DNA from: Gemmatimonadota bacterium | GTDB lineage: Bacteria; Gemmatimonadota; Gemmatimonadetes; Gemmatimonadales; GWC2-71-9 | DNA: 64,000 nt | NCBI GenBank assembly: GCA_016720805.1 | Contig: JADKJZ010000014.1 | Span: 193,772 to 257,771 of the forward strand | Direction: 5' to 3' | In this document: in pieces, positions 1 through 64,000 of the stretch | How positions within the stretch are numbered: the stretch's first letter is position 1 | Layout of the letters: each line of letters begins with the position of its first letter | Program-made: the position numbers and the translations under genes | Notes under the pieces: generated by a model | Databases searched by the model: none | The model's input: the letters and a program-made list of their open reading frames with translations, nothing else | What the model was told of the DNA's origin: nothing

Positions 1-734
1 GCGCCTACACCGCCGATCAGGTCGCCCTGCTCCGTGCCTATGGCCGGTTGGTGACCCAGGGGGCCAGGATCGGATCGCTGGTCGGACGCCCCGCGGCCGA
101 GGTGATCGAGACTGCCTGGCGGGAGTCGCCCGACGGTACGCCGCTCGGGGAGCCATTGGCCGCCATCCGTCGCCTCGATCGCGAAGCGCTGGAGCGCCTG
201 GTGGCCGAGCAGCTGGCCATTCGTGGCCTGACCGGTTTCGCCGACGAAATCGCGATGCCGTTGGCGACGCTGATTGGCGATCTCTGGTCGATCGGCGACC
301 TCCCGATTGCGGCGGAGCATCTCGCCAGCGAGGTGGTGATCCACGCCCTGAAGGAGGGCCTCCGCGCCCAGCAGCTTCCCGGGCCGTTGGCGTTGGCCGC
401 CTGCCTGCCGGGGGAACGGCATGAGTGGGGGTTCCTCACCACGCTCTGCCACCTGCAGGAGTGGGGCTGGCAGATCCGCTATCTCGGCGCCGACCTCCCG
501 CTGGACGAGGTGGTCGAGTCCGCGTGGCAGGTGACCCCGGCCGCGGTCGCCCTCTCGGTGAGCGACCCCGAAACCTGTGCCTTCGTGCTCGATGAGTTGC
601 TCGCGCTGCCGGCGCGCCTCCCGAATCGATGCTTCGTCTCGATCGGCGGGGCGGGGATCGAGGGTCGGCAGGCCACCTTGGCTGCGGCAGGATTCCAGGT
701 CGGTGCGGAGCCCTTCGCGCTCGCGCCGCGTTAA
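1..734 (+). CDS. carH: CarH/LitR-type B12-dependent light-sensing MerR-family repressor (5' end outside window)
   Basis: Frame is open to the window edge (codons from nt 3 read AYTADQVALLRAYGRLV, like the end of a MerR HTH). Wx9EH motif (W 285-287, EH 315-320) and PGERHEWG lower-ligand His motif, as in Thermus CarH. Lies directly upstream of crtI-crtB. Confidence 0.8.
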   Translation, partial: AYTADQVALLRAYGRLVTQGARIGSLVGRPAAEVIETAWRESPDGTPLGEPLAAIRRLDREALERLVAEQLAIRGLTGFADEIAMPLATLIGDLWSIGDLPIAAEHLASEVVIHALKEGLRAQQLPGPLALAACLPGERHEWGFLTTLCHLQEWGWQIRYLGADLPLDEVVESAWQVTPAAVALSVSDPETCAFVLDELLALPARLPNRCFVSIGGAGIEGRQATLAAAGFQVGAEPFALAPR

Positions 735-771
735 TTTTCGGCGCCCCCTTTTTGCCCCAGACACGACACTC

Positions 772-2127
772 ATGACTCTCGATCCGGCCACCCTCTCCGC
801 GCCGCCGTCCAGCACCGACGACCTCGCCGATTGCCGCCTCCCCGGCGGTCCTGCCGTCACGGGCCAGTGTGCCGTGATTGTCGGTGCGGGCATCGGCGGC
901 CTGGCCAGCGCCATCCACCTCGCGCACGCGGGCTACCGCGTCACCGTCCTCGAGCGCCACGCCGGTCCCGGCGGGCGCAACGGTCGTTGGGAGTCCGAGG
1001 GCTTCACCTTCGACACCGGGCCGTCGTTGCTGCTCATGCTCGAGTACTGGCACAAGCTCTTCGCCATGGTCGGTCGCAAGGTCGAGGACTATCTGGACGT
1101 GGTGCAGGTGCTCCCGAACTACAACGTGCACTTCGCCGACGGCACCGTGCTCGAGATGACGCCCCAGCTCAACGTCCTCCTCGAGGGGATGGAGAAGATC
1201 GAGCCGGGGTGCGGACCGCGCGTGCTCGAGTATCTCGCCCGTACCAAGCGGATGTATGACTCGGGGCTCGAGTTCATCTCGAAGAACATGACGTCGCCGC
1301 TCGACATGATTTCGCCCAGCCGCCTCGGCTCGCTCGCCAATCTCGGCGCGCTCGGCGACCTGCAGAAGCTGATCGCCAAGTACGTCAAGGACGAGCGGCT
1401 GCAGCAGGCGCTCTCCTTCCAGGCACTCTACCTCGGCCTCTCGCCGTATGATGCGCTGGCGATCTATGCCCTCCTGCCCTACACCGAAATCGGCGGCGGC
1501 GTGCATTACCCCATGGGGGGGATGTACGAGTTGCCGCTCGCGCTCGAAAAGGTCGGTCGCGAGATGGGGGTGCAGTATCGGTACGGCGCCAAGGTCACCG
1601 AACTCGAGAAGCACGGCGACACGGTGACGGCGGTCCAGCTCGAGGACGGCTCGCGGGTTGCCGGCGACGTCGTGCTCGTGAACGCCGACCTGCCCTACGC
1701 CTATCAGTCGCTGCTCAAGGAGCCGTATCCGAAGATCGAGCAGAAGCGCTTCTCCTGCTCCGTGGTGCTGATGTACCTCGGCGTGAAGAAGGAGTACGCC
1801 AATCTCGAGCATCACAACTTCATCGTCGCCAAGGACATGCGCGAGGCATGCCGCCAGCTCTTCGAGGAGCACGCGATGCCGGAGGACCCGCCGTACTACG
1901 TCGTGGCCAGCACGCGCACCGACAAGAGCGGAGCGCCCGAGGGATGCGAGAACATCTTCGTGCTCGTGCTCGCGCCGTCGCAGCACCCCGACCCCGCGCG
2001 CCGCATCGACTGGGCGGTCGAAGGCCGAGGGGCGGGCCGCAGAAGCGTCGAGGGTCGGCGCATGCGCGAGCAGGCGGCGGCGGCCTGCCGATGGCGCATT
2101 CGGCGGATGCGTCCCCGGCTTCGGTGA
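772..2127 (+). CDS. crtI: Phytoene desaturase CrtI, C-terminal part aberrant
   Basis: ATG 772. FAD motif VIVGAGIGGLASAIHLAHAG. CrtI-like throughout to IDWAVEG (about nt 2020). The expected ~100-aa C-terminal region is not present in frame, so the stop at 2125-2127 is probably not native. Confidence 0.8.
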   Translation: MTLDPATLSAPPSSTDDLADCRLPGGPAVTGQCAVIVGAGIGGLASAIHLAHAGYRVTVLERHAGPGGRNGRWESEGFTFDTGPSLLLMLEYWHKLFAMVGRKVEDYLDVVQVLPNYNVHFADGTVLEMTPQLNVLLEGMEKIEPGCGPRVLEYLARTKRMYDSGLEFISKNMTSPLDMISPSRLGSLANLGALGDLQKLIAKYVKDERLQQALSFQALYLGLSPYDALAIYALLPYTEIGGGVHYPMGGMYELPLALEKVGREMGVQYRYGAKVTELEKHGDTVTAVQLEDGSRVAGDVVLVNADLPYAYQSLLKEPYPKIEQKRFSCSVVLMYLGVKKEYANLEHHNFIVAKDMREACRQLFEEHAMPEDPPYYVVASTRTDKSGAPEGCENIFVLVLAPSQHPDPARRIDWAVEGRGAGRRSVEGRRMREQAAAACRWRIRRMRPRLR

Positions 2128-2191
2128 CGCCTCGTCGAGCAGGGCGCGCCGAGGGCAACGGCGGATTGGGCGAAGCGTTCTCGCCTCCAAA

Positions 2192-2983
2192 TTGCTGCCG
2201 CCGACAGCCGGAGGAGCCCCCCCCCCCCCCCTGGCGGACGTCCCGGCGGGGGGCGCGGGTCGACGTCGATCGCCGATCGCCATCCGATGCCGCCGAGCCG
2301 ATCTGCGGCGCATCCATGCGGGCGAGGATCCACGCGACCCACGCTGGCTGGCGCTGCGCGACACGATGCGGCGCTTCCCGATTCCGCTCGAGCCGCTCAC
2401 CGACCTGCTGGTCGGTGTCGCCATCGACCTGGAGCCGGTGGAGTTCGAGGATTTCGCCACCTTGCACCGCTACTGCTACCTGGTGGCCGGCGGCGTCGGG
2501 TTGATGCTCGGTCCGGTGCTGGGTGCGCCACCGCAGGCGTTCCGCGAGCCCGGGGTCGGGCTCGGCATCGCCATGCAGCTCGCCAACGTCCTGCGCGACA
2601 TCGGCGAGGACCTCGATCGCGGCCGAGTCTATCTCCCCCGCGAAGAGCTCGAGCGATTCGGATTGACCCGCGCCGATCTCGAGGTCCGCAAGGTCACGCC
2701 CGACTTCGTGCGGATGATGCAGTGGCAGGTGGCACGCGCGCGCCGCTACTTCGAGGATGCCGACGTCGTGATCGGCCTCTTCCCGCGTGACGGCTCGCGC
2801 CTCACGGTGCGGCTGCTGCAGCAGACGTACGCCGGCATTCTCGACGTGATCGAGGCGAACCAGTACAACGTCTTCACCCAGCGCGCCTTCACCACGATGC
2901 CGAAGAAGCTGTCGATCCTTGCGCGCGCGCTGTGGGATGAGCGCTTCCTCTCCGGCGCCATGCCTGGCGAACAGTCCGCATGA
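2192..2983 (+). CDS. crtB: Phytoene synthase CrtB, N-terminus uncertain or disrupted
   Basis: Squalene/phytoene synthase core motifs YCYLVAGGVGLM and NVLRDIGEDLDRGRVYLP. The first Asp-rich motif region is not found in this frame. TTG 2192 is only the first start in the ORF. Confidence 0.75.
   Translation: MLPPTAGGAPPPPLADVPAGGAGRRRSPIAIRCRRADLRRIHAGEDPRDPRWLALRDTMRRFPIPLEPLTDLLVGVAIDLEPVEFEDFATLHRYCYLVAGGVGLMLGPVLGAPPQAFREPGVGLGIAMQLANVLRDIGEDLDRGRVYLPREELERFGLTRADLEVRKVTPDFVRMMQWQVARARRYFEDADVVIGLFPRDGSRLTVRLLQQTYAGILDVIEANQYNVFTQRAFTTMPKKLSILARALWDERFLSGAMPGEQSA
2217..2231. repeat. Homopolymer C15 tract at the crtI/crtB junction
   Basis: 15 consecutive C read directly, in the middle of the region where both flanking genes lose their frames. 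Confidence 0.9.
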
Positions 2984-3759
2984 CCGATCGCGGGGCCCTG
3001 CCCGCACCGCTTCCCCCGCCCGGGCCGTTCGCGGTCCGGGCGTTTGAGCGCTACGTGGCGGGCCTCGCGCGCAAGACCTTTGCGTCGGTGCGCTGGCATG
3101 CGCTCGACGATTGGCGCGCGTGGCCGTCGTTGCCCACCCTCGTGGTGGCGAATCACACGAACTGGTGGGATGGCTTCCTCTCGAGTCCGCTCTCCACCGC
3201 GATGGGGCACCGTTTCCGGATCCTGATGGAGGCGCGGAACCTCGCCCGCTACAAGATCTTTCGCCGGGTCGGTGCGCTGCCCGTCGAACGACGGTCGCCC
3301 ATGCAGGCAATGCGCGATCTCGCGCTGGCGACCGCCTGTCTGGCACCGGGGACCATGGTGTGGATCTACCCGCAGGGGCAGCGCAGCCCGGCCGCAGCGC
3401 CGATCGCCGACCTCGAGCGTGGCGCTGCCTGGATGATCGCACGTCACGGCGGGCCGATCCGTATCCTCCCGGTGGCCTTCCGGTACCCCTTCCTTGGGGA
3501 GCAACAGCCGGAAGCCTTCATTCTGGCCGGCCACTCCTGGGTGGAACATCCCGGCGCCAGCATGCAGCGGGCAGGGGTGCACGGACGCCTGACCGAGGGC
3601 CTCCGGACAACCATCGCCACGCTCGATGCGCGGCTCGTGTCGGAATCGCTCGACGACTTCGCCACCCTCATCGCCGGCCGCCCGTCGATCAACACGCGAT
3701 TGGACGCGGTGCGACATCGGCTCGGCCTGCTCGACGACTACGATCGACGGAACGGCTGA
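2980..3759 (+). CDS. PlsC/LPLAT-family acyltransferase
   Basis: ATGA overlap with the crtB stop. HX4D motif in ANHTNWWDG. A role in carotenoid or glycolipid acylation is inference from position only. Confidence 0.7.
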   Translation: MTDRGALPAPLPPPGPFAVRAFERYVAGLARKTFASVRWHALDDWRAWPSLPTLVVANHTNWWDGFLSSPLSTAMGHRFRILMEARNLARYKIFRRVGALPVERRSPMQAMRDLALATACLAPGTMVWIYPQGQRSPAAAPIADLERGAAWMIARHGGPIRILPVAFRYPFLGEQQPEAFILAGHSWVEHPGASMQRAGVHGRLTEGLRTTIATLDARLVSESLDDFATLIAGRPSINTRLDAVRHRLGLLDDYDRRNG

Positions 3760-3827
3760 CCGGAAACGCAGTGCGCGGGTGCGGCCAGAGGCCGCACCCG
3801 CGCATCGAGTCAGGCCGGTGAACGCGC

Positions 3828-4574
3828 CTAGAGGCTGGACGCCTGCTGCTTCCGCCGACGGCGGCTGGCGGCCGCCATGCCGGCCAGGCCGGTGGCGAGC
3901 AGCGTCATCGTGGCCGGCTCGGGCACGACTTCCTGCGGCGGCGACGGCTGGCGATACAGGAATTCCTGGGCGCCGCAATTCGGGTTCGTGGCCAGGTCGC
4001 AGGTGATCAATGCCCAATCGGAGTACGTGGTCAGCGCCGGCGACGAGTTGTAGAAGCCGGTGGTCAGGCCGAGAAACGCACCGTAGTTGGTCACCAGGTT
4101 GTTGAGTCGGGTCGTGGTGTTGCTGCCGTAACCCAGCAGGGCCCACATCGCATCCTGGATCGCACCATCGCGCGCCTTGGTCGCATTGCTCGGCGACGCC
4201 TGGTCCTGCCACAGCATCTGGTCGGCGAGGTAGGCCGCCCAGCGATAGGCGTCCGGGGACGACCCGCCGGTTGCCCCGTTCCGGGCGTGCGAGAAGTCGG
4301 TCCCATCCAGCGGGGTGATCCAGGCGTCGTAGGTCTGGCCACCGCTGATCCAGTGGTTGTAGTCGACGCACCAGACGTAGAAGGCCGATCCGTAGACGTT
4401 CGGCGCCGTGTCGAACTGGCCCAGGTACGGCCCGCCGACGACATTCCCGATCACCGGGGCGCCAGCGATGGAGCCCGCGAATCGGAAGCCGTCCTGATAC
4501 GGCGTGGTCTGCGCCTGCAACGGCGCGGCGATCAGGGCAGTGGCCGACAGGATCTGGAGCAGACGAGCGTTCAT
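3828..4574 (-). CDS. Secreted PEP-CTERM domain protein
   Basis: Start moved to ATG 4574 (MNARLLQILSATALIAAPLQAQ signal peptide). C-terminus VPEPATMTLLATGLAGMAAASRRRRK is a PEP-CTERM sorting signal. Confidence 0.75.
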   Translation of the reverse strand: MNARLLQILSATALIAAPLQAQTTPYQDGFRFAGSIAGAPVIGNVVGGPYLGQFDTAPNVYGSAFYVWCVDYNHWISGGQTYDAWITPLDGTDFSHARNGATGGSSPDAYRWAAYLADQMLWQDQASPSNATKARDGAIQDAMWALLGYGSNTTTRLNNLVTNYGAFLGLTTGFYNSSPALTTYSDWALITCDLATNPNCGAQEFLYRQPSPPQEVVPEPATMTLLATGLAGMAAASRRRRKQQASSL

Positions 4575-4716
4575 GGTGATTCTCGGCAACGGGGAATCGG
4601 AGCAACCAGGGTACGGACTCCTTCTATGGCAACGGTGGGGCCACAAGCCGGCGCCCAGGTCGTGCCATTCCGGTGATGTCTCGCTAAGTTATTGGTGGTA
4701 TTGATGTTGCAGTGAT

Positions 4717-5307
4717 TTGATCCGGTACGGGATGGGTGGCGCCGGCGCGGCAGGTGCCGCGGGCGTACCACGGCCGAGCCTCGGTTTGTGGCGACGGTCC
4801 ATCAAGATCGACGAAAGGTGTGGTATCAGGCCCACGGGGCTGGGGGGCGTTCTGCAGTACTTGACGTGGAAGGCGCTGCACGTGATTGGCGCCGTGCTCA
4901 TGGTGGGGAATGTGACTGTCACCGGCGTCTGGACGATCCTGCTTTGGCGTGATCGGGCCGACCGGACGCCCAGGCACATCGCCCGGGGCATCCTCTGGAC
5001 CGACCTGCTCTTTACCTTCCTTGGCGGGGCGCTGATGACCATCGCCGGCATCATGATGGTCCGGCAAGCCTATCCGGCCGGCGCGTGGCGGCAGGTCCCC
5101 TGGCTTGTGCAGGGGATCGAGATGCTCGGGATCTCCTCCGCCATCTGGCTGGCGCTGCTGATACCTGATCAATTCCGCATGGAGCGCTGCCCCGAGGGTC
5201 AGGTCGCCCGCTTCCGCACGCTCTATCTGCGTTGGAGCATCATCGGGTGGGTCGCCACCGCGTTCCTCTTTCGGGGTATCTGGGTGATGACCACCAAGCC
5301 GACATGA
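4717..5307 (+). CDS. Integral membrane protein, DUF2269-like
   Basis: About four hydrophobic helices starting at LTWKALHVIGAVLMVGN. Start uncertain: TTG 4861 would give a family-typical protein of about 148 aa. Stop overlaps the next start (ATGA). Confidence 0.6.
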   Translation: MIRYGMGGAGAAGAAGVPRPSLGLWRRSIKIDERCGIRPTGLGGVLQYLTWKALHVIGAVLMVGNVTVTGVWTILLWRDRADRTPRHIARGILWTDLLFTFLGGALMTIAGIMMVRQAYPAGAWRQVPWLVQGIEMLGISSAIWLALLIPDQFRMERCPEGQVARFRTLYLRWSIIGWVATAFLFRGIWVMTTKPT

Positions 5308-6143
5308 CCGACTCGTTGACGCTCCGTCTCCGCCTCGCGGTCGCCGCCTCCGCGGAGCTGGGCGAGGAAGAGGCCGCCACAGGCGGTCGCCGAGTCTTCC
5401 TGGCGCGGTCGCGCACGGATGCCCCGGAGGCTGCCCCCTCCCGTCGCGTGGTGCTGCACCCCGCGCCGCCGGATGGCCCGACGCACGAGGCGCTGGTCCG
5501 CCGCACCGACCAGCTGCTGGTGCTCACCCACCCCGCCATCGCCGCCCCCATCGCGACCGGGGAGCTCGAGGGGCGGGCCTGGATCATCGATCCGATCCCA
5601 CCGGGCGTTCCTCTCCTGCAGCGCCTCGCCGATCGCGGTACGCTGCCGCTGCGCGAGGCAATTGCCATCCTCCGCGATGTTGCCCGAGCCCTTGCCGCGC
5701 TCCACCGTCGGGAGTTGACCCACGGCAGGCTCTGGGCCGGCACCGTGATGCTCGATCGGCGCGGGACGGTGCTCACGTCGTTCGGGCTGGTTGCCGACGC
5801 GACGCCGAAGGACGATCTCCATGCCCTCGGGGCGCTCGCCTGGGAAATGCTGGTCGGGTTGCCTCCCCAGGCGGTCGGAAGCTGGCCGCTCCGCACCTAC
5901 CGCCCCTCCGCCCCGGCCGACCTCGAGCGGCTGGTCGGCGGGCTGCTCTCGCCTGACGGGGAGCCGCGCCCAGGTCGGGCGGAGGATGTGCTCGATGTCC
6001 TCGACCATTTCCCGCCGCTCACCCCGGAACCGATCGCCGATTTCCTCGATGGCGTCGCCGCCGGCGGGGGACGTCGGAGCCGCCGCCGCCGCGGGCTGAT
6101 GGTCACCCTCGGGTCACTCTTGGGGCGGCTTCGAGGCGTTTGA
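5304..6143 (+). CDS. Degenerate protein-kinase-like domain protein (pseudokinase)
   Basis: Kinase C-lobe-like LRDVARALAALHRRELTHGRLWAGTVMLDRRGTVLTSFGLV. The catalytic HRD Asp is replaced by Gly, DFG by SFG, and there is no Gly-rich loop. Confidence 0.6.
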   Translation: MTDSLTLRLRLAVAASAELGEEEAATGGRRVFLARSRTDAPEAAPSRRVVLHPAPPDGPTHEALVRRTDQLLVLTHPAIAAPIATGELEGRAWIIDPIPPGVPLLQRLADRGTLPLREAIAILRDVARALAALHRRELTHGRLWAGTVMLDRRGTVLTSFGLVADATPKDDLHALGALAWEMLVGLPPQAVGSWPLRTYRPSAPADLERLVGGLLSPDGEPRPGRAEDVLDVLDHFPPLTPEPIADFLDGVAAGGGRRSRRRRGLMVTLGSLLGRLRGV

Positions 6144-6225
6144 GGGCCGGCTCACTTTCCCGTCAATGCACATTCGGCTATTTTACGGGGATGTTCATAA
6201 ACGATTCTCAGAAGGAAGCAGATTA

Positions 6226-6657
6226 GTGGCACGCACCAGACGTCGCGGTGGCACCAACGTCGCACCACCGTCCGAAGCAGCGGTTCTCCCAGGTCCCGCC
6301 GGCACCACCGTTTCTCGCCCCGCTGGACGCACCTACGGCTCCCATCGTGAATGGCTCCTGGCCAGGCACGGGTCGGTGTGCGCGTACTGTGGCGCCAAGG
6401 TTCCACCCGAAACCATCACGCTCGACCACGTCCGGCCGCGTCGCGGCCAGTCGGCCTACGACCGGCCCGACAACCTGGTCCTCGCCTGCCGCCCCTGCAA
6501 CGCCGCCAAGGCCGACATGCCGCTGCTGGCGTTCCTGATGGCGCGCCGCGCGCGTGGTGTCTTCCTGCTGCACTACGGCGATCACCTCTCCGACCCGCTG
6601 AAGGAATTGGTGCGGAAGTCGAGTGAGCGGCCGTTGTTGCCGCCGGAGAGTCGTTAG
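6226..6657 (+). CDS. HNH endonuclease
   Basis: CAYCG ... TLDHVRPRRGQ ... NLVLACRPCNAAK (His-Me finger with Cys pairs). GTG 6226 is preceded by GGAAG. Lower-GC promoter-like DNA at 6150-6225. The stop TAG lies in the heptamer array. Confidence 0.75.
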   Translation: MARTRRRGGTNVAPPSEAAVLPGPAGTTVSRPAGRTYGSHREWLLARHGSVCAYCGAKVPPETITLDHVRPRRGQSAYDRPDNLVLACRPCNAAKADMPLLAFLMARRARGVFLLHYGDHLSDPLKELVRKSSERPLLPPESR

Positions 6658-6783
6658 TCGTTAGTCGTTAGTCGTTAGGACGTAATGGAAAGAGGGTCGC
6701 GCATCACGGCAAATTGCTCGTGACTCGCGACCCTCTCAGCCTTTCACCCTAACGACTAACGACTAACGACTAACGACTAACGA
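6651..6783. repeat. Composite palindromic element: 4x TCGTTAG, GC hairpin, 5x CTAACGA
   Basis: Left array 6651-6678. Inner 11-bp stem AGAGGGTCGCG/CGCGACCCTCT at 6691-6736. Right array 6749-6783. Lies between convergent HNH and kgd. Confidence 0.9.
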
Positions 6784-9700
6784 CTCCAGCACCCTTTCCC
6801 CCCAACGCCTCTCCCACAATCCGCGCCTGCTCCGCCTTGTGCGCCGAGAGATAGCCCTCGGCTGGCGAGGCGCGCTCGGGACGGCCGATGTAGCGCATCG
6901 TCACGCCGGCCGGGAGAATGGTGCGCATCCGCGGCTCGATGAACGACCAGGCGCCCATGTTGCGCGGCTCTTCCTGCACCCACGCCACGTCGGTCAGCGA
7001 CGGATAGCGCGACAGCAGTTCCTTCACCTCGCGCTCGGGGAAGGGATAGAGCTGCTCGATCCGGGCGATCGGCGGGCGATCATCGCCGAGCTTGGCCGCC
7101 TCTTCGACGAGGTCGTAGTAGACCTTGCCGGTGCAGAGCAGCAGCGTGCGCGCGGCGGCGCGGCGACCGTTGGTGGCCGGATCGTCGAGGACCGTCTCGA
7201 AGCGGCCCGAGGAGAGATCGGCCAGCGAGCAGCTTGCGGCCGTGGCGCGGAGCAACGACTTCGGCGTCATCACGACCAACGGCCGGCGGATCGCCCACTT
7301 CGCCTGACGGCGCAGGACGTGGAAGTACTGCCCCGAGGTGGAGCAGTTGACCACGCGGATGTTGCCCTCGGCGGCCGACTGCAGGAAGCGCTCGACGCGC
7401 CCGCTGGAATGCTCCGGCCCCTGGCCCTCATAGCCGTGCGGCAGCAGCAGCGTGAGCCGCGAGGTGACGCCCCACTTCGACAGACTCGACGCGAGGAACT
7501 GGTCGAGCATCACCTGCGCGCCGTTCACGAAGTCGCCGAACTGCGCCTCCCACACCACCAGCGCCTCGGGCGCCGCCGTGGCATAGCCGTACTCGAAACC
7601 GATCGTCGCCAGTTCGGAGAGCGGCGAGTTGTGCACCTCGAGCGGCGCCGAGGCGCCTGGCAGCGCCTGCACCGGCGCGAAGACGTCGCCATTCAGTGCG
7701 TCGTGCAGGACCAGGTGGCGATGGGAGAAGGTGCCGCGCCCCACGTCCTGGCCGGTGAGCCGGATCGGAGTCCCCTCGACCAGCAGCGAGGCAAACGCCA
7801 GCGCTTCGGCGTGTCCCCAGTCGATGCCATGCGGTTCGATCAGCGCGCTGCGACGCTTCTCGAGCTGCTTCACCAGCTTCGGGTGCACCGTGAAGCCGGC
7901 CGGCCACGAGAGGAGCTGCTCGTTGAGCGAGGCGATCATCTCCGCCGGCAACGCCGTCTCGAGTTCGCCGGCCACGCCCGCATCGCGCGCCGGCTCGACC
8001 ACGGCAGCCGGCCGCCCGATCGACGACTTGAAGGAGGTCTGGATCTCGACAAAGCGGTCGTACGTCTTGGTCACCAGCGCATCGGCATCTCCAGCCGAGA
8101 GCACGCCGGCGCTCGCCAACTGCTCGGCGTAGCGGGCGCGCACCGTCGGCATCTCCTTGATCCGCGCGTACATCACCGGCTGCGTGTAGCCCGGCTCGTC
8201 CGTCTCGTTGTGCCCGTGGCGGCGATACCCCACCAGATCGATGAGCACGTCGTCTTCGAACTTGACGCGGTACGCCATCGCCAGGCGGACGGCCGCGAGG
8301 CAGGCCTCCGGGTCGTCGGCGTTGACGTGGATGATCGGGATGTCGAAGCCCTTGGCGAGGTCCGACGCCCAGCGCGTCGAGCGGCCGTCGCGCGGGTCGG
8401 TGGTGAAGCCGACCTGATTGTTGGCAATCAGGTGGACCGAGCCGCCGGTGTGATAGCCCGCGAGGTCGCCGAGATTCAGCGTCTCGGCCACGACGCCCTG
8501 CCCCGGGAAGGCGGCGTCACCATGGATGATCACGGGCAGCGCGGCCGTCGTGTCGACCACGGCTTCGCGGCCGCGACGATTGGTCTGCGCCGCGCGCGCC
8601 CGGCCATCGACCACCGGCCCGATGAACTCGAGGTGACTCGGGTTCGGCAGCAGCGCGACCGTGATGGCCTTGCCACCCTGCGTGACGAACGCTCCCTCGG
8701 CGCCGTGATGGTACTTCACGTCGCCGGTGCCACCATCTGGGGTCATCCCGCCGGTCGGTTGCTTGGCGCCTTCGAATTCGGCAAAGAGTGCCTCGTACGG
8801 GCGGCCGACGGTGTGCACCAGCACGTTCAGGCGGCCGCGGTGCGCCATGCCGAGCACCACGTCGCGTGCGCCCGCGTCTGCGGCGAGCTCGATCGTGAGG
8901 TCGAGCATCGGGACCATGATGTCGAGCCCTTCGATCGAGAAGCGCTTGGCACCGAGATACGCCTTGCCGAGGAAACGTTCGAGCCCCTCGACCTGCGTGA
9001 GCCGCTCGAGCAGGGCATGCTGCGCCTCCGCCGTGATCGGCTGGCGATGGGCGCCCGATTCGATCTGCTGCCGCAGCCAGACGCGCTGCTCGTGCGAGGC
9101 GATGTGCTCGACTTCGTAGGCGATCGTACCGCAATAGGTGGCCTGCAGGTGGGGCAGCGCCTCGGCGAGCGTCTTCCCGGGGACGGCGATGCGCAGCACG
9201 TCGGTCGGGATGGTCGCCATCGTGGCCTCGTCGAGGCCGACCGTGGCCGGGACGAGCGCCGGATCGCCGACCGGCGGCGTCCCGAGCGGATCGAGCTGCG
9301 CGGCCAAGTGGCCGTGGGTCCGGAACGCCTTGATCAGCGCCATCCCGGCCGCCACGTGCTGCAGCTGGGCCGGCGACGTGGTCGTGGCGGCGCTCGCGAT
9401 CGGCATCATGCCGGTCCAGCCCGCGGAGGCCGGGGGCGCGGCGACGGAGGCCGTTCCGGGGGTGGCGGTGAGGGGCGACGGGGTCGCAAGGCCGAAGGCC
9501 GCGAAGATCCCCTCGTAGAAACCGTGCTCGCCCTGAAGGAACTGGTCCACCAGCTTGAGGAAGTTCCCCGACTCCGCGCCCTGGATCACGCGGTGATCAT
9601 ACGTCGAGGTGATCATCATCACCTTGGCGATGCCGAGCGTGGCGATCTGTTCCTTCGACATCCCGGTGAACTCGGGCGGATAGGCGATCGCCCCGGTGGC

Positions 9701-10408
9701 GAAGATCGTCCCCTGGCCGGGCATCAGGCGCGGCACCGACGCCACCGTCCCGATGCCGCCCGGATTGGTGAGCGTCATGGTGGCGCCAGCGAAGTCGTCG
9801 GGCATCAGCTTGTTGGTGCGCGCCTTCTCGACCAGCCCTTCGTAGGTCGCCAGGAACTCGGCGAAGCTCATCGTGTCGGCGCGCTTGAGCACCGGCACCA
9901 TCAGGCCGCGACTGCCGTCCTTCCGCTCCACGTCGACGGCGAGGCCGAGCTGGACGTGCTCCGGCACCAGCTTGTAGGCGTCGGCGCCGCTCTTGAGGAC
10001 GCCGGTCCCCATCACCGGGAACTGCTTGGCCCCCTGCACCAACGCCCAGGCGATCAGGTGGGTGAACGAGAGCTTCTCGCTGCGGCCGGCTGCCTTGAGC
10101 TGGCTGTTGAGCTCGGCACGGCGCGCCTCGAGCACCCGAACCGGCAGCTCGCGGAAAGTCGTCGCCGTCGGAATGGCGAGGGAGGCGTCCATGTTGCGGG
10201 CCAACGCCGCGGCCGGCCCCTTCAACTGGACGGCATGGGCGGGCACGGGGACGTCAGGGGCCGCCGCGGCAGCCGCGGTGGGGGCCGTCGCACTCGGGGC
10301 GGCCGCGGGCCGCTCGAACGGGACGGGGGTCTGTTCCTCGAGCAGGGCCTCGAAAATGGCCTCGGCCGGAAGGCCGACCTCGGGCTGCTCGGAATCGTTC
10401 GGATGCAC
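6770..10408 (-). CDS. kgd: Kgd/OdhA-type 2-oxoglutarate dehydrogenase: E2-like succinyltransferase domain fused to E1o
   Basis: 1212 aa. N-terminal SFTHLIAWALV ... STYDHRVIQGAESGNFL (acyltransferase catalytic domain), then a long E1o ThDP region colinear with mycobacterial Kgd. Confidence 0.9.
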   Translation of the reverse strand: MHPNDSEQPEVGLPAEAIFEALLEEQTPVPFERPAAAPSATAPTAAAAAAPDVPVPAHAVQLKGPAAALARNMDASLAIPTATTFRELPVRVLEARRAELNSQLKAAGRSEKLSFTHLIAWALVQGAKQFPVMGTGVLKSGADAYKLVPEHVQLGLAVDVERKDGSRGLMVPVLKRADTMSFAEFLATYEGLVEKARTNKLMPDDFAGATMTLTNPGGIGTVASVPRLMPGQGTIFATGAIAYPPEFTGMSKEQIATLGIAKVMMITSTYDHRVIQGAESGNFLKLVDQFLQGEHGFYEGIFAAFGLATPSPLTATPGTASVAAPPASAGWTGMMPIASAATTTSPAQLQHVAAGMALIKAFRTHGHLAAQLDPLGTPPVGDPALVPATVGLDEATMATIPTDVLRIAVPGKTLAEALPHLQATYCGTIAYEVEHIASHEQRVWLRQQIESGAHRQPITAEAQHALLERLTQVEGLERFLGKAYLGAKRFSIEGLDIMVPMLDLTIELAADAGARDVVLGMAHRGRLNVLVHTVGRPYEALFAEFEGAKQPTGGMTPDGGTGDVKYHHGAEGAFVTQGGKAITVALLPNPSHLEFIGPVVDGRARAAQTNRRGREAVVDTTAALPVIIHGDAAFPGQGVVAETLNLGDLAGYHTGGSVHLIANNQVGFTTDPRDGRSTRWASDLAKGFDIPIIHVNADDPEACLAAVRLAMAYRVKFEDDVLIDLVGYRRHGHNETDEPGYTQPVMYARIKEMPTVRARYAEQLASAGVLSAGDADALVTKTYDRFVEIQTSFKSSIGRPAAVVEPARDAGVAGELETALPAEMIASLNEQLLSWPAGFTVHPKLVKQLEKRRSALIEPHGIDWGHAEALAFASLLVEGTPIRLTGQDVGRGTFSHRHLVLHDALNGDVFAPVQALPGASAPLEVHNSPLSELATIGFEYGYATAAPEALVVWEAQFGDFVNGAQVMLDQFLASSLSKWGVTSRLTLLLPHGYEGQGPEHSSGRVERFLQSAAEGNIRVVNCSTSGQYFHVLRRQAKWAIRRPLVVMTPKSLLRATAASCSLADLSSGRFETVLDDPATNGRRAAARTLLLCTGKVYYDLVEEAAKLGDDRPPIARIEQLYPFPEREVKELLSRYPSLTDVAWVQEEPRNMGAWSFIEPRMRTILPAGVTMRYIGRPERASPAEGYLSAHKAEQARIVGEALGGKGAGVVSR

Positions 10409-10495
10409 GGCATCTCCGGCTTGGAGTCAACCTGACAAGATAATCGAGGAATCCCGGCCAGCGACCTCGCAGACACGACCCGTGACCTGTAACCC

Positions 10496-10564
10496 GGGTC
10501 GCGGGTCACGGGTCACTGGTCACGGCTCCTGGTCAGCGTTCACCCCTCACCCCTCACCCCTCAC
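10496..10564. repeat. Direct period-7 array: GGGTCGC, 2x GGGTCAC, TGGTCAC, GGCTCC, TGGTCAG, CGTTCAC, 3x CCCTCAC
   Basis: Read directly. One 6-nt unit, otherwise a single register. Lies in the divergent kgd/fadI gap and ends 15 nt before ATG 10580. Confidence 0.9.
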
Positions 10565-10579
10565 AACTAGATTTGCTGC

Positions 10580-11878
10580 ATGCTCCCCCCCTCCCCAGGC
10601 CGCCGCGCCGTCGTCATCGCCGGACTCCGGACCCCGTTCGCCAAGGCGGGCACGGTGCTCCAGGACGTGACCGCCGCCGACCTCGCTCGCCATTGCACCC
10701 GTGAACTCCTCTACCGCACCGAGCTCCCCGGCGACGAGGTCGACGAGGTGATCTACGGGCAGGTGGTGCCGTCGCCGTTGCTGCCCAATGTGGGCCGCGA
10801 GGTGTCGTTGCTGCCGCAGCTGCCGAGGACGGTGCCGGCGTACACCTTGAATCGTGCCTGTGCCTCCGGCGCGCAGGCGATCTGCAACGCCACCGACCAG
10901 ATCATGGCCGGGCATGCGGACGTGATCCTCGCGGGGGGCGTCGAGACGCTCTCGGATGTCCCGATCCTGCACACCCGCAAGTTCTCGCAGATTCTCGTCT
11001 CCGCCTCCAAGGCGCGCTCGCTGGGCGATCGGCTCGGGCTCTTCGCGCAGGTGCGCGGTCGCGACCTGGTGCCGGTCTCGCCGGCCATCGCCGAGCCGAG
11101 CACCGGGCAGAGCATGGGGCAGTCGGCCGAGAAGATGGCGAAGGAGAACCGGATCTCCCGCGAGGCGCAGGACGAGCTCGCGGTGATGAGTCATCAGCGT
11201 GCCGCTGCGGCGACTGCTGATGGTCGCCTGGCGATGGAGATCGCACCGTGGTTCGGCGGGCGTGGCATGGACCAGGTGATCGACAGCGACAACCTGATTC
11301 GTCCCGAGACGTCGCTCGACGCGCTCGCCAAGCTCAAGCCGGTCTTCGACCGGACCTACGGCTCGGTCACCGCGGGGAATGCCTCGGCGCTCACCGATGG
11401 TGCCGCCACCACGCTGCTCATGAGCGAGGAGAAGGCGCACGCGCTCGGCTATCGGCCGCTCACCGCGATCCGTGCCTACGCCGTCGCGGCGGTCGATCCG
11501 GGATGGCAGTTGCTGATGGGCCCTGCCTACGCGGTGCCGATCGCCCTCAAGCGCGCCGGGATTTCGTGGAACGATCTCGGATTGGTCGAGATCCACGAGG
11601 CATTCGCCTCGCAGGTGCTCTCCAACGTGCAGGCGTGGGGCTCCGCCGATTGGGCGCGTCGCCTCGGCCTCCCGGGCGTCGTCGGCGAGGTCGACTGGAG
11701 TCGCACCAACGTGATGGGTGGGTCGCTCGCGATCGGGCATCCCTTCGCCGCGACCGGTGCGCGCCTGGTGACCTCCCTCTCGAACGAGATGGCCCGGCGC
11801 GACGTGCAGTTCGGTCTCATCTCCATCTGCGCGCAGGGCGGGATGGGCTTTGCCATGGTCCTGGAGCGGGTCGGATGA
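10580..11878 (+). CDS. fadI: Acetyl-CoA C-acyltransferase (3-ketoacyl-CoA thiolase, FadI-like)
   Basis: Thiolase motifs NRACASGAQAI and GGMGFAMVLE. 432 aa. ATGA overlap with fadJ. Confidence 0.9.
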   Translation: MLPPSPGRRAVVIAGLRTPFAKAGTVLQDVTAADLARHCTRELLYRTELPGDEVDEVIYGQVVPSPLLPNVGREVSLLPQLPRTVPAYTLNRACASGAQAICNATDQIMAGHADVILAGGVETLSDVPILHTRKFSQILVSASKARSLGDRLGLFAQVRGRDLVPVSPAIAEPSTGQSMGQSAEKMAKENRISREAQDELAVMSHQRAAAATADGRLAMEIAPWFGGRGMDQVIDSDNLIRPETSLDALAKLKPVFDRTYGSVTAGNASALTDGAATTLLMSEEKAHALGYRPLTAIRAYAVAAVDPGWQLLMGPAYAVPIALKRAGISWNDLGLVEIHEAFASQVLSNVQAWGSADWARRLGLPGVVGEVDWSRTNVMGGSLAIGHPFAATGARLVTSLSNEMARRDVQFGLISICAQGGMGFAMVLERVG

Positions 11879-14010
11879 GCGCCTTTTCGGTGGAACGGCG
11901 CGGCGGGGTGGCGATCGTCACCTTCGACACGCCCAACGAGAGCGTCAACAAGATCAGCAAGGCGGTGGGCTGGGAATTCGAGGATCTCCTCGGCCGGCTC
12001 GCGACCGATGAGCCGGTGAAGGCGATCGTGCTCCGTTCAGGCAAGCCCGACACCTTCATTGCCGGGGCCGACATCGAGGAGTTCGTCGCGCTGCGCAGTG
12101 TCGAAGAGGCGCAGAGGCTGTCGCGCGATGGACAGCTGCTGATGCAGAAGGTCGCCGAGTCGCCGAAGCCGATCGTCGCGGCAATCCACGGGGCCTGCGT
12201 CGGTGGCGGGATGGAGCTGGTGCTGGCCTGCCGGTATCGCGTGGCGTCCGACCATCCGAAGACGATGCTGGGGCTGCCGGAAGTCCAGCTCGGCCTCCTG
12301 CCGGGCGCCGGCGGCTCGAATCGGTTGCCGCGCCTGATCGGTGTGCGCGCCGCGCTCGACATCATCCTGGCCGGCAAGAATGAGCGCGCCAAGAAGGCAT
12401 TCGCGCTCGGCATGGTCGACGAACTGGTACCCGAGTCGATCCTGCTCGACACCGCGATCGCCGCGGCCGAGCGCCTCGCGCGCGGGTGGAAGCCTTCGCG
12501 GAAGGGACGTGGCGTCAGCGGGGCGCTGCTCGATGGCACGCCGATCGGTCGGCTCGTGGTGTATGGCAAGGCGAAGGAAGCGGTCACCAAGAAGACCGGG
12601 GGCAACTATCCGGCGCCGCTGCGCGCGTTGGAAGTGGTGCGGACCTCGCTCGAGCAGGGCATGACGCGCGGCCTCGAAGCCGAGGCGCAGGCGTTCGGCG
12701 AACTGGCGATGTCCGATGTGTCGCGGCGTCTCGTCGAGATCTTCTTCGCCACCACCGCCATCAAGAAGGATGATGGTGTCCCGGCCGGGGCGGGACGCGC
12801 CACCAAGGTGCGCCGCATCGGCGTCGTCGGCAGCGGCTTCATGGGCGCGGGGATCGCCGGCACGGCGGCGCTCGCGGCCAACGTCGAGGTCCGGATGACG
12901 GACGCCGAGCTCTCGCGCGTGGGGAAGGGCCTCAAGGCCGCGACGGACTTGATGACGGCGCGACTCAAGAAGCGGCGGATGACGCCGCACGAGTATCAGC
13001 GGACGCGCGCGCTCCTCAGCGGCACCGGTGACTTCTCCGGTTTCGGTGGCGCGCAGATCGTGATCGAGGCGGTCTACGAAGACCTCGGCGTCAAGCGGCA
13101 GGTGATCGCCGACGTGGAGGCGGCGGTGCCGCCGCACGTGATCATCGCGACCAACACGTCGACCATTCCGATTCAGGACATCGCCGCCGGCGCGCAGTAT
13201 CCGGAGCGGATCCTTGGCATGCACTTCTTCTCGCCGGTCGAGAAGATGCCGCTGCTCGAGGTCATCCCCACGGCAGTGACCTCGGCGGATGCCATCGTCA
13301 CGGCGGTGCAGTTCGGCCGGGCAATGGGCAAGACCGTGATCGTCGTCGCCGATTCGCCCGGCTTCTGGGTCAACCGCATTCTCTCGCCGTATCTCAACGA
13401 GGCCGGCTTCCTGCTCGAGGAAGGGGTCCCGATCGAGACCATCGACACGGCGATGACGTCGTGGGGTTTCCCGGTCGGACCGGTCGCGTTGCTCGACGAA
13501 GTCGGTCTCGATGTCGGCGAAAAGGCGGGGAAGGTGATGTACCAGGCGTTCGGCGAGCGACTCACGCCGTCGAAGGTGATCGCGGCGATGCGCGGCGACG
13601 ATCGACTCGGCCGCAAGAACGGCCGCGGATTCTATTTCTACAAGGACGGCCACAAGACCGGCGCCGACGGCTCGGTCTTCCAGTTGCTCGGTGTGCGCCC
13701 CGCAGGCGAAGTCGATGTCCAGCGCGTGCAGGATCGGCTTGTATACGCCATGCTCAACGAAGCGGCGATGGCGATGAGCGAGGGCGTGGTGCGGGTCCCG
13801 CGCGACGCGGACATCGGCGCCATCTTCGGCATCGGCTTCCCGCCGTTCCGTGGTGGGCCGCTGCGCACGCTCGACGCGATCGGGGCAGCCGAGGTGGTGG
13901 CCAAGCTCGAACGGTTGGAGGCCACGCATGGTCCGCGCTTCCGCGCGGCACCCGTGCTCGAGGAGATGGCCCGCATCGGCGGCCGCTGGTATCCGGCCGA
14001 GGGCCGCTGA
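11875..14010 (+). CDS. fadJ: Fatty-acid oxidation complex alpha subunit (enoyl-CoA hydratase / 3-hydroxyacyl-CoA dehydrogenase, FadJ-like)
   Basis: Start moved to ATG 11875 (MSAFSVERRGG). Crotonase fold followed by the NAD motif VGVVGSGFMGAGIA. 711 aa. Confidence 0.9.
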   Translation: MSAFSVERRGGVAIVTFDTPNESVNKISKAVGWEFEDLLGRLATDEPVKAIVLRSGKPDTFIAGADIEEFVALRSVEEAQRLSRDGQLLMQKVAESPKPIVAAIHGACVGGGMELVLACRYRVASDHPKTMLGLPEVQLGLLPGAGGSNRLPRLIGVRAALDIILAGKNERAKKAFALGMVDELVPESILLDTAIAAAERLARGWKPSRKGRGVSGALLDGTPIGRLVVYGKAKEAVTKKTGGNYPAPLRALEVVRTSLEQGMTRGLEAEAQAFGELAMSDVSRRLVEIFFATTAIKKDDGVPAGAGRATKVRRIGVVGSGFMGAGIAGTAALAANVEVRMTDAELSRVGKGLKAATDLMTARLKKRRMTPHEYQRTRALLSGTGDFSGFGGAQIVIEAVYEDLGVKRQVIADVEAAVPPHVIIATNTSTIPIQDIAAGAQYPERILGMHFFSPVEKMPLLEVIPTAVTSADAIVTAVQFGRAMGKTVIVVADSPGFWVNRILSPYLNEAGFLLEEGVPIETIDTAMTSWGFPVGPVALLDEVGLDVGEKAGKVMYQAFGERLTPSKVIAAMRGDDRLGRKNGRGFYFYKDGHKTGADGSVFQLLGVRPAGEVDVQRVQDRLVYAMLNEAAMAMSEGVVRVPRDADIGAIFGIGFPPFRGGPLRTLDAIGAAEVVAKLERLEATHGPRFRAAPVLEEMARIGGRWYPAEGR

Positions 14011-14990
14011 CTCCGCTCCGCCGCCGCGCCGTCCTCGCCCTCGTCGCGGCGGGCACCATCGTCTGGCTGCTCGCGCGTCAGGAGAGTCAGTTCTCGATCG
14101 TCGGCATGGAGGGGCCCGCCTCCTCGGCGCTGGGGTCGTTGCTCCCGGCGGTGTCGGCCGGCCTGACGATCGCGGTCTCCCTCGTCATCGTCGATGTCGT
14201 CGGCGGTCCCGTCGTCGCCGTCCTCGCCGCGATCTGCATTCTCCTCCTCCCCGATTTCCTCCCGTTGCACCGCAGCTCACTCCTCGGCCCACCGCTCCTC
14301 ACCATCACCATTGGCATGCTGGCCGTGATGCTGGCGGCGCCGCGCTTCTCGCTGGCCTACGGCGCCGTGGCCGCTGTCGGGGCGGTCTGGGTGTCTCCGC
14401 AGGCGATTGGATTGGTGCCGGCCGCGGTGGCGTGGGCGCTCCTGCAACCGAACGGACGGCGTGGACGCGTGCCACGCGCTGCGTTGTCGCTGCTGCCGCT
14501 CGGCGTTGCGGTGCTGCTCACCGCCCTGGTCGGCAGTGCCTGGCCGGCGCCGGTGCAGCTCGGTTGGCGCGGCGGCCTCGATGCGGCGCTCGGGGCCATC
14601 GGCCACGTCCTGGCCGCCCAACAGGTGCCAGCGATCACCTCACCGTCGCTTCGCTGGGTGATGGTGGCCGACACCACGCTGATTCTCCTCGCCCTCACCG
14701 TGATGGCCTGGCGTGGGGCGAGCGCGGCATCGACCCCGGAGCGTCCACGTCGGTTCTATCCGGCGATCTGTGTCCTCGCGACCAGCGTCTCGATCGGACT
14801 CCTCGCCCACGCCATGCTGCTCACGGGGGCGCCGCTTCCCAGTGGGGAGACGGCGATGTCGCTCGCAGTGCTGGCCACGATCACGATCGCGGTCTCCATC
14901 TCGGTCCTCTGGCCCCGCTGGCGCTGGTGGGGGAAGGGAATTGCGGTGGTGCTGCTTGCCGGATGGCTCGGCGCGGCCGTCATCGGCTAG
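14007..14990 (+). CDS. Polytopic membrane protein, unknown function
   Basis: Hydrophobic multi-helix sequence with GC3-rich codons. No ATG/GTG/TTG until ATG 14106. CTG 14007 overlaps the fadJ stop (CTGA). Start uncertain. Confidence 0.5.
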   Translation: MTPLRRRAVLALVAAGTIVWLLARQESQFSIVGMEGPASSALGSLLPAVSAGLTIAVSLVIVDVVGGPVVAVLAAICILLLPDFLPLHRSSLLGPPLLTITIGMLAVMLAAPRFSLAYGAVAAVGAVWVSPQAIGLVPAAVAWALLQPNGRRGRVPRAALSLLPLGVAVLLTALVGSAWPAPVQLGWRGGLDAALGAIGHVLAAQQVPAITSPSLRWVMVADTTLILLALTVMAWRGASAASTPERPRRFYPAICVLATSVSIGLLAHAMLLTGAPLPSGETAMSLAVLATITIAVSISVLWPRWRWWGKGIAVVLLAGWLGAAVIG

Positions 14991-14998
14991 AATCCAGC

Positions 14999-15481
14999 AT
15001 GACACCAGCCACCCTGCGCCCAGCGACCGCCGCCGATGTGCCACTGATCCTCGACCTGATCCGCGGCTTGGCCGAGTATGAGCGGCTGCCCCACGCGGTC
15101 GTCGCCACCGAGGAGGGGCTGCGGGCGTCGCTCTTCGGCCCGATCGCGGCCGCCGAGGTGGTGATTGCCGAGGTCGACGGCGCCTCGGCCGGCTTCGCGC
15201 TCTTCTGCCACAACTACTCGACCTTCCTCGGTCGGCGCGGCCTCTGGCTCGAGGATCTCTTCGTGCGCCCGGCGTTCCGCGGCCAGGGGATCGGCCGCGC
15301 GCTGCTGGTCCACCTCGCCGAAGTGGCGGTGGCACGTGGCTGCGGACGGCTCGAGTGGTCGGTGCTCGACTGGAATGAATCGGCGATCGGCTTCTACCGC
15401 TCGCTGGGTGCGGTGCCGATGGATGAATGGACCACCTTCCGCGTGACGGGTGAAGCGCTGACCAAGTTGGCCGGCGCGTGA
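14999..15481 (+). CDS. GNAT family N-acetyltransferase
   Basis: ATG 14999. Acetyl-CoA binding motif RGQGIGRALL. About 160 aa. Confidence 0.85.
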   Translation: MTPATLRPATAADVPLILDLIRGLAEYERLPHAVVATEEGLRASLFGPIAAAEVVIAEVDGASAGFALFCHNYSTFLGRRGLWLEDLFVRPAFRGQGIGRALLVHLAEVAVARGCGRLEWSVLDWNESAIGFYRSLGAVPMDEWTTFRVTGEALTKLAGA

Positions 15482-16593
15482 CCAACCTGCCGCGGTGGGA
15501 CGATGGCACCTGGCCCGGACTGCCACGACTCGACGGTCCGGTCGCCGCCGACGTCTGCGTGATCGGCCTCGGGGGCAGCGGCCTCACGGCGGTGCATGAG
15601 CTGCTCGACCTCGGCCAGCGCGTCGTCGCGGTGGACGCTGGCATCGTGGCCGGCGGCGCAGCCGGACGCAACGGTGGTTTCCTCCTCGCCGGTCCGGCCG
15701 ACTTCCACCACGATGCGGTCGCGACGCACGGGCGCGAGCGGGCCACCGCGCTCTATCGGCGCACCCTCGCGGAGATGGACCGCATGACAGCCGAGACGCC
15801 CGGGGCGATTCGGCGCGAGGGGTCGCTGCGGATCGCGGAGAGCCCCGAGGAGCTGGATGACTGCCGCGCCCAGCTCGCCGCGATGCGCGCGGACGGTCTC
15901 CCGGCGGCGTGGCATCGTGGTCCGGACGGCGAGGGACTGCTGATCCCGACGGACGGCGTCTTCCATCCGCTGCAGCGCTGCCGTGCCCTCGCGGAAGGGG
16001 CCGTGGCGCGGGGCGCGCGGCTCTATGAACAGTCGGCGGCCATCGAGATCACCGGGCAGGGTGTGCTCACGGTCGACGGCAGCGTGCTCTGCAACGCGGT
16101 GATCGTTGCCGTCGACGGCCGCCTCGAGTCGGTGCTTCCCGAATTGGCCGGACGAGTGCGCACCGCCCGGCTCCAGATGATCGCCACGGCACCCACTGAC
16201 GAGATTCGTACCAGGTTCGCCGTCTATTCGCGTTACGGTTACGAGTATTGGCAGCAGCTGGATGACGGATCCGTGCTCCTCGGCGGCATGCGTGATCGCG
16301 GTGGCGAAGGCGAATGGACCGACATCGCCGAACCGGCCGAACCGGTGCAATCGCTGCTGGAAACGCACCTTCGTGAACGGCTGCGGGTCCAGGCCCCGAT
16401 CACCCATCGCTGGGCCGGGGCCGTCGGCTACACGCCGGACGGCCTGCCGATCTTCGAGGAAGTGCGGCCGCGCGTCTGGGCCATCGGTGGCTACTCGGGC
16501 ACGGGCAACGTGGTCGGTGCCATCTGCGGGCGGGCCGTGGCACAGATGGTCGTGGAGGGGAGTGCGCCTGATGCGGCGCTCTTCCGCGCATGA
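15478..16593 (+). CDS. FAD-dependent oxidoreductase (DAO family)
   Basis: GTGA overlap with the GNAT stop. Dinucleotide motif VCVIGLGGSGLTAV. Confidence 0.8.
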   Translation: MTNLPRWDDGTWPGLPRLDGPVAADVCVIGLGGSGLTAVHELLDLGQRVVAVDAGIVAGGAAGRNGGFLLAGPADFHHDAVATHGRERATALYRRTLAEMDRMTAETPGAIRREGSLRIAESPEELDDCRAQLAAMRADGLPAAWHRGPDGEGLLIPTDGVFHPLQRCRALAEGAVARGARLYEQSAAIEITGQGVLTVDGSVLCNAVIVAVDGRLESVLPELAGRVRTARLQMIATAPTDEIRTRFAVYSRYGYEYWQQLDDGSVLLGGMRDRGGEGEWTDIAEPAEPVQSLLETHLRERLRVQAPITHRWAGAVGYTPDGLPIFEEVRPRVWAIGGYSGTGNVVGAICGRAVAQMVVEGSAPDAALFRA

Positions 16594-16946
16594 GGAAGCG
16601 CACCGGCGGACTCGTCTACTCCACGGATACCGGCCGCACCTGCCCGACCTGTCGGCGCGGGGTGGGCGATTGCCGCTGCCGCGAGAATGGCCCGCCGCCA
16701 AAGCGCGATGGCGTGGTGCGCGTCGGCCGCGAAACCAAGGGACGCAAGGGCGCCGGCGTGACGCTGGTGACCGGCGTCCCCTTGGAGGGCGATGCCCTCG
16801 ATGCGCTGGCCAAGGCCCTGAAACAACGGGTCGGCTCCGGCGGTACGGTCAAGGATGGCGTGATCGAGCTGCAGGGTGACCATCGGGACGTGGTCGTCGC
16901 GGAACTCGCCAAGAAGGGTTGGACCGTCAAACGCGTCGGTGGCTGA
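16590..16946 (+). CDS. yciH: Translation initiation factor SUI1/YciH family
   Basis: ATGA overlap. CPTCRR ... VRVGRETKGRKGAGVTLV ... GGTVKDGVIELQGDHRD matches the SUI1 fold family. Confidence 0.85.
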   Translation: MRKRTGGLVYSTDTGRTCPTCRRGVGDCRCRENGPPPKRDGVVRVGRETKGRKGAGVTLVTGVPLEGDALDALAKALKQRVGSGGTVKDGVIELQGDHRDVVVAELAKKGWTVKRVGG

Positions 16947-17008
16947 AGGCTTGTCCCCCGCGGAGTCCGGCAGCATCCTCCAGCATCCCACATTCAGGAG
17001 TACCCCCC

Positions 17009-17539
17009 ATGTTGAAGCGTCTGATCGCGCCCCTCGCCCTGGTCGCGCTGTTGGCGACGCCCGTCGTCGCGCAGGACAAGATGAACCACACCGAGCCGCC
17101 AAGTGACCTGATGCCGTTGCTCCATCAGTATCTCGATTGGTTCGTGAAGGGCGCCGAGCAGATGCCGGAAGCGAACTACAGCTTCAAGCCGACGCCGGAG
17201 ATTCGTTCCTTCGGTGAATTGGTCGGGCACATGGCCAACAGCAACTTCATGATCTGCGCCGGTATTCGCGGCGAAAAGAGCCCGAGCGCCCCCGACTTCG
17301 AGAAGGTGACCAGCAAGGCCGCCCTGGTGAAGGGCGTGAAGGACGCGCTGACCTACTGCCACACGGTGCAGGTGTGGGCCAATGCGCACCCGCACGATCA
17401 GGTCGATCTCTTCGGGATGAAGGGGAGCGTGACGTGGGCGCTCGCGTTCAACATTGCGCACAACGCCGAGCACTACGGCAACATGGTGACCTACATGCGG
17501 ATGAAGGGCATGACCCCGCCGTCGAGCCAGGGCAACTGA
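17009..17539 (+). CDS. DinB-family protein with signal peptide
   Basis: AGGAG 8 nt upstream of ATG 17009. Signal peptide MLKRLIAPLALVALLATPVVAQ. His triad context GELVGHMANS ... NIAHNAEHYG. Confidence 0.75.
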   Translation: MLKRLIAPLALVALLATPVVAQDKMNHTEPPSDLMPLLHQYLDWFVKGAEQMPEANYSFKPTPEIRSFGELVGHMANSNFMICAGIRGEKSPSAPDFEKVTSKAALVKGVKDALTYCHTVQVWANAHPHDQVDLFGMKGSVTWALAFNIAHNAEHYGNMVTYMRMKGMTPPSSQGN

Positions 17540-17570
17540 GCTGGCCACTCGGCGGCTGCCCCATCCGCTG

Positions 17571-18869
17571 GTGCTGATGCTGGGGGGCGTGGCCGTCGCG
17601 GCTGCGCTCACCTGGCTGGTGCCGGCCGGCGAGTATGAACGGGTGGTGGACGCCGCCACCGGACGCACCATCGCCGTCGCCGGCACCTACCACGCGGTGC
17701 CTGACGCGCCAGTCGGGCCCTTCGCCGCCGTGATGGCGGTGCCTCGCGGCATCGCCGAGGGGATCGAGGTGATCCTCACCATCTTCCTCGTCGGTGGTGC
17801 CTGGTACCTGGTCGACAAGATCGGGACCCTCGGGCGCGCGGTGAACGCCCTCGCCTCGCGCTTTCGCGAAGGCAGCCTCCTCGCCCTCCCCCTCCTGATT
17901 CTCTTCTTCTCGATGATGGGTGCCGCCGAGAACATGCAGGAGGAGATCATCGCGCTGATCCCCGTGCTGCTGGTGCTCGGGAGCAGGCTCGGCGTCGACG
18001 CCGTCACCATGGTCGCGGCGAGTGCCGGTGCGGCAATGATCGGCAGCGCCTTCGGCCCGACCAATCCGTTCCAGGCGGGCATCGCGATGAAGCTCGCCGA
18101 GCTGCCGACCCTCTCCGGCGGCGCCCTCCGCACGGCGATGTGGATCGCGGGGACGGCACTCTGGACCGCCCTGACGTTGCGATGGGCAAGCCGGCATCGG
18201 GTGCCGGTGGCGAGTGCGCAGGTCACTCACGCGCCGTTGACCACGCGCGACGGGCTGATCCTCGCCTGCGTCACGGTGCCGCTCGCGGTCTACATCTACG
18301 GCGCCCTCCAGCTCGACTGGGGCTTCAACGAGCTCTCCTCGGCGTACTTCATCGGCGCCATCCTCGCCGGGGTCATCGCGCGTCTCAAGCTCGATGACAC
18401 CATCATCGGCTACCTCGAGGGGATGCAGTTGCTGCTCCCCGCCGCCCTGCTCGTCGGCGTGGCGCGCAGCATCACCGTCGTGCTCCAGGATGGGCACATC
18501 ATCGACACCATCCTCTACAGCATGGCCACGCCGCTCGCCAACGTCTCCACGACGGCCGCCGCGCTGCTGATGGTGCCGCTGCACGCGCTGCTGCACATCC
18601 CCGTCTCGAGTGTCAGTGGGCAGGCGGCGCTGACGATGCCGATCATGGTTCCGCTTTCGGACCTCCTCGGCGTCTCGCGCCAGGCCACGGTCCTGGCCTA
18701 CCAGGTCGGCGCCGGCCTCTGCGAATTGCTCACACCCACCAACGGCGCGCTGATGGCCGTCCTCCTCGCCGCCAAGGTTCCCTTCGGCGACTGGCTCCGC
18801 TTTGCGACCCGGGGCTATGCGCTGATGCTGGTCATCGGCATTGTGGGAATCCTCGTCGCGGTTCGCTGA
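17571..18869 (+). CDS. YfcC/DcuC-like anion carrier family membrane protein
   Basis: Polytopic protein resembling the YfcC (C4-dicarboxylate anaerobic carrier) family. The N-terminus may extend to CTG 17541. Confidence 0.7.
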   Translation: MLMLGGVAVAAALTWLVPAGEYERVVDAATGRTIAVAGTYHAVPDAPVGPFAAVMAVPRGIAEGIEVILTIFLVGGAWYLVDKIGTLGRAVNALASRFREGSLLALPLLILFFSMMGAAENMQEEIIALIPVLLVLGSRLGVDAVTMVAASAGAAMIGSAFGPTNPFQAGIAMKLAELPTLSGGALRTAMWIAGTALWTALTLRWASRHRVPVASAQVTHAPLTTRDGLILACVTVPLAVYIYGALQLDWGFNELSSAYFIGAILAGVIARLKLDDTIIGYLEGMQLLLPAALLVGVARSITVVLQDGHIIDTILYSMATPLANVSTTAAALLMVPLHALLHIPVSSVSGQAALTMPIMVPLSDLLGVSRQATVLAYQVGAGLCELLTPTNGALMAVLLAAKVPFGDWLRFATRGYALMLVIGIVGILVAVR

Positions 18870-18901
18870 TCGCCGTTCGCTTCTCGCTTCTCGAGTCTCG
18901 C
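18860..18901. repeat. Period-7 tract: GGTTCGC TGATCGC CGTTCGC TTCTCGC TTCTCGA GTCTCGC
   Basis: Six units of the form NNN-TCGC. Spans the yfcC stop (18867-18869) and ends 3 nt before the Rieske ATG 18905. Confidence 0.85.
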
Positions 18902-18904
18902 CGT

Positions 18905-19975
18905 ATGCACTTCAGTTTCAATCGCGACATCCGCTTCGCCCAGACCCTCCCCTCCCGCCTCTACGTCGATCCGACGTATCTGGCGCTCGAGGAGGAGAAG
19001 ATCTTCGGGCGCACCTGGCAGCTGGTCGGGCGGGTGGCCGACCTGGCCGAATCGGGGAGCTTCATCACCGCCCAGATCGGTGACGAGGCGATCGTCATCG
19101 TGCAGGACCGGGGCACGCTGCGCGGCTTCCACAACATCTGCCTGCATCGGGCGGGGCCGGTGGCGTCGGGATGCGGCACCCGGCAGACGCTGCAGTGTCG
19201 CTATCACGGCTGGACCTATCGGCTTGATGGCACGCTGCTGCGCGCGCCCGAGATGGAGGGGACCGAGGGCTTCGATCCCGAGTCGATGCGGCTGCTGCCG
19301 GTGCAGGTGGCCACGTGGGGACCGCTGGTCTTCGCGAACCTCGATCTCAAGGCGCCGCCGCTCGACCATTTCCTCGAGGGGATCGGCGAGCGGACGGCGC
19401 GCTTCCAGCCCGAGGCGATGCGCTTCGTGATGCAGAAGCGCTGGACCGTCGAGTGCAACTGGAAGGTGTACGTCGACAACTACCTCGAGGGATACCACCT
19501 CCCGGCGGTGCATCCCGGGCTCTACAAGGAGCTCGACTACGATGCCTACCGGGTGGAGCCGCATCGCTACTGGTCGTTGCAGCACGCGCCGCTCCGGGCC
19601 GGACATGGTCCGGAGCGCATCTACGTGCCCAATGGTGAGGGGGATGACGCCCAATACTACTGGTGCTTTCCCAACGTGATGCTCAACATCTACCAGGGGC
19701 AGATGCAGACCAACGTGGTGCTCCCCTGTGGTCCCGACCGCTGCGAGGTCGTCTTCGAGTGGTATGCCGTCGATCCGCCGGCCGATGCGGCCACCGACCC
19801 GAAATGGACCTCGCTGATCGCCTTCAGCGACGAGATCCAGGACGAAGACATTGAAATTTGCGAACGGGTCCAGCAAAATCTCCGCTCGCGCGTGTACGAC
19901 CGCGGCCGCTATTCCGCCCTGCGCGAGAACGGCGTCCACCACTTCCATGCCTTGCTGCACGAGTTCCTGACATGA
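18905..19975 (+). CDS. Rieske [2Fe-2S] non-heme iron oxygenase, alpha-subunit type
   Basis: Rieske motif CLHRAGP ... CRYHGWTY, followed by a catalytic domain with EGYHLPAVH. Confidence 0.85.
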   Translation: MHFSFNRDIRFAQTLPSRLYVDPTYLALEEEKIFGRTWQLVGRVADLAESGSFITAQIGDEAIVIVQDRGTLRGFHNICLHRAGPVASGCGTRQTLQCRYHGWTYRLDGTLLRAPEMEGTEGFDPESMRLLPVQVATWGPLVFANLDLKAPPLDHFLEGIGERTARFQPEAMRFVMQKRWTVECNWKVYVDNYLEGYHLPAVHPGLYKELDYDAYRVEPHRYWSLQHAPLRAGHGPERIYVPNGEGDDAQYYWCFPNVMLNIYQGQMQTNVVLPCGPDRCEVVFEWYAVDPPADAATDPKWTSLIAFSDEIQDEDIEICERVQQNLRSRVYDRGRYSALRENGVHHFHALLHEFLT

Positions 19976-20604
19976 GCCGACTGACCCGCTCGACCGTTGC
20001 CCTCGCCGCCCTCGTTGTCGCCTCGACCGGCTGCGCCCGGCAGGGCGCCATCAGTCCCGATCCGGCCGCCCCCGATTCCTTCGACGTGGCGATGGAGACG
20101 AGTGTCGGCACGATCACGCTGCGTAGCCGCCGTGCCTGGGCGCCGCACGGCGTCGACCGCTTCCATCGGCTGGTGAGCGAGGGGTTCTACGACGACGTCC
20201 GATTCTTCCGCGTCGTCCCCGGTTTCGTGATCCAGTTCGGCCTCTCCGGCGACCCCAAGGCCTCGGCCAAGTGGGAAGCCGCCCCGATCGCCGACGACAC
20301 CGTCAAGGTGTCCAACAAGCGCGGCACGGTGGTCTTTGCCCGCGCCGGCCAGAACAGCCGCACCTCGCAGCTCTTCTTCAACACCGTCGACAACGGCCTG
20401 ATGCTCGATGCGGCCGACGGCTTCGGCTTCCCGCCGTTCGCCGAGATCACCAGTGGCGTCGAGGTGCTGGACAAGATCTTCCAGGGCTATGGCGAGGCGC
20501 CCGACCAGGGGCAGATCATGCGGGCGGGGAATGCCTACCTGCAGGAGAACTTCCCGAAGCTCGACTACATCAAGTCGGCCAAGGTCACCAGCCACTGGCC
20601 GTAG
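19972..20604 (+). CDS. Cyclophilin-type peptidyl-prolyl isomerase, lipoprotein
   Basis: ATGA overlap. Lipobox LVVASTGC. Cyclophilin motifs FHRLVSEGFYDD, FRVVPGFVIQFG and SQLFFN. Confidence 0.85.
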   Translation: MSRLTRSTVALAALVVASTGCARQGAISPDPAAPDSFDVAMETSVGTITLRSRRAWAPHGVDRFHRLVSEGFYDDVRFFRVVPGFVIQFGLSGDPKASAKWEAAPIADDTVKVSNKRGTVVFARAGQNSRTSQLFFNTVDNGLMLDAADGFGFPPFAEITSGVEVLDKIFQGYGEAPDQGQIMRAGNAYLQENFPKLDYIKSAKVTSHWP

Positions 20605-20649
20605 CGTGCCACGGTTGCGCCCTCACGGCCCCACCCCGCTAGACCTTCA

Positions 20650-20674
20650 GTGCCGCCCAGTGGCTGGGCGGCAC
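20650..20674. terminator. Perfect 11-bp hairpin GTGCCGCCCAG-TGG-CTGGGCGGCAC
   Basis: Read directly. Lies 45 nt after the PPIase stop. No U-tract. Being palindromic, it could also serve the antisense (rho) transcript. Confidence 0.5.
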
Positions 20675-20692
20675 CACCACCGCGAGGGAACG

Positions 20693-20869
20693 ATGAAGGA
20701 CAAGCAGCTCGACAAGCTCGTCAAGAAGGTCACCGGCGTGGCGCGGACCGAGAAGGACAAGAACAAGCGCTTCGTGGACCCCACGCTGGAAGCCACGAAG
20801 CGCCCGGAAGAAGCGGCCGATTCCGACCGCCAGTTCCTCTTCAAGGAAATGAAGAAGCGGGAGTTCTAG
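20693..20869 (+). CDS. Small Lys-rich hypothetical protein (58 aa)
   Basis: GAGGGA 4 nt upstream of ATG 20693. Nearly all third codon positions are G/C. Stop overlaps the rho stop in a shared CTAG. Confidence 0.6.
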   Translation: MKDKQLDKLVKKVTGVARTEKDKNKRFVDPTLEATKRPEEAADSDRQFLFKEMKKREF

Positions 20870-22137
20870 ATCCCGCGCTGCAGCAGCTCGCGGACCACCT
20901 CGATCTGCTTGTTGGTGGGGAGATCCGCCGTCGCCTGACGCAGGGCGTGCGCCCGCTCCAGTGACTTCGGGTCGAGGAGCAGCTCTTCGCGGCGCGTCCC
21001 GCTCGCCGCCACGTCGATCGCCGGAAAGATCCGTCGCTCCGCCAGCTCCCGGCTCAGCACGATCTCGGCGTTGCCCGTTCCCTTGAACTCCTCGAAGATC
21101 ACTTCGTCGGCCTTCGAGCCGGTGTCGATCAGCGCCGTGGCGATGATCGTCAGCGAGCCCTTGCCCACGCGCGGGTCCACCGCGCGCGCGCTGCCGAAGA
21201 AGCGCTTCGGGCGCTCCATCGCCTCGGCCCCGATGCCGCCCGACAACGTCCGACCCGACCCACGGTCGATGTTGTTGTACGCGCGCGCGAGCCGCGTGAG
21301 CGAATCGAGGATGATCACCACGTCCTCGCCCAGCTCCACCCGCCGCCGCGCCCGCTCCAGCGTCATCTCGGCGACCGCCACATGGCGCGCCGCGCCGTGG
21401 TCGAACGACGAGGCGATCACTTCGCCCGCGTTCGCCATCTCCATCTCGGTGACCTCCTCGGGCCGCTCATCGGCCAGGAGGATGTACACCGTGGCATCGG
21501 GCTGGTTGGTGATGATGCCGCGCGCGATCGCCGTCAGGAGGGTCGTCTTGCCGGCCTTTGCCGGGGCCACCACCAGGGCGCGCTGCCCCTTGCCGAGCGG
21601 GCAGAGGAGGTCGACCATCGCGGCGGTGATGTCGGCACCGCGGCCGACCGGGCCGAGCGCGGAGAGGCGGAGCCGCTCCTTCGGATGCGAGGCGGTCAGC
21701 CGGTTGAAATCGGGCCGGGTCAGGCACTCCGCCGGGTCGCGGCCGAAGAGCGAGGCGACCTTCTCGAGGGCCGGTCCCTTCCCGTTCCGCTGGGCGATTG
21801 CATCGCCGGCGATTTCATCGCCCGGCCGCAACTTGTGCTTGGCGATCAGCGATTGCGGGACAAAGACATCCTGCCCGGTCGGGAGGTAGCTCGATGCGCG
21901 CGAGCGGAGGAAGCCGCCGCCACGTTCGGTCAGCTCGAGGACGCCTTCCACCTGTCGCGTCCCGCTCCCGCCGACGGGCGCTTCCTCGAGCGCCGTGCCG
22001 CCCTCGCCCTCACCGGGTCCCTCCAGCCGCGGGGCGCCGCCCCCACTGCCGCCGGGCCGGCGCCCCCGTCCACGCCCACCCCGTCGCCGCGGCTTGCCAC
22101 CCTGCCCACCCCCATTGCCCCCGCGCGGATCGCTCAC
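20866..22137 (-). CDS. rho: Transcription termination factor Rho with Arg/Gly-rich N-terminus
   Basis: Walker A APAKAGKTTLL. CSD-like GVLELTERGGGFLRS. GTG start overlaps the stop of the upstream ankyrin gene (GTGA). Confidence 0.95.
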   Translation of the reverse strand: MSDPRGGNGGGQGGKPRRRGGRGRGRRPGGSGGGAPRLEGPGEGEGGTALEEAPVGGSGTRQVEGVLELTERGGGFLRSRASSYLPTGQDVFVPQSLIAKHKLRPGDEIAGDAIAQRNGKGPALEKVASLFGRDPAECLTRPDFNRLTASHPKERLRLSALGPVGRGADITAAMVDLLCPLGKGQRALVVAPAKAGKTTLLTAIARGIITNQPDATVYILLADERPEEVTEMEMANAGEVIASSFDHGAARHVAVAEMTLERARRRVELGEDVVIILDSLTRLARAYNNIDRGSGRTLSGGIGAEAMERPKRFFGSARAVDPRVGKGSLTIIATALIDTGSKADEVIFEEFKGTGNAEIVLSRELAERRIFPAIDVAASGTRREELLLDPKSLERAHALRQATADLPTNKQIEVVRELLQRGI

Positions 22138-22766
22138 GAGGCACTCCGGCCGAGGGCTGCGCGCACCAGCGCGGCTCCGTCATCAAAGCCGTTCCCCTCG
22201 GCGATTGCCAGCGGGGTGTAGCCGGCGCACTCAAGCGTCGGGTCGGCGCCGGCGTCGAGGAGGAGCGCGACGAGGGGAAGTCGCTTGGCAGCGAGCGCAG
22301 CATGGAGCGGGGTGTTGGTCATCGCATTCTGGGAAAGGGGGTGAAGACTGGCGCCGTGCGCCAGCAGGATCGTCGCGGCGCGCGGGGCGCCGAAGAAGGC
22401 AGCAAGGTGGAGCGGGGTCCAGCCATCGACCGAGTAGGTATCGGCCAGCGTTGCGTCGTCGTCCAGCAGCGCCTCGAGCCGTGCCACATCGTCAACGGCC
22501 GCCGCCTCGTGGATACTGCGTGGCCAGGACTGACCCGTCAGCCAGCACGCAACCTCGCCTGCGCGATGGTACAGCGCAGCCAGGAGGGGCGTTTCACCAG
22601 TGGGGGCCCGCTGCGAGAGCAGGGCGGGGTCGGCCTGAACGAGCGAGCGAACCTGCTCGAGGTCGTTCCGCCGACAGGCATCGAACAACGTGTCGGTCAC
22701 GTACCCTGGGGGTGTGGGCGGCGGGAGGCGCGCCCTCGGGCGCAGCCAGCCGCACAAATCACGCAC
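22134..22766 (-). CDS. Ankyrin-repeat protein
   Basis: Repeats TPLLAALYHRAGEVA, TPLHLAAFFGAPRAATILLAHGASL and TPLHAALAAKRLPLVALLLDAGADP. Start is GTG 22766 or GTG 22700. Confidence 0.75.
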   Translation of the reverse strand: MRDLCGWLRPRARLPPPTPPGYVTDTLFDACRRNDLEQVRSLVQADPALLSQRAPTGETPLLAALYHRAGEVACWLTGQSWPRSIHEAAAVDDVARLEALLDDDATLADTYSVDGWTPLHLAAFFGAPRAATILLAHGASLHPLSQNAMTNTPLHAALAAKRLPLVALLLDAGADPTLECAGYTPLAIAEGNGFDDGAALVRAALGRSAS

Positions 22767-22796
22767 CAGTGCCGCGATTTCGCCAGTCCCCGCCAG

Positions 22797-24194
22797 CTAC
22801 TCCGGGAAGATGCTCCCGTGGGCCGGGGCGAGGTGCGCCGAGAAGTGCCGGAGCGCCGGGGGCTGGGCCGTGATCCGCATCCCGCGGATCCGGTCCCGGC
22901 GCTCCCCGACGTAGCTCAACACCTCGGCCAGGTAGTCCACGTGGCTCTGGGTGTAGACGCGCCGTGGGAAGGCCAGCCGCACCAGCTCCATCGCCGACGG
23001 CTGCTCGGTCCCGTCCGGTTGCTGCCCGAACATCACCGAGCCGATCTCGACCGACCGGATGCCGCCGACCAGATAGAGCACGCAGGAGAGCGCCCACGCC
23101 GGATACTCGCTCTGGGGAATGTGCGGCAGCATCGCCTTGGCATCGATGTAGAGCGCGTGTCCGCCCGGCGGCGTCACCATCGGGATCCCAGCCGCCGTCA
23201 TCCGGTCGGCGAGGTACGCCACCGAACGCACCCGGTACCGGAGGTAGTCCTCGTTGAGTGCTTCGTCGAGGCCGATCGCGATCGCCTCGAGGTCGTAGCC
23301 AGCCAGCCCGCCGTACGTCGGAAACCCTTCCGTCAGGATCAGGTTGTCGCGGCATCGGCGCGCCAGGTCGTCGTCGTTCACGGCGAGGAAGCCTCCGATG
23401 TTCGCCATCCCGTCCTTCTTCGCGCTCATCGTCGCGCCATCGACCTCGGCGAACATCGCCTGGGCAATCTGTGTCGGCGTCTCGTGCTCGTGGCCCGGTT
23501 CGCGCTCCTTGATGAACCAGGCGTTCTCCGCGAATCGGCAGGCGTCGAGAAAGAGCGGGACTCCGTGGCGATTGCAGACGGCCCGCACAGCGCGCAGGTT
23601 CTCGAGTGACGCCGGCTGACCGCCGCCGGAATTGTTCGTCACGGTGTACATCACCAGCGGCACCTTCCCGGCCTGCTCGGTGAGCACCCGGTCGAGTGCC
23701 TCGACATCCATGTTCCCCTTGAACGGATGCCACACCGACGGCTGTCGTCCCTCGGCGATCGGCAAGTCGAGGGCGGTCGCGCCGCGTGCCTCGATGTTGG
23801 CCCGCGTGGTGTCGAAGTGGGTGTTGTTCGGCACGATCTGCCCCGCGTGCACCACCGTCCCGAAGAGGATCCGCTCGGCCGCCCGACCCTGGTGCGTCGG
23901 GATCACGTGGCGCAATCCGGTGATCCGCTGCACCGCCGCCTCGAAACGATAGAACGATTCGGCGCCGGCGTACGACTCGTCGCCGATCATCATCCCCGCC
24001 CATTGCCGCGACGACATCGCGCCGGTGCCGGAATCGGTCAGCAGGTCGATCAGGACGTCGCGCGCCCGCAGCAGGAAGAGATTGTGATGCGCCGCGTCGA
24101 GGGCGACCCGCCGTTCCTCCGCCGTGGTCTGGCGAATCGGTTCGACGCTCTTGATGCGGAACGGTTCGATGATGGTGCGGGGTGCGAAGGTCAT
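22797..24194 (-). CDS. tnaA: Tryptophanase (beta-eliminating lyase family)
   Basis: Start moved to ATG 24194 (MTFAPRTIIEPFRIKSVEP). NTHFDTT, PLP-Lys context SAKKDGMANIGG, FPTYGGLAG and LRHFSA are closer to TnaA than to tyrosine phenol-lyase. Confidence 0.85.
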   Translation of the reverse strand: MTFAPRTIIEPFRIKSVEPIRQTTAEERRVALDAAHHNLFLLRARDVLIDLLTDSGTGAMSSRQWAGMMIGDESYAGAESFYRFEAAVQRITGLRHVIPTHQGRAAERILFGTVVHAGQIVPNNTHFDTTRANIEARGATALDLPIAEGRQPSVWHPFKGNMDVEALDRVLTEQAGKVPLVMYTVTNNSGGGQPASLENLRAVRAVCNRHGVPLFLDACRFAENAWFIKEREPGHEHETPTQIAQAMFAEVDGATMSAKKDGMANIGGFLAVNDDDLARRCRDNLILTEGFPTYGGLAGYDLEAIAIGLDEALNEDYLRYRVRSVAYLADRMTAAGIPMVTPPGGHALYIDAKAMLPHIPQSEYPAWALSCVLYLVGGIRSVEIGSVMFGQQPDGTEQPSAMELVRLAFPRRVYTQSHVDYLAEVLSYVGERRDRIRGMRITAQPPALRHFSAHLAPAHGSIFPE

Positions 24195-25510
24195 GTGGTG
24201 GCGGCGCGCTGGCGCCAGTAGAGGAAGACGGGGATGCCGAGCAGCAGCAAACCGCCGCCGCGCAGGGCATTGCCCGGATTGGAGGCGAGTGAACCGAGCA
24301 CGACGTAGGCCGCCGCCGCAACGAAGGCGAGCGTGGTCCACGGATGCAATGGCACGAGGAACGGCACGACGCGGTCACCGTCGGCCCGGCGCAGCGCAAA
24401 GAGCGTCGCCGCGGTCAGGCCGAAGAAGATCCAGTCGGCAAACACTACGTAGTCCAGCAGGGCGCCGTAGGTCCCCGAGAAGAGCAGGAGAATGGCCCAG
24501 GCGCCTTGCACCACGATTGCCGCGACCGGCGTGCGCCAGGTCGGATGCAGCGTCGCGAACGACTTGAAGAAGAGCCCATCGCGCGCCATCGCCTGATAGA
24601 CGCGGGGCGAGACGAGGATCACCAGGTTCAGGAAGCCGAAGGTCGAGGCCACGATCCCCGCGGCGATCAGCCGCCGTCCGCTCTCGCCCGCGATCCCCGC
24701 CATCGTTTCGGCCGCGGGCGCGTGGCTTGCCGCCAGTCCGGCCGGGCCGAGCACCCGCAGGTACGCCACGTTCACCAGCAGATACGCCACCACCACGCCG
24801 ATCACGCCGAGGATCAACGCGCGCGGAAGATCGCGCTCCGGATCGCGCAGCTCCTCGGCGATGAAGTTGGTCTGCTGCCATCCGCCAAAGGCGAAGAGCA
24901 CCGGCACCAGTGCCGCACCGACCTTGAGCAGCGTCGACCCCGCCTCGATCGGCGCCTCCGCCTGGTTCACCGCGGCTGGCGCCGAGAACGCCGCGATCAC
25001 CAGCACCGCAATGGCCAGCAGCTTGAGCAGCGTGAAGACGTTCTGGGTCCACGCCGCCGGCTTGACGCCGATCACGTTGATCGCGGTCAGCAGCACAATC
25101 GCTCCGGCTGCCAGCATCGGCTGCTGCCCGGCGGGGAGCCCGAAGAGGTCGGTGGCGTACCCCGCAAAGGTCATCGCCACCGCCGCGATGGCCCCGGTCG
25201 CCATGATGAGCAGCAGCGCCCAGCCGTAGAGGAAGCCGGCCAGTGGCCCGAAGGCTTCCCGTAGATAGGCGTAACCGCCACCGGCAAGCGGCCGGCGTCG
25301 GCCCAGTTCGGCGAAGACGAAGGCACCCAGCAGGGCAATCACCGCGCCCAGCACCCAGACCAGCAGGGTGCCGTTGCGGCTCCCCATTCGGGCGGCCACC
25401 ACCGAAGGATTGAGGAAGATCCCCGACCCGATAATCCCGCCGATGACCATCATGGTGGCGGAGAAGAGTCCCAAGGTCCGGGCATAACCGACGGGGGGCG
25501 GTGTCGTCAC
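24191..25510 (-). CDS. APC-family amino acid permease
   Basis: 12-TM-like protein with GGIIGSGIFLNP motif. Stop overlaps the tnaA start (ATGA). Confidence 0.85.
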   Translation of the reverse strand: MTTPPPVGYARTLGLFSATMMVIGGIIGSGIFLNPSVVAARMGSRNGTLLVWVLGAVIALLGAFVFAELGRRRPLAGGGYAYLREAFGPLAGFLYGWALLLIMATGAIAAVAMTFAGYATDLFGLPAGQQPMLAAGAIVLLTAINVIGVKPAAWTQNVFTLLKLLAIAVLVIAAFSAPAAVNQAEAPIEAGSTLLKVGAALVPVLFAFGGWQQTNFIAEELRDPERDLPRALILGVIGVVVAYLLVNVAYLRVLGPAGLAASHAPAAETMAGIAGESGRRLIAAGIVASTFGFLNLVILVSPRVYQAMARDGLFFKSFATLHPTWRTPVAAIVVQGAWAILLLFSGTYGALLDYVVFADWIFFGLTAATLFALRRADGDRVVPFLVPLHPWTTLAFVAAAAYVVLGSLASNPGNALRGGGLLLLGIPVFLYWRQRAATT

Positions 25511-25686
25511 GGTGGTGGGGGGCTCCCGGCGCGCGGGTCAGGGTGAGGAGTGGGGGGTGGCGCGGAGCAAGTCCGGAGGATGGCGCAGTGGGGCCCCCGG
25601 CACAAGGCGACCCCCCTGCGGCTACTTTTCCGCCGCTCGCGGTCGCTACCGACCCCCCTGTTCCCGATTCGAGGCACGCCCCTGCG

Positions 25687-26619
25687 ATGATGCGTTCCGG
25701 CCTGCTCTGGCTTTCCGAGCGGAAGTCCATCTTCAACTTCGTCCGCAGCAATGGGCTGGCGAAGAAGTTTGCCTCGCGATTCGTCGCGGGCGAGACCCTC
25801 GCCACCGGTGAGGCCGCGGCCAAGGAGCTCCAGGCCAAGGGGATCACCTCCTCCCTCGACCTCCTCGGCGAAAGCGTCCATGCCGAGGCCGAGGCCAACG
25901 CCGCGCGCGACGCCTACATCGCCATTCTCCGCGGAATGAAGGCGGCCGGCCTCGAGGTCAACGCCTCGCTCAAGCCGACGCAAATGGGGCTCGACATCGA
26001 CGAGGGCCTCGCGGTGCGCAACATCACCGCCATCCTCGAGGTCGCCAAGGAGACCGGCGCCTTCGTCCGGATGGACATGGAAGGCTCGGCCTACACCCAG
26101 CGCACCATCGACTTCTACGAGAAGCAGGTCCCCGAGGCGCTTCGCAGCCACACTGGCCTGGTGATCCAGGCGGCGCTGCGTCGTTCCACCGAGGACATCG
26201 AGCACCTGATTCGCATCGGCGCGCGCGTCCGCCTCTGCAAGGGCGCCTACATGGAGCCGGCCGAGGTCGCCTATCCCGTCAAGGCCGACGTCGACGCGCA
26301 CTATGTGCGGCTGATGCACCGTCTGCTGACGGACGGCAACTACCCCGGGATTGCCACGCATGACGAGGCGATGCTGACCGAGGCGAAGCGCTTCGTGGCG
26401 GAGAAGGGCATTGCCCGCGACCGCTTCGAATTTCAGATGCTCTACGGCGTGCGGCGCGACCTCCAGGAACAGCTGGTGGCCGATGGCTACCGCATCCGCG
26501 TCTACATCCCGTTCGGCACGCAGTGGTACCCGTACCTGATGCGACGCCTTGCCGAGCGCCCCGCCAACATCGCGTTCATTCTGGGCAACGTCGTCAAGGA
26601 GGGGTTGAGGCGCTCGTGA
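25687..26619 (+). CDS. Proline dehydrogenase (monofunctional)
   Basis: ATG 25687. FVAGETL ... SLDLLGE ... VRMDMEGS ... YGVRRDL ... RVYIPFG are typical PRODH barrel motifs. Confidence 0.85.
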   Translation: MMRSGLLWLSERKSIFNFVRSNGLAKKFASRFVAGETLATGEAAAKELQAKGITSSLDLLGESVHAEAEANAARDAYIAILRGMKAAGLEVNASLKPTQMGLDIDEGLAVRNITAILEVAKETGAFVRMDMEGSAYTQRTIDFYEKQVPEALRSHTGLVIQAALRRSTEDIEHLIRIGARVRLCKGAYMEPAEVAYPVKADVDAHYVRLMHRLLTDGNYPGIATHDEAMLTEAKRFVAEKGIARDRFEFQMLYGVRRDLQEQLVADGYRIRVYIPFGTQWYPYLMRRLAERPANIAFILGNVVKEGLRRS

Positions 26620-26933
26620 CCGAGTTCACCCTCGGGGGCTACATGGCCGCGCACGATCGCGCGGCGGCGTTCGCCGGCAGCGACGAACGCGCCTATTCGG
26701 TGGCCCTCTGGGTGGACGACGACCCCGATGCACGCGGCCGCTTTGGTGGCGCCCTGCTCTTCGTCCGCTGGGCACCCGGTGGCGACGCCCCCGACGGCCA
26801 CCTCGAGTCCGACTACCTCGTCTGGGGCGAAACCCCCGACGATGCCCGCACCAGGCTCGGTGCCCTCTCCCTGTATGATGTGAAGGCCACCCTCGACGAA
26901 CTCATCGCCGCCGGCCGACCGGAGGAATTTTGA
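26616..26933 (+). CDS. Hypothetical protein (105 aa)
   Basis: GTGA overlap with the PRODH stop and TTGA overlap with the rsgA start. GC3-rich codons. No recognisable motif. Confidence 0.55.
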   Translation: MTEFTLGGYMAAHDRAAAFAGSDERAYSVALWVDDDPDARGRFGGALLFVRWAPGGDAPDGHLESDYLVWGETPDDARTRLGALSLYDVKATLDELIAAGRPEEF

Positions 26934-27838
26934 GCGCGCCAGTCGGCACCGTCCTCGCCCGGGAAGGTGGCAGCTATCGGCTCCTCCTCGATGGTCGCGA
27001 ATATGTCGCCATCCTCCGCGGCAAGGCGAAGCGTGCGGAGGACCGCGCGATCGCCGGTGACACCGTCACCATCGATCCGACCACCCTCAATGAAGAGACC
27101 CTCGCGATCACCGGGGTCGAGCCGCGGCGCTCGTTGCTCGCGCGCCGAGTGCCGGACGGACGCGGGACGCGACCGGTGGCGGCGAACGTCGATCAGGTGG
27201 TCGTGGTCATCGCTGCAGCCGACCCCGATCCGATTCCGCAGTTGATGGATCGACTGCTGGTCGTGGCCGAGGCCAATGAGATCCCCTGCTGGGTCGTCGT
27301 CAACAAGACCGACCTCGGATCGGCCGCCCCGATCGAGGCCCACCTTCGGGCGTCGGGGTATCGCGTGTTGCCCACGGCGGCGCGAGCGGGGGAAGGGGTC
27401 GAGGAACTGCGCGCGGCGCTCTTCGGACGGACGTCGGTCCTCACCGGGCCGAGCGGCGCGGGGAAGTCGTCGTTGCTGAATGCGCTGGAGCCCGGGCTCG
27501 GCCTGCGCGTCGGTGCCGTCTCGGCCAAGGTCGGTCGCGGCACCCACACCACCGTCACGGCCACGATGATCCCGATGGCCGGGGGCGGCTTCGTGGTCGA
27601 CACGCCGGGCTTCAGTGAAGTGGGGGTCTGGGACCTGGCGCGCGGCGAACTCGACTCCTGCTTTCCGGAGTTCCGCGAGTACGTCGGCAGCTGCAAATAC
27701 GGCGACTGCCTCCACCGCATCGAACCCGGCTGCGCCATCCGTGCCGCCGTGGCGCGCGGCGACATTCCTGCCGCCCGCCACGATTCCTACCTCGCCATTC
27801 TCGCCGAACTCGAGGCACTCCCCGAGTCCTGGGAGTAG
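26930..27838 (+). CDS. rsgA: Ribosome small-subunit-dependent GTPase A
   Basis: VVNKTDL, GPSGAGKSSLLNAL, and Zn motif CKYGDCLHRIEPGC. Confidence 0.9.
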   Translation: MSAPVGTVLAREGGSYRLLLDGREYVAILRGKAKRAEDRAIAGDTVTIDPTTLNEETLAITGVEPRRSLLARRVPDGRGTRPVAANVDQVVVVIAAADPDPIPQLMDRLLVVAEANEIPCWVVVNKTDLGSAAPIEAHLRASGYRVLPTAARAGEGVEELRAALFGRTSVLTGPSGAGKSSLLNALEPGLGLRVGAVSAKVGRGTHTTVTATMIPMAGGGFVVDTPGFSEVGVWDLARGELDSCFPEFREYVGSCKYGDCLHRIEPGCAIRAAVARGDIPAARHDSYLAILAELEALPESWE

Positions 27839-27841
27839 CAG

Positions 27842-29128
27842 CTACTTCGGCGCGAGGGCCGCGCCGCGGCGGCAGTCCGCCACCCCATCGAGTCCCGCCT
27901 CCGAACAGAGCGCCTCGCGCTTCGGGACGTCGGTCGGGAAGAGCACCACGATCTGCTCCCCCACCGCCACGAAGCACTGCGTCCGGTTCTTCCCGGGCGG
28001 CACGTCCTTGCAGAAGGCGATGCCATCTGCCGGCCTCGCCGTCACATCGATGTAGTTCTTCACCACACCGACGAAGCAGTACGGCTGGTAGGCCGGGTCA
28101 CCATTGGTGCAGTAGGCGATCGCCTTGGAGTTCTTCTGCACCGCCATCCCGCTCGCGTTGGTGCCCAGACTTTGATAACAGTAGGAACGCCACTGACTGC
28201 CGACCTTGTCGCACGCGGCGGTGGCGAGCCCGAATCGCCCGCCGGTGTTCGCCAGGATGATGCCGCCCTGCAGCTGATAGCAGGCGCTCCGGTACTTCGG
28301 CTCGGTCGCCGAGCAGGGATAGAGCGCGTCGGTGGAATCGCGCATCTTGAAGGTGATCGCGGCCACCGAAGGCGCATGCTTCATCCCCGGCATGTCCCCA
28401 TGGGCGGAGTGGTCGACCTTGGCGTTCGCCTCGCTCGCCTTCTCAAGTGCGCGCACCGAAACGTGATGGTGGCCGCCACTCATCGACGCGATCGCGTTCT
28501 CCATGAAGGCCCCACCATAGCAGGCCTGCCGATCCCAACCGTTGGCCAGCCAATCACACCGCGTGAGCGCGGCGGGCAGCTCCCAGTTGAGCGCCATCTC
28601 GAAGCCGTGCCCGAGGCCGTGGACGCACTGGAAGCGGAGCCAGAGATCCTTCACGTCCGACGCGATCGCGTCGCAGATCGTCACCGCCTTGACCGAGTCG
28701 AGTGAGCCCTCGGCGGTCAGGTAGGACTGGATCACACCGTGGTAGCAGCCGGACTGGTAGAGGCCATTGCAGCCGCGGAAGACCTTCGCCACGTCATCAC
28801 CGGGCTGCCATGCGCGGATCCCGATCACGTGCGTGTAGCCGTGGCCTTCGCGTTCGACATCCTCATGGCCCTTGCCGAGTTGCGCCAGCGCGCCCAGCGC
28901 CATGCCGGTGCGGCCATTGGCCGCCAGCCCGACGAAGAAGTCCTCCAGGCAGGTGCGGCGCACTTCGGTCGAGTCCGACTGGCACTGACGATGGGCGAGT
29001 GTCGCCAGGCCGGTGCTATCCCCGCGAGTCGCGAGGGTATCGATGGTGGCACTGAGCGCCGTCGGGCTGAGTGGCGGCTTCTGGGCCGCGCAGGCCGCAC
29101 CGATCAGGCACGCGACCAGCGCCAGCAT
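27842..29128 (-). CDS. Cys-rich repeat lipoprotein with His/Met-rich insert, unknown function
   Basis: Start moved to ATG 29128 (MLALVACLIGAAC lipobox). About seven C-[YFV]-x-G-like repeats. Contains GGHHHVS ... HSAHGDMPGMKH. Confidence 0.6.
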   Translation of the reverse strand: MLALVACLIGAACAAQKPPLSPTALSATIDTLATRGDSTGLATLAHRQCQSDSTEVRRTCLEDFFVGLAANGRTGMALGALAQLGKGHEDVEREGHGYTHVIGIRAWQPGDDVAKVFRGCNGLYQSGCYHGVIQSYLTAEGSLDSVKAVTICDAIASDVKDLWLRFQCVHGLGHGFEMALNWELPAALTRCDWLANGWDRQACYGGAFMENAIASMSGGHHHVSVRALEKASEANAKVDHSAHGDMPGMKHAPSVAAITFKMRDSTDALYPCSATEPKYRSACYQLQGGIILANTGGRFGLATAACDKVGSQWRSYCYQSLGTNASGMAVQKNSKAIAYCTNGDPAYQPYCFVGVVKNYIDVTARPADGIAFCKDVPPGKNRTQCFVAVGEQIVVLFPTDVPKREALCSEAGLDGVADCRRGAALAPK

Positions 29129-29147
29129 TGGGGTCCACACTGCTCGG

Positions 29148-29168
29148 CTCTCGCTTCTCGCTTCTCGC
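29148..29168. repeat. Period-7 tract: CTCTCGC, 2x TTCTCGC
   Basis: Read directly, in the 41-nt gap between the lipoprotein start and the mazG stop. Confidence 0.8.
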
Positions 29169-29169
29169 G

Positions 29170-29505
29170 TCACGTTGCCTGCTCCTCGTTGGTCTTCTTT
29201 GTCCATCGATCGGCATCCCGCGTCTCCACCTTCGCCATCATCGCGTCGAACGCCGCCTGCAGATCGATCCCCTCGCGGTTCGCCATGCAGATCAGCACGA
29301 AGAGGATGTCGGCCATCTCCATGCCAAGGTTGCCCTCCGCCTCCTCGGGCTTCTTGGTCTTCTGGCCGAAGCGGTGGTTCACCTCGCGCGCCAGCTCGCC
29401 CACCTCTTCGCTGAGGCGCGCCATGTTGGTCAGCGGATGGAAGTAGCCCTCCTCGAACTGGGCGATCCAGGCGTCGACGCGCCGTTGGGAGTCGGTCAGG
29501 GACAT
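29170..29505 (-). CDS. mazG: MazG-family nucleotide pyrophosphohydrolase (small)
   Basis: Start moved to ATG 29505. EEVGELAREV and EMADILFVLI motifs. Confidence 0.8.
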   Translation of the reverse strand: MSLTDSQRRVDAWIAQFEEGYFHPLTNMARLSEEVGELAREVNHRFGQKTKKPEEAEGNLGMEMADILFVLICMANREGIDLQAAFDAMMAKVETRDADRWTKKTNEEQAT

Positions 29506-29508
29506 GGA

Positions 29509-29668
29509 TGGTGGGGGTGAGGGGAAGACGGCGAACAGCGAACGGCGAACGGGGGGAAACGTACCCGCGGAAGGGGTGAGGCGAAACGCGTTGCGTCCCA
29601 ACTCCCGTTCACCGGTCACTGGTCACTGGTCACTGGTCACCCCTCACCCCTCACCCCTCACCCCTCAC
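29509..29668. repeat. Period-7 arrays in a divergent gap. Left: GGGGTGA, GGCGAAC-type. Right: CGTTCAC, CGGTCAC, 3x TGGTCAC, 4x CCCTCAC
   Basis: Left tract 29509-29557, right tract 29606-29668. The centre contains the palindrome AACGCGTT (29584-29591). Confidence 0.9.
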
Positions 29669-29717
29669 CTATACTTCCCCCGCCAAACCAACCCGCCGTC
29701 CCCAACGGAGACCCTTG

Positions 29718-29966
29718 ATGCGTTCTCGGGATCGAATTCTCAACAACCTCGAGCAGATCTACCGCGAGTCGTACGACTTCGCCAAGGGTGCCGAGGCGAC
29801 CACCCGGATGGCCGACCTCGACAACGCCTACATGCGCGACCAGCTGATGCTCGAGATCCTCCTCGACATCCGCGACCTCTTTGCCGTGACCCCGGCCGCC
29901 CCGACGACCTCCGGCCAGACCGCCCTGGAGAAACTGGCCGCGCTGAAACGGCTGGCGGGACGGTAG
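29718..29966 (+). CDS. Small hypothetical protein (82 aa)
   Basis: ATG 29718. GC3-rich codons. Predicted helical. Lies upstream of the E1 gene. Confidence 0.55.
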
Positions 29967-30036
29967 CGACCAGGCGGCGACCGCGAACGGGTCGCGGTTG
30001 CCGGCCGCCTTTCAGCAGCGACGATCTTTCCCCCCC

Positions 30037-32154
30037 ATGGCTACTCGAACCCCTGCCCGCTCGCGGTCCGCCACCAAGCTCGACAAGGCCGACCTGCTTG
30101 AGTTCTACCGGTTGATGCTCCTCTCCCGGCGGCTCGACGACAAGGAAATCCAGCTCAAGCGCCAGAATCGGATCTTCTTCCAGATCTCCGGCGCCGGGCA
30201 CGAAGCGGTCCTGGTGGCGGCGGCGAAGGTGTTCCGCGCCGCCCACGACTGGTTCTACCTCTACTACCGCGACCGCGCCTTCTGCCTCGGCCTCGGCATG
30301 ACCGCCACCGAGCAGCTCCTCTCGGCCGTCGCGGCCGCCGAGGACCCGAACTCCGGTGGCCGGCAGATGCCGTCGCACTGGGGGCACAAGGAGCTCAACA
30401 TCGTCTCGACCTCCTCGCCGACCGGGACCCAGTTCCTGCAGGCGGTGGGCGCGGCCGAGACCTGGCTCCGCGCCTCCGCCGACGAGCGGCTGAGCGAGCT
30501 GACCCGCGGCGATGAGGTGGTCCTCTGCACCACCGGCGACGGCACCACCAGCGAGGGTGAGTTCTGGGAAGCGATGAATTCCGCGTGCAACCTCAAGTTG
30601 CCGGTGGTCTTCCTGGTCGAGGACAACGGCTACGCGATCTCCGTCCCGGTCTCGGTGCAGACCGCCGGCGGGTCGATCTCGAAGCTCTTTGCCTCCTTCC
30701 CGAACCTCTTGATCGTCGAGGTCGACGGCTGCGATCCGGTGGCCTCCCATGAGGCGATGCAGAAGGCGCACGACTACTGCCGTCAGCGGAAGGGGCCGGC
30801 GCTCGTCCATGCCCACGTCATCCGCCCCTACTCGCATTCGCTCTCGGACGATGAGGTCCACTACCGGACCACCGCCGAGCGTGAGGCTGATGCGCTCCGC
30901 GATCCAGTGGTCGTCTTCCCGCGGCAGCTGGTCGAACAGGGCGTGGCGACCGAAGCGGAATTGGCGCTGATTCAGCAGCAGATCGAGGAAGAGGTCACCA
31001 TCGCGACCGACATCGCGCTGGCCGCGCCGCAGCCGGCGCTGAACACCATCTACGACTACGTCTACTCGCCCGACGTCGATCCGACGGCCGAACAGTTCGA
31101 CACCGAAGACGATCCGCAGACCAGCGGCGACCCCACCACGATGGTCGACCTCCTCAACAGCTGCCTCAAGGACGAGATGACCCGCGATCCGCGGATCCTC
31201 GTCTTCGGCGAGGACGTTGCCGATGCCTCGAAGCCCGAGGCCCTCGGGGACGTGAAGGGGAAGGGCGGTGTCTTCAAGGTGACCTGGGGGCTGCAGAAGC
31301 TCTTCGGCTCGGACCGCGTCTACAACTCACCGCTCGCCGAGGCCAACATCGTCGGCCGCGCGATCGGCCTGGCCACGCGCGGGATGAAGCCGGTGGTCGA
31401 GATCCAGTTCTTCGACTACATCTGGCCCGCCTACATGCAGATCCGCGACGAACTCGCGCTGATGCGCTGGCGCTCCAACAACGCCTTCGCCTCGCCGGTC
31501 GTGATCCGCGTGACGTACGGCGGCTACCTCAAGGGTGGCGCGGTGTACCACTCGCAGACCGGCGCGGCGATCTTCACCGGCGTCCCCGGCCTCCGTGTGA
31601 TCTGCCCGAGCACCGCGCTCGATGCCAACGGACTCCTCCGGACGGCGATCCGTTGCGAAGACCCGGTGCTCTTCCTCGAGCACAAGCACCTCTACCGGCA
31701 GGCCTACAACAAGGGCGCCTACCCGGGCCCGAACTTCATGATTCCGTTCGGCAAGGCGAACGTGGTCAAGGAAGGCAGCGACGCCACGCTGATCACCTAC
31801 GGCGCCGTGGTCCAGCGCGCCGTGCAGGCCGCCAAGGACCTCGAGGAGGCCACCGGGCAGCGCGTCGAGGTGATCGACCTCCGCTCGCTCAATCCGGTCG
31901 ACTGGGACACCATCGCCGCCTCGGTCAAGAAGACCTCGCGCGTGATCGTCGCCTACGAGGATTCGCTCTCGTGGGGCTATGGCTCGGAGATCGCCGCGAA
32001 GATCGCCGACGAGATGTTCGAATGGCTCGATGCCCCGGTCCGCCGCGTCGCCGCGACCGACACCTTCGTCGCCTACGCGCCGGAGCTGGAAGACGTGATC
32101 CTGCCGCAGGTGGAGAGCTTGGGGAAGGCGATGCGGGAGATTCTGGCTTATTGA
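30037..32154 (+). CDS. 2-oxoacid (branched-chain/pyruvate type) dehydrogenase E1 component, fused alpha and beta subunits
   Basis: ATG 30037. E1-alpha ThDP region ([15 protein letters not shown]) followed by E1-beta transketolase-like region ([17 protein letters not shown]) in one 705-aa chain. Confidence 0.9.
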
Positions 32155-32156
32155 GG

Positions 32157-32295
32157 TCGTTAGTCGTTAGTCGTTAGTCGTTAGAAGTGGCATCATAAAG
32201 AGGCCGGCCTCCCAGTTGGGAAGCCGGCCTCTGTCTCTAACGACCAACGCCTAACGACTAACGACTAACGACTAACGACTAACGACTAACGACTA
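32157..32295. repeat. Composite palindromic element: 4x TCGTTAG, hairpin AGAGGCCGG...CCGGCCTCT, 8x CTAACGA-type
   Basis: Left array 32157-32184, hairpin 32199-32232, right array 32237-32292 plus CTA. Lies between the convergent E1 and kinase genes. Confidence 0.9.
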
Positions 32296-34269
32296 CAACC
32301 CCTTCACCTCCGCCGCCGCGCTGATCGCATCGTCGATATCCCGCGTGATCGCGCGCGCCTGCTGGGTCGCCTGCGCCAGGTGGTCGCTCATCGCGCCGAC
32401 GCCGCGCTCCTTGATGCGCAGCAACTCGAGCCGAAGCCCCTGCATCATCAGCACGCTGCTCTCCAGCTTGTCGGTGATCTCGGTGCGCCGGTTCTGCAGG
32501 TCGAGGCATGCCTTCAACTGGCGGTCGAGCATCGCCTGCTGCCGGTCGCGCTCCTCGCTTTCCGGTCGCGACTTGATCTCGGCGAGCCGTGCCTCGATGG
32601 TCACGACATCCTGCACGCCGACCCGATCCATGTCGTTGAGGGTGCGCGCCAACTGCCCGGCGCGGTCATGGAGCCCATCGATGGTCTGGATCATCTCGGG
32701 GAACATCGAGCGGTCGGTGTCGGTCAGCGAGCCCCACAGCGAGATGATCGCGCTGCGGTCGCCATAGACCTGCTGCATCTTCGGCAGCCACGGCCCATAC
32801 TCCTCGGCCTTCGGCGCCGCGACCTGCCGGATCCCCTTGAGCGCCTTCGCCTGGCTCGCCGGAATGGCATCGGGGGCGTCGGGACGATTGAGCACGTCGC
32901 GCCAGGAATACCCCGCCTGCCACAGCTCGGAGTAACGCTTGAAGAGGCCGATCGACATCCCGCCGGCGACGAAGAGGAACCACGGCCCATCGAGGCCGGT
33001 CGCCACGTTGATCATGAAGCAGCCACCGACCACCGCGGCGAACTTGGCGAACTCCGCCCGCGCCTGGCGCACCAGCTTCGGCTCGCCCGTTTCGGGAAGC
33101 GCCGGCTCGTTGTTCTTGAGTCCGCGGCGCACCGCGCGCCCCTGCTCACGCGCCACCCGCCCGGCGTCGCGGAGACCGCCGACATCGCGCGCGGTCGGGC
33201 GGCCGGGGAGGTTGTTCCGATTGCCGGCCGCGTCGCCCAGCGGTGCCCGGGTCGGCCGCGCCGTCCCCCGGTCGCCAAGCGGGGGACGCGCCAGCGGGCG
33301 CGGCGACGGGCGGGTCGGATTCCCGGCGCGGTTGGGCGAGGCGGTCCGGTTCGGCGCCGCGGCACGCTCGGCCGCGCGCATGCCGAGGCCGGTCGGCCGA
33401 TAGCCCGCCACCGAGCGGCTCTCCAGCGCCCGACGCAGCGCCTCGGCCGAGGCCCAGCGGTTCTCCGGGTCCTTCTCGAGGCAACGGGCCACGGCCAACG
33501 AGAGGTCCTCCGGGATGTCCGGATACTTCTCGTGCAGCAGCGGCGCGACCTCGGTGATGTGCTTCATCAGGATGCCAGCCACCGTCGGGGCGTTGAACGG
33601 CAACTCCCCCGACAACATCTGATAGGCGACGACGCCGACCGAATAGAGGTCGCTCCGGCCGTCGATCTCTCGCTCGCCGGCGGCCTGCTCGGGGCTCATG
33701 TACGACGGTGTGCCGATGGCCATCCCCGCGGAGGTCAGCGTGGCGCTGCTGGTCGACGACATCGCCTTGGCAATGCCGAAGTCCGTCACCATCACGCGGC
33801 CGCGGGTCCCTTCGAGCAGGATGTTGTCCGGCTTGATGTCGCGATGGATGATCGACAGCGCGTGTGCGGCCGAGAGTGCGTCGGCCGTCTCACGCATGAT
33901 CCGGCGCGTCTCCTCGGCAGGGACGCGTCCACGCCGACGGATGCGGGCCGCGAGCGACTCGCCCTCGATCAGTCCCATCACGAAATAGACGATGCCCTTC
34001 CCCTGGCCGACGTCGTGGATGGGGACGATGTGCGGATGGGCCAGCTTGGCGGCCGTCTGCGCCTCGCGCGTGAACCGCTCGCGGATCTCGCTCGAGAACG
34101 CCAGCTCCGGCGGGAGCGCCTTGATCGCCACCCGTCGTTGCAGTCGTTCGTCCCGCGCACGGTACACCACCCCCATGCCGCCGCGACCGATCTCTCCCTC
34201 GATCGTATAGGCATCGCCGAGCGCCTCCTTCAGGAGGGCCGGCAGAGGATGCGGTGTGGGATCGGTCAT
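32293..34269 (-). CDS. Ser/Thr protein kinase with TM segment and C-terminal coiled-coil domain
   Basis: GRGGMGVVY, VAIK, HRDIKPDN, DFGIA and SPEQ. Hydrophobic FAAVVGGCFMINVATGLDGPWFLFVAGGMSIGLF, then about 200 aa of helical sequence. Confidence 0.9.
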   Translation of the reverse strand: MTDPTPHPLPALLKEALGDAYTIEGEIGRGGMGVVYRARDERLQRRVAIKALPPELAFSSEIRERFTREAQTAAKLAHPHIVPIHDVGQGKGIVYFVMGLIEGESLAARIRRRGRVPAEETRRIMRETADALSAAHALSIIHRDIKPDNILLEGTRGRVMVTDFGIAKAMSSTSSATLTSAGMAIGTPSYMSPEQAAGEREIDGRSDLYSVGVVAYQMLSGELPFNAPTVAGILMKHITEVAPLLHEKYPDIPEDLSLAVARCLEKDPENRWASAEALRRALESRSVAGYRPTGLGMRAAERAAAPNRTASPNRAGNPTRPSPRPLARPPLGDRGTARPTRAPLGDAAGNRNNLPGRPTARDVGGLRDAGRVAREQGRAVRRGLKNNEPALPETGEPKLVRQARAEFAKFAAVVGGCFMINVATGLDGPWFLFVAGGMSIGLFKRYSELWQAGYSWRDVLNRPDAPDAIPASQAKALKGIRQVAAPKAEEYGPWLPKMQQVYGDRSAIISLWGSLTDTDRSMFPEMIQTIDGLHDRAGQLARTLNDMDRVGVQDVVTIEARLAEIKSRPESEERDRQQAMLDRQLKACLDLQNRRTEITDKLESSVLMMQGLRLELLRIKERGVGAMSDHLAQATQQARAITRDIDDAISAAAEVKGL

Positions 34270-34572
34270 TCAGGATCCGGGCGGCGGGACAATGACAGTC
34301 GCGATACGGGACGCTAACCCCGGAATTTGTACCGAGATGCACCTGCGAGCAACGTGCCGAGCCGCACCTGCCGTCGCGACAGGAAGTGAAGTTTCCTCCC
34401 TGAAACGTTTGTGCCCCTCTGGCGGACCCCTCCGGGACCCATCGGCCAGCTCGGCAGGTATCTTGGGAGCAGGGCTGGCACGGCGGATGCCCCTTGCCTC
34501 CCCATCGCGCCGTGGACCGGTGCACCGCCCCCCTGCGGTCCCGTCCAGGCGCTGTGTCTCAAGGAGAACCTC

Positions 34573-37080
<2,508 letters not shown>

Positions 37081-37190
37081 TCGTTAGTCGTTAGTCGTTG
37101 GTCGTTAGGCACCTACTCGAAAGGCCGGTCTCCTTGCATGGAGGCCGGCCTTTCTCTAACGCCTAACGCCTAACGCCTAACGACCAACGA
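37081..37190. repeat. Composite palindromic element: 4x TCGTTAG-type, hairpin AAAGGCCGG...CCGGCCTTT, 3x CTAACGC + CTAACGA + CCAACGA
   Basis: Left array 37081-37108, hairpin 37120-37153, right array 37156-37190. Lies between convergent lon and the GGDEF gene. Confidence 0.9.
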
Positions 37191-37194
37191 CCCT

Positions 37195-38805
37195 TCACCC
37201 CATCTCCACCCTGTTCCGCCCCGAACTCTTCGCCCGATACAGCGCTTGATCCGCCGCTTCGGCCACCTGCGTGGCCGTCGTGCCCGAGCCGGGAAAGGCG
37301 CCGACGCCGGCGGAGACGTGCAGCGGGATCGGGTCGCAGCCGGGGAGGATGATCGGCGATTCGGCCAGCGCCTGTCGCAGCTTCTCGGCGGCGGCACGGC
37401 CATTCGCCGGTGGACACTTGCGCAGGATGATGCCGAATTCCTCGCCGCCATAGCGGCCGAGGAGATCGGAGCCGCGGATTGCCTTCCGGAACACCCGCGC
37501 CACGTGCACCAGCACCTGGTCGCCGACCAGGTGGCCGTAGGTGTCGTTGATCCGCTTGAAGTGGTCGAGGTCGAGCATCAGGAAGCAGAGCGGCTCGCCA
37601 TGACGCTGCGCGAAGGCGACCGCATACTCGAGCTCGGCCATCAACGTCGCGTGGTTCAGGATGCCGGTGAGGCCGTCGCGGTGCACCAGTTCGCGGATCC
37701 GCCGGCCACGCTCCGTGCGCGTGAGGACCAGCTGCAACAAGTGGCTCCGCTCGACCGGCTTCGCGAGGAAGTCGTCGCCCCCGGCACGCAGCCCTTCCAT
37801 CTGATCGGCGAGCGAGTCGCGCGCGGTCAGAAAGACGATCGGCACCAGCGCGAGTCGCGGGTCCTGCCGCATCAGTCGCGAGAGCGCGTAGCCGTCGACA
37901 TCGGGCAGATCGACATCGAGCAGCACGAGGTCCGGGGTCTCATGGGCCAACGCGTCCCGCGCAACCTGGGCCGACGCTGCCGTGGTGACGCGCGCATTCA
38001 TCTGGCCGAGCCAGGTGGCGACGAGCTGCGATTGCGCTGGATCGTCTTCGACCACGAGAATGTTGGCCGGCGGCGCGCCGATTTGGGCCAGGGCCCGCGC
38101 GTACTGCGCCAACCCCCTCGGCAGGGCGTTGGAGCCGAAGACCGCGTCGAGCCCGGCCGCCGCCGTGCGCAGGCGGTCGAACTGGTCGGTCGGGTCGGCC
38201 AGGACCACGGCACGCGGACGATCGTTGGTCGCCGCGGACCAGTAGCGCGCCAGCGAGAGCGGGTCGGTGTCGGCGTCGGTGCCGATCACCACCAGGTCAG
38301 GGCGCTCCGCCGGCGGCACGTCGAACGGATCGACTTCACCGGTCCGGACCGTCACCATGAAGCCGACCTCTTCGAGCGATCGCACCAGGGCATCGCGAGC
38401 CGTCGAGGGAGTCATCATCAGCAGCGCACGCCACCCGAACCCCGGAATCTTGCCGAGGACGGCCGGCAGCCCGACGTCGGTTGCCGCGTTGTTGAAGGCG
38501 TCCTCGAGATCGCGGATCGCCTGCGAAAAAATGTCGGCCTCGCGAATCGTCGGCGCCGGCGGGGTGAGGATCCGATGCTCCATGGCGCGTGACACATCGG
38601 TCACCCGCTGGAAGCCATACGATCCGCCCGAGCCGGCGAGACGATGGAAGCGCTGCCGCAACGACTCCAGTGCGTCCGGCTCGCCCGCCCGAAAGGCCGC
38701 CAGGTCCTTGCGGAGCTCCGCCAGGCGCGCGGGGGCCTCGCGGATGTACTCGTGCTGCAACTCCAGCATCGGATCGTCGGCGTCCAGTGGCAGCGTATCA
38801 GTCAT
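37195..38805 (-). CDS. Hpt - degenerate receiver - receiver - GGDEF diguanylate cyclase
   Basis: Start moved to ATG 38805. HRLAGSGGSYGF (Hpt His). LLDVDLPDVDG ... FLTA ... KP (REC). RYGGEEFGIIL (active GGEEF). Confidence 0.85.
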   Translation of the reverse strand: MTDTLPLDADDPMLELQHEYIREAPARLAELRKDLAAFRAGEPDALESLRQRFHRLAGSGGSYGFQRVTDVSRAMEHRILTPPAPTIREADIFSQAIRDLEDAFNNAATDVGLPAVLGKIPGFGWRALLMMTPSTARDALVRSLEEVGFMVTVRTGEVDPFDVPPAERPDLVVIGTDADTDPLSLARYWSAATNDRPRAVVLADPTDQFDRLRTAAAGLDAVFGSNALPRGLAQYARALAQIGAPPANILVVEDDPAQSQLVATWLGQMNARVTTAASAQVARDALAHETPDLVLLDVDLPDVDGYALSRLMRQDPRLALVPIVFLTARDSLADQMEGLRAGGDDFLAKPVERSHLLQLVLTRTERGRRIRELVHRDGLTGILNHATLMAELEYAVAFAQRHGEPLCFLMLDLDHFKRINDTYGHLVGDQVLVHVARVFRKAIRGSDLLGRYGGEEFGIILRKCPPANGRAAAEKLRQALAESPIILPGCDPIPLHVSAGVGAFPGSGTTATQVAEAADQALYRAKSSGRNRVEMG

Positions 38806-39488
38806 CGGCCTTCCCGCAGAGCGGCGAGGGTAGTGCGCGCGGCCGCGACGAATGCCGCGCCGCTGCCCCAGTGCCCTGAGAAGCGCTCGCCATCGCGAGC
38901 TCCCACCAAGGCCGCACGATCGTCGACGACCAGCAGGACTGGTTCGCCGGGCCACGCCGCGGGCGGAATCACCGTCATCGGAATGGCGCCAAGCGGCACC
39001 TCAGCCGTCGAGGCCACGTCGAGCGTGACCCCGGACGCGGCCGCCCGCCGGAGATGCGGCGCCAAGGTGAGGCAGCCATCGGGGGGCGCCAACAGCTCCA
39101 CCGAACGCTCGGCCCGGGCGATCTCGTGCCCCATCAACTGCACCGCGCCGCGGGACGAAGCGAGTTCAACCAATGTCGGCGTGGCCGGAACGGCGAGCGC
39201 CGCGAGTGCCTCGCCCAGCTTGTCCATCGCCTCGCCCTGCCGATCACTCAACCGCGCCAGGAGGGTACTGGGGGGCTCCGGACGGAACTGCCGAGGCCGC
39301 CCCTCTTCGACGCGCGCCGCTCCCTTCGCCACCAACCCCTCGAGGGCGGCGTAGACGTTGGCGCGCGCCAAGCCTGCCGCGCGGGCAATGGTGTAGCCCG
39401 TGCCGGGGCCGCCGGTCAGCAGGACCTCGTAGATGAGGCCCTCGGTCGGGGTGAATCCAAACGGCGTCAGGTCGAGCCGACCCGCCAT
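38802..39488 (-). CDS. TrmB-family HTH transcriptional regulator
   Basis: N-terminal wHTH EGLIYEVLLTGGPGTGYTIARAAGLARANVYAALEGLVAKG. ATGA overlap with the GGDEF gene. Confidence 0.7.
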   Translation of the reverse strand: MAGRLDLTPFGFTPTEGLIYEVLLTGGPGTGYTIARAAGLARANVYAALEGLVAKGAARVEEGRPRQFRPEPPSTLLARLSDRQGEAMDKLGEALAALAVPATPTLVELASSRGAVQLMGHEIARAERSVELLAPPDGCLTLAPHLRRAAASGVTLDVASTAEVPLGAIPMTVIPPAAWPGEPVLLVVDDRAALVGARDGERFSGHWGSGAAFVAAARTTLAALREGR

Positions 39489-39489
39489 C

Positions 39490-40476
39490 TCAGGAGTACT
39501 CGAGGTGCCAGCCCAACCGCTTCGCGATCTTCGCCAGGCGGAAGGTGATGTCGGCCTGACGCGAGGTCATCCCGCCATCGTCCGGCGAGAGCGGCCAGCA
39601 ATGGTAGGTCACCGGCGTGCCCGCCTTCGGCTGCGACCGCAAATTCTTCGGATGCCAGACGCCATCGGCGTCGACATCCTCGAGCAGGCGGACAAAGACG
39701 GTGGTGGCGCTGGCCGACGACGCCAACTGCCCCATCCCCGCCAGCAGTTCGATGTAGTGGAGGGCCAACGGAACGTCCTTCACCAGTCCCTTCGGATCCA
39801 TCTCGATCGGATCGCCGAGCAACACATGCAACGGCTTCATCGTCCGACTGCCGATCGGGATCATGTAGGACTTGTCCGGCGTCGGCTGGGCAAGGTACTG
39901 GCCGAGACGATCGAGGAAGCCACCGCGCTCACGCTGCAGCGAGGGCATCGAGGAGATCATCGCCAGTGACCACCAGCTCGGCGGCGTCGCCTCGGGATGC
40001 AATTGCCAGCCGCCGCCGCGCTTGATGAACGGATCCTCGGACATCGGCGAGCGGAGGAAGGCCGACACCGCCGACACCACCTTGTGGGCCGCGCCGCGAA
40101 GCCGCGGGTCATCCTCGCGACCCGCCTCGGCCAGCGCCGCGCAGACGCCATCGCGGATCAGGTTGCGATAGGTCTCGGCCGTCGCCGGCTCGTCCTCGGA
40201 CGGATCGGCAAACTCCCCGTACAGGAGCAGATCGTCGTCGCGCGACAAGGTCCGGTAGAGCAACCGATCGGCCAGCCGGAACGGGCGCGTCGTCGTCGGA
40301 ACCCCCAACTGGAGGAGCCGACGATACTGCGCCACCGTCCCGACCTCGAGAGTCCCTTCCTTCTCGGACGGGGTATAGGCGAGGTAGTTGGCGCCCCAGA
40401 GGCCGGTCTCCTGCTGACGGGTCGTGACCGCCGAGACCTGCTCGGAAAGCACCACCTCGCGCAACGAGTCCTGCAA
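39490..40476 (-). CDS. Hypothetical protein; 5' end probably longer
   Basis: 328 aa from TTG 40476. Coding-like codons continue upstream to about 40596 without ATG/GTG/TTG. Stop lies 1 nt from the TrmB-like start. Confidence 0.6.
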   Translation of the reverse strand: MQDSLREVVLSEQVSAVTTRQQETGLWGANYLAYTPSEKEGTLEVGTVAQYRRLLQLGVPTTTRPFRLADRLLYRTLSRDDDLLLYGEFADPSEDEPATAETYRNLIRDGVCAALAEAGREDDPRLRGAAHKVVSAVSAFLRSPMSEDPFIKRGGGWQLHPEATPPSWWSLAMISSMPSLQRERGGFLDRLGQYLAQPTPDKSYMIPIGSRTMKPLHVLLGDPIEMDPKGLVKDVPLALHYIELLAGMGQLASSASATTVFVRLLEDVDADGVWHPKNLRSQPKAGTPVTYHCWPLSPDDGGMTSRQADITFRLAKIAKRLGWHLEYS

Positions 40477-40723
40477 GGTGGCCGGGGCAATGCTCCCGGT
40501 CGGGGCCAGTTCGGACTGAGTCCGGAACCGGATGGAAGGCCCGCCGTGCTCAGCCAGCCACGTCAGCGGGATTCGATGGGTCGTAGGCAGATCCAGGGGA
40601 CGACTCCTCGCGGGGGACCTGATCGGAGGGCGGAAAGACGGGGCGGAATATAGTAGTAGCGAGGGGAGAATGCCAGTCTGATGATAGGATGTAGCTATTG
40701 GGACTACTATGGCTCAATCGGAG

Positions 40724-40830
40724 GGATGATGGATGATAGATGATGGATGATTGATCAGAAATCAGTCTTGATCGCCACGCGGATGTCCGTCCGTTCGAAT
40801 CCATCGTCCATCATCCATCATCCATCATCC
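40724..40830. repeat. Inverted period-7 arrays: about 5x GGATGAT-type and about 5x ATCCATC-type
   Basis: Left array 40724-40758, right array 40799-40830, inside a lower-GC island (about 40640-40860). Confidence 0.85.
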
Positions 40831-40841
40831 CAAGTGTAGTT

Positions 40842-41777
40842 CTATACGCTACAACTCACCACAAACACCGTCCCGCTCTTCATCAATCCCCGTTCACTGG
40901 TCAGCACCATGGTGGTCGGGTTCAGCCAACTGATCCCCTCGCCTTGGGGTTCCTTGCCGAGGATGTCGCAGGCGGTGGGCTTGCCGAGCGGGGCCAATTT
41001 GCCGGTCGGAAGCACCCGGAATGGGAAGAGGTCGCGGTAGCTGCGCACCATCAGCGTGGTACCGTCGGGGGATAGGGCGGCACCGGTAATCAACCGTCCC
41101 GTCCCCGCGTTCGCCACGATCGGCAGGGAGTCGATCCGCTCGGCCATCGCGATCCCTTTCCCCCAGGCGGAGGCGCCAACCCGGAAGAGGAGGACGCCGT
41201 GGCTGCGACCCTTGGTCACCAGAAGGACCTCGCCGCCGGCGTTCACGACCATCGCCTCGACATCATGGGCGCCGTCAGGGTACCGAAAGGTCAGCGTCTC
41301 TGCCGGGCGGGCGGGACGATCCCCGGCGAAGCTCGCGTCGAGGACCGGCTCGGTCAGCCGGAGCAGGGAGACCGCGTCTCGGCGCTCGAGGTTGTCGCCG
41401 GTGTCGGCGATGTAGAGACAGCGACCGGTCGGGCAGGGGCCGAGGGCGACCTCTTCCCAATCGGTGTTGGTCACGCCGCTGAGCGGCAGCGTCGCGATCA
41501 AGGTCCCGCTGGTGTCGATCAGCAGGAGGTCGGGAGCATTGCCGGAATCGTTGATGGTCCAGAGGAGTCCGGCGCGCTGGGTTGTGACGGCGGCACCGCT
41601 CGCTTCGGCCAATCGCGGGTGGGCGAGGGTGCCGCTCTGGCGGAGGGTGGTCGGGGGGACCATGACCCAACCGGCGTCGACGTGGGGGGCTTCGGCGGCA
41701 GGGATTGGCTCGGGCTGGCAGCCAGTCGTGGGGCCAACGAGTGCGCCGAGGGCCAGCAGCACGCGCCACCTCGGCAT
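40842..41777 (-). CDS. Lipoprotein, beta-propeller-like, unknown function
   Basis: Start moved to ATG 41777 (MPRWRVLLALGALVGPTTGC lipobox). Repeated Gly/Asp-rich strands. Shares 1 nt with the cytochrome c stop. Confidence 0.65.
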   Translation of the reverse strand: MPRWRVLLALGALVGPTTGCQPEPIPAAEAPHVDAGWVMVPPTTLRQSGTLAHPRLAEASGAAVTTQRAGLLWTINDSGNAPDLLLIDTSGTLIATLPLSGVTNTDWEEVALGPCPTGRCLYIADTGDNLERRDAVSLLRLTEPVLDASFAGDRPARPAETLTFRYPDGAHDVEAMVVNAGGEVLLVTKGRSHGVLLFRVGASAWGKGIAMAERIDSLPIVANAGTGRLITGAALSPDGTTLMVRSYRDLFPFRVLPTGKLAPLGKPTACDILGKEPQGEGISWLNPTTMVLTSERGLMKSGTVFVVSCSV

Positions 41778-42160
41778 CACTTGACTGGCTTCTTCCGCGC
41801 CAGTTCCACGACGTAGGCGGCGACGGCTTCGACCTCGCGGTCGGTGATGCGCGAGCCGCCGCGGGCCGGCATCACGACGCCGCTCTTCGAGGTCTTGGCG
41901 TCGAAGCCGGTCTTGATGATGGCCACGAGCTCCGGCCGGGTCCCGGTGCTGTGCAACCACTTTCCGTCGGCGAGGTTGGTGTTCTTGCTCACCGCGGGCA
42001 TTCCCTCGCCCCCCTTGCCGTGGCAACTGAAGCAGAGGCCTCGGCCCTCGAAGGTCCGCTTGCCGAGGGCGAGCATCGCCGCGGTCGAATCGGTTGCCTG
42101 CGCCGCGAGAGTGGTCGGGGCGAGGAGGCCAAGCATGAGCAGGAGCGGGGGCAGGCGCAT
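41777..42160 (-). CDS. Class I c-type cytochrome
   Basis: Signal peptide, heme motif CFSCH and a distal Met (VVMP). 127 aa. Confidence 0.85.
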   Translation of the reverse strand: MRLPPLLLMLGLLAPTTLAAQATDSTAAMLALGKRTFEGRGLCFSCHGKGGEGMPAVSKNTNLADGKWLHSTGTRPELVAIIKTGFDAKTSKSGVVMPARGGSRITDREVEAVAAYVVELARKKPVK

Positions 42161-42173
42161 CGCGAGCGGATTC

Positions 42174-43121
42174 CTATTGGTACTGGATGTAGAGAGGGAT
42201 GGGTCGCATTGCCAGCACCTGGGTGAGCGTCAGCATCGGCTTGTCATTCTTGTAGAACAGCTTCAGTCCGGCGAACTGGACCGGTCGACGGGTCACGACG
42301 AGTCCAAAAATATTCTGTTTCAGGGCCGGTGCGCCAAATCCGTCGGCATCGATGACGACCTGAACCCTCGGGTCGAGGGTGATGTCGCGCTCCCGGGTCA
42401 GCATCCCCTCGGTGAAGCGGTGAACGACCAGGATCTTGGGCGGGATCCCCGCCTCCTCGACCAACTTCGCGAGCAGCGCCTGCACCTGGTTGACGTCACT
42501 GGCGTCGAGCGTCCCGATCCGCTTGCCGGGGACCTTGCCTGGCGGCATGGCAAACTCCGGATCGATGCCGAGGTGGACATTTGGACGCCGAAGCCAGGGG
42601 AGGAGCCTGGGGATCTCGGCGGCGATGGGGCTGCGGCCGGCCTGGACGTCCAGGAAGAGCAGCCATCCTCGGGCGTCTGCCCAGGCGGCCACCTTGCCGA
42701 TCAGGGCATCGCCGTGCTGGAGCCGGTAGAGCCCACCTTCGCCCGGGTGTCCCTGCGCCACGGTGACGATCAGGTGCAGGGCGCGGAGCACGGGACGTGT
42801 GGTGTCGGCCGCTTCCCAGCGCTTGGCCGTCTCCTCCAGGCGCGCCATCATCTGCTAAGGGGGGATCTCGCCCAGGATCCCCATGCGGGTGGAGAGCGGG
42901 TTCCCGTAGTAGGCGATGATCCGGTGCTTCGGGAGCAGCGCGTCCCGCCGGGCGACGATCTGGCGGGAGGCCAGCGGGGGATGCACCGTGTCGATCGCTA
43001 CCGCCGGCCGTCGGGGCGGGGTCGCGGGGAGCTGGGCGGAGAGGGACGCGGGGGCGGTCAGGAGCAGCGCGGCGAGCAGGGGGAATCGCATCATGGCGAA
43101 GCATACACCTGCCGGGTGCAC
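42174..43121 (-). pseudogene. Secreted protein of unknown function interrupted by an in-frame TAG (possible pseudogene or sequence error)
   Basis: ORFs 42855-43121 and 42174-42851 are in the same frame, separated only by TAG (42855-42857) plus one Gln codon. The signal peptide is only on the upstream part. Confidence 0.55.
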
Positions 43122-43205
43122 CCTTGGACCACCCGAGGCGGACCGCTACGATTCAATGCGCACCAATGACCTGAAGGATCGCACATTCCGGAGCAGTGAC
43201 CCCCT

Positions 43206-44285
43206 GTGAAGATTGCCATCTCGACCGGCGGCGGCGACGCCCCCGGCCTCAATGCAGTCATTCGTGCCGCCGTCCTCACCGCGCATGATCGCGGTTGGGA
43301 AACAGTGGGCATTCGTCGTGGCTTCCACGGGCTCCTGGACGGCAGCGGTGTCGTGCCCCTCGGCGCTGCCGAAGTCAGCGGCATCACGCATCTGGGCGGT
43401 ACCATCCTCGGGAGCACGAACCGCGGCAACCCGCTCCGCTGGCCGAAGCTGCAGCCGGATGGCCGGGTGGTCGAGATCGACCGGGGCGACGAGTTGATCG
43501 CGGCCTTTCGTCGCGAGGGCATTGACGCCCTCATCTCGATTGGTGGCGACGGTTCGCTCGCGATTGCCGGCACGCTCTGGGAGCGTGGCCTTCAGGTGGT
43601 CGGCGTGCCGAAGACGATCGACAACGACGTCGTCGGCACCGACACGACCTTCGGCTTCGACACCGCGGTCTCCACCGCGACCGAGGCACTCGACAAGCTG
43701 CACACCACGGCCGAGTCGCATGACCGCGTGATGGTGGTCGAGCTGATGGGGCGCGAGGCGGGGTGGATCGCGCTGCACAGCGGCATCTCCGGAACGGCCG
43801 ACGTCATCCTGATTCCGGAAATTCCCTTCTCGCTCGAGAAGGTCTGCGAGAAGATTCGCGAGCGCGAGCGGCACGGGCGACACTTCTCGATCGTCGTCGT
43901 CGCTGAAGGGGCGCAGACCGTCGATGGCGGCCCGGTCTTCCGCGAGCGGCGGAGCGCCGGCACGGTCGACCGGCTCGGCGGCATCGGCGAACAGGTGGCG
44001 CACGGCATTGCGCAGGTCACCGGCAAGGAGACGCGCTCGCTGGTCCTCGGCCACCTCCAGCGTGGCGGCTCGCCGACGACGTTCGATCGGTTGCTCGCGC
44101 TGCGCTTCGGCTCGGCGGCGGTCCGCGCCATCGCCGACGGCGACTTCGGCACCATGGTGGCCTACACGCCGCCGGTCATCTCGCGCGTCCCGATCGCCGA
44201 CGTCGTGGGCCGGATGAAGACGGTGCCGCTCGATTCAGGGATTATCCTGACGGCGCGGCACCTGGGGATTTCGTTCGGCGACTAG
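43206..44285 (+). CDS. pfkA: 6-phosphofructokinase
   Basis: GGDAPGLNA, IGGDGS, PKTIDND, MGR and GHLQRGG. Confidence 0.9.
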   Translation: MKIAISTGGGDAPGLNAVIRAAVLTAHDRGWETVGIRRGFHGLLDGSGVVPLGAAEVSGITHLGGTILGSTNRGNPLRWPKLQPDGRVVEIDRGDELIAAFRREGIDALISIGGDGSLAIAGTLWERGLQVVGVPKTIDNDVVGTDTTFGFDTAVSTATEALDKLHTTAESHDRVMVVELMGREAGWIALHSGISGTADVILIPEIPFSLEKVCEKIRERERHGRHFSIVVVAEGAQTVDGGPVFRERRSAGTVDRLGGIGEQVAHGIAQVTGKETRSLVLGHLQRGGSPTTFDRLLALRFGSAAVRAIADGDFGTMVAYTPPVISRVPIADVVGRMKTVPLDSGIILTARHLGISFGD

Positions 44286-44416
44286 ACGGCGAACGGCGAA
44301 CGGCGAACGGCGAACGGCGAACAGCGGTAAGGGGTGAGGAGTGAGGGGGAACAAACCCCTGACCCCTCACCCCTCACCGTTTCCAACCGTTCGCTGTTCG
44401 CTGTTCGCTGTTCGCT
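44286..44416. repeat. Nested palindrome: 5x ACGGCGA + GGGGTGA-type block, loop, CCCCTCA-type block + 4x GTTCGCT
   Basis: Outer arms 44286-44327 and 44389-44416. Inner arms 44331-44348 and 44356-44378. Fills the whole pfkA/VOC convergent gap. Confidence 0.9.
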
Positions 44417-45192
44417 TACGCCGGCATCTCATACTTGATGACATAAAACATCACCCCCTGCGGTGACGCGATCCCCGCCATCCGCCCCACCGTCGGGATA
44501 TCGACGGGCGGCATGAAGACGCTGCCGCCGCTCGCGGTGGCCTTTGCGGCCGCGGCGTCGACATTGTCGACCGTCATGTACACCGCCCAGTGCGACGGGA
44601 AATTTCCCATCTCCGGCGTGATCGCCATCATCCCGCCCACCATCCGGTCGCCGGCATGGAAGACCGAGTAGTCCATCCCCGGCATGCTCATCTTCTCGAT
44701 TCGCCAGCCGAAGAGCGCGCTCCAGAAGGCGCCGGCCTTCTCGGTCTCGTACGTCGCGAGCTCGATCCAGCTCGGCGCGCCGTGATGCATCGAATCGGCC
44801 GTCATGCCTGGTGACACCCCGGCCTGCCAGACATCCATCTCGGCCCTGAACGGATCGAAGGTCTCGGCCATCCGCCCCGTCGGTCCGACGTCGAACGCCG
44901 GCTTCCCCAGCCCGCCGAGCTCGTTGGCCTTGGCCGACGCCGCGTCGGCGCTCTCGACGCGGATCATCAACCCGATGCCGGGTGGCGTGCTCGGGGGCAT
45001 GTTGGGGCCGCTCGTGTCCCACATCCCCCCGACTTCCTGACCACCCACCTTGATCAGGTGGCCGCCCATCTCCGGGATCTCGGAATACTCCCAGCCGAGC
45101 ACGCCGGCGAAGAAGGCCCGCGCATCCGACGACGCAGGCGTGAGCACGTTGATCCAGCAGAATTCGCCAATCCGACGCGGACCTGAGAGCAT
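44416..45192 (-). CDS. VOC (glyoxalase/bleomycin-resistance) family protein, two-domain
   Basis: Two tandem beta-alpha-beta-beta-beta modules (FCWINVLT ... and WIELATYE ...). 258 aa. Confidence 0.75.
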   Translation of the reverse strand: MLSGPRRIGEFCWINVLTPASSDARAFFAGVLGWEYSEIPEMGGHLIKVGGQEVGGMWDTSGPNMPPSTPPGIGLMIRVESADAASAKANELGGLGKPAFDVGPTGRMAETFDPFRAEMDVWQAGVSPGMTADSMHHGAPSWIELATYETEKAGAFWSALFGWRIEKMSMPGMDYSVFHAGDRMVGGMMAITPEMGNFPSHWAVYMTVDNVDAAAAKATASGGSVFMPPVDIPTVGRMAGIASPQGVMFYVIKYEMPA

Positions 45193-45220
45193 GAGGGGAC
45201 TCGGAGAAGAGGTGGGCGGA

Positions 45221-45419
45221 GGTGAACGGTGAACGGTTAAAAGTGACCTGTGACCGGTGACCAGTGATCAGGAACTGGTAAGGGGTGAGGGGGCGCCCAT
45301 TCGGACGGATGTTCACGTCCTCCCGTTTCACCTGCCAGCCGTAACACCTCGGTCACAGGTCACAGGTCACAGGTCACAGGTCACAGGTCACAGGTCACAG
45401 GTCACTGGTCACCGTTCAC
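45221..45419. repeat. About 200-nt mirrored period-7 structure. Left: 2x GGTGAAC, GTGACC-type, GGGGTGA-type. Right: CGGTCAC, 7x AGGTCAC, TGGTCAC, CGTTCAC
   Basis: Left tract 45221-45290, right tract 45350-45419. The pabA stop TGA lies inside the right tract. Confidence 0.9.
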
Positions 45420-45975
45420 CCAAGAAGCTCCGCACCATCTTGAGTCCCGTCGTCGTCAGCACCGACTCCGGATGGAATTGCACCCCCTCGACCGGGTGCC
45501 GACGATGCCGAATTCCCATGATCTCGCCGTCATCGGCGCGGGCGGTGAGGAGCAGTTCCGGCGGCAACGTCACCTCGACAACGGCGAGCGAGTGATACCG
45601 TGTCGCCTCGAGGGGCGACGGCAATCCGGCGAAGACACCGAGGCCGTCGTGCGTGATTGGCGAGGTGCGGCCGTGACGCGGGTGTGCCGCGCGTTCGACC
45701 GTCGCGCCGTAGGCGGTGGCGATGACCTGGTGGCCGAGGCAGACGCCGAGGATCGGGGTGGTTGGTCCGAGGCTTCGTACGACATCGAGCGCGAGACTGC
45801 ATTCCTCGGGTCGTCCCGGGCCAGGGGAGAGGATGATGTGCGTCGGCGCCATCGCGCACACTGCCTCAAGCGACAGGGCATCGTCGCGACAGACCAGCGG
45901 TGCCTCGCCGAGCTCCTCGACATAGCGCGCCAGCGTGAAGACGAACGAATCCTCGTGGTCGAGGAGGAGGATCAC
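45409..45975 (-). CDS. pabA: Glutamine amidotransferase component II (aminodeoxychorismate/anthranilate synthase)
   Basis: Start moved to GTG 45975 (GTGA overlap with the pabB stop). GVCLGHQ catalytic Cys, and HPES. Confidence 0.85.
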   Translation of the reverse strand: MILLLDHEDSFVFTLARYVEELGEAPLVCRDDALSLEAVCAMAPTHIILSPGPGRPEECSLALDVVRSLGPTTPILGVCLGHQVIATAYGATVERAAHPRHGRTSPITHDGLGVFAGLPSPLEATRYHSLAVVEVTLPPELLLTARADDGEIMGIRHRRHPVEGVQFHPESVLTTTGLKMVRSFLGER

Positions 45976-47348
45976 GGCCCCTCCGCCAGCGCGGCCATGA
46001 GCGCCGCCGCCTTGTCGAGCGTCTCCCGGTACTCCGCCTCCGGTTCCGACAGCGCGGTGATCCCACCGCCCGCGTGGAACGATGCGATCCCCCGCGCGAT
46101 GGTCACCGTGCGGATCGCGATCGAGAACGAGCAACTGCCGTCGCGCCCCAACCAGCCGATCGCACCGCAATAGGCTGCGCGCGTGACCGGTTCGTGGGCG
46201 GCGATCACCGCCATGGCCCGGAGCTTCGGGGCACCAGTCACCGAGCCGCCGGGGAAGGTCGCTTCGAGGAGGTCGATTGCATCGCGCCCGGTGCGCAGCC
46301 GCCCGGTCACCGTCGACACGAGATGGTGCACCGTCGGATGCGTCTCCAGGGCGCACAGCGTCGGCACGTCGACGCTCGCCGGTGCGCAGACCCGCGCGAG
46401 GTCATTCCGCAGCAAGTCGACGATCATCACATTCTCGGCCCGGTCCTTCTCGCTCGCCACCAGCTCGGCGGCGAGGACCTCATCCGCTGCAGCATCGGTC
46501 CCACGCGGCCGCGTTCCCTTGATCGGGCGCGTCTCCACCATGCCGGTCGCGGCATCAAGTTGCAGGAACCGTTCAGGTGAAGCGCTGAGCAACTCCACGT
46601 CGCCGTGGTCGAGGTAGGCGGCGAGCGGTGCCGCAGTGTGCGCGCGAATCCGCCGGTAGAGCGCCAGCGGGCTCCCGGCGAACGGCGCCGTGAAGCGCTG
46701 GGCGAGGTTGGCCTGAAAGATGTCGCCGGACAGCACATGCTCGACGACGGCGGCCACGGCACGCTGGTACGCGTCGGGCGCGAAGTCTGGCGTGGCGAAC
46801 GCGGTGGCGAAGGTCCCCTGCGCCGTCGTGCCCGCCCCCTGCACGACCGCCATCATCTCGGCGGCACGTGCTCTCGCGCGCACGGTGTCGCAGCGGCCAT
46901 CCTGCTGCATCCCGGTGCTCACCAGCCACGCCTGATGCGTGGCGTGATCCCACGCGATCACCCAGTCGTACAGCGCCAGCGAGAGGTCGGGCAGCTCGAG
47001 CGGGTCCTGCGGAGCGCGCGGCATCCGGTCGAACGCCGCGCCAAGTTCGTAGCCGAGCCAGCCGATCCAGCCTCCCTGAAATGGGGGGAGCATCGGGGCG
47101 ATCGGGGCGGTGTGATCGAGGGTGGCGCGGAGCTGGTCGCGGAGGGCGTGCCAATCGTGGGCTGCCCCGCGCAGGATCCGCACCGGGTCGGCGGCGAGGT
47201 AGCTGTAGCGGCCGAGGTCGTGGTGGTCGGCGGCGCCGTCGAGGAGGGCAGGGAAGGGACGATGCGCAAACCGCTCGAGGAGCTCGAGCGGTTCGGGAGG
47301 TGGATCGAGCGGAATGATGACCGGCGAAACCACCGGAGCGTCGGTCAC
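45972..47348 (-). CDS. pabB: Aminodeoxychorismate synthase component I (chorismate-binding enzyme)
   Basis: Start moved to GTG 47348 (GTGA overlap). Motifs SPERF, GTRPRG, DRAENVMIVDL and PGGSVTGAPK. Called PabB rather than TrpE from size and the pterin context. Confidence 0.75.
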   Translation of the reverse strand: MTDAPVVSPVIIPLDPPPEPLELLERFAHRPFPALLDGAADHHDLGRYSYLAADPVRILRGAAHDWHALRDQLRATLDHTAPIAPMLPPFQGGWIGWLGYELGAAFDRMPRAPQDPLELPDLSLALYDWVIAWDHATHQAWLVSTGMQQDGRCDTVRARARAAEMMAVVQGAGTTAQGTFATAFATPDFAPDAYQRAVAAVVEHVLSGDIFQANLAQRFTAPFAGSPLALYRRIRAHTAAPLAAYLDHGDVELLSASPERFLQLDAATGMVETRPIKGTRPRGTDAAADEVLAAELVASEKDRAENVMIVDLLRNDLARVCAPASVDVPTLCALETHPTVHHLVSTVTGRLRTGRDAIDLLEATFPGGSVTGAPKLRAMAVIAAHEPVTRAAYCGAIGWLGRDGSCSFSIAIRTVTIARGIASFHAGGGITALSEPEAEYRETLDKAAALMAALAEGP

Positions 47349-47698
47349 CCCGTGATCCAGCCGCCGGTTTGTCCCTCGAGACCCGGGAAGCCGCCCTTCG
47401 GCTGCCACTGGATGGTGGCCTCGATCCGCTCGGCCATCTGGAGGTCCTTTTCCGTGATGCCGCCAGCGGAGTGCGTCTGCAACATCACCACGATCCGCCC
47501 CCAATGGACTTCCAGATCGGGATGGTGATTGCCGGCCTCGGCCAGGAAGGCGATCGCATTCACGGCCAGCATGGTGCTGCGCCAGCCGTCGGTGGTGTAC
47601 TCGCGCCGGAGCCAACCGTTGGACGCCCTCCATCCGGGCAGCACGGCGAGGCGCGCGGCGAGCTCGGGGCCATCGAATAGCGGTTCGTTGCTTTTCAT
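47345..47698 (-). CDS. phhB: Pterin-4-alpha-carbinolamine dehydratase
   Basis: Start moved to ATG 47698. EAGNHHPDLEVHWGRIVVMLQTH signature. Confidence 0.85.
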   Translation of the reverse strand: MKSNEPLFDGPELAARLAVLPGWRASNGWLRREYTTDGWRSTMLAVNAIAFLAEAGNHHPDLEVHWGRIVVMLQTHSAGGITEKDLQMAERIEATIQWQPKGGFPGLEGQTGGWITG

Positions 47699-47702
47699 GC
47701 CG

Positions 47703-48194
47703 TCAGTCCAGGCGTTGCGAGTACGTGGCCGACTGTCCGACCGATTCCTCGACCTCGATCTCGAGGAAGGTGAGGTTGGCGCCATCGGCGGCGAGGTCTT
47801 CGCGCACCTTCACCGCGACCCACTCCGCGATCATCTCGGCAGTGGTATTGGCGATCGGCAGCATGGCGCAGTCCTTCGTGGGGAACTGGTAGGTCTGCTC
47901 TCCGAAATACTCGACGAAGGTCATCGCCCCTTCAGTGCGAAAGGCGAGCTTCGGATTGTTGGTCGGAAGCAGGACCCGGTGGTCCATGATGTCGACGTAC
48001 CGCCGGACGATCCGCTTGAGGATCGCGAAGTCCACCACGAAGAGACACTCGCTGTCGATCGGCCCTTCGACGGCCACGCTGATCCGGTAGTTGTGACCGT
48101 GCAGCGACTCGCAGGTGTGCCCGCGGAAGGTGATGAAGTGCGCCGACGAGAAGACCAGGTAGTCCTTGCTGACCGTAACGCGAAATGTGCCCAC
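47703..48194 (-). CDS. 6-pyruvoyl-/6-carboxy-tetrahydropterin synthase family
   Basis: SAHFITFRGHTCESLHGHNY (Cys plus His Zn-site signature). Confidence 0.85.
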   Translation of the reverse strand: MGTFRVTVSKDYLVFSSAHFITFRGHTCESLHGHNYRISVAVEGPIDSECLFVVDFAILKRIVRRYVDIMDHRVLLPTNNPKLAFRTEGAMTFVEYFGEQTYQFPTKDCAMLPIANTTAEMIAEWVAVKVREDLAADGANLTFLEIEVEESVGQSATYSQRLD

Positions 48195-48374
48195 AGCATG
48201 CTCCAGAATCGTTGCCGCGCGGACGAGAGGTGCCGCCGCGGCACCAAGTTACCACGACATGCGCCGACTCACCATCGGACAGGTGTCCACGAATCAGGAC
48301 ACTCCTCCGCGCGGGGCAGTGACGTAACTCCTTGTGGGACATGGGATTTCGGTGTGGCACGGCGCTGGCACTTC

Positions 48375-48465
48375 AGTGAACGGTCAACGGTGAACGGTGA
48401 ACGGGCCTCCGAGCCGCAGCGCCGCAACCGATGGCATCGATCACCGTTCACCGTTCACCGTTCAC
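48375..48465. repeat. Inverted period-7 arrays: AGTGAAC GGTCAAC 2x GGTGAAC / CGATCAC 3x CGTTCAC
   Basis: Left array 48375-48402, 35-nt centre, right array 48438-48465 ending 18 nt before ATG 48484. Confidence 0.9.
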
Positions 48466-48483
48466 TTCCTGCTGGAGGCTCTC

Positions 48484-48993
48484 ATGCGCACCGCATCGTT
48501 CGTCCTCACCCCGATGGCCGCCCTGGCCCTTGCCATCACTCCGCTCTCGGCCCAGGTCCGGGCCAGCGTCCATATCGACATCCCGATTCTTGGCACCCAT
48601 CGCCCCGTCATCGTGGACCGCGATGACCGCTACGACGACCGCCGCTACATCGTCGAGGTGCGCGACTACTCGTCGCGCAACTACGGCCAGTGGAAGAAGG
48701 AGTACCGGAACTGGCGCCCCGTGACCATCTACGTGGTCAATGGCCGCTACTACGAGCGTCAGGTCCGCGGTGCCCGCCCGGTCTCGGTCTACTACTACCG
48801 GAACCAGTACTTCTTCGAGCCGCGCGATCGCGACTTCTACCGGTACCGCGACGACCACCGCAACGATCGCTGGGATGACCGTCGCGACGATCGGCGCGAT
48901 GACCGATACGGCAATCGCGACGATCGTGACGACCGTCGCGATCCCCCGCGCCCGAACACCCGGTACGAAGACCGGTCCCGGCCCCGCCAGTAA
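48484..48993 (+). CDS. Secreted Arg/Asp/Tyr-rich low-complexity protein
   Basis: ATG 48484. Signal peptide MRTASFVLTPMAALALAITPLSAQ. Tail of RDDR/DRRDD repeats. Confidence 0.65.
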   Translation: MRTASFVLTPMAALALAITPLSAQVRASVHIDIPILGTHRPVIVDRDDRYDDRRYIVEVRDYSSRNYGQWKKEYRNWRPVTIYVVNGRYYERQVRGARPVSVYYYRNQYFFEPRDRDFYRYRDDHRNDRWDDRRDDRRDDRYGNRDDRDDRRDPPRPNTRYEDRSRPRQ

Positions 48994-49014
48994 CCGGCGG
49001 GGCAGTTCCCCAGG

Positions 49015-49896
49015 CTAGTGGGCGATATGCTCGCCGGTGATTTCCACGGCGGGCAGTTGCCCGGTCAGCCGCAGCGAAACGTTCCAGAGCCGCGCCCCGA
49101 CCACCGCGTCATGCGAGAGCAGCGACGACGTGGCGGGGCGCGAACGCTTGAAGTACTTCCCCGAGACGCCCTCGACATCGCGTGACGCGGCCAGGTACAG
49201 CAGGGACGTTGCGGCGTCTTCCGGCGAAATCGTGAAGCGCTTGACGAACGGCCAGAGCCAGTGCGACCACCAGCGGCGATACCCCGACTCGAGCAGCTCC
49301 GTCCCGACCACGCCCGGGTGGCAGGCATTGATCGTCACGCCACTGCCCTCGAGACGGTGCGCCAGGTCGTAACAGAACATCACGTTCGCCAGCTTCGAGC
49401 GCCCGTAGGCGGTGATGCCGTTGTAACGCTTGGTGCTTTCCCAGTCCTCGGGGTCGGTCGCCCGCTGGTGCGCCTCCGAGGCGACCATGATCACGCGCGC
49501 CGGGGCGCTTGCCTCGAGCAGGTCGAGCAGACCGGTGGTCAGGAGGAACGGCGCGAGGTGGTTCGTGGCGAAGGTGGCTTCGACCCGGTCCACCGTCTCC
49601 TCGCGGTGCATCTGGAAGGTCCCGGCGTTGTTGATCAGGACATCCAGGCGAGGCGTCGCGGCCTTGACCTCCTGTACCAGGCGGCGGACTTCGGCCTGGC
49701 TGGAGAGATCGGCCACCAGCAGCGTGATCCGCGCATTGCCGGTGGCGGCGATGATTTCGCGCCGTGCCGCCTCACCGGCCTCGCGGTGGCGGCACGACAT
49801 CAGGATCGTCGCGCCGAGGCGCGCGAGCCCCTCGACCGTGGCGCGGCCAATGCCGCGACTCGCTCCCGTGACCAGGCAGACCTTCCCGTCCATCAT
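49015..49896 (-). CDS. Short-chain dehydrogenase/reductase
   Basis: Start moved to ATG 49896. TGASRGIG, NNAG, and the YGRSK catalytic motif. Confidence 0.85.
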   Translation of the reverse strand: MMDGKVCLVTGASRGIGRATVEGLARLGATILMSCRHREAGEAARREIIAATGNARITLLVADLSSQAEVRRLVQEVKAATPRLDVLINNAGTFQMHREETVDRVEATFATNHLAPFLLTTGLLDLLEASAPARVIMVASEAHQRATDPEDWESTKRYNGITAYGRSKLANVMFCYDLAHRLEGSGVTINACHPGVVGTELLESGYRRWWSHWLWPFVKRFTISPEDAATSLLYLAASRDVEGVSGKYFKRSRPATSSLLSHDAVVGARLWNVSLRLTGQLPAVEITGEHIAH

Positions 49897-49959
49897 TCCT
49901 CCCGCCGGTGCTCCCGGCACAATCCCGAACCTGCACAGCCCCAATTATAGCCGCGGGGG

Positions 49960-52686
49960 ATGTACTTTTCCCCTGTGGACCTCAAGCGCGACCATTTCCT
50001 CCCGCCCGACCCAGATGCCTACCACCGGGCCGACCACCCCCGCGGTCGGGTCATTGTCATTGCCCCCACCCGCGCGTCGTGCGAGACCATCGAGCTCGCC
50101 CTCCATGCCCGGGTCGAGACGCTCCTGCAGCGGAAGCATGGCGCCGAGCTCATGGAGTGGGCGGGCGCCGGCAAGGGCTTCGGCATCGTCGCCGGGACCG
50201 GGACCGGGAAGACGCTCGGCACCCGGCTGATCGCCGAAGCGATCCTGCGCGAGCCGCTGCTGATCGGGGTCGTCAACCGCGAGCGGGAGGCGACCCCCGA
50301 CACCCCGTCGTGGAATGTCATTGTGGTCACCACGGGGATCGCACGCCGCTGGCTGACCGACGGCTTCGTGACCCCCCGCGACACGCTGATCGTCGACGAG
50401 ATCCACCAGACCTCCGCCGAGCTCGAACTCTGCCTCGCCCTCGGGAAGCGAACCGGGTGCCGGTTCATCTGGCTCTCCGCCACGGTCAACCCGACGTTCT
50501 ATCGCGCGTACCTGAACAGCGACGAGATGCTCGAGACGTCGGCGTTCGACCCGGCGCTCCGTGCGCACGTCACGGTCGAACCGAAGCAGCCGGAAGCGTA
50601 TCTCGACGATGCCACCATTCGGCGATTCGTGCGCGAGAATCGCGGCGTGGCGGTCTTCCTCCCGACGCGCGCCGAGGTGGAGCGCCTGGGCGAAGGACTG
50701 GCAGCGCGCTTCCCCAAGCTCAACGCCGCGTTCTATCACGGCGGCGAGCCGATCCGGATCATCCGCCCCTTCCTCGAGGGCGAGGTCAAGAAGCCGTACC
50801 TGCTGGCGATGACGGCGGCCGGACAGTCGGCGCTCAACCTGCCGGGCCTCGACACCGTGATCATCTACGACGCCCGCTACGGCAACGTCGTCGACCGCGG
50901 CAAGAACGTCCTGCATCGCCTCTACCTCGGCGCCAACGAGATCCTCCAGATGGCCGGCCGCGTGCACGGGCGCGTTGCCAATGGTCAGGTGGTGATCCTC
51001 TCCGATCGGGCACTCGATTTCGCCACCCTGAAGCCGGCGCCGCCGGAGTTCCAGTTGGCCGGCGATGCGGAGCGTGTCGCGCTGACCTGCGCGGCCATCG
51101 GCGTCGATGCCAGTGGCCTCGACTTGCCGGTGCCGCTCGATCGCACCGCGTACCGCGAGGCGATGGCGCGGCTCACGTCGCGCGGATTGATCGAGAACGG
51201 CCGACTCACCCGGTATGGCCGCGACGTTGAGGCGCTGCCGGTCGAGCGGCCGTGGGCGGAACTGCTCGTGCACGCCGACGAGACGCTGTTGCCGCTGGTG
51301 GCCGGGGCGAGCGGCATCGACTCGCTGCACCGGATGACCCGCGAGGAGCGCGACCTGCACGGCGCCTTGGTGCCCGGCAGCGACCACCTCACGGCCTACA
51401 ACCTGCTGGTCGAAGCGGTGAACCAGTGCAGCACGTTGGGCGAGGTGCACGGACTGCGTCGCCACGTCTTCGACGAGAAGGCCCTCGGCCTCTGGGCCGA
51501 GAAGCGGGGCGTGCTGCAGAAGGCAATCGAAGACGGAGCGCTGGCGATGGCCTCCGTCTATCGCGCGCTCGACCTCGAGTTGCCGGCGACGATTCCCTAC
51601 GCCGATCGCGATCGGCGCGCCGCGTTCATCGACCTGCTGGCGCGGATCGCGCCGTTCGAGCTGGTGCTCGACGAGCGGACGGTGGACGGACAGGACGCCC
51701 GCATCTCGAAGACCTCGGTGGCCGGGAGCTGGGGCGCCGTCGCCGGCAACCTGCGGTACTTTGCCGACCGCTTCGGCACGGCGCGCGCGAGCATCGAGGG
51801 GACGACGATTCCCTTCGACCTGGTCCGCCGCTATGCCAGCTACGGGGCGCCGCAGGTGGTGCTCGCGGGGCACAAGCATCGGCAGGGGCTCGGCATCTCG
51901 CGCCGGCTCGCCTACTTCGGCTTCGAGCTCGAGCACGACCTGCAGCACATCGAGGGCGAGATCCCCGACGCGCTGCAGGCCGAGGCTCGGGAGCTGCTCA
52001 CGGAAGGGTTGCTCGATGGGTCGGTCGAGCATCCTGACCGTGGTCGCATCGTCCGCATCGTGCGCGACCTCGACGAATACTGGCGGCGCAGTGGCGGTGC
52101 CCTGCAGGGGGTCGATCCGGCCACCATCCGGGCGCTGATCCGGGCGCAGCTGGAGGATGTCACCAGTTGGGCGGGCTTCCAGAAGACCGCCATCACGCTC
52201 GATGCCGAGGCGATGATTCCGCTCGACGCGCGGCGCCACCTCGACGCCTTGCCCACCTCGGTGCGCATCCATGGCGACGCGTCGCCGATCGGCTACGAGG
52301 TGCGCAACAACCTGCCGATCGCGCGGCTCTACTTGCGCGAAGGGCAGGCGCGCCGCTTCGTCGCGGAGGACATTCCGGTGCTCGACCGGCCGGTGGTCTT
52401 TGCCGTGAAGCGCGCGGATGAGCTGTTGCAGGCTGAGGATCTGGCCGGGTTGCAGGCGATTCTCTCGCGTCCGCTGCCGCGGCGCATGGACCCGCCGGGC
52501 CGGCGTGGTGCCGGTCACGGACCGCAGGATCGCGACCGCAACGCCCGGGGCCGTGGTGGGCAGGGTGGTGGTCGCGGGCGAGGCCGGGATGACCGTCGCG
52601 GTGGCGGTGGTGGCGGCGGCGGTGGTGGAGGGCGTGGCGGCAAGGGCGGTGGCAAAGGCGGACGCGGCGGAGGAAAGCGGCGGTGA
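49960..52686 (+). CDS. Divergent DEAH-box (HrpA/HrpB-like) helicase with C-terminal Arg/Gly-rich tail
   Basis: Walker A AGTGTGKT, DEIH, TAAGQSALNLPG, HA2-like LTSRGLIE ... SDHLTAYNLL. The last 65 aa or so are RGG/GGK repeats. Confidence 0.8.
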   Translation: MYFSPVDLKRDHFLPPDPDAYHRADHPRGRVIVIAPTRASCETIELALHARVETLLQRKHGAELMEWAGAGKGFGIVAGTGTGKTLGTRLIAEAILREPLLIGVVNREREATPDTPSWNVIVVTTGIARRWLTDGFVTPRDTLIVDEIHQTSAELELCLALGKRTGCRFIWLSATVNPTFYRAYLNSDEMLETSAFDPALRAHVTVEPKQPEAYLDDATIRRFVRENRGVAVFLPTRAEVERLGEGLAARFPKLNAAFYHGGEPIRIIRPFLEGEVKKPYLLAMTAAGQSALNLPGLDTVIIYDARYGNVVDRGKNVLHRLYLGANEILQMAGRVHGRVANGQVVILSDRALDFATLKPAPPEFQLAGDAERVALTCAAIGVDASGLDLPVPLDRTAYREAMARLTSRGLIENGRLTRYGRDVEALPVERPWAELLVHADETLLPLVAGASGIDSLHRMTREERDLHGALVPGSDHLTAYNLLVEAVNQCSTLGEVHGLRRHVFDEKALGLWAEKRGVLQKAIEDGALAMASVYRALDLELPATIPYADRDRRAAFIDLLARIAPFELVLDERTVDGQDARISKTSVAGSWGAVAGNLRYFADRFGTARASIEGTTIPFDLVRRYASYGAPQVVLAGHKHRQGLGISRRLAYFGFELEHDLQHIEGEIPDALQAEARELLTEGLLDGSVEHPDRGRIVRIVRDLDEYWRRSGGALQGVDPATIRALIRAQLEDVTSWAGFQKTAITLDAEAMIPLDARRHLDALPTSVRIHGDASPIGYEVRNNLPIARLYLREGQARRFVAEDIPVLDRPVVFAVKRADELLQAEDLAGLQAILSRPLPRRMDPPGRRGAGHGPQDRDRNARGRGGQGGGRGRGRDDRRGGGGGGGGGGGRGGKGGGKGGRGGGKRR

Positions 52687-53591
52687 GCCTCGGCGTCATC
52701 CTGGCGCTGGTGATGGTGCAGGTGCTCTTCGCGTCGCTCGCCATCACCGGCAAATTCGTGCTGCCGTTCGTTCCCGCGTTTGCGTTGGTCGCCTTCCGGC
52801 TCGCCGGTGGTGCCATCGTCTTCGATCTGGTGCGGCGTCGCCAGGCGGTGGTGGTCATCCCGCGCGGCGATCGCTGGCGGCTCATCGGGCTCGGGCTGCT
52901 CGGCCTCGCGATCAACCAGACCCTCTTCCTCTTCGGCCTGCGCCACAGCACCGCGATCAACGCGACGATTCTCGTCGCCACCATTCCGGTCCTCACGGCC
53001 ATCATCGGCGTCGTCACCGGCCGCGAACGTCCCGCGCCCCTCAAGCTCGCCGGAATGGCGATCGCGATCGTGGGCACCGTCTGGCTGATCGGGCCCGATC
53101 GCATCGCCTTCGATCATGACACCGCGCTCGGCAACCTGTCGATCGAAGTCGGCATGGTGGCCTACGCGCTGTATCTGGTCTACTCACGAGCGCTGGTGCG
53201 TCGCCACGGCTCCATTCCCTCGGTCGCACTGATCTTCACTTCCGCCGCGATCGGCTACTTCCCGATCGGCGCGTGGGCGCTCTGGCATCTGGATTGGACC
53301 ACGGTGCCACTGTCGGCGTGGTGGTGGACGCTCTGGATCGTGTTGGGGCCGACGGTGGGGACCTACTTTCTCAATCTCTGGGCGCTCAAGCGCACCTCGT
53401 CGAACGTCGTGGCCGGCTTTGTCTACCTGCAACCGATGTTGACCGCGGTGGTCGCGCCGCTGGTGCTCGCGGGCGAGCAGTTGACGCCGCGAGCGATCGG
53501 CGCCGGGCTCGCGATCTTTGTGGGGTTGGGGTGCATCCTCCGCGCCGAGCAGATGGCGCTCGAGGCCTCGGCGGCGGGCGCGGAGAGCTAG
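52683..53591 (+). CDS. EamA/DMT family transporter
   Basis: Ten hydrophobic segments forming two EamA-like halves. GTGA overlap with the helicase stop. Confidence 0.8.
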   Translation: MSLGVILALVMVQVLFASLAITGKFVLPFVPAFALVAFRLAGGAIVFDLVRRRQAVVVIPRGDRWRLIGLGLLGLAINQTLFLFGLRHSTAINATILVATIPVLTAIIGVVTGRERPAPLKLAGMAIAIVGTVWLIGPDRIAFDHDTALGNLSIEVGMVAYALYLVYSRALVRRHGSIPSVALIFTSAAIGYFPIGAWALWHLDWTTVPLSAWWWTLWIVLGPTVGTYFLNLWALKRTSSNVVAGFVYLQPMLTAVVAPLVLAGEQLTPRAIGAGLAIFVGLGCILRAEQMALEASAAGAES

Positions 53592-55634
53592 CGGGCCGCG
53601 GGTCGGGCCCGGCCACGTCCCGCACGCACCAACCGCTCGAGCCGCTCGCCGAGGCGGTCCACGGCATCGCGGTGGGCCGCGAGCGCCGTGGCCAACTGCG
53701 CGCGTTCGGCCATGAACGATTCCAGCACGGCGGTCAGGTGTTCATCACGCGCGCTGCGTCGCGCCGCCACCATGTTCGCTTCCTCGATCGCGGGCCAGAG
53801 CGCCCGGGCCGAACTCTCGAGGCCGCCCGCGAGTTCCGTGATTCGGCGCGCGGTCACTTCGCTCGCCTCGGCCTCCCGAATCGCTTCGGTCAACGCGTGG
53901 CGGAGCGTCTCCAGTTCCGATTGCAGTGCGGTGCCGTCGCTGGCGAGGGCCGCCGTCTGCGCGGCAATCGCGCTCGACGCATCGGTGGTGGCATCGGCGA
54001 GGCGCCGGATCTCCTCGGCGAGGACCGTGAAGGTCCGCCCTGCCGCGCCGGCGCGGCTTGCCTCGAGCGCCGCCGTGTTGGCCAGCAAGTTGGTGCGGAA
54101 CGCGACCCCGCTCACGGTGTCGTTGCTCGCCGCGATGGCCTCACTGTGTCGGTCGATCGCGGACAAGTCCACGCGCAGTGCCGCCAGGCCGTCGACGGCG
54201 CGCGCGATGGCGTCGGTGGCCGCGCGGGTGTGCGCGCGCGCTTCCGCGACCGCGGTCTCGAGCCCGTCACTCCGCGCGCCGATGGCCTTGCTGCCGTCAC
54301 TCAACTGGGTGAGCACCTCGCTGGCGTCGACGGGCAACGGCAGCCCGCGGCCGTCGTCGGTCACCAACTCCGGCAACAACCCGGTGGCGTGCGCCAACCC
54401 GCGACTCACTTCGCCGGCATCGTGCGCAAAGCCGCCGAGTTGCATCTCCCGCTCGGCTTCCCGTCGCCGCACTCGAATCGTCGAGGAAATCGGCCCGAGA
54501 AAGGCGAGCAGCCACTCCCGCTCGCGGCGGCCAAAGGCTCCCCGGAAAGCGCCCTTCGAGATACACCTCGCCGAGCGGATCGCCGCTCCGGCCGATCGGC
54601 GCCACGACCGAACGCCGCTCGTCGAAGGTCTCGGCGTCCGGCACGAACGCCCCCTCGGGCCGCGCGCGCCGTGGGGTCCCGACCGTGACTTCCAGATCTG
54701 GCGTCCCGATCCGGATCACCACGGCCTCCGCCTCGAAGATCGTCCGCAACTGTTCGGCGCTCTCGCGAATGCCGGCTTGCAGGTCGGCGTCGTCCAGCAG
54801 ACGCTGGGCGAGCCGATAGGCCGCCAGGTCCCGCTTCCGTGGATTGACCATCGGCAGGGCAAGGATCCCCCCCAAGCCGAAGATGGCCAACAGCGGAAGG
54901 GTCGTGAAGACCGGGAGAATGGGGAGCCCAATCGACCCCAGCAGCTCGGGCACCAGCGAACTCACCACCGCCGGGACCAGGCCGAAGAGGACCGCCGCCA
55001 GCGTCCAGCTCACGGCCTGGCGCTGGGAGGCCCGGCGATTGGACGAGGCCAGCGAGAGCAGGAGCGCGCCGACGGCCAGGGTGGCCCCGACCGGTTCAAA
55101 GGTCTGCCGCAGGAAGAAGCCGTCGACCACCCGGAGGAGCGGCGCCTCGCCAAAGGCGATCCCCCCGGCGGTGGCCACAAAGAGGGCGCCGTGGAGGGCA
55201 TACCAGCCGGTCACGATCCCGAACCAGAAGCGCTGCTGGTGGTTCCAGGCGACCGCGAGTGCGAAGTGGACGACGACGGGCGTCAACAGGTAACGCCACG
55301 GGCCGACGATCAGAAACAGCCCGAGCGGGGTGGACTTGCTGACTGGCGCGTCAAGGGACAGGAGCGCAGTCAGGACGGCCGCGGCCGAGACGAGCCCGAG
55401 GAATGGGGCGGTCGGTGGGGCCTCCGGCGTCTGGATGAGCGCCAGGACACCCAGTCCGAGCAGGAGCAGGGCCACCAGCCCGGAGACGGCGACCACGGTC
55501 GAGTCCGGTGCCGGCGAAATGAGGAGGGGGCCGACGACCAGCCCCGCACTGATACAGGCGACCGCCGCAATGAGCGGCCAGCTCCCGAGCGGGCGGCGGA
55601 GTGACACGGAGGCGGTCGTTTGGGCATCAGTCAT
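53588..55634 (-). pseudogene. Polytopic membrane sensor - GAF-like - MCP signalling domain protein, frameshifted near 54540 (or sequence error)
   Basis: 5' ORF 54297-55634 (MTDAQ ..., about 8 TM, ... GEVYLEGRFPG). It continues in another frame as AFGRREREWLLAFLGPISSTIR ... into ORF 53588-54472, which carries NLLANTAALEASRAGAAGRTFTVLAEEIRRLAD. Confidence 0.6.
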
Positions 55635-55712
55635 GGATGAGGGAAGAATATGGCCCGTCGGAGCGGGGAGAGGAAACCGCCCCACGTCACCAACTGAAAC
55701 CAAGAGGCCCCC

Positions 55713-56192
55713 TTGGGCGTATCACCTGACATGACCCAGCCGATGATGACCCCGACCCTTCCGTCGGTCTTCTCGCCGCTCGCGAAGGCGCTCCTCGATT
55801 CATTCAACGAGGGCGTCATCGTGTTCGACAAGGACGGGCGGATTCTCTACCTCAACGCCTCCGGGCGTGATTCCCTCGCCGAGGCTGGACTGGATCCCGC
55901 CGGTGAGAAGGACGACCTCCTCCCTGAGCTCGCCGGGATGGGTGGTCGGCTCGCCCCGATCCGGGTTGGTTCGTTGGAACTCGGTGAGGCGATCTTCCTC
56001 CCCCGCCGGGAGGGTCCGACCACCCTCGCGGAGCGAGAAAAGGACGCGATTGTCCGCTCGCTCGAGGCGCACAATTGGCGCCTCGCGGAAACGGCAAAGA
56101 CCCTCGGCATCTCGCGCACCACGCTGTGGCGTCGCCTCCGTGCCTATGGCCTCCACCGTGACGGGCGCACCAAGTGGGATCAGGCGTCGTAG
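55713..56192 (+). CDS. PAS-like plus Fis-type HTH DNA-binding protein
   Basis: C-terminal EREKDAIVRSLEAHNWRLAETAKTLGISRTTLWRRLRAYG. Alternative start ATG 55731. Confidence 0.7.
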   Translation: MGVSPDMTQPMMTPTLPSVFSPLAKALLDSFNEGVIVFDKDGRILYLNASGRDSLAEAGLDPAGEKDDLLPELAGMGGRLAPIRVGSLELGEAIFLPRREGPTTLAEREKDAIVRSLEAHNWRLAETAKTLGISRTTLWRRLRAYGLHRDGRTKWDQAS

Positions 56193-58355
56193 CGCTGTTG
56201 GCCTTCGCCCTGATCGGGCAACAGGCCGCCGACACCACCACGTACGCCGACCGAGCCACCAGAGACCTGGTGGCTCGTGCGGTTGCGCGTCACGCCTCCG
56301 CCGATACCACCGTCCGCGACTATCAGGCCCACCTCCGCTATCGCGTCTCGTTCGGGATTGGCCAACGGCGCTGGGCGGATGTGCCGACCGCCGCCGTCGA
56401 AGAACAGGACGGCACGGTCCACTGGTCGCTGCCCAACGATCTTCGCGTCGATATTCTCGGCCGTCGCGAGGCATCACGCCTCGATGGCGTGAACCTGATG
56501 TCGTCGTTCAGTCGGCCCTGGTTCGTGCCGCGCACGCTGGGCGACTCGATCCGCGTGCTCGGTGGCGACGCCTCGTCGCGCGCCGCGCCGCATCCGCTCT
56601 CGAAGGGTGGCGAGGCGATCTACCGCTACGCCGCCGGCGACTCGCTGGTGATCGGCATGCAGGGCCGCCGCTTCACCATCCGCTCGATCACGATCATGCC
56701 GCGCGAGAATGCGGCGGTCGCGGTGGCCGGCCGACTCTGGGTCGACACCGAGAGCGGCGATGTGGTGCGATTCACCTTCCGCTTTGTCGGACGGGAACTC
56801 TGGACCGATCTCGACGACGAGATGTCGGGCGATTCGGTCGGTGCCCGGCGTGCCGGTCGCATCGTGCAGCAGCTCGTCCAGCTCGATGCCGACCTCGAGT
56901 ACTCGCTGCAGGAGAACAAGTACTGGTTGCCGGCACGCCAAGTCCTCTCGGGCCGTGTGACGGTGCCGCTCGGCGGCGGCCTGACCGTGCCCTTCGAGGC
57001 GACGACCACCTTCGATGATTACGACGTCAACACCGGCAAGGGCGTCGTCTTCACGGCGGCGTTCCGGGATTCGACGTCGCGGCCCACCCGGGAAGAGCGC
57101 GTCGCGGCGCGCGATTCGCTCCGTGCGGCCCGGCGTGACAACGTCATTCCCGATTCCCTGCGTGCCCGCGACAACACCGGCTACCTCGCGCGGGGCGGCC
57201 GGTATCAGGTGCATCGGCCGCCCGTCGACTCGCTGCGGCAGTACGCCGCCTGGAGCGATTCGCTCGTGCTCGAACAGGATCCGGTCGAGCGGGCACGGCT
57301 GCGCGAGGCGTTGGCCGACGTGGCCGGCATCGTCGAGGACTTGCCGCCGGGGTTGAGCGGCAAACCGGGATTCGGCTTCGCGTGGGAGAAGCTTCCGGAC
57401 ATGATTCGCTTCAACCGGGTGCAGGGGACGACTTTCTCGTATGGCCAGCGATTCGGGACGCCGTGGGGATTCACGACCGCGTTTGCCACGGCGCGCTATG
57501 GCCTTGCCGACCATCGGGTGATGGCGACGGGCATGATCGTGCGTGACGCGCCGAGTGGGCGCTTCACGATCAGCGGTGGGCGCGATCTGGCCGACATCGA
57601 TCCCTGGGCGCGCGGGCTGAGCTTCGGCAATTCACTGCGTGGCATGCTGGTCGGGCGCGACGAAGGAGCCTATCTCCTCGCGCAGGGCGTGCGGCTCCAG
57701 CTCGAGCGGAGCGCAGGGTTGGGTCGGGAGCTGCTCCTCGCCGGCTATATCGCCGACCAGCAGAGCGTGGCGACCGAGTCGAACGGCGGCCTGCCGCACA
57801 CCTTCGACAAGTCGTGGTCCTTCCCCGGCAATCCCACGGTCCGCGAGGGTCTCGCGACCGGCGGGCAGCTCCGCTATACCGCGCAGCAGTATGGGCGGGC
57901 GTTCGGTCTGTCCGGTGGAAGGTGTCGCGGTGGATGGCGAGGTCGCGGGTCGACTGACCGCCGATTGGCGGCAGACGTGGTGGCGCGGCGCGGTGACGTT
58001 GCGGCTGAAGGGCGGCCTCGCAGAAGGCAGCGACCTGGTGCCGCAGATGGCGCTGCGGGCCGGCGGCCTCAACACGGTGCGCGGCTACGACTTCGGTGTG
58101 GCGAGCGGTGATGCCCTCTGGTCGGCGCAGCTCGACGTGATGCGCGCCGGTCGCGGCGCCGTGAAGACGGTGCTCTTCGCCGATGCCGGACAGGCGGGTC
58201 GACGGGACGCCTTCGGCGACGCTCCGTTCCTCTCCGGGGCCGGCGTCGGTGTCACGGTGCTTGGCGGGATCATCCGCGCCGAACTGAGCCATCCACTCAC
58301 CGAGCGTGCCGGCCGCGGTCTCCGCTTCGACCTGATCTTTGGCGGGGCTCGGTGA
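56174..58355 (+). pseudogene. Outer-membrane Omp85/ShlB-like protein, frameshifted near 57900-57920 (or sequence error)
   Basis: ORF 56174-58111 has a signal peptide. After ...YGRAFGLS the plausible sequence continues in the frame of ORF 57639-58355 (EGVAVDGEVAGRL ... LNTVRGYDF ... LFADAGQ ... FDLIFGG). Confidence 0.55.
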
Positions 58356-58894
58356 CCCGAGGCCGGCTGATCGTCGTCGTGGCGCTGCTCCTGGCTGCCG
58401 CCGGGGCAGGGCTCTGGTGGTGGCGCGGGCGTGACGGCGCCCTGCCGCTGGGCGGCGTGCCGGCGGACGCCATCGCCCTCAGTTGGAAGGGGAAGTTCAA
58501 GGGGAGCGCCACGCTCCCGGCGACGGTGAACTGGTGCCCGGGGAGTCGCGTCGCCATCGTCGAGGGACTCTCCAACGACACCGGCTTCGTGATGGTCGTC
58601 CATGCGGCCGACACGCTCGCGAAGGGGACGATGTCGGTGCTGCCGGCCGAGTTCATCGCGGCGGCTGGCGGCCCGCGCCCCGCGGCGTCCAGTGCCCTGC
58701 GCTGGCCAGCCGATACCGCGATCCTCGCGGGGTATCGCGGTCAGAATGGGCTGGTCGAGTTGGTGCCCCAGGGCGGGCGTCTTTCCGCCACCTTCACGAT
58801 CCGGATGCAACCGCCGATGTCCTCGGACACGATCAGCGTCACCGGGGCGTTCCGGAACCTGAAGGTGGAGTCGCGGGCGGTGGGCTGCCCCTGA
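58352..58894 (+). CDS. Membrane-anchored hypothetical protein
   Basis: GTGA overlap. N-terminal TM helix LIVVVALLLAAAGAGLWWW. GC3-rich codons. Confidence 0.55.
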   Translation: MTRGRLIVVVALLLAAAGAGLWWWRGRDGALPLGGVPADAIALSWKGKFKGSATLPATVNWCPGSRVAIVEGLSNDTGFVMVVHAADTLAKGTMSVLPAEFIAAAGGPRPAASSALRWPADTAILAGYRGQNGLVELVPQGGRLSATFTIRMQPPMSSDTISVTGAFRNLKVESRAVGCP

Positions 58895-58896
58895 CG

Positions 58897-58931
58897 GACG
58901 ATGATCGATGATCGATCATCGATGATCGATC
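58897..58931. repeat. Period-7 array: GACGATG ATCGATG ATCGATC ATCGATG ATCGATC
   Basis: Read directly. Self-complementary ATCGAT core. Lies 2 nt after the stop at 58894. Confidence 0.9.
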
Positions 58932-58953
58932 ACCCAGCTCTCGAATCCCCGCC

Positions 58954-60168
58954 TTGTCGAGTATCTTCCCCCTCATGGAATCCACCTACTTCCGCCGCGG
59001 TTTCGGCCTCAAGGGCGAGATCGAGGCGCAGCGCTCGGCGGACTATGCCAGCGGGATCGTCGAGACCGTCCGGGCCAACGGGAACCGGCTGCAGGTCGGT
59101 CCGCTGACCTTCCGGCTCGCCAAGGAATTCGGCTTCTGTTACGGCGTCGATCGCGCCGTCGACTATGCCTACGAGACTCGTCGCAAGTTCCCCGATCGTC
59201 GGTTGCTGTTGGTGGGCGAGATCATTCACAATCCGCACGTGAATGAGAAGCTCGCGGCGATGGGGATCATCTTCCTCGAGCACAACCCCGGCGCGGACTT
59301 CGATTTCACCGACATCACGCCCGAAGACGTCGTCATCATCCCCGCCTTCGGCGTGACGATGAAGGACTTCCAGCGGCTGCGCGCCATTGGCTGTGTGCTG
59401 GTGGACACCACCTGCGGGTCGGTCCTCAACGTCTGGAAGCGGGTCGACAGTTATGCCCGTGATGGCTACACCGCGGTCATCCACGGCAAGCACTACCACG
59501 AGGAGACGCAGGCCACGGCGTCGCAAGCGACCAAGCACGATGGCGGGAAGTACCTGGTCGTCTTCGACATGGCCGAGGCGCGTATGGTCTGCGATGTGAT
59601 CGAGGGGAAGGGCGACGCGTCTGCGCTGGCGGAGCGGTTCGCGAAGGCCTGTTCGCCCGGCTTTGATTTTACGGCTGATCTGCGGCGAATCGGGGTCGCC
59701 AACCAGACCACGATGCTCTCCGGGGAATCGCTGGCCATCGCGGCCGAGCTCCGGAAGTCGCTGATCGTGGCCTATGGCGAGGCCGCCGTGGACGATCATT
59801 TTCGCTCCTTCGACACCATCTGTTCCGCCACGCAGGAGCGTCAGGATGCCGTGGTCGAGCTGCTCCAGGAGCCGCTCGACCTGATGCTGGTGGTGGGAGG
59901 CTACAACTCCTCCAACACTTGCGCCCTGGCCGCCCTGGCCCAGAGCAAGGGCGTCCGGACCTACCACCTCGAGGATGCGGAGGGGGTGGACCCGGAGGCC
60001 GGTACCCTTCGGCACCAGCCGGTCCGCACCAAGCGGGAAGAGGTCCTGGCCGATTGGCTGGGTGACGCGAAGATCATCGGCATCACCGCCGGCGCCTCGA
60101 CCCCCAACAACAAGATCGGCGAGACGATCGCTCGGGTGGGGGCGATGATCGGCGTGGAAGTGAGGTAG
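58954..60168 (+). CDS. ispH: 4-hydroxy-3-methylbut-2-enyl diphosphate reductase, long (cyanobacterial/plant-like) form
   Basis: FGFCYGVDRAV, HNPHVN, and the Cys and His motifs of LytB. Has an N-terminal extension. Start is TTG 58954 or ATG 58975. Confidence 0.9.
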   Translation: MSSIFPLMESTYFRRGFGLKGEIEAQRSADYASGIVETVRANGNRLQVGPLTFRLAKEFGFCYGVDRAVDYAYETRRKFPDRRLLLVGEIIHNPHVNEKLAAMGIIFLEHNPGADFDFTDITPEDVVIIPAFGVTMKDFQRLRAIGCVLVDTTCGSVLNVWKRVDSYARDGYTAVIHGKHYHEETQATASQATKHDGGKYLVVFDMAEARMVCDVIEGKGDASALAERFAKACSPGFDFTADLRRIGVANQTTMLSGESLAIAAELRKSLIVAYGEAAVDDHFRSFDTICSATQERQDAVVELLQEPLDLMLVVGGYNSSNTCALAALAQSKGVRTYHLEDAEGVDPEAGTLRHQPVRTKREEVLADWLGDAKIIGITAGASTPNNKIGETIARVGAMIGVEVR

Positions 60169-60290
60169 GGAACGGCGAACGGCGAACGGCGAACGGGACG
60201 AAGGGTGAAACGTGAGACGTGAAACGGGAGCCAACGAGCGGCCCACGTTTCACGTTTAACCTTTCACCATCTCCGTACCCGTTTGCCGTC
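60167..60290. repeat. Period-7 arrays. Left: 3x GGCGAAC + GTGAAAC/GTGAGAC block. Right: GTTTCAC-type block + degenerate GTTTGCC
   Basis: Left tract 60167-60229, centre GCCAACGAGCGGC, right tract 60244-60290. Starts at the ispH stop codon. Confidence 0.85.
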
Positions 60291-60324
60291 TTGACAATAA
60301 ACCAGTCATACGACTGCTTTATGT

Positions 60325-60975
60325 ATGCCAAAGTCGCCAGTAACGGCCGCCATCCACGACCCGATCTCCGCCATTCTGGGGACTCGAGGCAAGGTCGCGG
60401 TGATGCGAGTGCTCGCTTCGGCCGCAAACCCGCTCCAGCAAAGGGAAGTGGCTCGGCGGACCGGAATGGCCCTCCGGACCGTGGAGCTGGCGCTCGACGA
60501 CCTGCTCGCCTCCGGCATCGTCGAACGACTGGCCGGGGGACGCGAGCGGCTCGTGCAGGTACGCTCCTCTCATCGCCTCACCCCCTCGATCCTCGCCGTC
60601 CTCCGCGCCGGCGCCGACCACTGGCCGGCCCTCCGCTCCGAACTGCGAGCTGCCGCAACCACCCCGCACGACCCCGCCCTCCTCTCGGTCGCCGTCGTCG
60701 GACGGGTCGCCACCCGCACGGAGAGAATCGGCGATCCCCTCGACCTGCTCCTGCTCGCTGCCGACGGCCCCACCGCAGCCCGATGGGTCGCACGCTTCGC
60801 CTCCCTGGCTGACACCGTGGCCACCCGATTCGGTGTGACGCTGCGCCCGATCGGCTACGGGTTGAATGCCGCTCGAGAAATGTGGGCAGTGCGTACATCT
60901 GCTGCTGAGCAGACCGTCCGCGAGGCTGAGCGGGTTCACGGGGCAGAGCTCCTGGTGCTGCTCAGCGGCGGCTAA
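60325..60975 (+). CDS. Winged-helix protein with degenerate nucleotidyltransferase-like C-terminal domain
   Basis: wHTH QQREVARRTGMALRTVELALDDLLASGIVE. Then VVGRVATRTERIGDPLDLLLL resembles the minimal NTase G-x ... D-x-D segment but is not canonical. Confidence 0.55.
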   Translation: MPKSPVTAAIHDPISAILGTRGKVAVMRVLASAANPLQQREVARRTGMALRTVELALDDLLASGIVERLAGGRERLVQVRSSHRLTPSILAVLRAGADHWPALRSELRAAATTPHDPALLSVAVVGRVATRTERIGDPLDLLLLAADGPTAARWVARFASLADTVATRFGVTLRPIGYGLNAAREMWAVRTSAAEQTVREAERVHGAELLVLLSGG

Positions 60976-61097
60976 TGGTCGATACTCGCCGGGCCGAACA
61001 GCGAGTCCGTGACTTCACAGCCAAGGACCGTTCGGCAGACCGCGCTTCTGCTCACGCTGCGTCTCTGCGCGATAGAGAGCGCTACCGAAAATCTTGA

Positions 61098-61148
61098 GCA
61101 AATGTACGCAATGCACACATTTGCGATTCCAAGGCCAAAGTGTACATT
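61098..61148. promoter_or_regulatory. Candidate TetR operator palindromes
   Basis: GCAAATGT-N11-ACATTTGC (61098-61124). AATGTAC (61101-61107) is matched by GTACATT (61142-61148), which ends 8 nt before the TetR ATG 61157. Confidence 0.5.
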
Positions 61149-61156
61149 GATCACAT

Positions 61157-61768
61157 ATGCCTAACCCGTTGCACGACAACGCCAAGCCGAAGTCGGGCTA
61201 TCATCACGGCGATCTCCGCGCCGAGTTGATTCGCGAGGGAATCCGTCAGCTGGAGCGGGGTGGTGTCGCCGAACTCTCGTTGCGGCAACTGGCTAAAAGC
61301 GTCGGCGTGACGGGGTCAGCCCCGTACCGGCATTTCCCGGATCGGTCGGCGTTGCTGGAGGCGATCGCCGCCGAAGGGTACCGGCGGGTGGCGGCCACGC
61401 TGGCGCCGAGTGGGGTCAGGGTCGCCGAGGGGGCGCGGCGGGTGGTCCACTTCGCCGCGGAGCACCCGGCGTGGTGGGAGTTGATGGCGGGGGGCGGTGG
61501 GGCGATCGGGCCCGATCTCGAGGAGGCGCGGGGGTCCTTTCTCGCGGAACTTGTCGGGGTGGTCGAGCGATCAATCGGTGGTGAGTCAGCCGAGGAGGCG
61601 ATCCGCTTGGCTGTGGCGGTCTGGGCCGCGCTCCTCGGTCTGGTACGGCTCCGTGCCAGCGGTGGGGTGGCCGTGCTCGACGAGGCCATGGTGCCCGAAC
61701 CGGCCGCGTTGGCCGAATCGATCGTTACTGGCCGGCCGATGCCACCAGCTGGCGCGCGACCGCGGTGA
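61157..61768 (+). CDS. TetR/AcrR family transcriptional regulator
   Basis: HTH LSLRQLAKSVGVTGSAPYRHFPDRSALL. Confidence 0.85.
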   Translation: MPNPLHDNAKPKSGYHHGDLRAELIREGIRQLERGGVAELSLRQLAKSVGVTGSAPYRHFPDRSALLEAIAAEGYRRVAATLAPSGVRVAEGARRVVHFAAEHPAWWELMAGGGGAIGPDLEEARGSFLAELVGVVERSIGGESAEEAIRLAVAVWAALLGLVRLRASGGVAVLDEAMVPEPAALAESIVTGRPMPPAGARPR

Positions 61769-62603
61769 TCGTGAGCGGGGCACACCCTTCGGCGCGGTTG
61801 TTGACGATCAGGTAGGCGGGGACGCGGAGTTCGAGGGCTGCCTTGGCGAGTGCCGCGAGGTCGCCGCGGAGCTCAGGGTTCTCGTCCTGCACATGGTCAT
61901 ACGGCGCGAACGCATCGACCGCTGTCGAGTAGCTCCGACCCGGGCGGAGAAGGGCCCGCGCCACCAGGAAGTCGGCCGTGATGGCATCGTGCAGCTGGAA
62001 CTGCTCGCCGATCGACGGCATCCGAGTCCAGCTGTTGAAGAGATGCGCGACGCCGTGGGTCCGCAGCACCGCAAAGTACTCCGGGCCCAGGTACTCCTGG
62101 TTGCGGAGCTCGACGGCGTAGGGGACCCCTCGAGGGAGCTGCCCGAAGAAGGCATCGAGTCGCATCGCGAAGTCGGCGGCACCGAGCTTGGCGGTTCGCG
62201 CAATCGTCTGGAATTCGAAGACGAACGGACCAATGTGCTCGGCAAAATGCGCCTGCATCGGCCCCAGCACTTCGTTGGTGAACAGGTCGGCGTTGAGCCA
62301 GTCCGGGTTGAGCTGGCCGAAGTGGGCTCGTTCCTTCGGATTCGCGAAGGTGTGGGCGGTGATCCGATCCCAGACCTTGCTGACACAGCGGAAGTCGGCG
62401 GGGAGCGCCGCGGCATAGCTCGCCAGCGTCCGCTCGGAGGGCGGCGTGTAGAAGAAGGAGTCGATCCCCACCGTCCGGAAGAGCGGCCAGCGCGCATACT
62501 CCGCCAGCATCTTCGCGCCAGCCCCGGTCGCCGGATACGGCTTCTCGTAGATCAGCCCCGTCCACCCCGGATACGTCCAGGAGGAACAGCCAAAGCGGAT
62601 CAG
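61725..62603 (-). CDS. DUF72 family protein, probable CTG start
   Basis: Track ORF 61725-62510 starts at an internal ATG. The same frame is open upstream and encodes IRFGCSSWTYPGWTGLIY, the usual DUF72 N-terminus. The only start-like codon there is CTG 62603. Confidence 0.65.
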   Translation of the reverse strand: MIRFGCSSWTYPGWTGLIYEKPYPATGAGAKMLAEYARWPLFRTVGIDSFFYTPPSERTLASYAAALPADFRCVSKVWDRITAHTFANPKERAHFGQLNPDWLNADLFTNEVLGPMQAHFAEHIGPFVFEFQTIARTAKLGAADFAMRLDAFFGQLPRGVPYAVELRNQEYLGPEYFAVLRTHGVAHLFNSWTRMPSIGEQFQLHDAITADFLVARALLRPGRSYSTAVDAFAPYDHVQDENPELRGDLAALAKAALELRVPAYLIVNNRAEGCAPLTITAVARQLVASAGQ

Positions 62604-62681
62604 CGGGGAGAGCTGATCCGCGAGGGCGGCGACTTCGGCGGGGAGGGGCCAGGAGGGTGCACCCCGAAACTATACTACCAA

Positions 62682-62710
62682 ATCGATGATCGATGATCGA
62701 TCATCGATTA
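62682..62710. repeat. Period-7 array: 2x ATCGATG, ATCGATC, ATCGATT
   Basis: Read directly. The yceI stop TAA (complement of 62708-62710) lies in the last unit. Confidence 0.85.
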
Positions 62711-63310
62711 CTTCCCGTCCTTCACGAAGTTGAAATCCAGCTCCAGCTGAATCGGATCATCCACGCGCGCCACCACCGGCACGCGAGGCACCGCAATGCC
62801 GAAATCGGAGAAGACGAACTTCGTCTTGGCCGTCCCGGTCAGCCCGGTCGGGCTCGCGGTGGCGGTGACGGTCCAGGTGGTTGGCTTGGTGACCCCCTTG
62901 AGGGTCAGGTCGCCCACCAACGTGAAGTTCAGCGCACCGCTGGTTGGCATCTTCGCCGGGAGGCCAGTGATCTCCTTGACGACGAGGACGGCGTTCGGGT
63001 AGGTCGCCGTCTCGAGGGTGTTGCGCTGCACGTACCCGTCGCGGCGATCGCGGTCGGTCTTCAGCAGGGTGAGGTCGATCGTGATCTTGGAGCCGGAGGA
63101 GACCACCTTGCCCGCCTTGTCGAGCGCGATCCCCCCGGTCACGCCGGCCGTCTTGCCGACGACGTCATTTTCGATGGTGTTGGCGGCGAGCAGCTCCCGG
63201 ACCTGATAGCGCGCCTCGGTGCCGGTGGGGTTCAGCGTGTAGTGGCTCTGGGCGGCCAACGGGGTGGCAGTCAGGCTCAGGAGGGCAAGGGTCGTGGCAA
63301 GGCGGGTCAT
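62708..63310 (-). CDS. YceI-family periplasmic (polyisoprenoid-binding-like) protein
   Basis: Signal peptide plus the YceI pattern (GVTGGI ... KTDRDRRD ... LTLKGVTKP). Confidence 0.8.
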   Translation of the reverse strand: MTRLATTLALLSLTATPLAAQSHYTLNPTGTEARYQVRELLAANTIENDVVGKTAGVTGGIALDKAGKVVSSGSKITIDLTLLKTDRDRRDGYVQRNTLETATYPNAVLVVKEITGLPAKMPTSGALNFTLVGDLTLKGVTKPTTWTVTATASPTGLTGTAKTKFVFSDFGIAVPRVPVVARVDDPIQLELDFNFVKDGK

Positions 63311-63388
63311 CGGGTCCGGGACTCCAGATTGGGGTGCATCGCAGGTGACGAATCAATACGGGGCGAGGGCACGGGGGGTTGCACCGCC

Positions 63389-63423
63389 ATCGATGATCGA
63401 TCATCGATGATCGATCATCGATG
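63389..63423. repeat. Period-7 array: ATCGATG ATCGATC ATCGATG ATCGATC ATCGATG
   Basis: Read directly. It encodes the last residues (SSMIDHR) and the TGA stop of the polymerase gene. Confidence 0.9.
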
Positions 63424-64000
63424 ACTCCGAGCTGCCCTGCGGGCGGGGTCCCAATCGCGCCAGCATCCGCTCCAGCCGCTCCAGGTGGCTGATCGTCACG
63501 GTCAACGCCCCGAACGATTCCTCCACCACGCCACGGAAAATAAAGGGCCCCTGGTCGAAGAGGACGTGGGCGCGCTCCCTGTAGACCGCCGGGAAGAGGA
63601 CGCACTCGATCAACCCGTCGCCGTCGTCAAAGGTGACGAACTGCATCGGTTCGTGGGTCGCGGTGTGGACCGGTTTGCCGGTGGTGTACATCCCGGCCAT
63701 CAGTACGCGCTTGCCGACGTGCCGTTGCAAGTCGCTGCTCTTCACCAGGCGGAAGCGGGTGAGCTCTTCGGCGTGCAGCGCCATCGGGTGGGCGTCGAGG
63801 CAGAAGCCGAGCAGGGCCCAGGCATCGCGCCGTTTGCGTTCGGTGTCGTAGTCGCGAAGCGTGGGGACGGGGGGTGGCGTCGTCAGCATCTCCTCAGCAG
63901 CGGCCGTCACTCCGCGGTCGGTCGTATCGACCATCCACAACAGTTGCGGCCGAGTCATCCCACCCGCGATCCCATCGAGCGCGCCGACCTTCACCAGCAG
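63401..64000 (-). CDS. DNA polymerase III alpha-subunit family, C-terminal part (5' end outside window); DnaE2-like short tail
   Basis: Frame is open to the window edge. OB-fold region GKRVLMAGMYTTGKPVHT ... MQFVTFDDGDGLIECVLFP. The protein ends about 50 aa after the OB fold, as in the DnaE2/ImuC type (inference). Confidence 0.7.
   Translation of the reverse strand: MLVKVGALDGIAGGMTRPQLLWMVDTTDRGVTAAAEEMLTTPPPVPTLRDYDTERKRRDAWALLGFCLDAHPMALHAEELTRFRLVKSSDLQRHVGKRVLMAGMYTTGKPVHTATHEPMQFVTFDDGDGLIECVLFPAVYRERAHVLFDQGPFIFRGVVEESFGALTVTISHLERLERMLARLGPRPQGSSESSMIDHR

Follow-up and report, generated by a model that had tools for sequence, protein, structure and literature searches.

Period-7 arrays in a housekeeping region

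The window, that is the whole 64-kb stretch of DNA analysed here, is a housekeeping stretch of the chromosome of an uncultured Gemmatimonadales soil/sludge bacterium, about 91.5% coding and 8.5% non-coding; the Lon protein encoded there shares 81-96% identity with MAG proteins from Gemmatimonadota/Gemmatimonadales. Pfam annotation of about 58 ORFs in the window revealed housekeeping genes only, with neither a transposase nor cas genes, and Rfam and tRNA scans of the window were empty; Rho is encoded in the window. Distributed over this stretch are 15 loci with strict period-7 tandem arrays, comprising 27 array blocks and 1018 nt, at a density of about 0.4 blocks per kb and with at least nine related unit families coexisting. 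Tandem Repeats Finder (TRF) and a separate period scan recovered every one of the loci proposed in an earlier, sequence-only reading and found no array beyond them anywhere in the window. An additional degenerate tract listed in that reading, at 25535-25562 in a divergent spacer, does contain a GGGGTGA-like stretch, but falls under the detection thresholds.

The arrays exceed expectation at this period specifically. Exact lag-7 runs of at least 14 matches numbered 15 in the window versus none in 100 first-order Markov simulations; exact runs at periods 8-12 were absent from the window, and those at periods 4-6 numbered 1-3, approximately as expected. Moreover, independent assemblies from JGI, ENA, NCBI and Logan carry arrays at matching positions, so the arrays are not assembly artefacts. 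CRISPR was already dismissed in the sequence-only reading, and a degenerate one is contradicted by the 7-nt, spacer-free units, the missing cas genes and the empty Rfam and tRNA scans. We therefore rejected chance, assembly artefact and degenerate CRISPR, whose combined probability is practically negligible and which had in their favor only a repetitive look and the array interiors being frequent break points of public contigs.

Arrays adjoin gene ends and starts

Most array bases (920 of 1018, about 90%) are non-coding and make up 17% of the window's non-coding bases, while the remaining 98 reach no further into genes than their last few codons, in line with the earlier claim that arrays stay out of gene bodies and adjoin or overlap stop codons. 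That they occupy most intergenic spacers was overstated: about half of the spacers of at least 60 nt carry arrays, namely four of five convergent, three of eight divergent and about 5-8 of 17 co-directional ones, counts that rest on approximate start-codon calls. One convergent spacer (3760-3827) contains a plain hairpin alone, so a gene end can do without arrays.

The element at 6646-6787 lies between convergent genes. Its left arm, 4.3 copies of GTCGTTA (6646-6680), holds the TAG stop of an HNH gene (6655-6657); a central GC-rich hairpin, AGAGGGTCGCG...CGCGACCCTCT, follows at 6691-6736; and the right arm, 5.3 copies of the reverse complement CTAACGA (6747-6787), encodes the final five codons (6770-6787) and stop of an OdhA-like gene on the minus strand. 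Similarly, the element at 32154-32297 has a left arm of 4.1 GTCGTTA copies (32154-32188) beginning 2 nt past an E1 dehydrogenase stop, a central hairpin AGAGGCCGGCC...GGCCGGCCTCT (32198-32233) common to the orthologous spacers of relatives, and a right arm of 8.4 CTAACGA copies (32244-32297) that enters the stop of a minus-strand Ser/Thr kinase gene. In the Lon spacer (37070-37192), the TAG stop of Lon (37078-37080) is in phase with a left arm of 4.6 TTAGTCG copies (37070-37108), followed by the hairpin AAAGGCCGGTCTCC...GGAGGCCGGCCTTT (37120-37153) and a right arm of 3.9 copies of an arm-specific variant, CTAACGC (37154-37192), each unit of which has a single T/C mismatch to the left arm. A nested element (44284-44418) occupies the entire PFK/glyoxalase convergent spacer and consists of 5.9 ACGGCGA copies, GGGGTGA-like units, a loop, 3.4 TCACCCC copies and four GTTCGCT copies.

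Two further elements have a minus-strand gene on each side: a pair of 4.6 GGATGAT and 4.6 ATCCATC copies (40721-40832), and a nested pair (45220-45420) in which two GGTGAAC and four GTGACCN units face 8.9 GGTCACA copies and GTTCACC, with unequal copy number between the arms. Divergent spacers hold a compound array of CGGGTCA/CTGGTCA units followed by 3.6 TCACCCC copies (10493-10568), only weakly structured and ending 15 nt before a thiolase start codon; a pair of 4.1 GTGAACG and 3.6 TCACCGT copies (48376-48467); and a compound element at 29509-29672. The left arm of the latter (29509-29554), 3 nt from the MazG start, runs from GGGGTGA units into 3.6 ACGGCGA copies, and its right arm (29605-29672) carries five CYGGTCA and 4.7 CCCCTCA copies in a single register throughout, with the outer portion pairing with 29509-29524. 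Arrays without a partner include 3.6 copies of TCGCTTC (18877-18900) in a 35-nt spacer between DcuC and Rieske oxygenase genes, and 2.9 copies of TCTCGCT (29143-29174) directly downstream of the stop of a minus-strand MazG-like gene.

Finally, several arrays near the end of the window are self-complementary or palindromic. The array at 58896-58932, separated by 3 nt from the preceding stop codon and by 22 nt from the LytB start that follows, consists of 4.6 CGATGAT/CGATCAT units, each holding the palindrome ATCGAT. The locus at 60167-60264 combines 3.9 GAACGGC copies (60167-60198), which begin at the LytB stop and have a degenerate partner at about 60279-60290, with a dispersed palindromic module (60205-60264) that reads GTGAAAC GTGAGAC GTGAAAC, loop, GTTTCAC GTTTAAC CTTTCAC and that has further copies elsewhere in the species, at loci that are not orthologous. 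Self-complementary ATCGATG/ATCGATC units lie at the YceI stop (62680-62710), and the same two units alternate with period 14 at 63388-63424, overlapping the 3' end of a dnaE-like ORF.

Paired arms share a family and a constant polarity

Comparison of inverted arms confirmed that most arrays are mirrored by their reverse complement, with a G-rich array followed by a hairpin and a C-rich array as the prevailing layout; arrays at 10537, 18877, 29143 and 60167 are unpaired. The long stems anticipated earlier are predicted to reach 25-70 bp, and predicted folds at eight paired loci gave RNA MFE z-scores of -6 to -15 on both strands. Both arms belong to the same family in about 11 of 13 pairs, despite the at least nine coexisting families. 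Arms are, however, frequently unequal in copy number, which, together with the T/C mismatch per unit in the Lon spacer, is consistent with selection for perfect pairing being weak or absent. A consensus terminator scan did not call the central hairpins of the window, as they have no U-tract, and in the only three testable co-directional cases no G.U advantage of the sense strand was detected.

The sequence-only reading had recognized the mirroring, but missed both the central GC-rich hairpin of convergent elements and a constant polarity. Among 38 pairs, drawn from many genomes, 35 have a G-rich 5' arm, two have a C-rich one and one is a tie, and exact pairs in metagenomes show the same order 7:0. 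The G-rich strand therefore runs 5' to 3' away from the neighbouring ORF. This rule equals that of the Xanthomonas GGGAATC and Nostoc GGGGAYT repeats, for which G-quadruplexes were proposed, and the GGGGTGA family (29509, 44330, 25535) and an 8-nt family of relatives, CAGCGGGG, do contain at least four G-runs. Yet GTCGTTA, ACGGCGA, GTGAACG, GGATGAT, ATCGATG, GTGAAAC and GGTCACA have no GGG runs, leaving most families unable to form stable G-quadruplexes, and no preference for exactly four units is seen; regulation through G-quadruplexes is thus highly improbable.

Polarity and unit size also bear on the idea that the arrays are periodic binding sites for a protein that acts in trans on single-stranded nucleic acid and each of whose domains would cover about 7-8 nt. 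Examples would be OB-fold proteins such as ribosomal protein S1, cold-shock proteins or the Rho N-terminal domain, and control would fall on translation initiation, translational coupling or the loading of Rho. Such binding would suit units confined to 7-8 nt, two sizes that coexist in some genomes, the pyrimidine-rich sense-strand units 3-45 nt upstream of starts and purine-rich units after stops, the arrays that occupy tight operon spacers where no Shine-Dalgarno sequence is obvious (18870-18904) and the presence of Rho; for the TAACTGA repeats of Beggiatoaceae, cyanobacteria and Bacteroidetes, S1, Csp and CsrA have been suggested as binding proteins (PMC4679880). We nevertheless consider it quite improbable, as many unrelated units with fast turnover per locus are hard to square with sequence-specific recognition, and paired arms would be double-stranded and hence unavailable to such proteins.

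Units turn over rapidly within a conserved architecture

Comparison with strain GCA_016709975.1, 96.8% identical across 11.3 kb, revealed 0.21 differences per column in arrays, versus 0.07 in the remainder of the intergenic DNA and 0.026 in CDS; between strains about 97% identical, arrays thus accumulate about eight times more differences per base than genes and are the fastest-evolving DNA of the region. Arrays change by gaining or losing units, by switching individual units to a different family and by having whole modules replaced. At 62680-62710, the array is one unit longer in one strain, and a second strain shows a different hairpin module; L213 carries one unit extra, a module is swapped between identical flanks beside a yceI gene with 0/603 differences, and the replacement in L209 is a chimera retaining ATCGAT remnants. 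In GCA_016709975.1, the array flanks and last dnaE codons at 63388-63424 differ as well.

Compound modules recur at non-orthologous loci. The GTGAAAC GTGAGAC GTGAAAC GGGAGCCARCGAG... module at 60205 is found, loop included, at a different locus (L214, 4650), with kin at 1020 and 1705 of L214 and in the PFK spacer of L085. From these shared modules we infer gene conversion between loci.

The rapid unit turnover had escaped the earlier account, which was right about the arrays themselves, and is visible only by comparison with relatives, from which 80 syntenic loci were recovered. When the E1/kinase and Lon/GGDEF spacers were compared across 4-7 genomes, most had kept the GC hairpin, but the arms were built of GTCGTTA, GTCCTGA, GTCGTGA, GCGAGAA, GCGATGG, GATGMTC or GCGAACR. 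About 25 of 45 Gemmatimonadales genomes have, in the DNA that follows Lon, the order stop, G-rich 7- or 8-nt array, hairpin and C-rich array, often with a T-tract after the hairpin; in L019, L029, L031 and L036, the arrays continue straight into the stem. TRF confirmed 8-nt arrays in some lineages, some genomes have 7-nt and 8-nt units together, and many relatives have no arrays.

Non-autonomous mobile elements of the REPIN/MITE type, moved by a RAYT/IS200-like or other enzyme encoded elsewhere and with incidental heptamer arms, would explain why a palindromic module of about 58 nt occurs at non-orthologous loci, once with an identical loop, why a module can be present in one strain and replaced in another although the flanks are otherwise identical, and why genome-specific families with REPIN-like inverted doublets populate many extragenic sites. 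This origin is unlikely, though: the 64 kb contain no transposase, target-site duplications and conserved termini are lacking, arms are conserved while loops differ in most copies, and copy number moves in 7-nt steps. The chimeric L209 replacement argues in the same direction, as do the E1 and Lon central hairpins, whose similarity among close relatives is slightly higher for orthologues (0.72-0.83) than for paralogues (0.69-0.72) as their arms change, pointing to in-place remodelling rather than insertion of whole elements.

A dense, multi-family variant of known heptanucleotide repeats

The arrays belong to the class of bacterial long simple sequence repeats (SSRs), cyanobacterial STRRs and Xanthomonas GGGAATC repeats, of which they are a dense, multi-family variant. 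The STRRs, named as closest analogue in the sequence-only reading, are described from heterocystous cyanobacteria whose GC content is low to moderate and are a fair comparison, being tandem intergenic heptamers near ORF ends, of which several families can share a genome. The CTGGTCA unit of the window is one base from the STRR2 unit, TTGGTCA. Dispersal, intergenic position and the possibility of several families per genome are shared with the TAACTGA repeats, for which, as for STRRs, a post-transcriptional role was proposed (MacGregor 2015, PMC4679880). TAACTGA repeats are, however, almost all direct (1/170 inverted) and lie just upstream of start codons (PMC4679880), whereas those described here are mostly inverted pairs, most consistently at convergent gene ends.

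Two expectations of novelty did not hold. Heptanucleotide arrays are documented in GC-rich non-cyanobacteria, being the most frequent class of long SSRs in Burkholderia, Actinobacteria and Xanthomonas according to Mrazek 2007 as cited in PMC4679880 and PMC4692102, and the Xanthomonas GGGAATC family (Rehm et al. 2015, PMC4692102) covers much of what we observe: 70-75 inverted pairs per genome, stop-codon overlap and inter-strain length variation. GGGAATC arrays also serve as VNTR markers. Like these and the Nostoc GGGGA(C/T)T arrays, ours are chromosome-dispersed tandem 7-nt units with a strong non-coding bias, 0-50 bp from ORFs and overlapping stop codons, with many convergent inverted pairs capable of stem-loops, the G-rich strand coding after stops and non-coding before starts, lengths that vary among close relatives as position and single or paired type are kept, and no tie to mobile elements or particular gene classes (PMC4692102). 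They differ in having at least nine families, most of them G4-incapable, instead of essentially one G4-capable unit each; in being far denser (about 0.4 blocks in each kb, compared with some 170 in a 5-Mb genome); in swapping unit family at orthologous sites between close relatives; and in their nested compound arrays, 8-nt units in sister lineages and different phylum. The arrays here are unusually dense and diverse, and well suited to the study of repeat evolution.

In the available summaries of Mrazek, Guo & Shah 2007, long SSRs of 5-11 nt are likewise dominated by heptanucleotides, mostly intergenic, hosted by large, high-GC, non-pathogen genomes and attributed to polymerase slippage; the survey as summarized does not include Gemmatimonadota, nor do the summaries describe the mirrored architecture, polarity or family turnover seen here. 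Our literature search returned no paper tying heptanucleotide repeats to Gemmatimonadota. REP/BIME/REPIN sequences are similarly extragenic, frequent at 3' ends and between convergent genes, species-specific, variable between strains in their dispersed copies and able to form long hairpins from inverted doublets, with termination and mRNA 3'-end protection as proposed roles. As held earlier, the arrays are nonetheless not classical REPs, which are single imperfect palindromes of 20-40 bp, GTAG- or CGTC-tagged and RAYT-linked (PMC3733652), whereas the arms here are variable-length 7-nt tandem repeats without a tag and without a RAYT in the window.

Proposed slippage, copying and hairpin extension

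Taken together, we favor dispersed 7-nt families that evolve by slippage and inter-array copying and putatively extend terminator hairpins (probability about 0.55). The identity and evolutionary dynamics of the arrays are well supported; a terminator or insulator function of the paired arms is our best guess. Copy number would change by replication slippage, and template switching or gene conversion between arrays would copy units between arms and loci, aided by the common 7-nt register and cores such as GTGA/TCAC. Selection on coding sequences and translation signals would confine arrays to spacers and set their orientation. In read-through RNA, the distal arm could pair with the proximal one in any register, lengthening a modest, terminator-like GC hairpin to a stem of great length, which may act as a bidirectional terminator or insulator and shield 3' ends, akin to the role proposed for REP/BIME. 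Slippage by itself fails to account for a period of 7-8 rather than 5, 6 or 10.

Alternatively, slippage-prone 7-8-nt arrays may be neutral or selfish by-products spread by recombination wherever selection tolerates them, a possible though doubtful origin. Mirror layout and polarity would then reflect filters only, the coding strand tolerating stop-rich, purine-rich units after a gene and pyrimidine-rich units poor in start codons and Shine-Dalgarno sequences before one. Accordingly, arrays span exactly the interval from stop codon to hairpin, overwriting even final codons, and a unit at a gene end provides stops in three frames (for example, GTCGTTA gives TAG). Hypervariability between strains, unequal and mismatched arms, and the absence of arrays from one convergent spacer and many relatives fit as well, and the mostly unpaired Xanthomonas/Nostoc arrays obey the same ORF-relative orientation rule (PMC4692102). 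An orientation filter alone, in turn, does not predict arms of a shared family, and the array-hairpin-array layout is kept across an order-level clade as units change. Furthermore, stop-free families (ACGGCGA, GCGAGAA, GCGATGG) follow the same polarity.

Heptamer arrays in untranslated DNA

Tandem Repeats Finder (TRF) and an independent lag-7 scan, both run over the whole window, recovered every locus listed in the sequence-only reading and no array beyond these, giving 27 array blocks in 15 spacers and 1018 nt in total. The 7-nt units iterate head-to-tail, perfectly or near-perfectly, as in a heptanucleotide SSR, and the tract at 25535-25562, previously described as degenerate, holds only a GGGGTGA-like stretch. 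The excess of period 7 was evident against simulated controls, with 15 exact runs (at least 14 matches at lag 7) in the window and 0 in 100 first-order Markov simulations, while exact runs at periods 8-12 numbered 0 in the window. The array feature is real and striking, and an assembly artefact was rejected outright.

On a gene map built from codon-bias calls and a Pfam check of about 58 ORFs, the window is ~91.5% coding, and arrays account for 17% of the bases in the remaining 8.5%. As had been suggested, they are kept out of gene bodies: 920 of the 1018 array nucleotides are non-coding, and the other 98 overlap the last few codons only. The suggestion that arrays occupy most spacers was an overstatement, because only about half of the spacers of at least 60 nt carry them (4/5 convergent, 3/8 divergent and about 5-8/17 co-directional, the classes being affected by approximate start-codon calls). 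The window carries 0.42 array blocks per kb; the figure is 0.37 for close relatives and falls to 0.07 for more distant relatives. Scaled up at 0.4 blocks per kb, one genome would hold hundreds to perhaps thousands of arrays.

The window genes are all housekeeping genes by Pfam, including those for an OdhA-like 2-oxoglutarate dehydrogenase, thiolase, Lon, PFK, LytB, Rho and DnaE. The Lon protein (34576-37080) is 81-96% identical to uncultured Gemmatimonadota/Gemmatimonadales proteins, and an exact-sequence look-up of the glyoxalase protein returned no record. Among the roughly 58 Pfam-checked ORFs there was no transposase, in agreement with the initial reading, and no integrase, reverse transcriptase or cas gene; a RAYT (Y1/HUH) transposase gene was likewise absent within the 64 kb. 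An Rfam gathering scan and a tRNA scan of the whole window gave no matches, and tRNA or ncRNA genes were rejected outright. An E2-like 2-oxoacid acyltransferase domain is fused to the N-terminus of the 2-oxoglutarate dehydrogenase E1 (6770-10408, minus strand), an OdhA/Kgd arrangement known chiefly from Corynebacteria and Mycobacteria.

Mirrored pairs, hairpins and gene ends

At least nine unit families are present (GTCGTTA, GGGGTGA, GTGACCN, ACGGCGA/ACAGCGA, GTGAACG, GCGAGAA, GGATGAT, ATCGATG and GTGAAAC), with GTCGTTA at three window loci and TCACCCC, GGTCACN, ACGGCGA and ATCGATG at three to four loci each. Units also recur at separate loci in a second contig of the same species, L214. A TCRY/RYGA core, true of all 11 window units, was dropped as a general rule, since the relatives' GTCCTGA, ACCGAGT, AGCTCCC and 8-mers do not contain it. 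Classification as G4-only repeats was also rejected, only the GGGGTGA family having G-runs and most units none.

The mirrored arrangement proposed earlier was found at most loci, where arrays form inverted pairs, and compound arrays nest in mirrored order, as at 44284-44418 (ACGGCGA, GGGGTGA, loop, TCACCCC, GTTCGCT). Three of the four convergent-gene elements (6646, 32154 and 37070) have a GC-rich central hairpin, and in the fourth (44284) the inner heptamer arms themselves make the hairpin; GGCCGGY hairpins number only two in the window. Eight paired loci gave predicted folding z-scores of -6 to -15 on either strand, and the arrays at 10537, 18877, 29143 and 60167 are unpaired and unstructured. 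Unit copy numbers range from 2.9 to 8.9, and those of paired arms are often unequal (for example, 4 versus 8-9 units). In the spacer between the convergent Lon and GGDEF genes (37070-37192), each arm is homogenised for its own variant, so that every unit pairs with one T/C mismatch; slippage inside an arm thus runs ahead of correction from one arm to the other. One convergent spacer, at 3760-3827, has a plain GC-rich hairpin, GCGCGGGTGCGGCC-AGA-GGCCGCACCCGCGC, without arrays, and forms a natural "empty" comparison site.

Arrays adjoin stops, as first described, starting at or inside the stop codon. The Lon TAG, and the TGA or TAA stops in the relatives, lie in phase with the first unit, and array sequence encodes the final codons of the HNH and OdhA-like genes, in the latter the last five (6773-6787). 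Polarity is equally regular: a G-rich 5' arm occurs in 35 of the 38 inverted pairs taken from window and relatives, that is, the G-rich strand points 5'->3' away from the nearest ORF, with two pairs opposite and one tie. Metagenome contigs showed the order GTCGTTA...TAACGAC seven times and the reverse order 0 times.

Conserved architecture and changing units in relatives

For comparison, 80 syntenic loci were retrieved from Gemmatimonadales MAGs. What is kept in relatives is the architecture and the polarity, not the sequence. The E1/kinase (32154-32297) and Lon/GGDEF spacers have one architecture in every close relative, most of which keep the GGCCGGC-type central hairpin, and the arm unit varies by genome: GTCGTTA in the window, GTCCTGA in L001 and L088, GTCGTGA and GCGAGAA in L002, GCGATGG in L003, GATGMTC in L010 and GCGAACR in L005. 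Within one genome these two spacers, 5 kb apart, tend to have the same unit, indicating homogenisation between loci. As a check for concerted evolution of the central hairpin, its identity between paralogues and orthologues was compared; on sequences of only 35 nt the picture was mixed, close genomes favouring orthologues and L003 paralogues.

Downstream of Lon, the order stop codon, G-rich array, hairpin, C-rich array recurs in about 25 of 45 genomes, built from lineage-specific units of 7 or 8 nt (for example, CAGCGGGG, GCGGGTAA, GCGGTGA, GTGAGAG and GTGAACG). In several genomes a T-tract follows the post-Lon hairpin, as in a canonical intrinsic terminator, with T4-T6 runs after the equivalent hairpin in L015, L018, L024, L026, L030 and L045; in others the arrays run straight into the stem. 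TRF confirmed the 8-nt arrays of sister Gemmatimonadales lineages, where mirrored arrays of CAGCGGGG, GCGGGTAA and GGCGGTAC lie at L014 3240-3444, L018 4682-4829, L030 18398-18545 and L050 1-175, 3866-3906, 6190-6291 and 8583-8735. Some of these genomes have both 8-nt and 7-nt arrays, and the period is therefore not fixed at 7. Matches to (GTCGTTA)3 came from metagenome contigs of 34-71% GC (L089-L168), so this unit is not diagnostic of the clade and occurs in many unrelated organisms; the low-GC contigs mostly carry single arrays without an exact-match inverted partner.

Turnover within the species and copying between loci

Window positions 52731-64000 match a 472-kb contig of GCA_016709975.1 at 96.8% identity, and that contig therefore belongs to the same species. 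Differences from this strain per aligned column came to 0.21 for arrays, 0.07 for intergenic DNA outside them and 0.026 for genes, making arrays ~8 times more divergent per base than coding sequence, and both copy number and sequence were found to vary at conserved positions, a comparison that the sequence-only reading had called for. The arrays are hypermutable and change in 7-nt steps: a further strain (L213) has one extra unit, and unit counts were 5.9 in the window versus 4.5 in the related locus L085. Sequence changes as well. One GTGAAAC unit was converted to GCGAGAAG, and beside a yceI gene with 0/603 differences an (ATCGATG)n array gave way in GCA_016709975.1 to a GTGAGAC/GTGAAAG hairpin in which remnants of ATCGAT persist. 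At the 3' end of the dnaE-like gene (window 63388-63440, L214 9850-9905), the final codons differ between two strains of one species because of extra GGTCACN/GGTTACA units; in essential proteins such as DnaE and OdhA the C-terminus is reshaped by arrays.

Units and whole modules are also exchanged among arrays. In the PFK/glyoxalase spacer (44284-44418), genomes whose PFK protein is identical, at 6% synonymous divergence, retain the outer arms and have the inner module swapped. The swapped-in module (GTGAAAC GTGAGAN GTGAAAC, loop, GTTTCAC...) is present at at least four non-orthologous loci, and two copies have an identical loop, which shows copying between loci. A MITE has terminal inverted repeats with a target-site duplication (TSD), an internal sequence that is conserved, and filled and empty sites with clean borders. 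Recurrence at non-orthologous loci and replacement between strains would also suit a REPIN- or MITE-like mobile element, but there are no TSDs, most loops differ and the replacement junctions are chimeric, and we regard such an element as unlikely.

A 26-nt inverted repeat (60878-60903 and 61097-61122, 88% complementary, arms 193 nt apart) covers the end of a 216-aa ORF together with the DNA upstream of a TetR-family gene. With 20 differences per 100 nt against GCA_016709975.1, the gap between its arms is a hotspot of divergence, and it may be an operator or regulatory region.

Possible origin and effect

The arrays would originate through replication slippage, which alters copy number, and through template switching or gene conversion, nucleated by the common register and short cores. 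Selection would confine them to untranslated DNA and fix their orientation, such that purine-rich units, often with stop codons, are tolerated after ORFs, and pyrimidine-rich units without start codons or SD-like sequences before them. In read-through RNA, the distal arm would pair with the proximal arm in any register, lengthening the hairpin at the gene end to a very long stem, by which read-through would be blocked or marked and 3' ends protected in both directions. This effect, gene-end hairpin extension with 3'-end protection like that of REP/BIME elements, is our best guess, at about one chance in three.

An intrinsic terminator is, at a gene's 3' end, a GC-rich hairpin with a U-tract directly after it. 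A consensus promoter and terminator scan of 28.6-48.6 kb left the central hairpins uncalled, the window copies having no U-tract, and found fewer terminator-like sites there than in shuffles. Sense and antisense fold energies showed no trend and no sense-strand advantage, in only three co-directional cases with confident gene calls. Like these two results, the one convergent spacer with a plain hairpin only, the mismatched or unequal arms at some loci and the arrays that are unpaired speak against a strict functional need. A purely neutral or selfish reading of the arrays is therefore a serious rival to hairpin extension, doubtful as it still appears to us.

Two further readings are less probable. 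The arrays might be more than passive microsatellites: a lineage-specific trans-acting activity might write or homogenise 7-8-nt units symmetrically around gene-end hairpins, producing a genome-wide, actively maintained, orientation-coded device, which we consider quite improbable. The writer could be a nuclease or recombinase at hairpin-stalled forks or a templated repeat-adding enzyme, and the device, serving as terminator, insulator or translational coupling, could be register-tolerant long stems or single-stranded periodic arms bound by an OB-fold protein with a 7-8-nt footprint; such a system would explain the unit length. A periodic protein-binding platform likewise seems improbable.

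Relation to known repeat classes

CRISPR arrays have 24-48-bp repeats, unique spacers of similar length and usually cas genes; the 7-nt units here are directly adjacent and the window has no cas genes, upholding their initial exclusion. Nor are the arrays classical REPs, as also stated at the outset. REPs are 20-40-bp imperfect palindromes with a conserved GTAG or CGTC tag (PMC3733652), and the repeated unit here is 7 nt in variable-length tandem arrays, without the tagged palindrome of REP, BIME or REPIN elements. The units also differ from those of cyanobacterial STRR1-3, the nearest being CTGGTCA, and the host is a member of the Gemmatimonadales; the STRR1-3 units are CCCCA[A/G]T, TT[G/T]GTCA and CAACAGT, in heterocystous cyanobacteria.

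Part of the supposed novelty fell away. The sequence-only reading was not aware of such arrays in a GC-rich non-cyanobacterial genome, but Mrazek et al. 2007, according to PMC4679880 and PMC4692102, gave heptanucleotides as the dominant long SSR in many large, high-GC genomes. A family description also exists: Rehm et al. 2015 (PMC4692102) report the closest analogue, the Xanthomonas/Nostoc heptamers, with intergenic bias, 70-75 inverted pairs per genome, stop-codon overlap, inter-strain length variation and an ORF-relative strand rule by which the G-rich strand coincides with the coding strand directly downstream of a stop codon and with the non-coding strand directly upstream of a start codon. 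The window arrays have all five traits in kind and, as heptanucleotide SSRs, combine iteration with non-coding bias, recurrence at many loci, an orientation rule and strain variation. The class is already known, and the array feature is not unprecedented.

The window arrays differ from the Xanthomonas/Nostoc heptamers in phylum, density, their many coexisting families, for the most part non-G4, the nesting of mirrored arrays about terminator-like hairpins, rapid unit-family replacement at orthologous sites and 8-nt variants in sister lineages. Of the G4-capable unit with GGG runs and four-copy preference that marks the subtype in Rehm et al. 2015, they show only the G-runs of the GGGGTGA family. 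A literature search found no report of heptamer repeats or STRR in Gemmatimonadetes/Gemmatimonadota, and Huang & Mrazek 2014 does not mention Gemmatimonadota.

The questions of a 7-nt preference in bacterial genomes and of the role of STRR-like arrays date from 1990 and 2007. With its many arrays, coexisting families, fixed architecture and polarity, 8-nt sisters and within-species turnover, the clade is an unusually informative natural experiment and a tractable setting in which to ask how heptamer arrays build up in bacteria, and why; slippage can be tested against templated copying, and a role at the RNA level against one at the DNA level. In practical terms, heptamer arrays lie at the ends of many public short-read contigs (L087, L004, L102, L125, L159 and L168), which break off inside them, and dispersed arrays appear to fragment assemblies of these organisms. 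Xanthomonas/Nostoc-type arrays are in use as VNTR markers, and the present arrays would be excellent VNTR strain-typing markers for Gemmatimonadales in soil and activated sludge.

Repeats within coding sequence

A run of 15 C at 2217-2231, in ORF 2192-2983 upstream of the phytoene/squalene synthase domain, would encode a proline run; it may mark a hotspot of sequencing error, a frameshift or a tract that is phase-variable. An in-frame repeat at 48846-48905 has a 24-nt period in 2.5 copies (ORF 48484-48993), and a GGY-rich (glycine-codon) in-frame repeat at 52598-52661 lies at the C-terminal end of a 903-aa helicase-like protein.

What the first reader, a model, noticed from the sequence alone, without database searches (positions are those of the whole stretch)
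6655..63423. Arrays supply stop codons and C-terminal residues of flanking genes
Stop codons lie inside arrays for HNH (TAG 6655-6657), kgd (complement of 6770-6772; tail VVSR), yfcC (TGA 18867-18869), pabA (complement of 45409-45411; tail GER), yceI (complement of 62708-62710) and the polymerase (complement of 63401-63403; tail SSMIDHR is entirely repeat-encoded). Stops of lon, the Ser/Thr kinase, pfkA, VOC and ispH directly abut an array. In the orientation read by the incoming gene, most units contain TGA or TAG. Because 7 is not a multiple of 3, three consecutive units present a stop in all three frames. The arrays therefore act as frame-independent translation stops on both strands, and copy-number change could alter protein C-termini.
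Basis: partly seen in the sequence, partly recalled or inferred. Interest (0 to 1): 0.6.

Follow-up and report, generated by a model that had tools for sequence, protein, structure and literature searches.

The report
Heptamer-repeat hairpins that end genes
Many genes of this Gemmatimonadales bacterium end inside hairpins built from 7-base repeats that carry stop codons in every reading frame, but this looks like a side effect of how the repeats are built and where they can survive, not a purpose-built stop device.

Summary
The yceI stop overlaps its array by only 1 nt, and the DcuC stop lies in a degenerate array.

Genome-wide figures:
- Period-7 arrays are strongly over-represented: 251 perfect arrays, against 0-54 for other periods.
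- 291 of 3030 genes have an array within 30 nt of their stop.
- 115 stops lie fully inside an array.
- About 74 genes have array-coded C-terminal residues, with recurrent tails such as ...GER, ...DDG, ...IDHR and ...VVSR.

The orientation bias is also real. Next to stops, 141 arrays show the stop-bearing strand to the gene and 26 do not.

- Orientation is a fixed polarity of the hairpin, with the G-rich arm 5' on both strands (119:1).
- That polarity holds in divergent spacers where no gene reads in (17:0).
- It holds for stop-less unit families and for a family with stops on both strands.
- Copy-number change does not alter tails. Turnover of the unit family and of the array boundary between congeners does.
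- Stop triplets are still enriched beyond base composition (19 units against 9.5 expected), so a survivorship filter at gene ends is plausible.

The kind of repeat is already described in Xanthomonas, Nostoc and Beggiatoaceae. This scan had also noted it before on other windows of this same genome.

The parts
6649..6678 (+). (AGTCGTT)x4.3, 5' arm; contains the HNH stop TAG 6655-6657 and codes its last two residues (SR)
   Evidence: HNH domain
6679..6748 (.). Unique GC-rich central hairpin between the two arms (AGAGGGTCGCG...CGCGACCCTCT)
   Evidence: the whole element folds at -91 kcal/mol, z = -12.8
6749..6785 (-). (CTAACGA)x5.3 on the + strand, i.e. (AGTCGTT)n as read by kgd; contains the kgd stop (complement 6770-6772) and codes the tail VVSR
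10495..10564 (.). CGGGTCA / TCACCCC arrays in the divergent kgd-thiolase spacer; C-rich on +, with only a short partner arm
18860..18901 (+). Degenerate GTTCGCT/TCTCGCT array in the C-rich orientation, holding the DcuC (yfcC) stop TGA 18867-18869. Congeners have a full GGATGAT or CGATGAT hairpin at this position.
29149..29168 (-). (GAGAAGC)n as read by MazG, a stop-less unit, starting 1 nt after the MazG stop (complement 29170-29172)
29528..29669 (.). ACGGCGA, then GGTCACT and TCACCCC arrays upstream of the 29718 gene; poorly paired
32156..32184 (+). (GTCGTTA)x4.1, starting 1 nt after the E1 dehydrogenase stop TGA 32152-32154
32237..32295 (-). (CTAACGA)x8.4 on the + strand; contains the Ser/Thr kinase stop (complement 32293-32295)
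37077..37108 (+). (TTAGTCG)x4.6; contains the lon stop TAG 37078-37080
37156..37189 (-). CTAACGC/CTAACGA arm, ending 5 nt before the GGDEF response-regulator stop (complement 37195-37197)
40724..40830 (.). GGATGAT x4.6 ... ATCCATC x4.6 hairpin; the stop of the 40842 gene lies 11 nt away
44286..44416 (.). Nested hairpin: outer arms (ACGGCGA)x5.9 / (GTTCGCT)x4 are stop-less, inner arms are GGGGTGA / TCACCCC. It abuts the pfkA stop (44283-44285) and the VOC stop (complement 44416-44418).
   Evidence: -105 kcal/mol
45221..45419 (.). GGTGAAC/AGTGACC arm ... (GGTCACA)x8.9 arm; contains the pabA stop (complement 45409-45411) and codes the tail GER
48376..48465 (.). GTGAACG x4.1 ... TCACCGT x3.6 hairpin in a divergent spacer (PTPS / 48397 gene); same polarity with no incoming gene
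58899..58930 (+). Self-complementary CGATGAT/CGATCAT array, starting 4 nt after the stop of the 58352 gene (58892-58894)
60170..60267 (+). (GAACGGC)x3.9, stop-less, starting 1 nt after the ispH stop TAG 60166-60168; followed by an inner GTGAAAC / CACGTTT hairpin
62682..62708 (-). ATCGATG/ATCGATC array; the yceI stop (complement 62708-62710) overlaps it by 1 nt
63388..63424 (-). CATCGATGATCGAT x2.6; contains the DnaE2 stop (complement 63401-63403) and codes the tail SSMIDHR

Best explanation
The window is full of one dispersed kind of element: a long hairpin whose arms are inverted tandem arrays of a 7-nt unit. More than 20 unit families occur, and arrays are often nested around a unique GC-rich central stem. 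The element fills the spacer right up to the stop codon of the flanking gene.

Shown:
- The element has one fixed polarity. The G-rich strand of the unit forms the 5' arm on both DNA strands.
- In most families that strand contains T followed by two purines (TGA, TAG or TAA).
- Because 7 and 3 share no factor, three units put a stop in every frame. Any ORF that reaches an array therefore ends within about 7 codons.

Inferred:
- Stop codons and short C-terminal tails come to lie in arrays because arrays spread, or are replaced, up to the first position where the protein no longer tolerates change.
- Arrays with inward stops can sit against a gene end, or creep into it, without causing read-through. 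Stop-less arrays get translated when they do so.
- The stop-richness is therefore a composition effect plus a survivorship filter, not a device aimed at genes.
- The hairpin itself most likely serves as, or is tolerated as, a transcript 3'-end structure. That step is untested.
For: - Period-7 excess and intergenic location.
- Hairpin stability: -57 to -105 kcal/mol, z = -8 to -15.
- Polarity: of 132 inverted pairs, 81 have stops inward, 0 outward, 32 on both strands and 19 on neither. In divergent spacers the count is 17:0. G>C in the 5' arm 119:1.
- Stop-less families (AACGGCG, AACAGCG, AAGCGAG) and the both-strand family AGTCGTT (47:0) keep the same polarity and also abut stops.
- Array-coded stretch before the stop: 0-6 nt in 74 genes, 7-20 nt in 39, more than 20 nt in 2.
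- Congeners at 91% and 85% nucleotide identity carry a hairpin at the same loci with a different unit family on both arms. After lon the units are AGTCGTT, CGATGAT and GAGTCGT. The stop position and C-terminus are conserved in 10 of 16 genes.
- Stop-less arrays are read through in congeners: pabA ...FLANGEQRTANSP* and ...EIRDTRYEIR*.
- A copy-number difference leaves the tail unchanged.
- The kgd and DnaE2 tails are hypervariable even in array-free congeners, which shows low constraint where arrays overlap.
- The Xanthomonas GGGAATC arrays show the same placement, with the G-rich strand just after the stop and convergent pairs (PMC4692102). By my own reading of that unit, it contains no stop triplet.
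Against: - Stop triplets in 5'-arm units exceed what base composition predicts. 19 of 23 distinct units carry one against 9.5 expected (z = 4.65). All 19 units whose composition allows a stop have one.
- The AGTCGTN variants used by three congeners all keep a stop, though a different one each time: TTAG, TGAG, TAAG, TAGG. This fits direct selection for stops as well as it fits a filter.
- No transcript data could be obtained, so the terminator or stabiliser role is only inferred.
- The hairpins lack U tracts.
- The cause of the fixed polarity is unexplained.
Confidence: 0.6

Rival explanations
1. The arrays are selected as frame-independent translation stops. They catch in-frame, read-through and frameshifted ribosomes at gene ends on both strands, in a 68% GC genome where off-frame stops are rare.
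For: - Stop enrichment beyond composition.
- Different but always stop-bearing variants of one family in congeners.
- Both other frames closed within 30 nt in 83% of genes with a stop-bearing array, against 7% without.
- 141:26 orientation next to stops.
Against: - The polarity is identical where no gene reads in (17:0).
- Stop-less families occupy the same positions with the same polarity.
- T-containing but stop-less units exist in congeners: GGAGGAT, GAGATAC, ATGGTCG.
- Arms facing genes keep stops no better than other arms.
- The heptamer arrays of Xanthomonas and Nostoc described in PMC4692102 contain no stop triplet (my reading of the units).
- About 90% of genes have no array within 30 nt of their stop.
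- Many congeners have no arrays at all.
Confidence: 0.2
2. The stop triplets are incidental parts of a sequence motif (core GTGA / ATGA / GTCGT). The motif is imposed by whatever writes or binds the arrays: a trans-acting protein, a template, or a bias of a polymerase. On this view neither translation nor a filter at gene ends shapes them.
For: - The 23 units fall into about three related superfamilies with a conserved GTGA or GATGAT core.
- The unit repertoire shifts genome-wide between congeners. (AGTCGTT)3 gives 52 hits here, 0 in G010 and 12 in G015; (RGTCGTA)3 gives 31, 134 and 96.
- The same central palindrome is flanked by different unit families.
Against: - No candidate factor was found.
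- The RAYT-like gene is flanked by a different 34-nt repeat and correlates only loosely with arrays.
- The DnaE2 association is mostly one clade that lacks both.
- Units show no Shine-Dalgarno-like affinity beyond composition.
Confidence: 0.15
3. Chance or artefact: mis-called gene ends, or assembly errors in a metagenome-assembled genome, create the apparent overlap of stops and arrays.
For: Gene calls outside the window are my own codon-usage calls. The genome is a MAG.
Against: - The flanking genes in the window have Pfam domains that reach their C-termini.
- The same loci carry hairpins in two independently assembled congeners.
- The period-7 excess is extreme.
Confidence: 0.03

Closest known systems
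GGGAATC / GGGGA(C/T)T heptameric repeats of Xanthomonas and Nostoc (Rehm et al. 2015, PMC4692102)
   Same: - Period-7 tandem arrays of about 4 units, strongly intergenic.
- G-rich strand within 50 nt after the stop on the coding strand, sometimes overlapping it.
- 70-75 convergent inverted pairs per genome.
- Under-represented between divergent genes.
- Length and sequence vary between close relatives.
- Function unknown.
   Different: - There, essentially one unit family with GGG tracts that form G-quadruplexes, and (my reading) no stop triplet.
- Here, more than 20 unit families, mostly without G tracts and mostly with TGA/TAG/TAA in the G-rich strand.
- Here, arrays are nested around a central stem and whole families are replaced between congeners.
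TAACTGA direct repeats of marine Beggiatoaceae, cyanobacteria and Bacteroidetes (MacGregor 2015, PMC4679880)
   Same: [quoted passage not shown] Thirteen ORFs there end in such repeats.
   Different: - Those are direct repeats placed a few nt upstream of start codons, with a proposed role in translation initiation.
- There is one unit sequence and only one indirect (inverted) repeat.
- Here the arrays are inverted hairpin arms placed after stops.
REP / REPIN elements with RAYT transposases
   Same: Dispersed extragenic palindromes at gene 3' ends. A RAYT-like Y1 transposase gene is present in the genome.
   Different: - No conserved element sequence: 75 of 101 centres are unique.
- The arms are microsatellites.
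- The RAYT-like gene is flanked by its own 34-nt repeat, not by heptamers.
Rho-independent (bidirectional) terminators
   Same: GC-rich hairpin immediately after convergent or tandem genes. The central stems resemble GGCCGGC-type terminator stems.
   Different: No U tract. Stems of 30-60 bp are far longer than usual. The hairpins are also present in divergent spacers.

Membership tests
Heptameric intergenic simple-sequence repeats with convergent pairs (Rehm 2015 type) | Period-7 tandem arrays strongly over-represented relative to other periods | tested here: met
   251 perfect arrays of at least 3 copies, against 0-54 for periods 4-12
Heptameric intergenic simple-sequence repeats with convergent pairs (Rehm 2015 type) | Intergenic bias; G-rich strand just after the stop on the coding strand; C-rich strand before starts | tested here: met
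   373 of 546 arrays are fully intergenic. For solitary arrays after a stop, G>C 78:29; before a start, C>G 23:9.
Heptameric intergenic simple-sequence repeats with convergent pairs (Rehm 2015 type) | Paired arrays in convergent (inverted) orientation | tested here: met
   132 inverted pairs with a median gap of 47 nt; stable folds
Heptameric intergenic simple-sequence repeats with convergent pairs (Rehm 2015 type) | G-quadruplex potential: four units, each with a G3+ tract | tested here: not met
   By inspection of the units, only the GGGGTGA family (33 of 251 arrays) has a G tract. GGATGAT, CGATGAT, AGTCGTT and AACGGTG do not.
TAACTGA-type stop-laden heptamer repeats (MacGregor 2015) | Unit that places stops in all three frames when tandem | tested here: met
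TAACTGA-type stop-laden heptamer repeats (MacGregor 2015) | Direct repeats of TAACTGA a few nt upstream of start codons | tested here: not met
   The units differ. The arrays are inverted pairs placed after stops.
REP/REPIN with RAYT | Conserved palindromic unit shared by all copies and clustered around a RAYT gene | tested here: not met
   Centres are mostly unique. The RAYT-like gene is flanked by a different 34-nt repeat.
MITE | Conserved terminal inverted repeats plus a conserved internal sequence | tested here: not met
   Only the 7-nt unit is shared between loci. 13 of 101 centres share a 70-nt palindrome, but with different arm families.
Intrinsic terminator | GC-rich stem-loop followed by a U tract; transcripts end there | tested here: inconclusive
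   The stem is present. No U tract: none of the hairpins is among the terminator-like sites.
Contingency-locus (phase-variation) SSR | A change in repeat number shifts the frame or promoter spacing of a gene | tested here: not met
   The arrays lie at 3' ends. About 8 versus 2 units leave the pabA product unchanged.

The most novel reading that the evidence does not exclude
The arrays are not ordinary slippage products. They are written by a polar, trans-acting process, for example templated or snap-back extension of both 3' ends at a break or stalled hairpin, followed by rejoining.

That would explain four things at once:
- the invariant orientation, with the G-rich strand running 5'->3' towards the centre on both sides;
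- the symmetric nesting of different families;
- the fact that both arms always switch family together;
- the genome-wide shift of unit repertoire between congeners at 91% identity.

On this view, stop triplets and arrays starting at stop codons would follow from end-resection survivorship.
Probability: 0.1. Interest if true: 0.85.

Novelty: new variant of a known kind. Interest (0 to 1): 0.4.

Why it matters
- **Annotation.** About 4-5% of the genes in this genome end inside a fast-evolving repeat, and about 2% carry a repeat-coded tail. C-termini in such lineages are therefore partly set by repeat turnover. Annotation pipelines and orthologue alignments should expect tails such as ...GER* or ...MMDDG* on unrelated proteins.
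- **The open question of heptamer repeats.** The data sharpen the long-standing question of what bacterial heptamer repeats are. They show an absolute strand polarity that is independent of gene context. They show co-variation of both arms across species. They show genome-wide switching of unit families. Each of these constrains any mechanism.
It turns out to be a consequence of the repeat architecture, not its purpose.

Tried and rejected
- **Shine-Dalgarno-like binding of the G-rich units to the 16S 3' end.** Duplex energies are no better than those of permuted units.
- **RAYT as driver.** A Y1_Tnp gene is present in array-free congeners and was not found in some array-bearing ones. In this genome it is flanked by its own 34-nt repeat.
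- **DnaE2 as driver.** The raw association was 8/8 array-rich against 2/9 array-free congeners. On a pabA tree it collapses mostly to one clade that lacks both.
- **MITE hypothesis.** Centres are mostly unique.
- **RNA-level selection, tested by G-U asymmetry on the transcribed strand.** 4 against 5 cases, so uninformative.
- **Better stop retention in arms that face genes.** No difference, but the test is blurred by cross-matching of related families.
- **Near-identical strains.** The metagenome scan with the GGDEF protein gave only distant paralogues, best 67%. An exact-protein look-up found nothing.
- **Rfam.** No family matched in the window.
Full report
**What is there**

The window is G000:C14:193772-257771 of a 3.5-Mb, 68% GC genome. 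Its closest named relatives are Gemmatimonadales MAGs, with Lon protein up to 94% identical.

TRF and a direct scan show many period-7 tandem arrays. Genome-wide there are 251 perfect arrays of at least 3 copies. Periods 4-12 give 0-54 each. The 251 arrays fall into 23 unit families. The main ones are GGATGAT, CGATGAT, AGTCGTT, GGGGTGA and AACGGTG.

With TRF score >=36 there are 546 arrays. Of these, 373 are fully intergenic and 150 overlap a gene end.

The arrays come mostly as inverted pairs around a central GC-rich stem, sometimes nested. At pfkA/VOC, for example, the outer arms are GAACGGC and the inner arms GGGGTGA. The whole elements fold into hairpins of -57 to -105 kcal/mol, z = -8 to -15. 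No Rfam family matches. None has a U tract.

**Checking the observation**

Flanking genes were identified by Pfam: HNH, Kgd-type 2-oxoglutarate dehydrogenase, DcuC/YfcC carrier, MazG, E1 dehydrogenase, Ser/Thr kinase, Lon, GGDEF regulator, PfkA, VOC/glyoxalase, PabA-type amidotransferase and IspH. The polymerase is a DnaE2-type error-prone polymerase.

Refinements:
- The lon and kinase stops are inside their arrays, not merely abutting.
- The yceI stop overlaps its array by a single base.
- The DcuC stop lies in a degenerate array that faces the gene in the C-rich orientation.

Genome-wide, using my own codon-usage gene calls, 291 of 3030 genes have an array within 30 nt of their stop. Of these, 115 stops lie fully inside an array, 25 overlap an edge and 57 abut.

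About 74 genes have at least one array-coded codon. The array-coded stretch before the stop is 0-6 nt in 74 genes, 7-20 nt in 39, and more than 20 nt in only 2. That is what stops in all three frames within 21 nt predict. Unrelated proteins share array-coded ends...GER (14 proteins)...DDG (11)...IDHR/IDDR...VVSR...VRGEG.

Both other reading frames are closed within 30 nt of the stop as follows:

| Gene class | Closed within 30 nt |
|---|---|
| Stop-bearing array | 83% |
| Stop-less array | 15% |
| No array | 7% |

For arrays overlapping a stop or within 10 nt of it, the stop-bearing strand faces the incoming gene 141 times and the opposite strand 26 times. Most of the 26 are the self-complementary CGATGAT/CGATCAT arrays. 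For single families the counts are GGATGAT 47:1, AACGGTG 16:0 and AGGGGTG 13:1. So the bias is real.

It is not set by the genes, however. Of 132 inverted pairs, 81 have stops reading inward only and none has stops reading outward only. In divergent spacers, where no gene reads in, the count is 17:0. The window's own example is 48376-48465.

The rule that covers nearly all pairs is G>C in the 5' arm, 119:1. Stop-less families (AACGGCG, AACAGCG, AAGCGAG) obey it and also abut stops. AGTCGTT, which has TAG on one strand and TAA on the other, is still oriented 47:0.

Congeners show 16 inward, 0 outward and 9 stop-less pairs. Arms facing genes keep their stop triplets no better than arms that do not, although that test is weak.

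Rehm et al. describe the same placement for GGGAATC arrays in Xanthomonas: the G-rich strand just after the stop, and convergent pairs (PMC4692102). By my own reading, that unit holds no stop triplet.

**Is stop content more than composition?**

Yes, with a caveat. Permuting each distinct 5'-arm unit predicts 9.5 of 23 with a stop. Nineteen have one (z = 4.65). All 19 units whose composition allows a stop have one.

The AGTCGTN family appears in three congeners as TTAG, TGAG, TAAG and TAGG variants. All of them carry stops.

The caveat is that the units fall into about three related superfamilies, so the number of independent events is small. Congeners also hold T-containing stop-less units: GGAGGAT, GAGATAC, ATGGTCG.

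**Orthologue comparison**

Two congeners are syntenic over the whole window, G010 at about 91% and G015 at about 85% nucleotide identity. At nearly every locus a hairpin is present, but the unit family is often different, and it differs on both arms together. After lon the units are AGTCGTT, CGATGAT and GAGTCGT. After pfkA they are GAACGGC+GGGGTGA, CCTGTGA and GAACGGC+GTGAAAC.

In 10 of 16 genes the C-terminus and the stop position are unchanged. HNH keeps ...PPESR* in G010, where its stop is TGA and lies outside the array.

In six genes the tail changes with the array:

| Gene | Tails seen |
|---|---|
| kgd | AGVVSR* vs VVVGKS* |
| DcuC | R* vs G* |
| ispH | R* vs G* |
| pabA | FLGER* vs FLQG* |
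| yceI | DGK* vs EK* |
| DnaE2 | ...GPRPQGSSESSMIDHR* vs ...GGER* |

A copy-number difference alone leaves the protein unchanged, as in pabA with about 8 versus 2 units. In other congeners, stop-less arrays are translated (pabA ...FLANGEQRTANSP*...EIRDTRYEIR*). The ...GER* tail recurs on DnaE2 where a GGTGAAC array follows it.

The kgd and DnaE2 tails are hypervariable even in array-free congeners. Arrays therefore overlap coding sequence where constraint is low.

**Interpretation**

The arrays do end ORFs in any frame on both strands, and they do write short tails. The evidence favours a passive account. The element has an intrinsic polarity with the G-rich arm first. G-rich units that contain T and A tend to hold T-purine-purine triplets. 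Arrays with inward stops can lie against gene ends, or invade them, without causing read-through. I give this 0.6.

Direct selection for an all-frame stop function gets 0.2. A motif imposed by an unknown writer or binder gets 0.15.

The hairpin's own role is inferred only. It could be a transcript 3'-end structure or a tolerated mutational by-product.

**Comparison with the known**

MacGregor 2015 (PMC4679880) states for TAACTGA repeats that forward repeats give stops in all three frames and are therefore necessarily at ORF ends. Rehm 2015 describes heptamer arrays at and overlapping stops, in convergent pairs, with unknown function.

I found no paper on such arrays in Gemmatimonadota in the library.

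This scan had already reported the hairpins on other windows of this genome, including one case of stops supplied to both convergent genes. I checked the cited paper and the general claim myself.

New here:
- the multi-family, stop-bearing variant of the repeat;
- the absolute polarity, independent of gene context;
- the co-switching of both arms between species;
- the genome-wide shift of unit repertoire. (AGTCGTT)3 gives 52 hits here, 0 in G010 and 12 in G015. (RGTCGTA)3 gives 31, 134 and 96.

**Side observations**

Arrays are patchy within the genus, from 0 to 39 per 100 kb. Leads on a RAYT-like gene, on DnaE2 and on a 70-nt central palindrome are listed under Noticed in passing. Neither gene is supported as the cause of the arrays.

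Noticed in passing
window 63401-64000 (gene continues to G000:C14:259556); congeners G001-G056: DnaE2 (error-prone polymerase) was found in all 8 congeners that I sampled as array-rich, and in only 2 of 9 array-free ones. On a rough pabA tree, most of that association is one clade lacking both. G011 and G023 have DnaE2 without arrays. This is a lead only.
   Followed up: partly
G000:C10:32400-33418: A RAYT-like Y1 transposase gene (179 aa, with HVH and Y motifs). Next to it are four tandem copies of a 34-nt REP-like unit, GATGGCCCGCGCGGGCAGGGATCGCCATTGGTA. This is a second repeat system, unrelated to the heptamers.
   Followed up: partly
13 hairpin centres in G000, e.g. C1:50803-50885, C14:420518-420610, C6:70249-70329; also the G015 HNH/kgd spacer: A dispersed palindrome of about 70 nt sits at the centre of hairpins whose arms belong to different heptamer families: GTCATCCCGARCG..GAGGGAYCTGCGTG-loop-CACGCAGRTCCCTC..CGGGATGAC. 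At the HNH/kgd locus it is present in G015 but not in this genome.
   Followed up: partly
genus-wide samples (loci L031-L078, L206-L245): Heptamer arrays are patchy within one genus. G010 and G015 have about 39 per 100 kb. G056, G014, G012, G022 and G013 have 9-17. Nine other congeners and a genome of another family have 0-1.
   Followed up: yes
G000, G010, G015, G006 whole genomes: The unit repertoire shifts genome-wide between close species. (AGTCGTT)3 gives 52 hits here, none in G010 (91% identical in the window) and 12 in G015. (RGTCGTA)3 gives 31, 134, 96 and 137 hits. This amounts to concerted evolution of dispersed arrays.
   Followed up: partly
L260, L266 (lon 3' spacers of other Gemmatimonadales MAGs): Some lineages carry period-8 G-rich arrays (CAGCGGGG)n in the same position after the lon stop. 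The position and the G-rich polarity are therefore more conserved than the period of 7.
   Followed up: no
L005 (G006:C18:1-2255), downstream of pabA: A long run of G (about 60 nt) follows a GGGGTGA array. It may be an assembly artefact at a repeat.
   Followed up: no
window 54445-55731: About 1.3 kb without a gene call in my codon-usage gene finder. Not examined.
   Followed up: no

Follow-up and report, generated by a model that had tools for sequence, protein, structure and literature searches.

Background

Heptanucleotide repeats such as the cyanobacterial STRR, the GGGAATC and TAACTGA repeats and the paired sites of Geobacter have been described since at least 2007, lineage by lineage, and we know of no lineage-specific case with a demonstrated function or a tested origin. 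The STRR heptamers (CCCCAGT, TTGGTCA, CAACAGT) form several families per genome and are intergenic; to our knowledge, neither systematic inverted pairing nor a common core has been reported for them. Upstream of the Haemophilus hmw genes, 7-bp repeats tune expression by their copy number. The HutP site is (UAG-N4)3 and the TRAP site is (G/U)AG-N2-3 x11. Heptanucleotides are the commonest long class of simple-sequence repeats (SSRs) in many bacteria, for which polymerase slippage has been proposed (Mrazek 2007, as reported in PMC4679880 and PMC4692102). In Geobacter metallireducens, short tandem sites have been read as putative binding sites of global regulators (IHF/HU) (PMC2700814). A literature search for Gemmatimonadota together with heptamer or tandem repeats returned nothing relevant.

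Heptanucleotide arrays between genes

The sequence analysed here, referred to as the window, is a stretch of 64,000 nucleotides with 68 % GC from a chromosome of the Gemmatimonadales. About 15 of its gaps between genes are filled by runs of 7-base repeats. Over the whole window, 17 arrays with at least three copies were found at period 7, none at periods 5 and 8-13 and one at period 6; TRF confirmed the arrays, and shuffled sequence contained no arrays at periods of 5 or more. Recurring 4-mers showed the same excess over neighbouring periods (293 at period 7 versus 1-15 at other periods). As in prokaryotic heptanucleotide SSRs of the LSSR 5-11 class, the units, within the range of 5-11 nt, follow each other head to tail beyond chance length and, not being multiples of three, occupy non-coding sites: all arrays are intergenic or overlap at most 22 nt of an ORF end. 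Copy numbers range from 3 to 10 with no preferred number. Further arrays lie beyond positions 10496-60290, at 6649-6785 and 62682-63422.

The genes adjoining the arrays are housekeeping genes (sucA, lon, pfk, ispH). Because the GC3-based gene calls were crude and noisy, gene orientation at array-bearing gaps was taken from Pfam instead. A CRISPR array was ruled out, as the 7-nt units are contiguous and have no spacers. No Rfam matches at gathering thresholds and no tRNA or tmRNA genes were found in the window. The arms, centres and single arrays are as follows:

6649..6678: left arm (TAGTCGT)x4, with the stop of the HNH ORF (6655-6657) inside the arm
6691..6736: central GC-rich hairpin between the arms
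6749..6785: right arm (CTAACGA)x5, holding the 2-oxoglutarate dehydrogenase stop (6770-6772, - strand)
10482..10564: divergent gap with a short left arm GTGACCTGTAACC and a ten-unit right arm (10496-10564) of NGGTCAC, one 6-nt unit, CGTTCAC and 3x CCCTCAC; the thiolase ATG follows 15 nt on
18856..18900, + strand: single array with constant TCGC and NNN = GGT, TGA, CGT, TTC, TTC, GTC; it contains the DcuC stop, and the next ATG lies 4 nt past its end
29143..29174, + strand: single array (TTCTCGC)x3 flanked by two - strand genes; read in their sense, it is GCGAGAA right after a stop
29510..29552: left arm in a divergent gap, with (GCGAACR)x3 following a GGGGTGA-type block
29605..29669: right arm in a single register, CGTTCAC, CGGTCAC, 3x TGGTCAC, 4x CCCTCAC
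32156..32184: left arm (GTCGTTA)x4, beginning 1 nt past the E1 dehydrogenase stop
32199..32232: central terminator-like hairpin AGAGGCCGGCC...GGCCGGCCTCT
32239..32295: right arm (CTAACGA)x8, providing the stop of the Ser/Thr kinase gene (- strand)
37070..37106: left arm (TTAGTCG)x4-5, with the Lon stop (37078-37080) inside the arm
37119..37154: central hairpin GAAAGGCCGG...CCGGCCTTTC, kept at the Lon-GGDEF gap in relatives
37156..37192: right arm (CTAACGC)x4 + CTAACGA + CCAACGA, its end 2 nt from the GGDEF gene stop
40721..40755: left arm (GGATGAT)x4-5
40800..40830: right arm (CCATCAT)x4
44286..44349: left arm immediately past the PFK stop, (ACGGCGA)x5 followed, with a 3-nt offset, by an inner GGGGTGA/GGAGTGA block
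44355..44416: right arm, inner CCCTGAC + 2x CCCTCAC, then (TGTTCGC)x4, ending at the glyoxalase stop
45221..45271: left arm, 2x GGTGAAC, then GTGACCT, GTGACCG, GTGACCA, GTGATCA
45351..45420: right arm, 8x AGGTCAC, TGGTCAC, CGTTCAC, supplying the GATase gene stop; relatives have 2-3 copies only
48376..48404: left arm (GTGAACG)x4 in a divergent gap
48435..48465: right arm CGATCAC + 3x CGTTCAC, with an ATG 18 nt beyond
58899..58930: self-complementary CGATGAT + CGATCAT array, beginning 4 nt past a stop
60170..60229: left arm after the IspH/LytB stop, (GAACGGC)x4, then GTGAAAC, GTGAGAC, GTGAAAC offset by 2 nt
60244..60268: right arm GTTTCAC, GTTTAAC, CTTTCAC
62682..62708: palindromic CGATGAT/CGATCAT array reaching to the YceI stop
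63389..63422: palindromic array of GATGATC alternating with GATCATC, with the neighbouring gene's stop (63401-63403) inside

Inverted arms, polarity and gene ends

Most arrays form inverted pairs with mirror-image arms, and the folding of paired arms yields -57 to -105 kcal/mol (z = -8 to -16). In three convergent gaps, a canonical GC hairpin flanked by A- and T-rich runs occupies the centre. A GC-rich stem-loop as in intrinsic terminators is present at 6691-6736, 32199-32232 and 37119-37154 and in the arm pairs. The pairs also have a common polarity, with a G- and purine-rich left arm in 31 of 34 inverted pairs when relatives, all loci and periods 7 and 8 are counted. On either strand, reading towards the centre gives an arm rich in purines and G, (R-Y-G-A)NNN, and reading outwards a pyrimidine-rich arm, NNN(T-C-R-Y), free of start codons and, with the exception of the CTAACGA family (TAA), of stop codons. 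The arms are frequently mismatched at N1 and are homogenised independently, with a systematic difference between arms at one position. No asymmetry of G-U versus A-C that would mark a functional RNA strand or favour the sense RNA was found, and neither strand folds consistently more stably than the other.

The arrays extend right up to coding sequences and often provide their stop codons. A stop lies inside or within 11 nt of an array at all 16 adjacent gene ends, and inside or overlapping it at 10 of them. In most families of the lineage the centre-directed arm carries TGA or TAG, and with 7 = 1 mod 3, any stop triplet of the unit comes up in all three frames. Of the GTCGTNN variants, those amplified in different lineages at the E1-kinase and Lon-GGDEF gaps end in TA, GA, AA or AG, exactly the four of 16 dinucleotides that create a stop in this unit. 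The GCGA-type families (GCGAACG, GCGAGAA) have no stop triplet, and in more distant relatives the polarity persists although stops are lacking; the stop enrichment could therefore be a by-product of purine richness. In convergent and tandem gaps the arrays lie downstream of genes. Three pairs (10482-10564, 29510-29669 and 48376-48465) have divergently transcribed genes on either side, whose transcripts they cannot terminate. Several arrays end 4-48 nt 5' of start codons, and most are found at gene 3' ends or in convergent gaps. The strict orientation of the arrays suggests a role in marking gene ends.

A common core among the unit types

The first-pass annotation had proposed that nearly all units consist of three variable nucleotides and a TC(A/G)(C/T) core, and every unit listed there was found in the sequence. 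The succession CGTTCAC, CGGTCAC, 3x TGGTCAC, 4x CCCTCAC does run in one register at 29606-29668, and the 6-nt unit reported within 10496-10564 is GGCTCC (10524-10529). The 7-nt register, said to be kept where different blocks join, is maintained at 31 of 36 junctions between differing NNN, which fall at multiples of 7; the other five core spacings are 20, 5, 17, 17 and 9 nt. The CTAACGA family had been set apart as the only one that does not fit, but this does not hold, since its opposite strand has TCGT and it is one substitution away from the TCAC unit GACTCAC. In relatives, GACTCAC occupies the gaps where the window has CTAACGA.

A sequence logo had been suggested as a check on the core. 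When 20 amplified unit types were aligned with free rotation and strand, T-C-R was recovered without assuming a core, with an information content of 5.38 bits versus 4.36 +/- 0.21 (maximum 4.83) for shuffled units. TCRY is present on one strand in 22 of the 23 arrays of the window; its chance in a random circular heptamer of array composition is p = 0.10 for a given strand and 0.20 for either strand. A first scan for 4-mers with heterogeneous flanks was run without period controls, was confounded by common GC-rich 4-mers and was redone with controls. Among the 64 degenerate 4-mers, GTRR and TCRY then ranked highest by number of heterogeneously flanked period-7 runs (35 and 32, compared to 1.0 and 3.5 at control periods, respectively), and GTRR includes GTGA, the complement of TCAC.

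Comparing the core with NNN, as had also been proposed, showed that changes between neighbouring units concentrate at NNN (p = 4e-6). N1 is by far the most variable position and differs even between paired arms. Within the core, it is the fourth position (Y) that holds least well in relatives. Broken-core units remain single and are never amplified. As such units stay single and the core positions vary less, the core appears to be under constraint. The unit types are linked in a largely connected network of single substitutions in which the A/G and C/T alternatives of the core are transitions, and the same small vocabulary of units reappears at many loci and in relatives whose proteins are as little as 62 % identical. 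The common core beyond chance, the substitution network and the recurring vocabulary bear out the earlier view that these are not unrelated repeats. Of the two origins it offered, a recognition code or a slippage seed, neither is singled out by the data: copy-number differences show slippage, and the core indicates a constraint. No support was obtained for the significance attributed to 21 bp as two helical turns and seven codons, because array lengths taken modulo 21 have an even distribution, and multiples of three are not favoured among the copy numbers. The TRF row of period 21 at 45351-45419 consists merely of three 7-mers.

Turnover among relatives

Within the small common vocabulary, array units turn over fast. 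The unit (TGTGACC) is present eight times in the window and two to three times at the same gap, with flanks kept, in two relatives (L081 and L082), and (CGTTCAC) is x2 versus x3 at the same gap. This copy-number polymorphism among related genomes, again as in LSSR 5-11, shows that the arms gain and lose units by replication slippage. Units are also replaced. TTAGTCG occurs x18 at three loci of the window, versus TGAGTCC and TGAGTCG at three loci of L110. The Lon-GGDEF gap holds four unrelated unit families among relatives with 92-96 % Lon identity, and its central hairpin is conserved while the arrays change. At orthologous gaps the arms co-vary through unit replacement and remain complementary, with mirrored block order, even when the unit sequence is exchanged. 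In L111 the E1-kinase gap comprises only 17 nt, and two other relatives (L007 and L009) have no arrays. More distant Gemmatimonadales carry unrelated units without the core, or units of period 8, in the same architecture.

Interpretation

The explanation favoured here, to which slightly less than an even chance is given, is that slippage-driven heptanucleotide repeats serve as the arms of intergenic hairpins and are filtered by constraints of transcription and translation. Heptanucleotide SSRs would make up or lengthen both arms of palindromes between genes. The resulting modules could act as punctuation at gene boundaries, stopping translation in whichever frame and then, through a hairpin, possibly ending or insulating transcripts in both directions, and the purine/pyrimidine polarity would be an extension of the A-tract/U-tract polarity of bidirectional intrinsic terminators. 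Arm complementarity and unit variants common to several loci might be kept by selection for pairing or, alternatively, by templated copying between arms and between loci. The TC(A/G)(C/T) core would be the constrained part of a vocabulary derived from a few units by single-base steps, with YGA corresponding to the stop TGA or its transition neighbour CGA. A terminator-consensus scan of 29-49 kb found no site at the arrays, shuffles contained more terminator-like sites than the scanned sequence, and a sigma-70 promoter scan of the same region found nothing at the arrays. The U-tract 3' of the stem is short or absent, the central hairpins being trailed by short TTTC or TCT runs only. The three divergent-gap pairs, the GCGA-type families without stops, the N1 mismatches, the missing G-U asymmetry and the dispensability of the arrays in relatives speak against this explanation, and four families in one gap represent a faster change than point mutation and slippage easily explain.

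An unlikely alternative is that the arrays are a cis code for a trans-acting oligomeric protein binding RNA, ssDNA or dsDNA, which would read a T-C-R (or Y-G-A) hexamer plus one free spacer base every 7 nt and control the hairpin by binding an arm. The combination of a T-C-R/Y-G-A core, a fixed period of 7 and a variable NNN resembles HutP/TRAP-type protein arrays, and the N1 differences within pairs, the lack of amplified core-broken units and the recurrence of the vocabulary at many loci and in relatives are all consistent with a reader. Variants that are lineage-specific yet common to loci, such as TTAGTCG in the window and TGAGTCC/TGAGTCG in L110, would be explained by co-evolution of code and reader, as of site and factor. 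In addition, the TAGTCGT arrays sit just upstream of terminator hairpins and match UAG-N4, the HutP motif. By this analogy, a genome-wide code of (Y-G-A)-N4 on RNA, or T-C-R opposite, could be read by a HutP/TRAP-like oligomeric protein that, by sitting on one palindrome arm at dozens of gene boundaries, would govern hairpin formation and thereby globally control termination or readthrough, a more specific idea that is somewhat less probable still. However, the window ORFs scanned include no candidate binding protein, a reader would have to be tolerant, or several would be needed, to cover at least eight NNN classes, no copy number between 3 and 10 is preferred, and arrays are missing at the same gaps in some close relatives. 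The unrelated units and period 8 of distant relatives, in the same architecture, point to a structural or mutational cause instead.

A purely mutational cause, which we also consider improbable, would make the arrays a neutral by-product of heptamer slippage that escapes mismatch repair, is favoured by the polymerase footprint and builds up where selection is weak, with the core reflecting only common descent and transition bias. The general abundance of heptanucleotide SSRs, for which slippage has been proposed, the copy-number variation, the independent homogenisation of arms that differ systematically at one position, the loss of arrays in relatives and the network of single substitutions with its R and Y transitions agree with this account. 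However, slippage alone would not be expected to yield the observed polarity (31/34), to maintain complementarity through unit replacement, to concentrate changes at NNN (p = 4e-6), to retain stop-creating variants or to place arrays against stop codons at 16/16 ends.

It is very unlikely that modules of array, centre and inverted array are non-autonomous mobile elements of the REPIN or MITE type that insert beside stop codons and into one another's loops. Insertion could account for nested blocks whose register is shifted symmetrically in both arms (17 nt at 44286-44416) and for an inner block exchanged between strains with identical PFK protein. In one relative (L116), replacement at the Lon-GGDEF gap extends to entire cassettes with their centres, and two L116 modules have common arms and a similar loop. 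A REP-like palindrome lies at the centre of three array pairs in L110 and is absent from the window. Nevertheless, the centres of window modules with the same unit are not copies of each other beyond generic GGCCGGCC hairpins (blastn-short), the central hairpin of the Lon-GGDEF gap is conserved as the arrays change, target-site duplications were not observed, and the 30 window ORFs scanned include no transposase of either the RAYT or the TnpA type.

Least probable of all are contingency or tuning loci, in which the 5' copy number adjusts expression by shifting promoter or leader spacing: several arrays do end 4-48 nt upstream of starts and vary in copy number between relatives, but most are located at gene 3' ends or in convergent gaps, the neighbours are housekeeping genes (sucA, lon, pfk, ispH), the organism belongs to a free-living soil or sediment lineage, and inverted pairing and polarity would be left unexplained. 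Chi-like sites flanking a breakable palindrome, Rho rut sites with a UC dinucleotide every 7 nt, Shine-Dalgarno/anti-Shine-Dalgarno mimicry by GGGGTGA/CCCTCAC and ECF-sigma -35-like GAAC motifs were considered and not adopted; these ideas fitted some families only or were beyond test here.

Comparison with known systems

As markers of gene ends, the arrays would offer a high-GC genome with weak U-tracts a new way to terminate; as targets of a protein reader, they would amount to a global regulatory code. The features seen in this lineage together turn the question of slippage or function into testable predictions on transcript ends, readthrough and binding proteins.

HutP and TRAP sites share with the arrays a short conserved core, variable spacers, a fixed period (7 nt for HutP) and a position just upstream of a terminator hairpin. 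They differ in being single sites in one operon with a known ring protein, whereas dozens of loci and several cores are involved here. Among the STRR heptamers, TTGGTCA resembles TGGTCAC, although phylum and GC content differ. Like REP/BIME/REPIN elements and bidirectional intrinsic terminators, the modules are intergenic palindromes, often in convergent gaps, with a GC hairpin that is A-rich 5' and T-rich 3'. In contrast to REP elements, whose copies have a sequence of about 35 nt in common and require a RAYT transposase, their arms are tandem heptamers; in the window, the module centres are not copies of one imperfect palindrome of about 20-40 nt, and no RAYT (Y1/HUH) domain was present in the 30 ORFs scanned in the 64-kb window. 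Terminators have unique stems and a U-tract, which is weak or missing here.

The 7-8 nt tandem arrays of Geobacter metallireducens (GTTGCTYN x4, TCTCCGTS x3, MTYCTGA x5) are similar in their opposite-strand pairs at variable distance, their many intergenic places and their specificity to one species, but have fixed copy numbers of 3-5 and different sequences (PMC2700814). The TAACTGA repeats of Beggiatoaceae, cyanobacteria and Bacteroidetes are likewise heptamers at gene boundaries with stops in all frames that sometimes overlap gene ends (PMC4679880). They consist of a single unit, almost always directly repeated apart from one indirect set, and their stop-bearing strand lies ahead of starts, whereas here this strand follows genes and the strand before starts is stop-free. 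The GGGAATC repeats of Xanthomonas and GGGGA(C/T)T repeats of Nostoc comprise one G-quadruplex-prone family per genus without the TCRY core (PMC4692102), while GGGGTGA is the only family here that could form a quadruplex.

The closest match is LSSR 5-11, with tandem intergenic 7-nt units that are over-represented and vary in length between relatives; as far as this class is characterised in the accounts available (Mrazek et al. 2007, via PMC4679880 and PMC4692102), the present arrays differ from it by many families with a common core, near-obligatory inverted pairing, strict purine/pyrimidine polarity and abutment to stop codons. The Gemmatimonadales arrays are thus a lineage-specific form of the bacterial heptanucleotide excess, and an unusually informative one, since families side by side, constraint on the core, polarity, coupling to stop codons and turnover between strains are all visible in it.

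Results

The window is a bacterial chromosome segment with 68% GC and contains housekeeping genes for 2-oxoglutarate dehydrogenase, thiolase, Lon, phosphofructokinase (PFK), IspH and a Ser/Thr kinase. The Lon protein encoded here is most similar to those of uncultured Gemmatimonadales: identity is 91% in L001, one of the loci fetched from relatives (L numbers), and reaches 96% in contigs from metagenomes; none of the best 120 matches comes from a cultured organism. Homologues of the longest Lon ORF have 815-860 aa and cover only about 94%; the true start is probably located ~40-55 codons 3' of position 34411. The features referred to below are:

6166-6657, + strand: HNH endonuclease ORF, 163 aa (PF01844, E = 3e-9)
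29718-29966, + strand: conserved ORF, 82 aa, no Pfam match
32156-32295: array pair of the E1/kinase gap
34411-37080: longest Lon ORF
37070-37192: array pair of the Lon/GGDEF gap
44286-44416: array pair of the PFK/glyoxalase gap
58899-58930, 62682-62708 and 63389-63422: CGATGAT/CGATCAT arrays

About 25 runs of 7-nt units were detected in the window with a tandem-repeat finder (TRF) and our own period scan. Arrays with at least three copies numbered 17 at period 7 and one at period 6, with none at periods 5 and 8-13, and shuffled sequence contained no such arrays at periods 5 and above. Together the arrays occupy 1,011 nt (about 1.6%) of the window and are located in about fifteen intergenic gaps. 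The first-pass annotation had placed the arrays at 10496-60290; they are present there, but further arrays lie outside this range at 6649-6785 and 62682-63422. Both arrays that it had spelled out as examples match exactly, including a lone 6-nt unit, GGCTCC, at 10524-10529.

The proposed unit grammar of three variable nucleotides followed by a TC(A/G)(C/T) core (NNN-TCRY) is statistically supported, as 22 of the 23 window arrays carry TCRY. For random circular heptamers with the base composition of the arrays, the chance of containing it is 0.10 for one given strand and 0.20 if either strand counts. In a core-free alignment of 20 amplified unit types from the window and close relatives, a sampler choosing strand and rotation for each unit settled on T-C-R, the two positions after it being partly informative, and the total information was 5.38 bits compared to 4.36 +/- 0.21 (maximum 4.83) in shuffled units. 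A scan of all 64 x-y-(R/Y)-(R/Y) patterns over period-7 runs with flanks differing by at least two bases ranked GTRR (35 junctions) and TCRY (32) highest, compared to 1.0 and 3.5 at control periods; GTRR includes GTGA, the complement of TCAC. Differences between neighbouring units were distributed as 44, 21 and 25 over NNN and 8, 25, 13 and 10 over TCRY, so that 62% fall into NNN versus 43% expected (p = 4e-6), a count that takes in orthologous arrays and is therefore not fully independent. The claim that different blocks keep one 7-nt register also held, with 31 of 36 neighbouring cores with different NNN spaced at multiples of 7. Core-broken units (TCAG, TCGA, CTTC, TAAC, TGAC, TTAC) are singletons in the window and NNN variants form blocks. 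The suggested helical phasing, in which three units span 21 bp, found no support.

Most arrays form the two arms of a palindrome around a centre, the blocks of the left arm recurring reverse-complemented and in mirrored order in the right arm. The predicted folding energies of these pairs lie between -57 and -105 kcal/mol (z-scores between -8 and -16). A GC-rich hairpin forms the centre in three convergent gaps (HNH ORF/sucA, E1/kinase and Lon/GGDEF), with the form AAAGGCCGGC...GCCGGCCTTT in the latter two. Elsewhere the arrays themselves are the stem, such as (GCGAACR)x4, a 9-nt loop and (GCCGTTC)x4 between the glyoxalase and PFK stops of L083. The CGATGAT/CGATCAT arrays are self-complementary, ATCGATGATCGATCATCGAT being its own reverse complement, act as palindromes without a spacer and are rich in ATCGAT, TGATCA and GATC sites.

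On either strand of every window pair, the arm read toward the centre is (R-Y-G-A)NNN and the arm read away from it is NNN(T-C-R-Y). The sense strand right after a stop codon thus shows GTGA-, ATGA-, GCGA- or TAG-type units, and right before a start codon TCAC-, TCGC- or TCAT-type units, which lack ATG, GTG, TTG and stop triplets. Over all fetched loci, the G- and purine-rich arm lies on the left in 31 of 34 inverted pairs, some of them redundant or orthologous. Since these pairs include periods 7 and 8 and quite different units, the purine/pyrimidine polarity reaches further than the TCRY core.

At all 16 gene 3' ends adjoining arrays, the stop codon lies inside the array or at most 11 nt away, at 15 within 4 nt, and at 10 inside or overlapping it. 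Because 7 = 1 mod 3, three successive units with TGA or TAG place a stop in every frame. Such a triplet is present in about three quarters of the left-arm families in the window, compared to 26% expected; the GCGA families have no stop triplet. Stop usage at the 16 ends was TAG 7 and TGA 7, several of them supplied by array units; TAG being as common as TGA is expected to be unusual at 68% GC. The HNH ORF is directly followed by an array pair, the first unit of which contains the stop codon of the ORF.

The CTAACGA family had been regarded as the only one outside the grammar. Its in-register form is GACTAAC, and at the same two gaps four relatives (L110, L114, L116, L058) carry GACTCAC or GACTCAG, with L083 mixed, so that the window family derives from a TCAC-type unit by one base change and is not a misfit. 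In the left-arm form GTCGT-NN, the amplified dinucleotides are TA (window, L083), GA (the same four relatives), and AA and AG (L115), exactly the four of 16 that make a stop triplet in this array context; GTCGT-TG occurs as single units at array ends only. Although the sample is small, retention of the stop triplet itself, beyond purine richness, is best supported by this pattern. TTAGTCG has 18 copies at three window loci and TGAGTCS is absent from the window arrays; L110 carries TGAGTCC or TGAGTCG at three loci. Such variants common to several loci of one genome suggest that units are copied from locus to locus or that one selective agent acts on all of them.

Arrays of the same type occur in close relatives (L001-L003, L008, L010, L018, L058, L081-L085, L110, L114-L116), with the window's small vocabulary of GTGAACG, GTGACCN, GGGGTGA, GCGAACG, GCGAGAA, GATGATG, CGATGAT and TAGTCGT/TGAGTCG. 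More distant Gemmatimonadales have core-less units (GGGAGCT, GGGAGTC) or octamers (CAGCGGGG/CCCCGCTG, GGCGGTAC/TACCGCCG) and retain the inverted arrangement, the left arm being the G-rich one. Period-8 arrays, including these octamers, AGGCGGTA and others, were seen with this arrangement in L052, L020, L039, L016, L031 and L046; some of the distant genomes with period 8 carry period-7 arrays too.

Turnover is evident at orthologous gaps. One gap with conserved flanks holds (TGTGACC) eight times versus two to three times. In relatives with 92-96% Lon identity, the Lon/GGDEF gap contains TTAGTCG, (G/C)TGAGTC, CGATGAT or GCGAGAA in a constant architecture, and despite this replacement the opposite arm always bears the matching complement. 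The arrays are dispensable, since this gap is array-free in some relatives and the E1/kinase gap of L111 has only 17 nt. Contigs with a PFK protein 100% identical to that of the window (L107 and L108, compared to window 43000-44440) differ from it in the inner block of the palindrome 3' of pfk, in both arms; recombination is likely here because the flanks have diverged as well. The DNA upstream of the gene has clearly diverged, which together with the changed block suggests a recombination mosaic around pfk.

Several further differences between the loci were observed. In the window as in relatives (L110 5048-5296, L111 3634-3882 and L116 5157-5405), the 82-aa ORF precedes the E1 dehydrogenase gene; an array pair is located upstream of this ORF in the window and between it and E1 in L110 and L116. 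A DoxX-like gene that the window lacks separates pfk from the glyoxalase gene in L110 (19726-20235) and L116 (19683-20192), followed by an array pair with a different unit, TGAGTCG. In L110 (1.29-Mb contig Ga0498917_0000001, Lon identity 93%), a REP-like palindrome (CAGCCGCGGCCGTCAGRCCGCGG and inverse; 5340-5362, 16169-16191, 20271-20293, 20309-20331) forms the centre in three different pairs of heptamer arrays; it was found neither in the window nor in the other 112 loci.

Discussion

The grammar had been taken as a sign of a recognition code or a slippage seed rather than unrelated repeats. This is partly right: the repeats are related and not independent, and recognition and slippage are both candidate causes. 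The explanation tentatively preferred here is that the arms are built by slippage, kept complementary, and fixed in polarity by constraints tied to transcription and translation. Slippage makes and resizes the arms; their observed complementarity may be due to selection for pairing or to templated copying. The same constraints would account for the lower variability of the core, which is the complement of (R)(Y)GA, relative to NNN. A-tract/U-tract polarity is required of every bidirectional terminator, and arms rich in purines on the 5' side and in pyrimidines on the 3' side would resemble an extended form of it. The stop-bearing orientation beside gene ends would render junction indels harmless. 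However, the U-tracts at the arrays are weak, three array pairs lie in divergent gaps, N1, the first NNN position, shows mismatches between arms, and the stop-free GCGA families, the dispensability of the arrays and the very fast unit replacement also speak against this explanation.

Recognition of a 7-nt code by a trans-acting factor is doubtful, since no such protein is known and unrelated units elsewhere yield the same architecture. Nevertheless, it best accounts for N1 being free to vary, for core-broken units not being amplified and for variants specific to one genome. Equally unlikely is purely neutral slippage, which leaves polarity, arm covariation and position bias unexplained despite accounting for the abundance and variability of the arrays. 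Mobile palindromic modules would fit the symmetric off-register nesting of blocks, the cassette replacement and the REP-like insert in L110, but are improbable given that the centres in the window are not paralogous. A role as expression tuning knobs, which only a minority of loci fit, is the least probable.

Compared to known systems, the arrays are prokaryotic heptanucleotide simple-sequence repeats and show all defining features of this class that can be tested here. As cited in PMC4679880 and PMC4692102, Mrazek (2007) reported heptanucleotide repeats as the commonest long simple-sequence repeats in many bacteria and proposed polymerase slippage with a footprint of about 7 nt as the cause. 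Three repeats described elsewhere, none with a demonstrated function, come closest to the window arrays. Geobacter metallireducens has paired hepta- and octanucleotide sites on opposite strands, for which a role as regulator sites was guessed (PMC2700814). Inverted pairs are also found among the GGGAATC repeats of Xanthomonas, which differ from species to species at conserved gaps (PMC4692102), and the TAACTGA repeats share with them the three-frame stops and the overlap with gene ends (PMC4679880).
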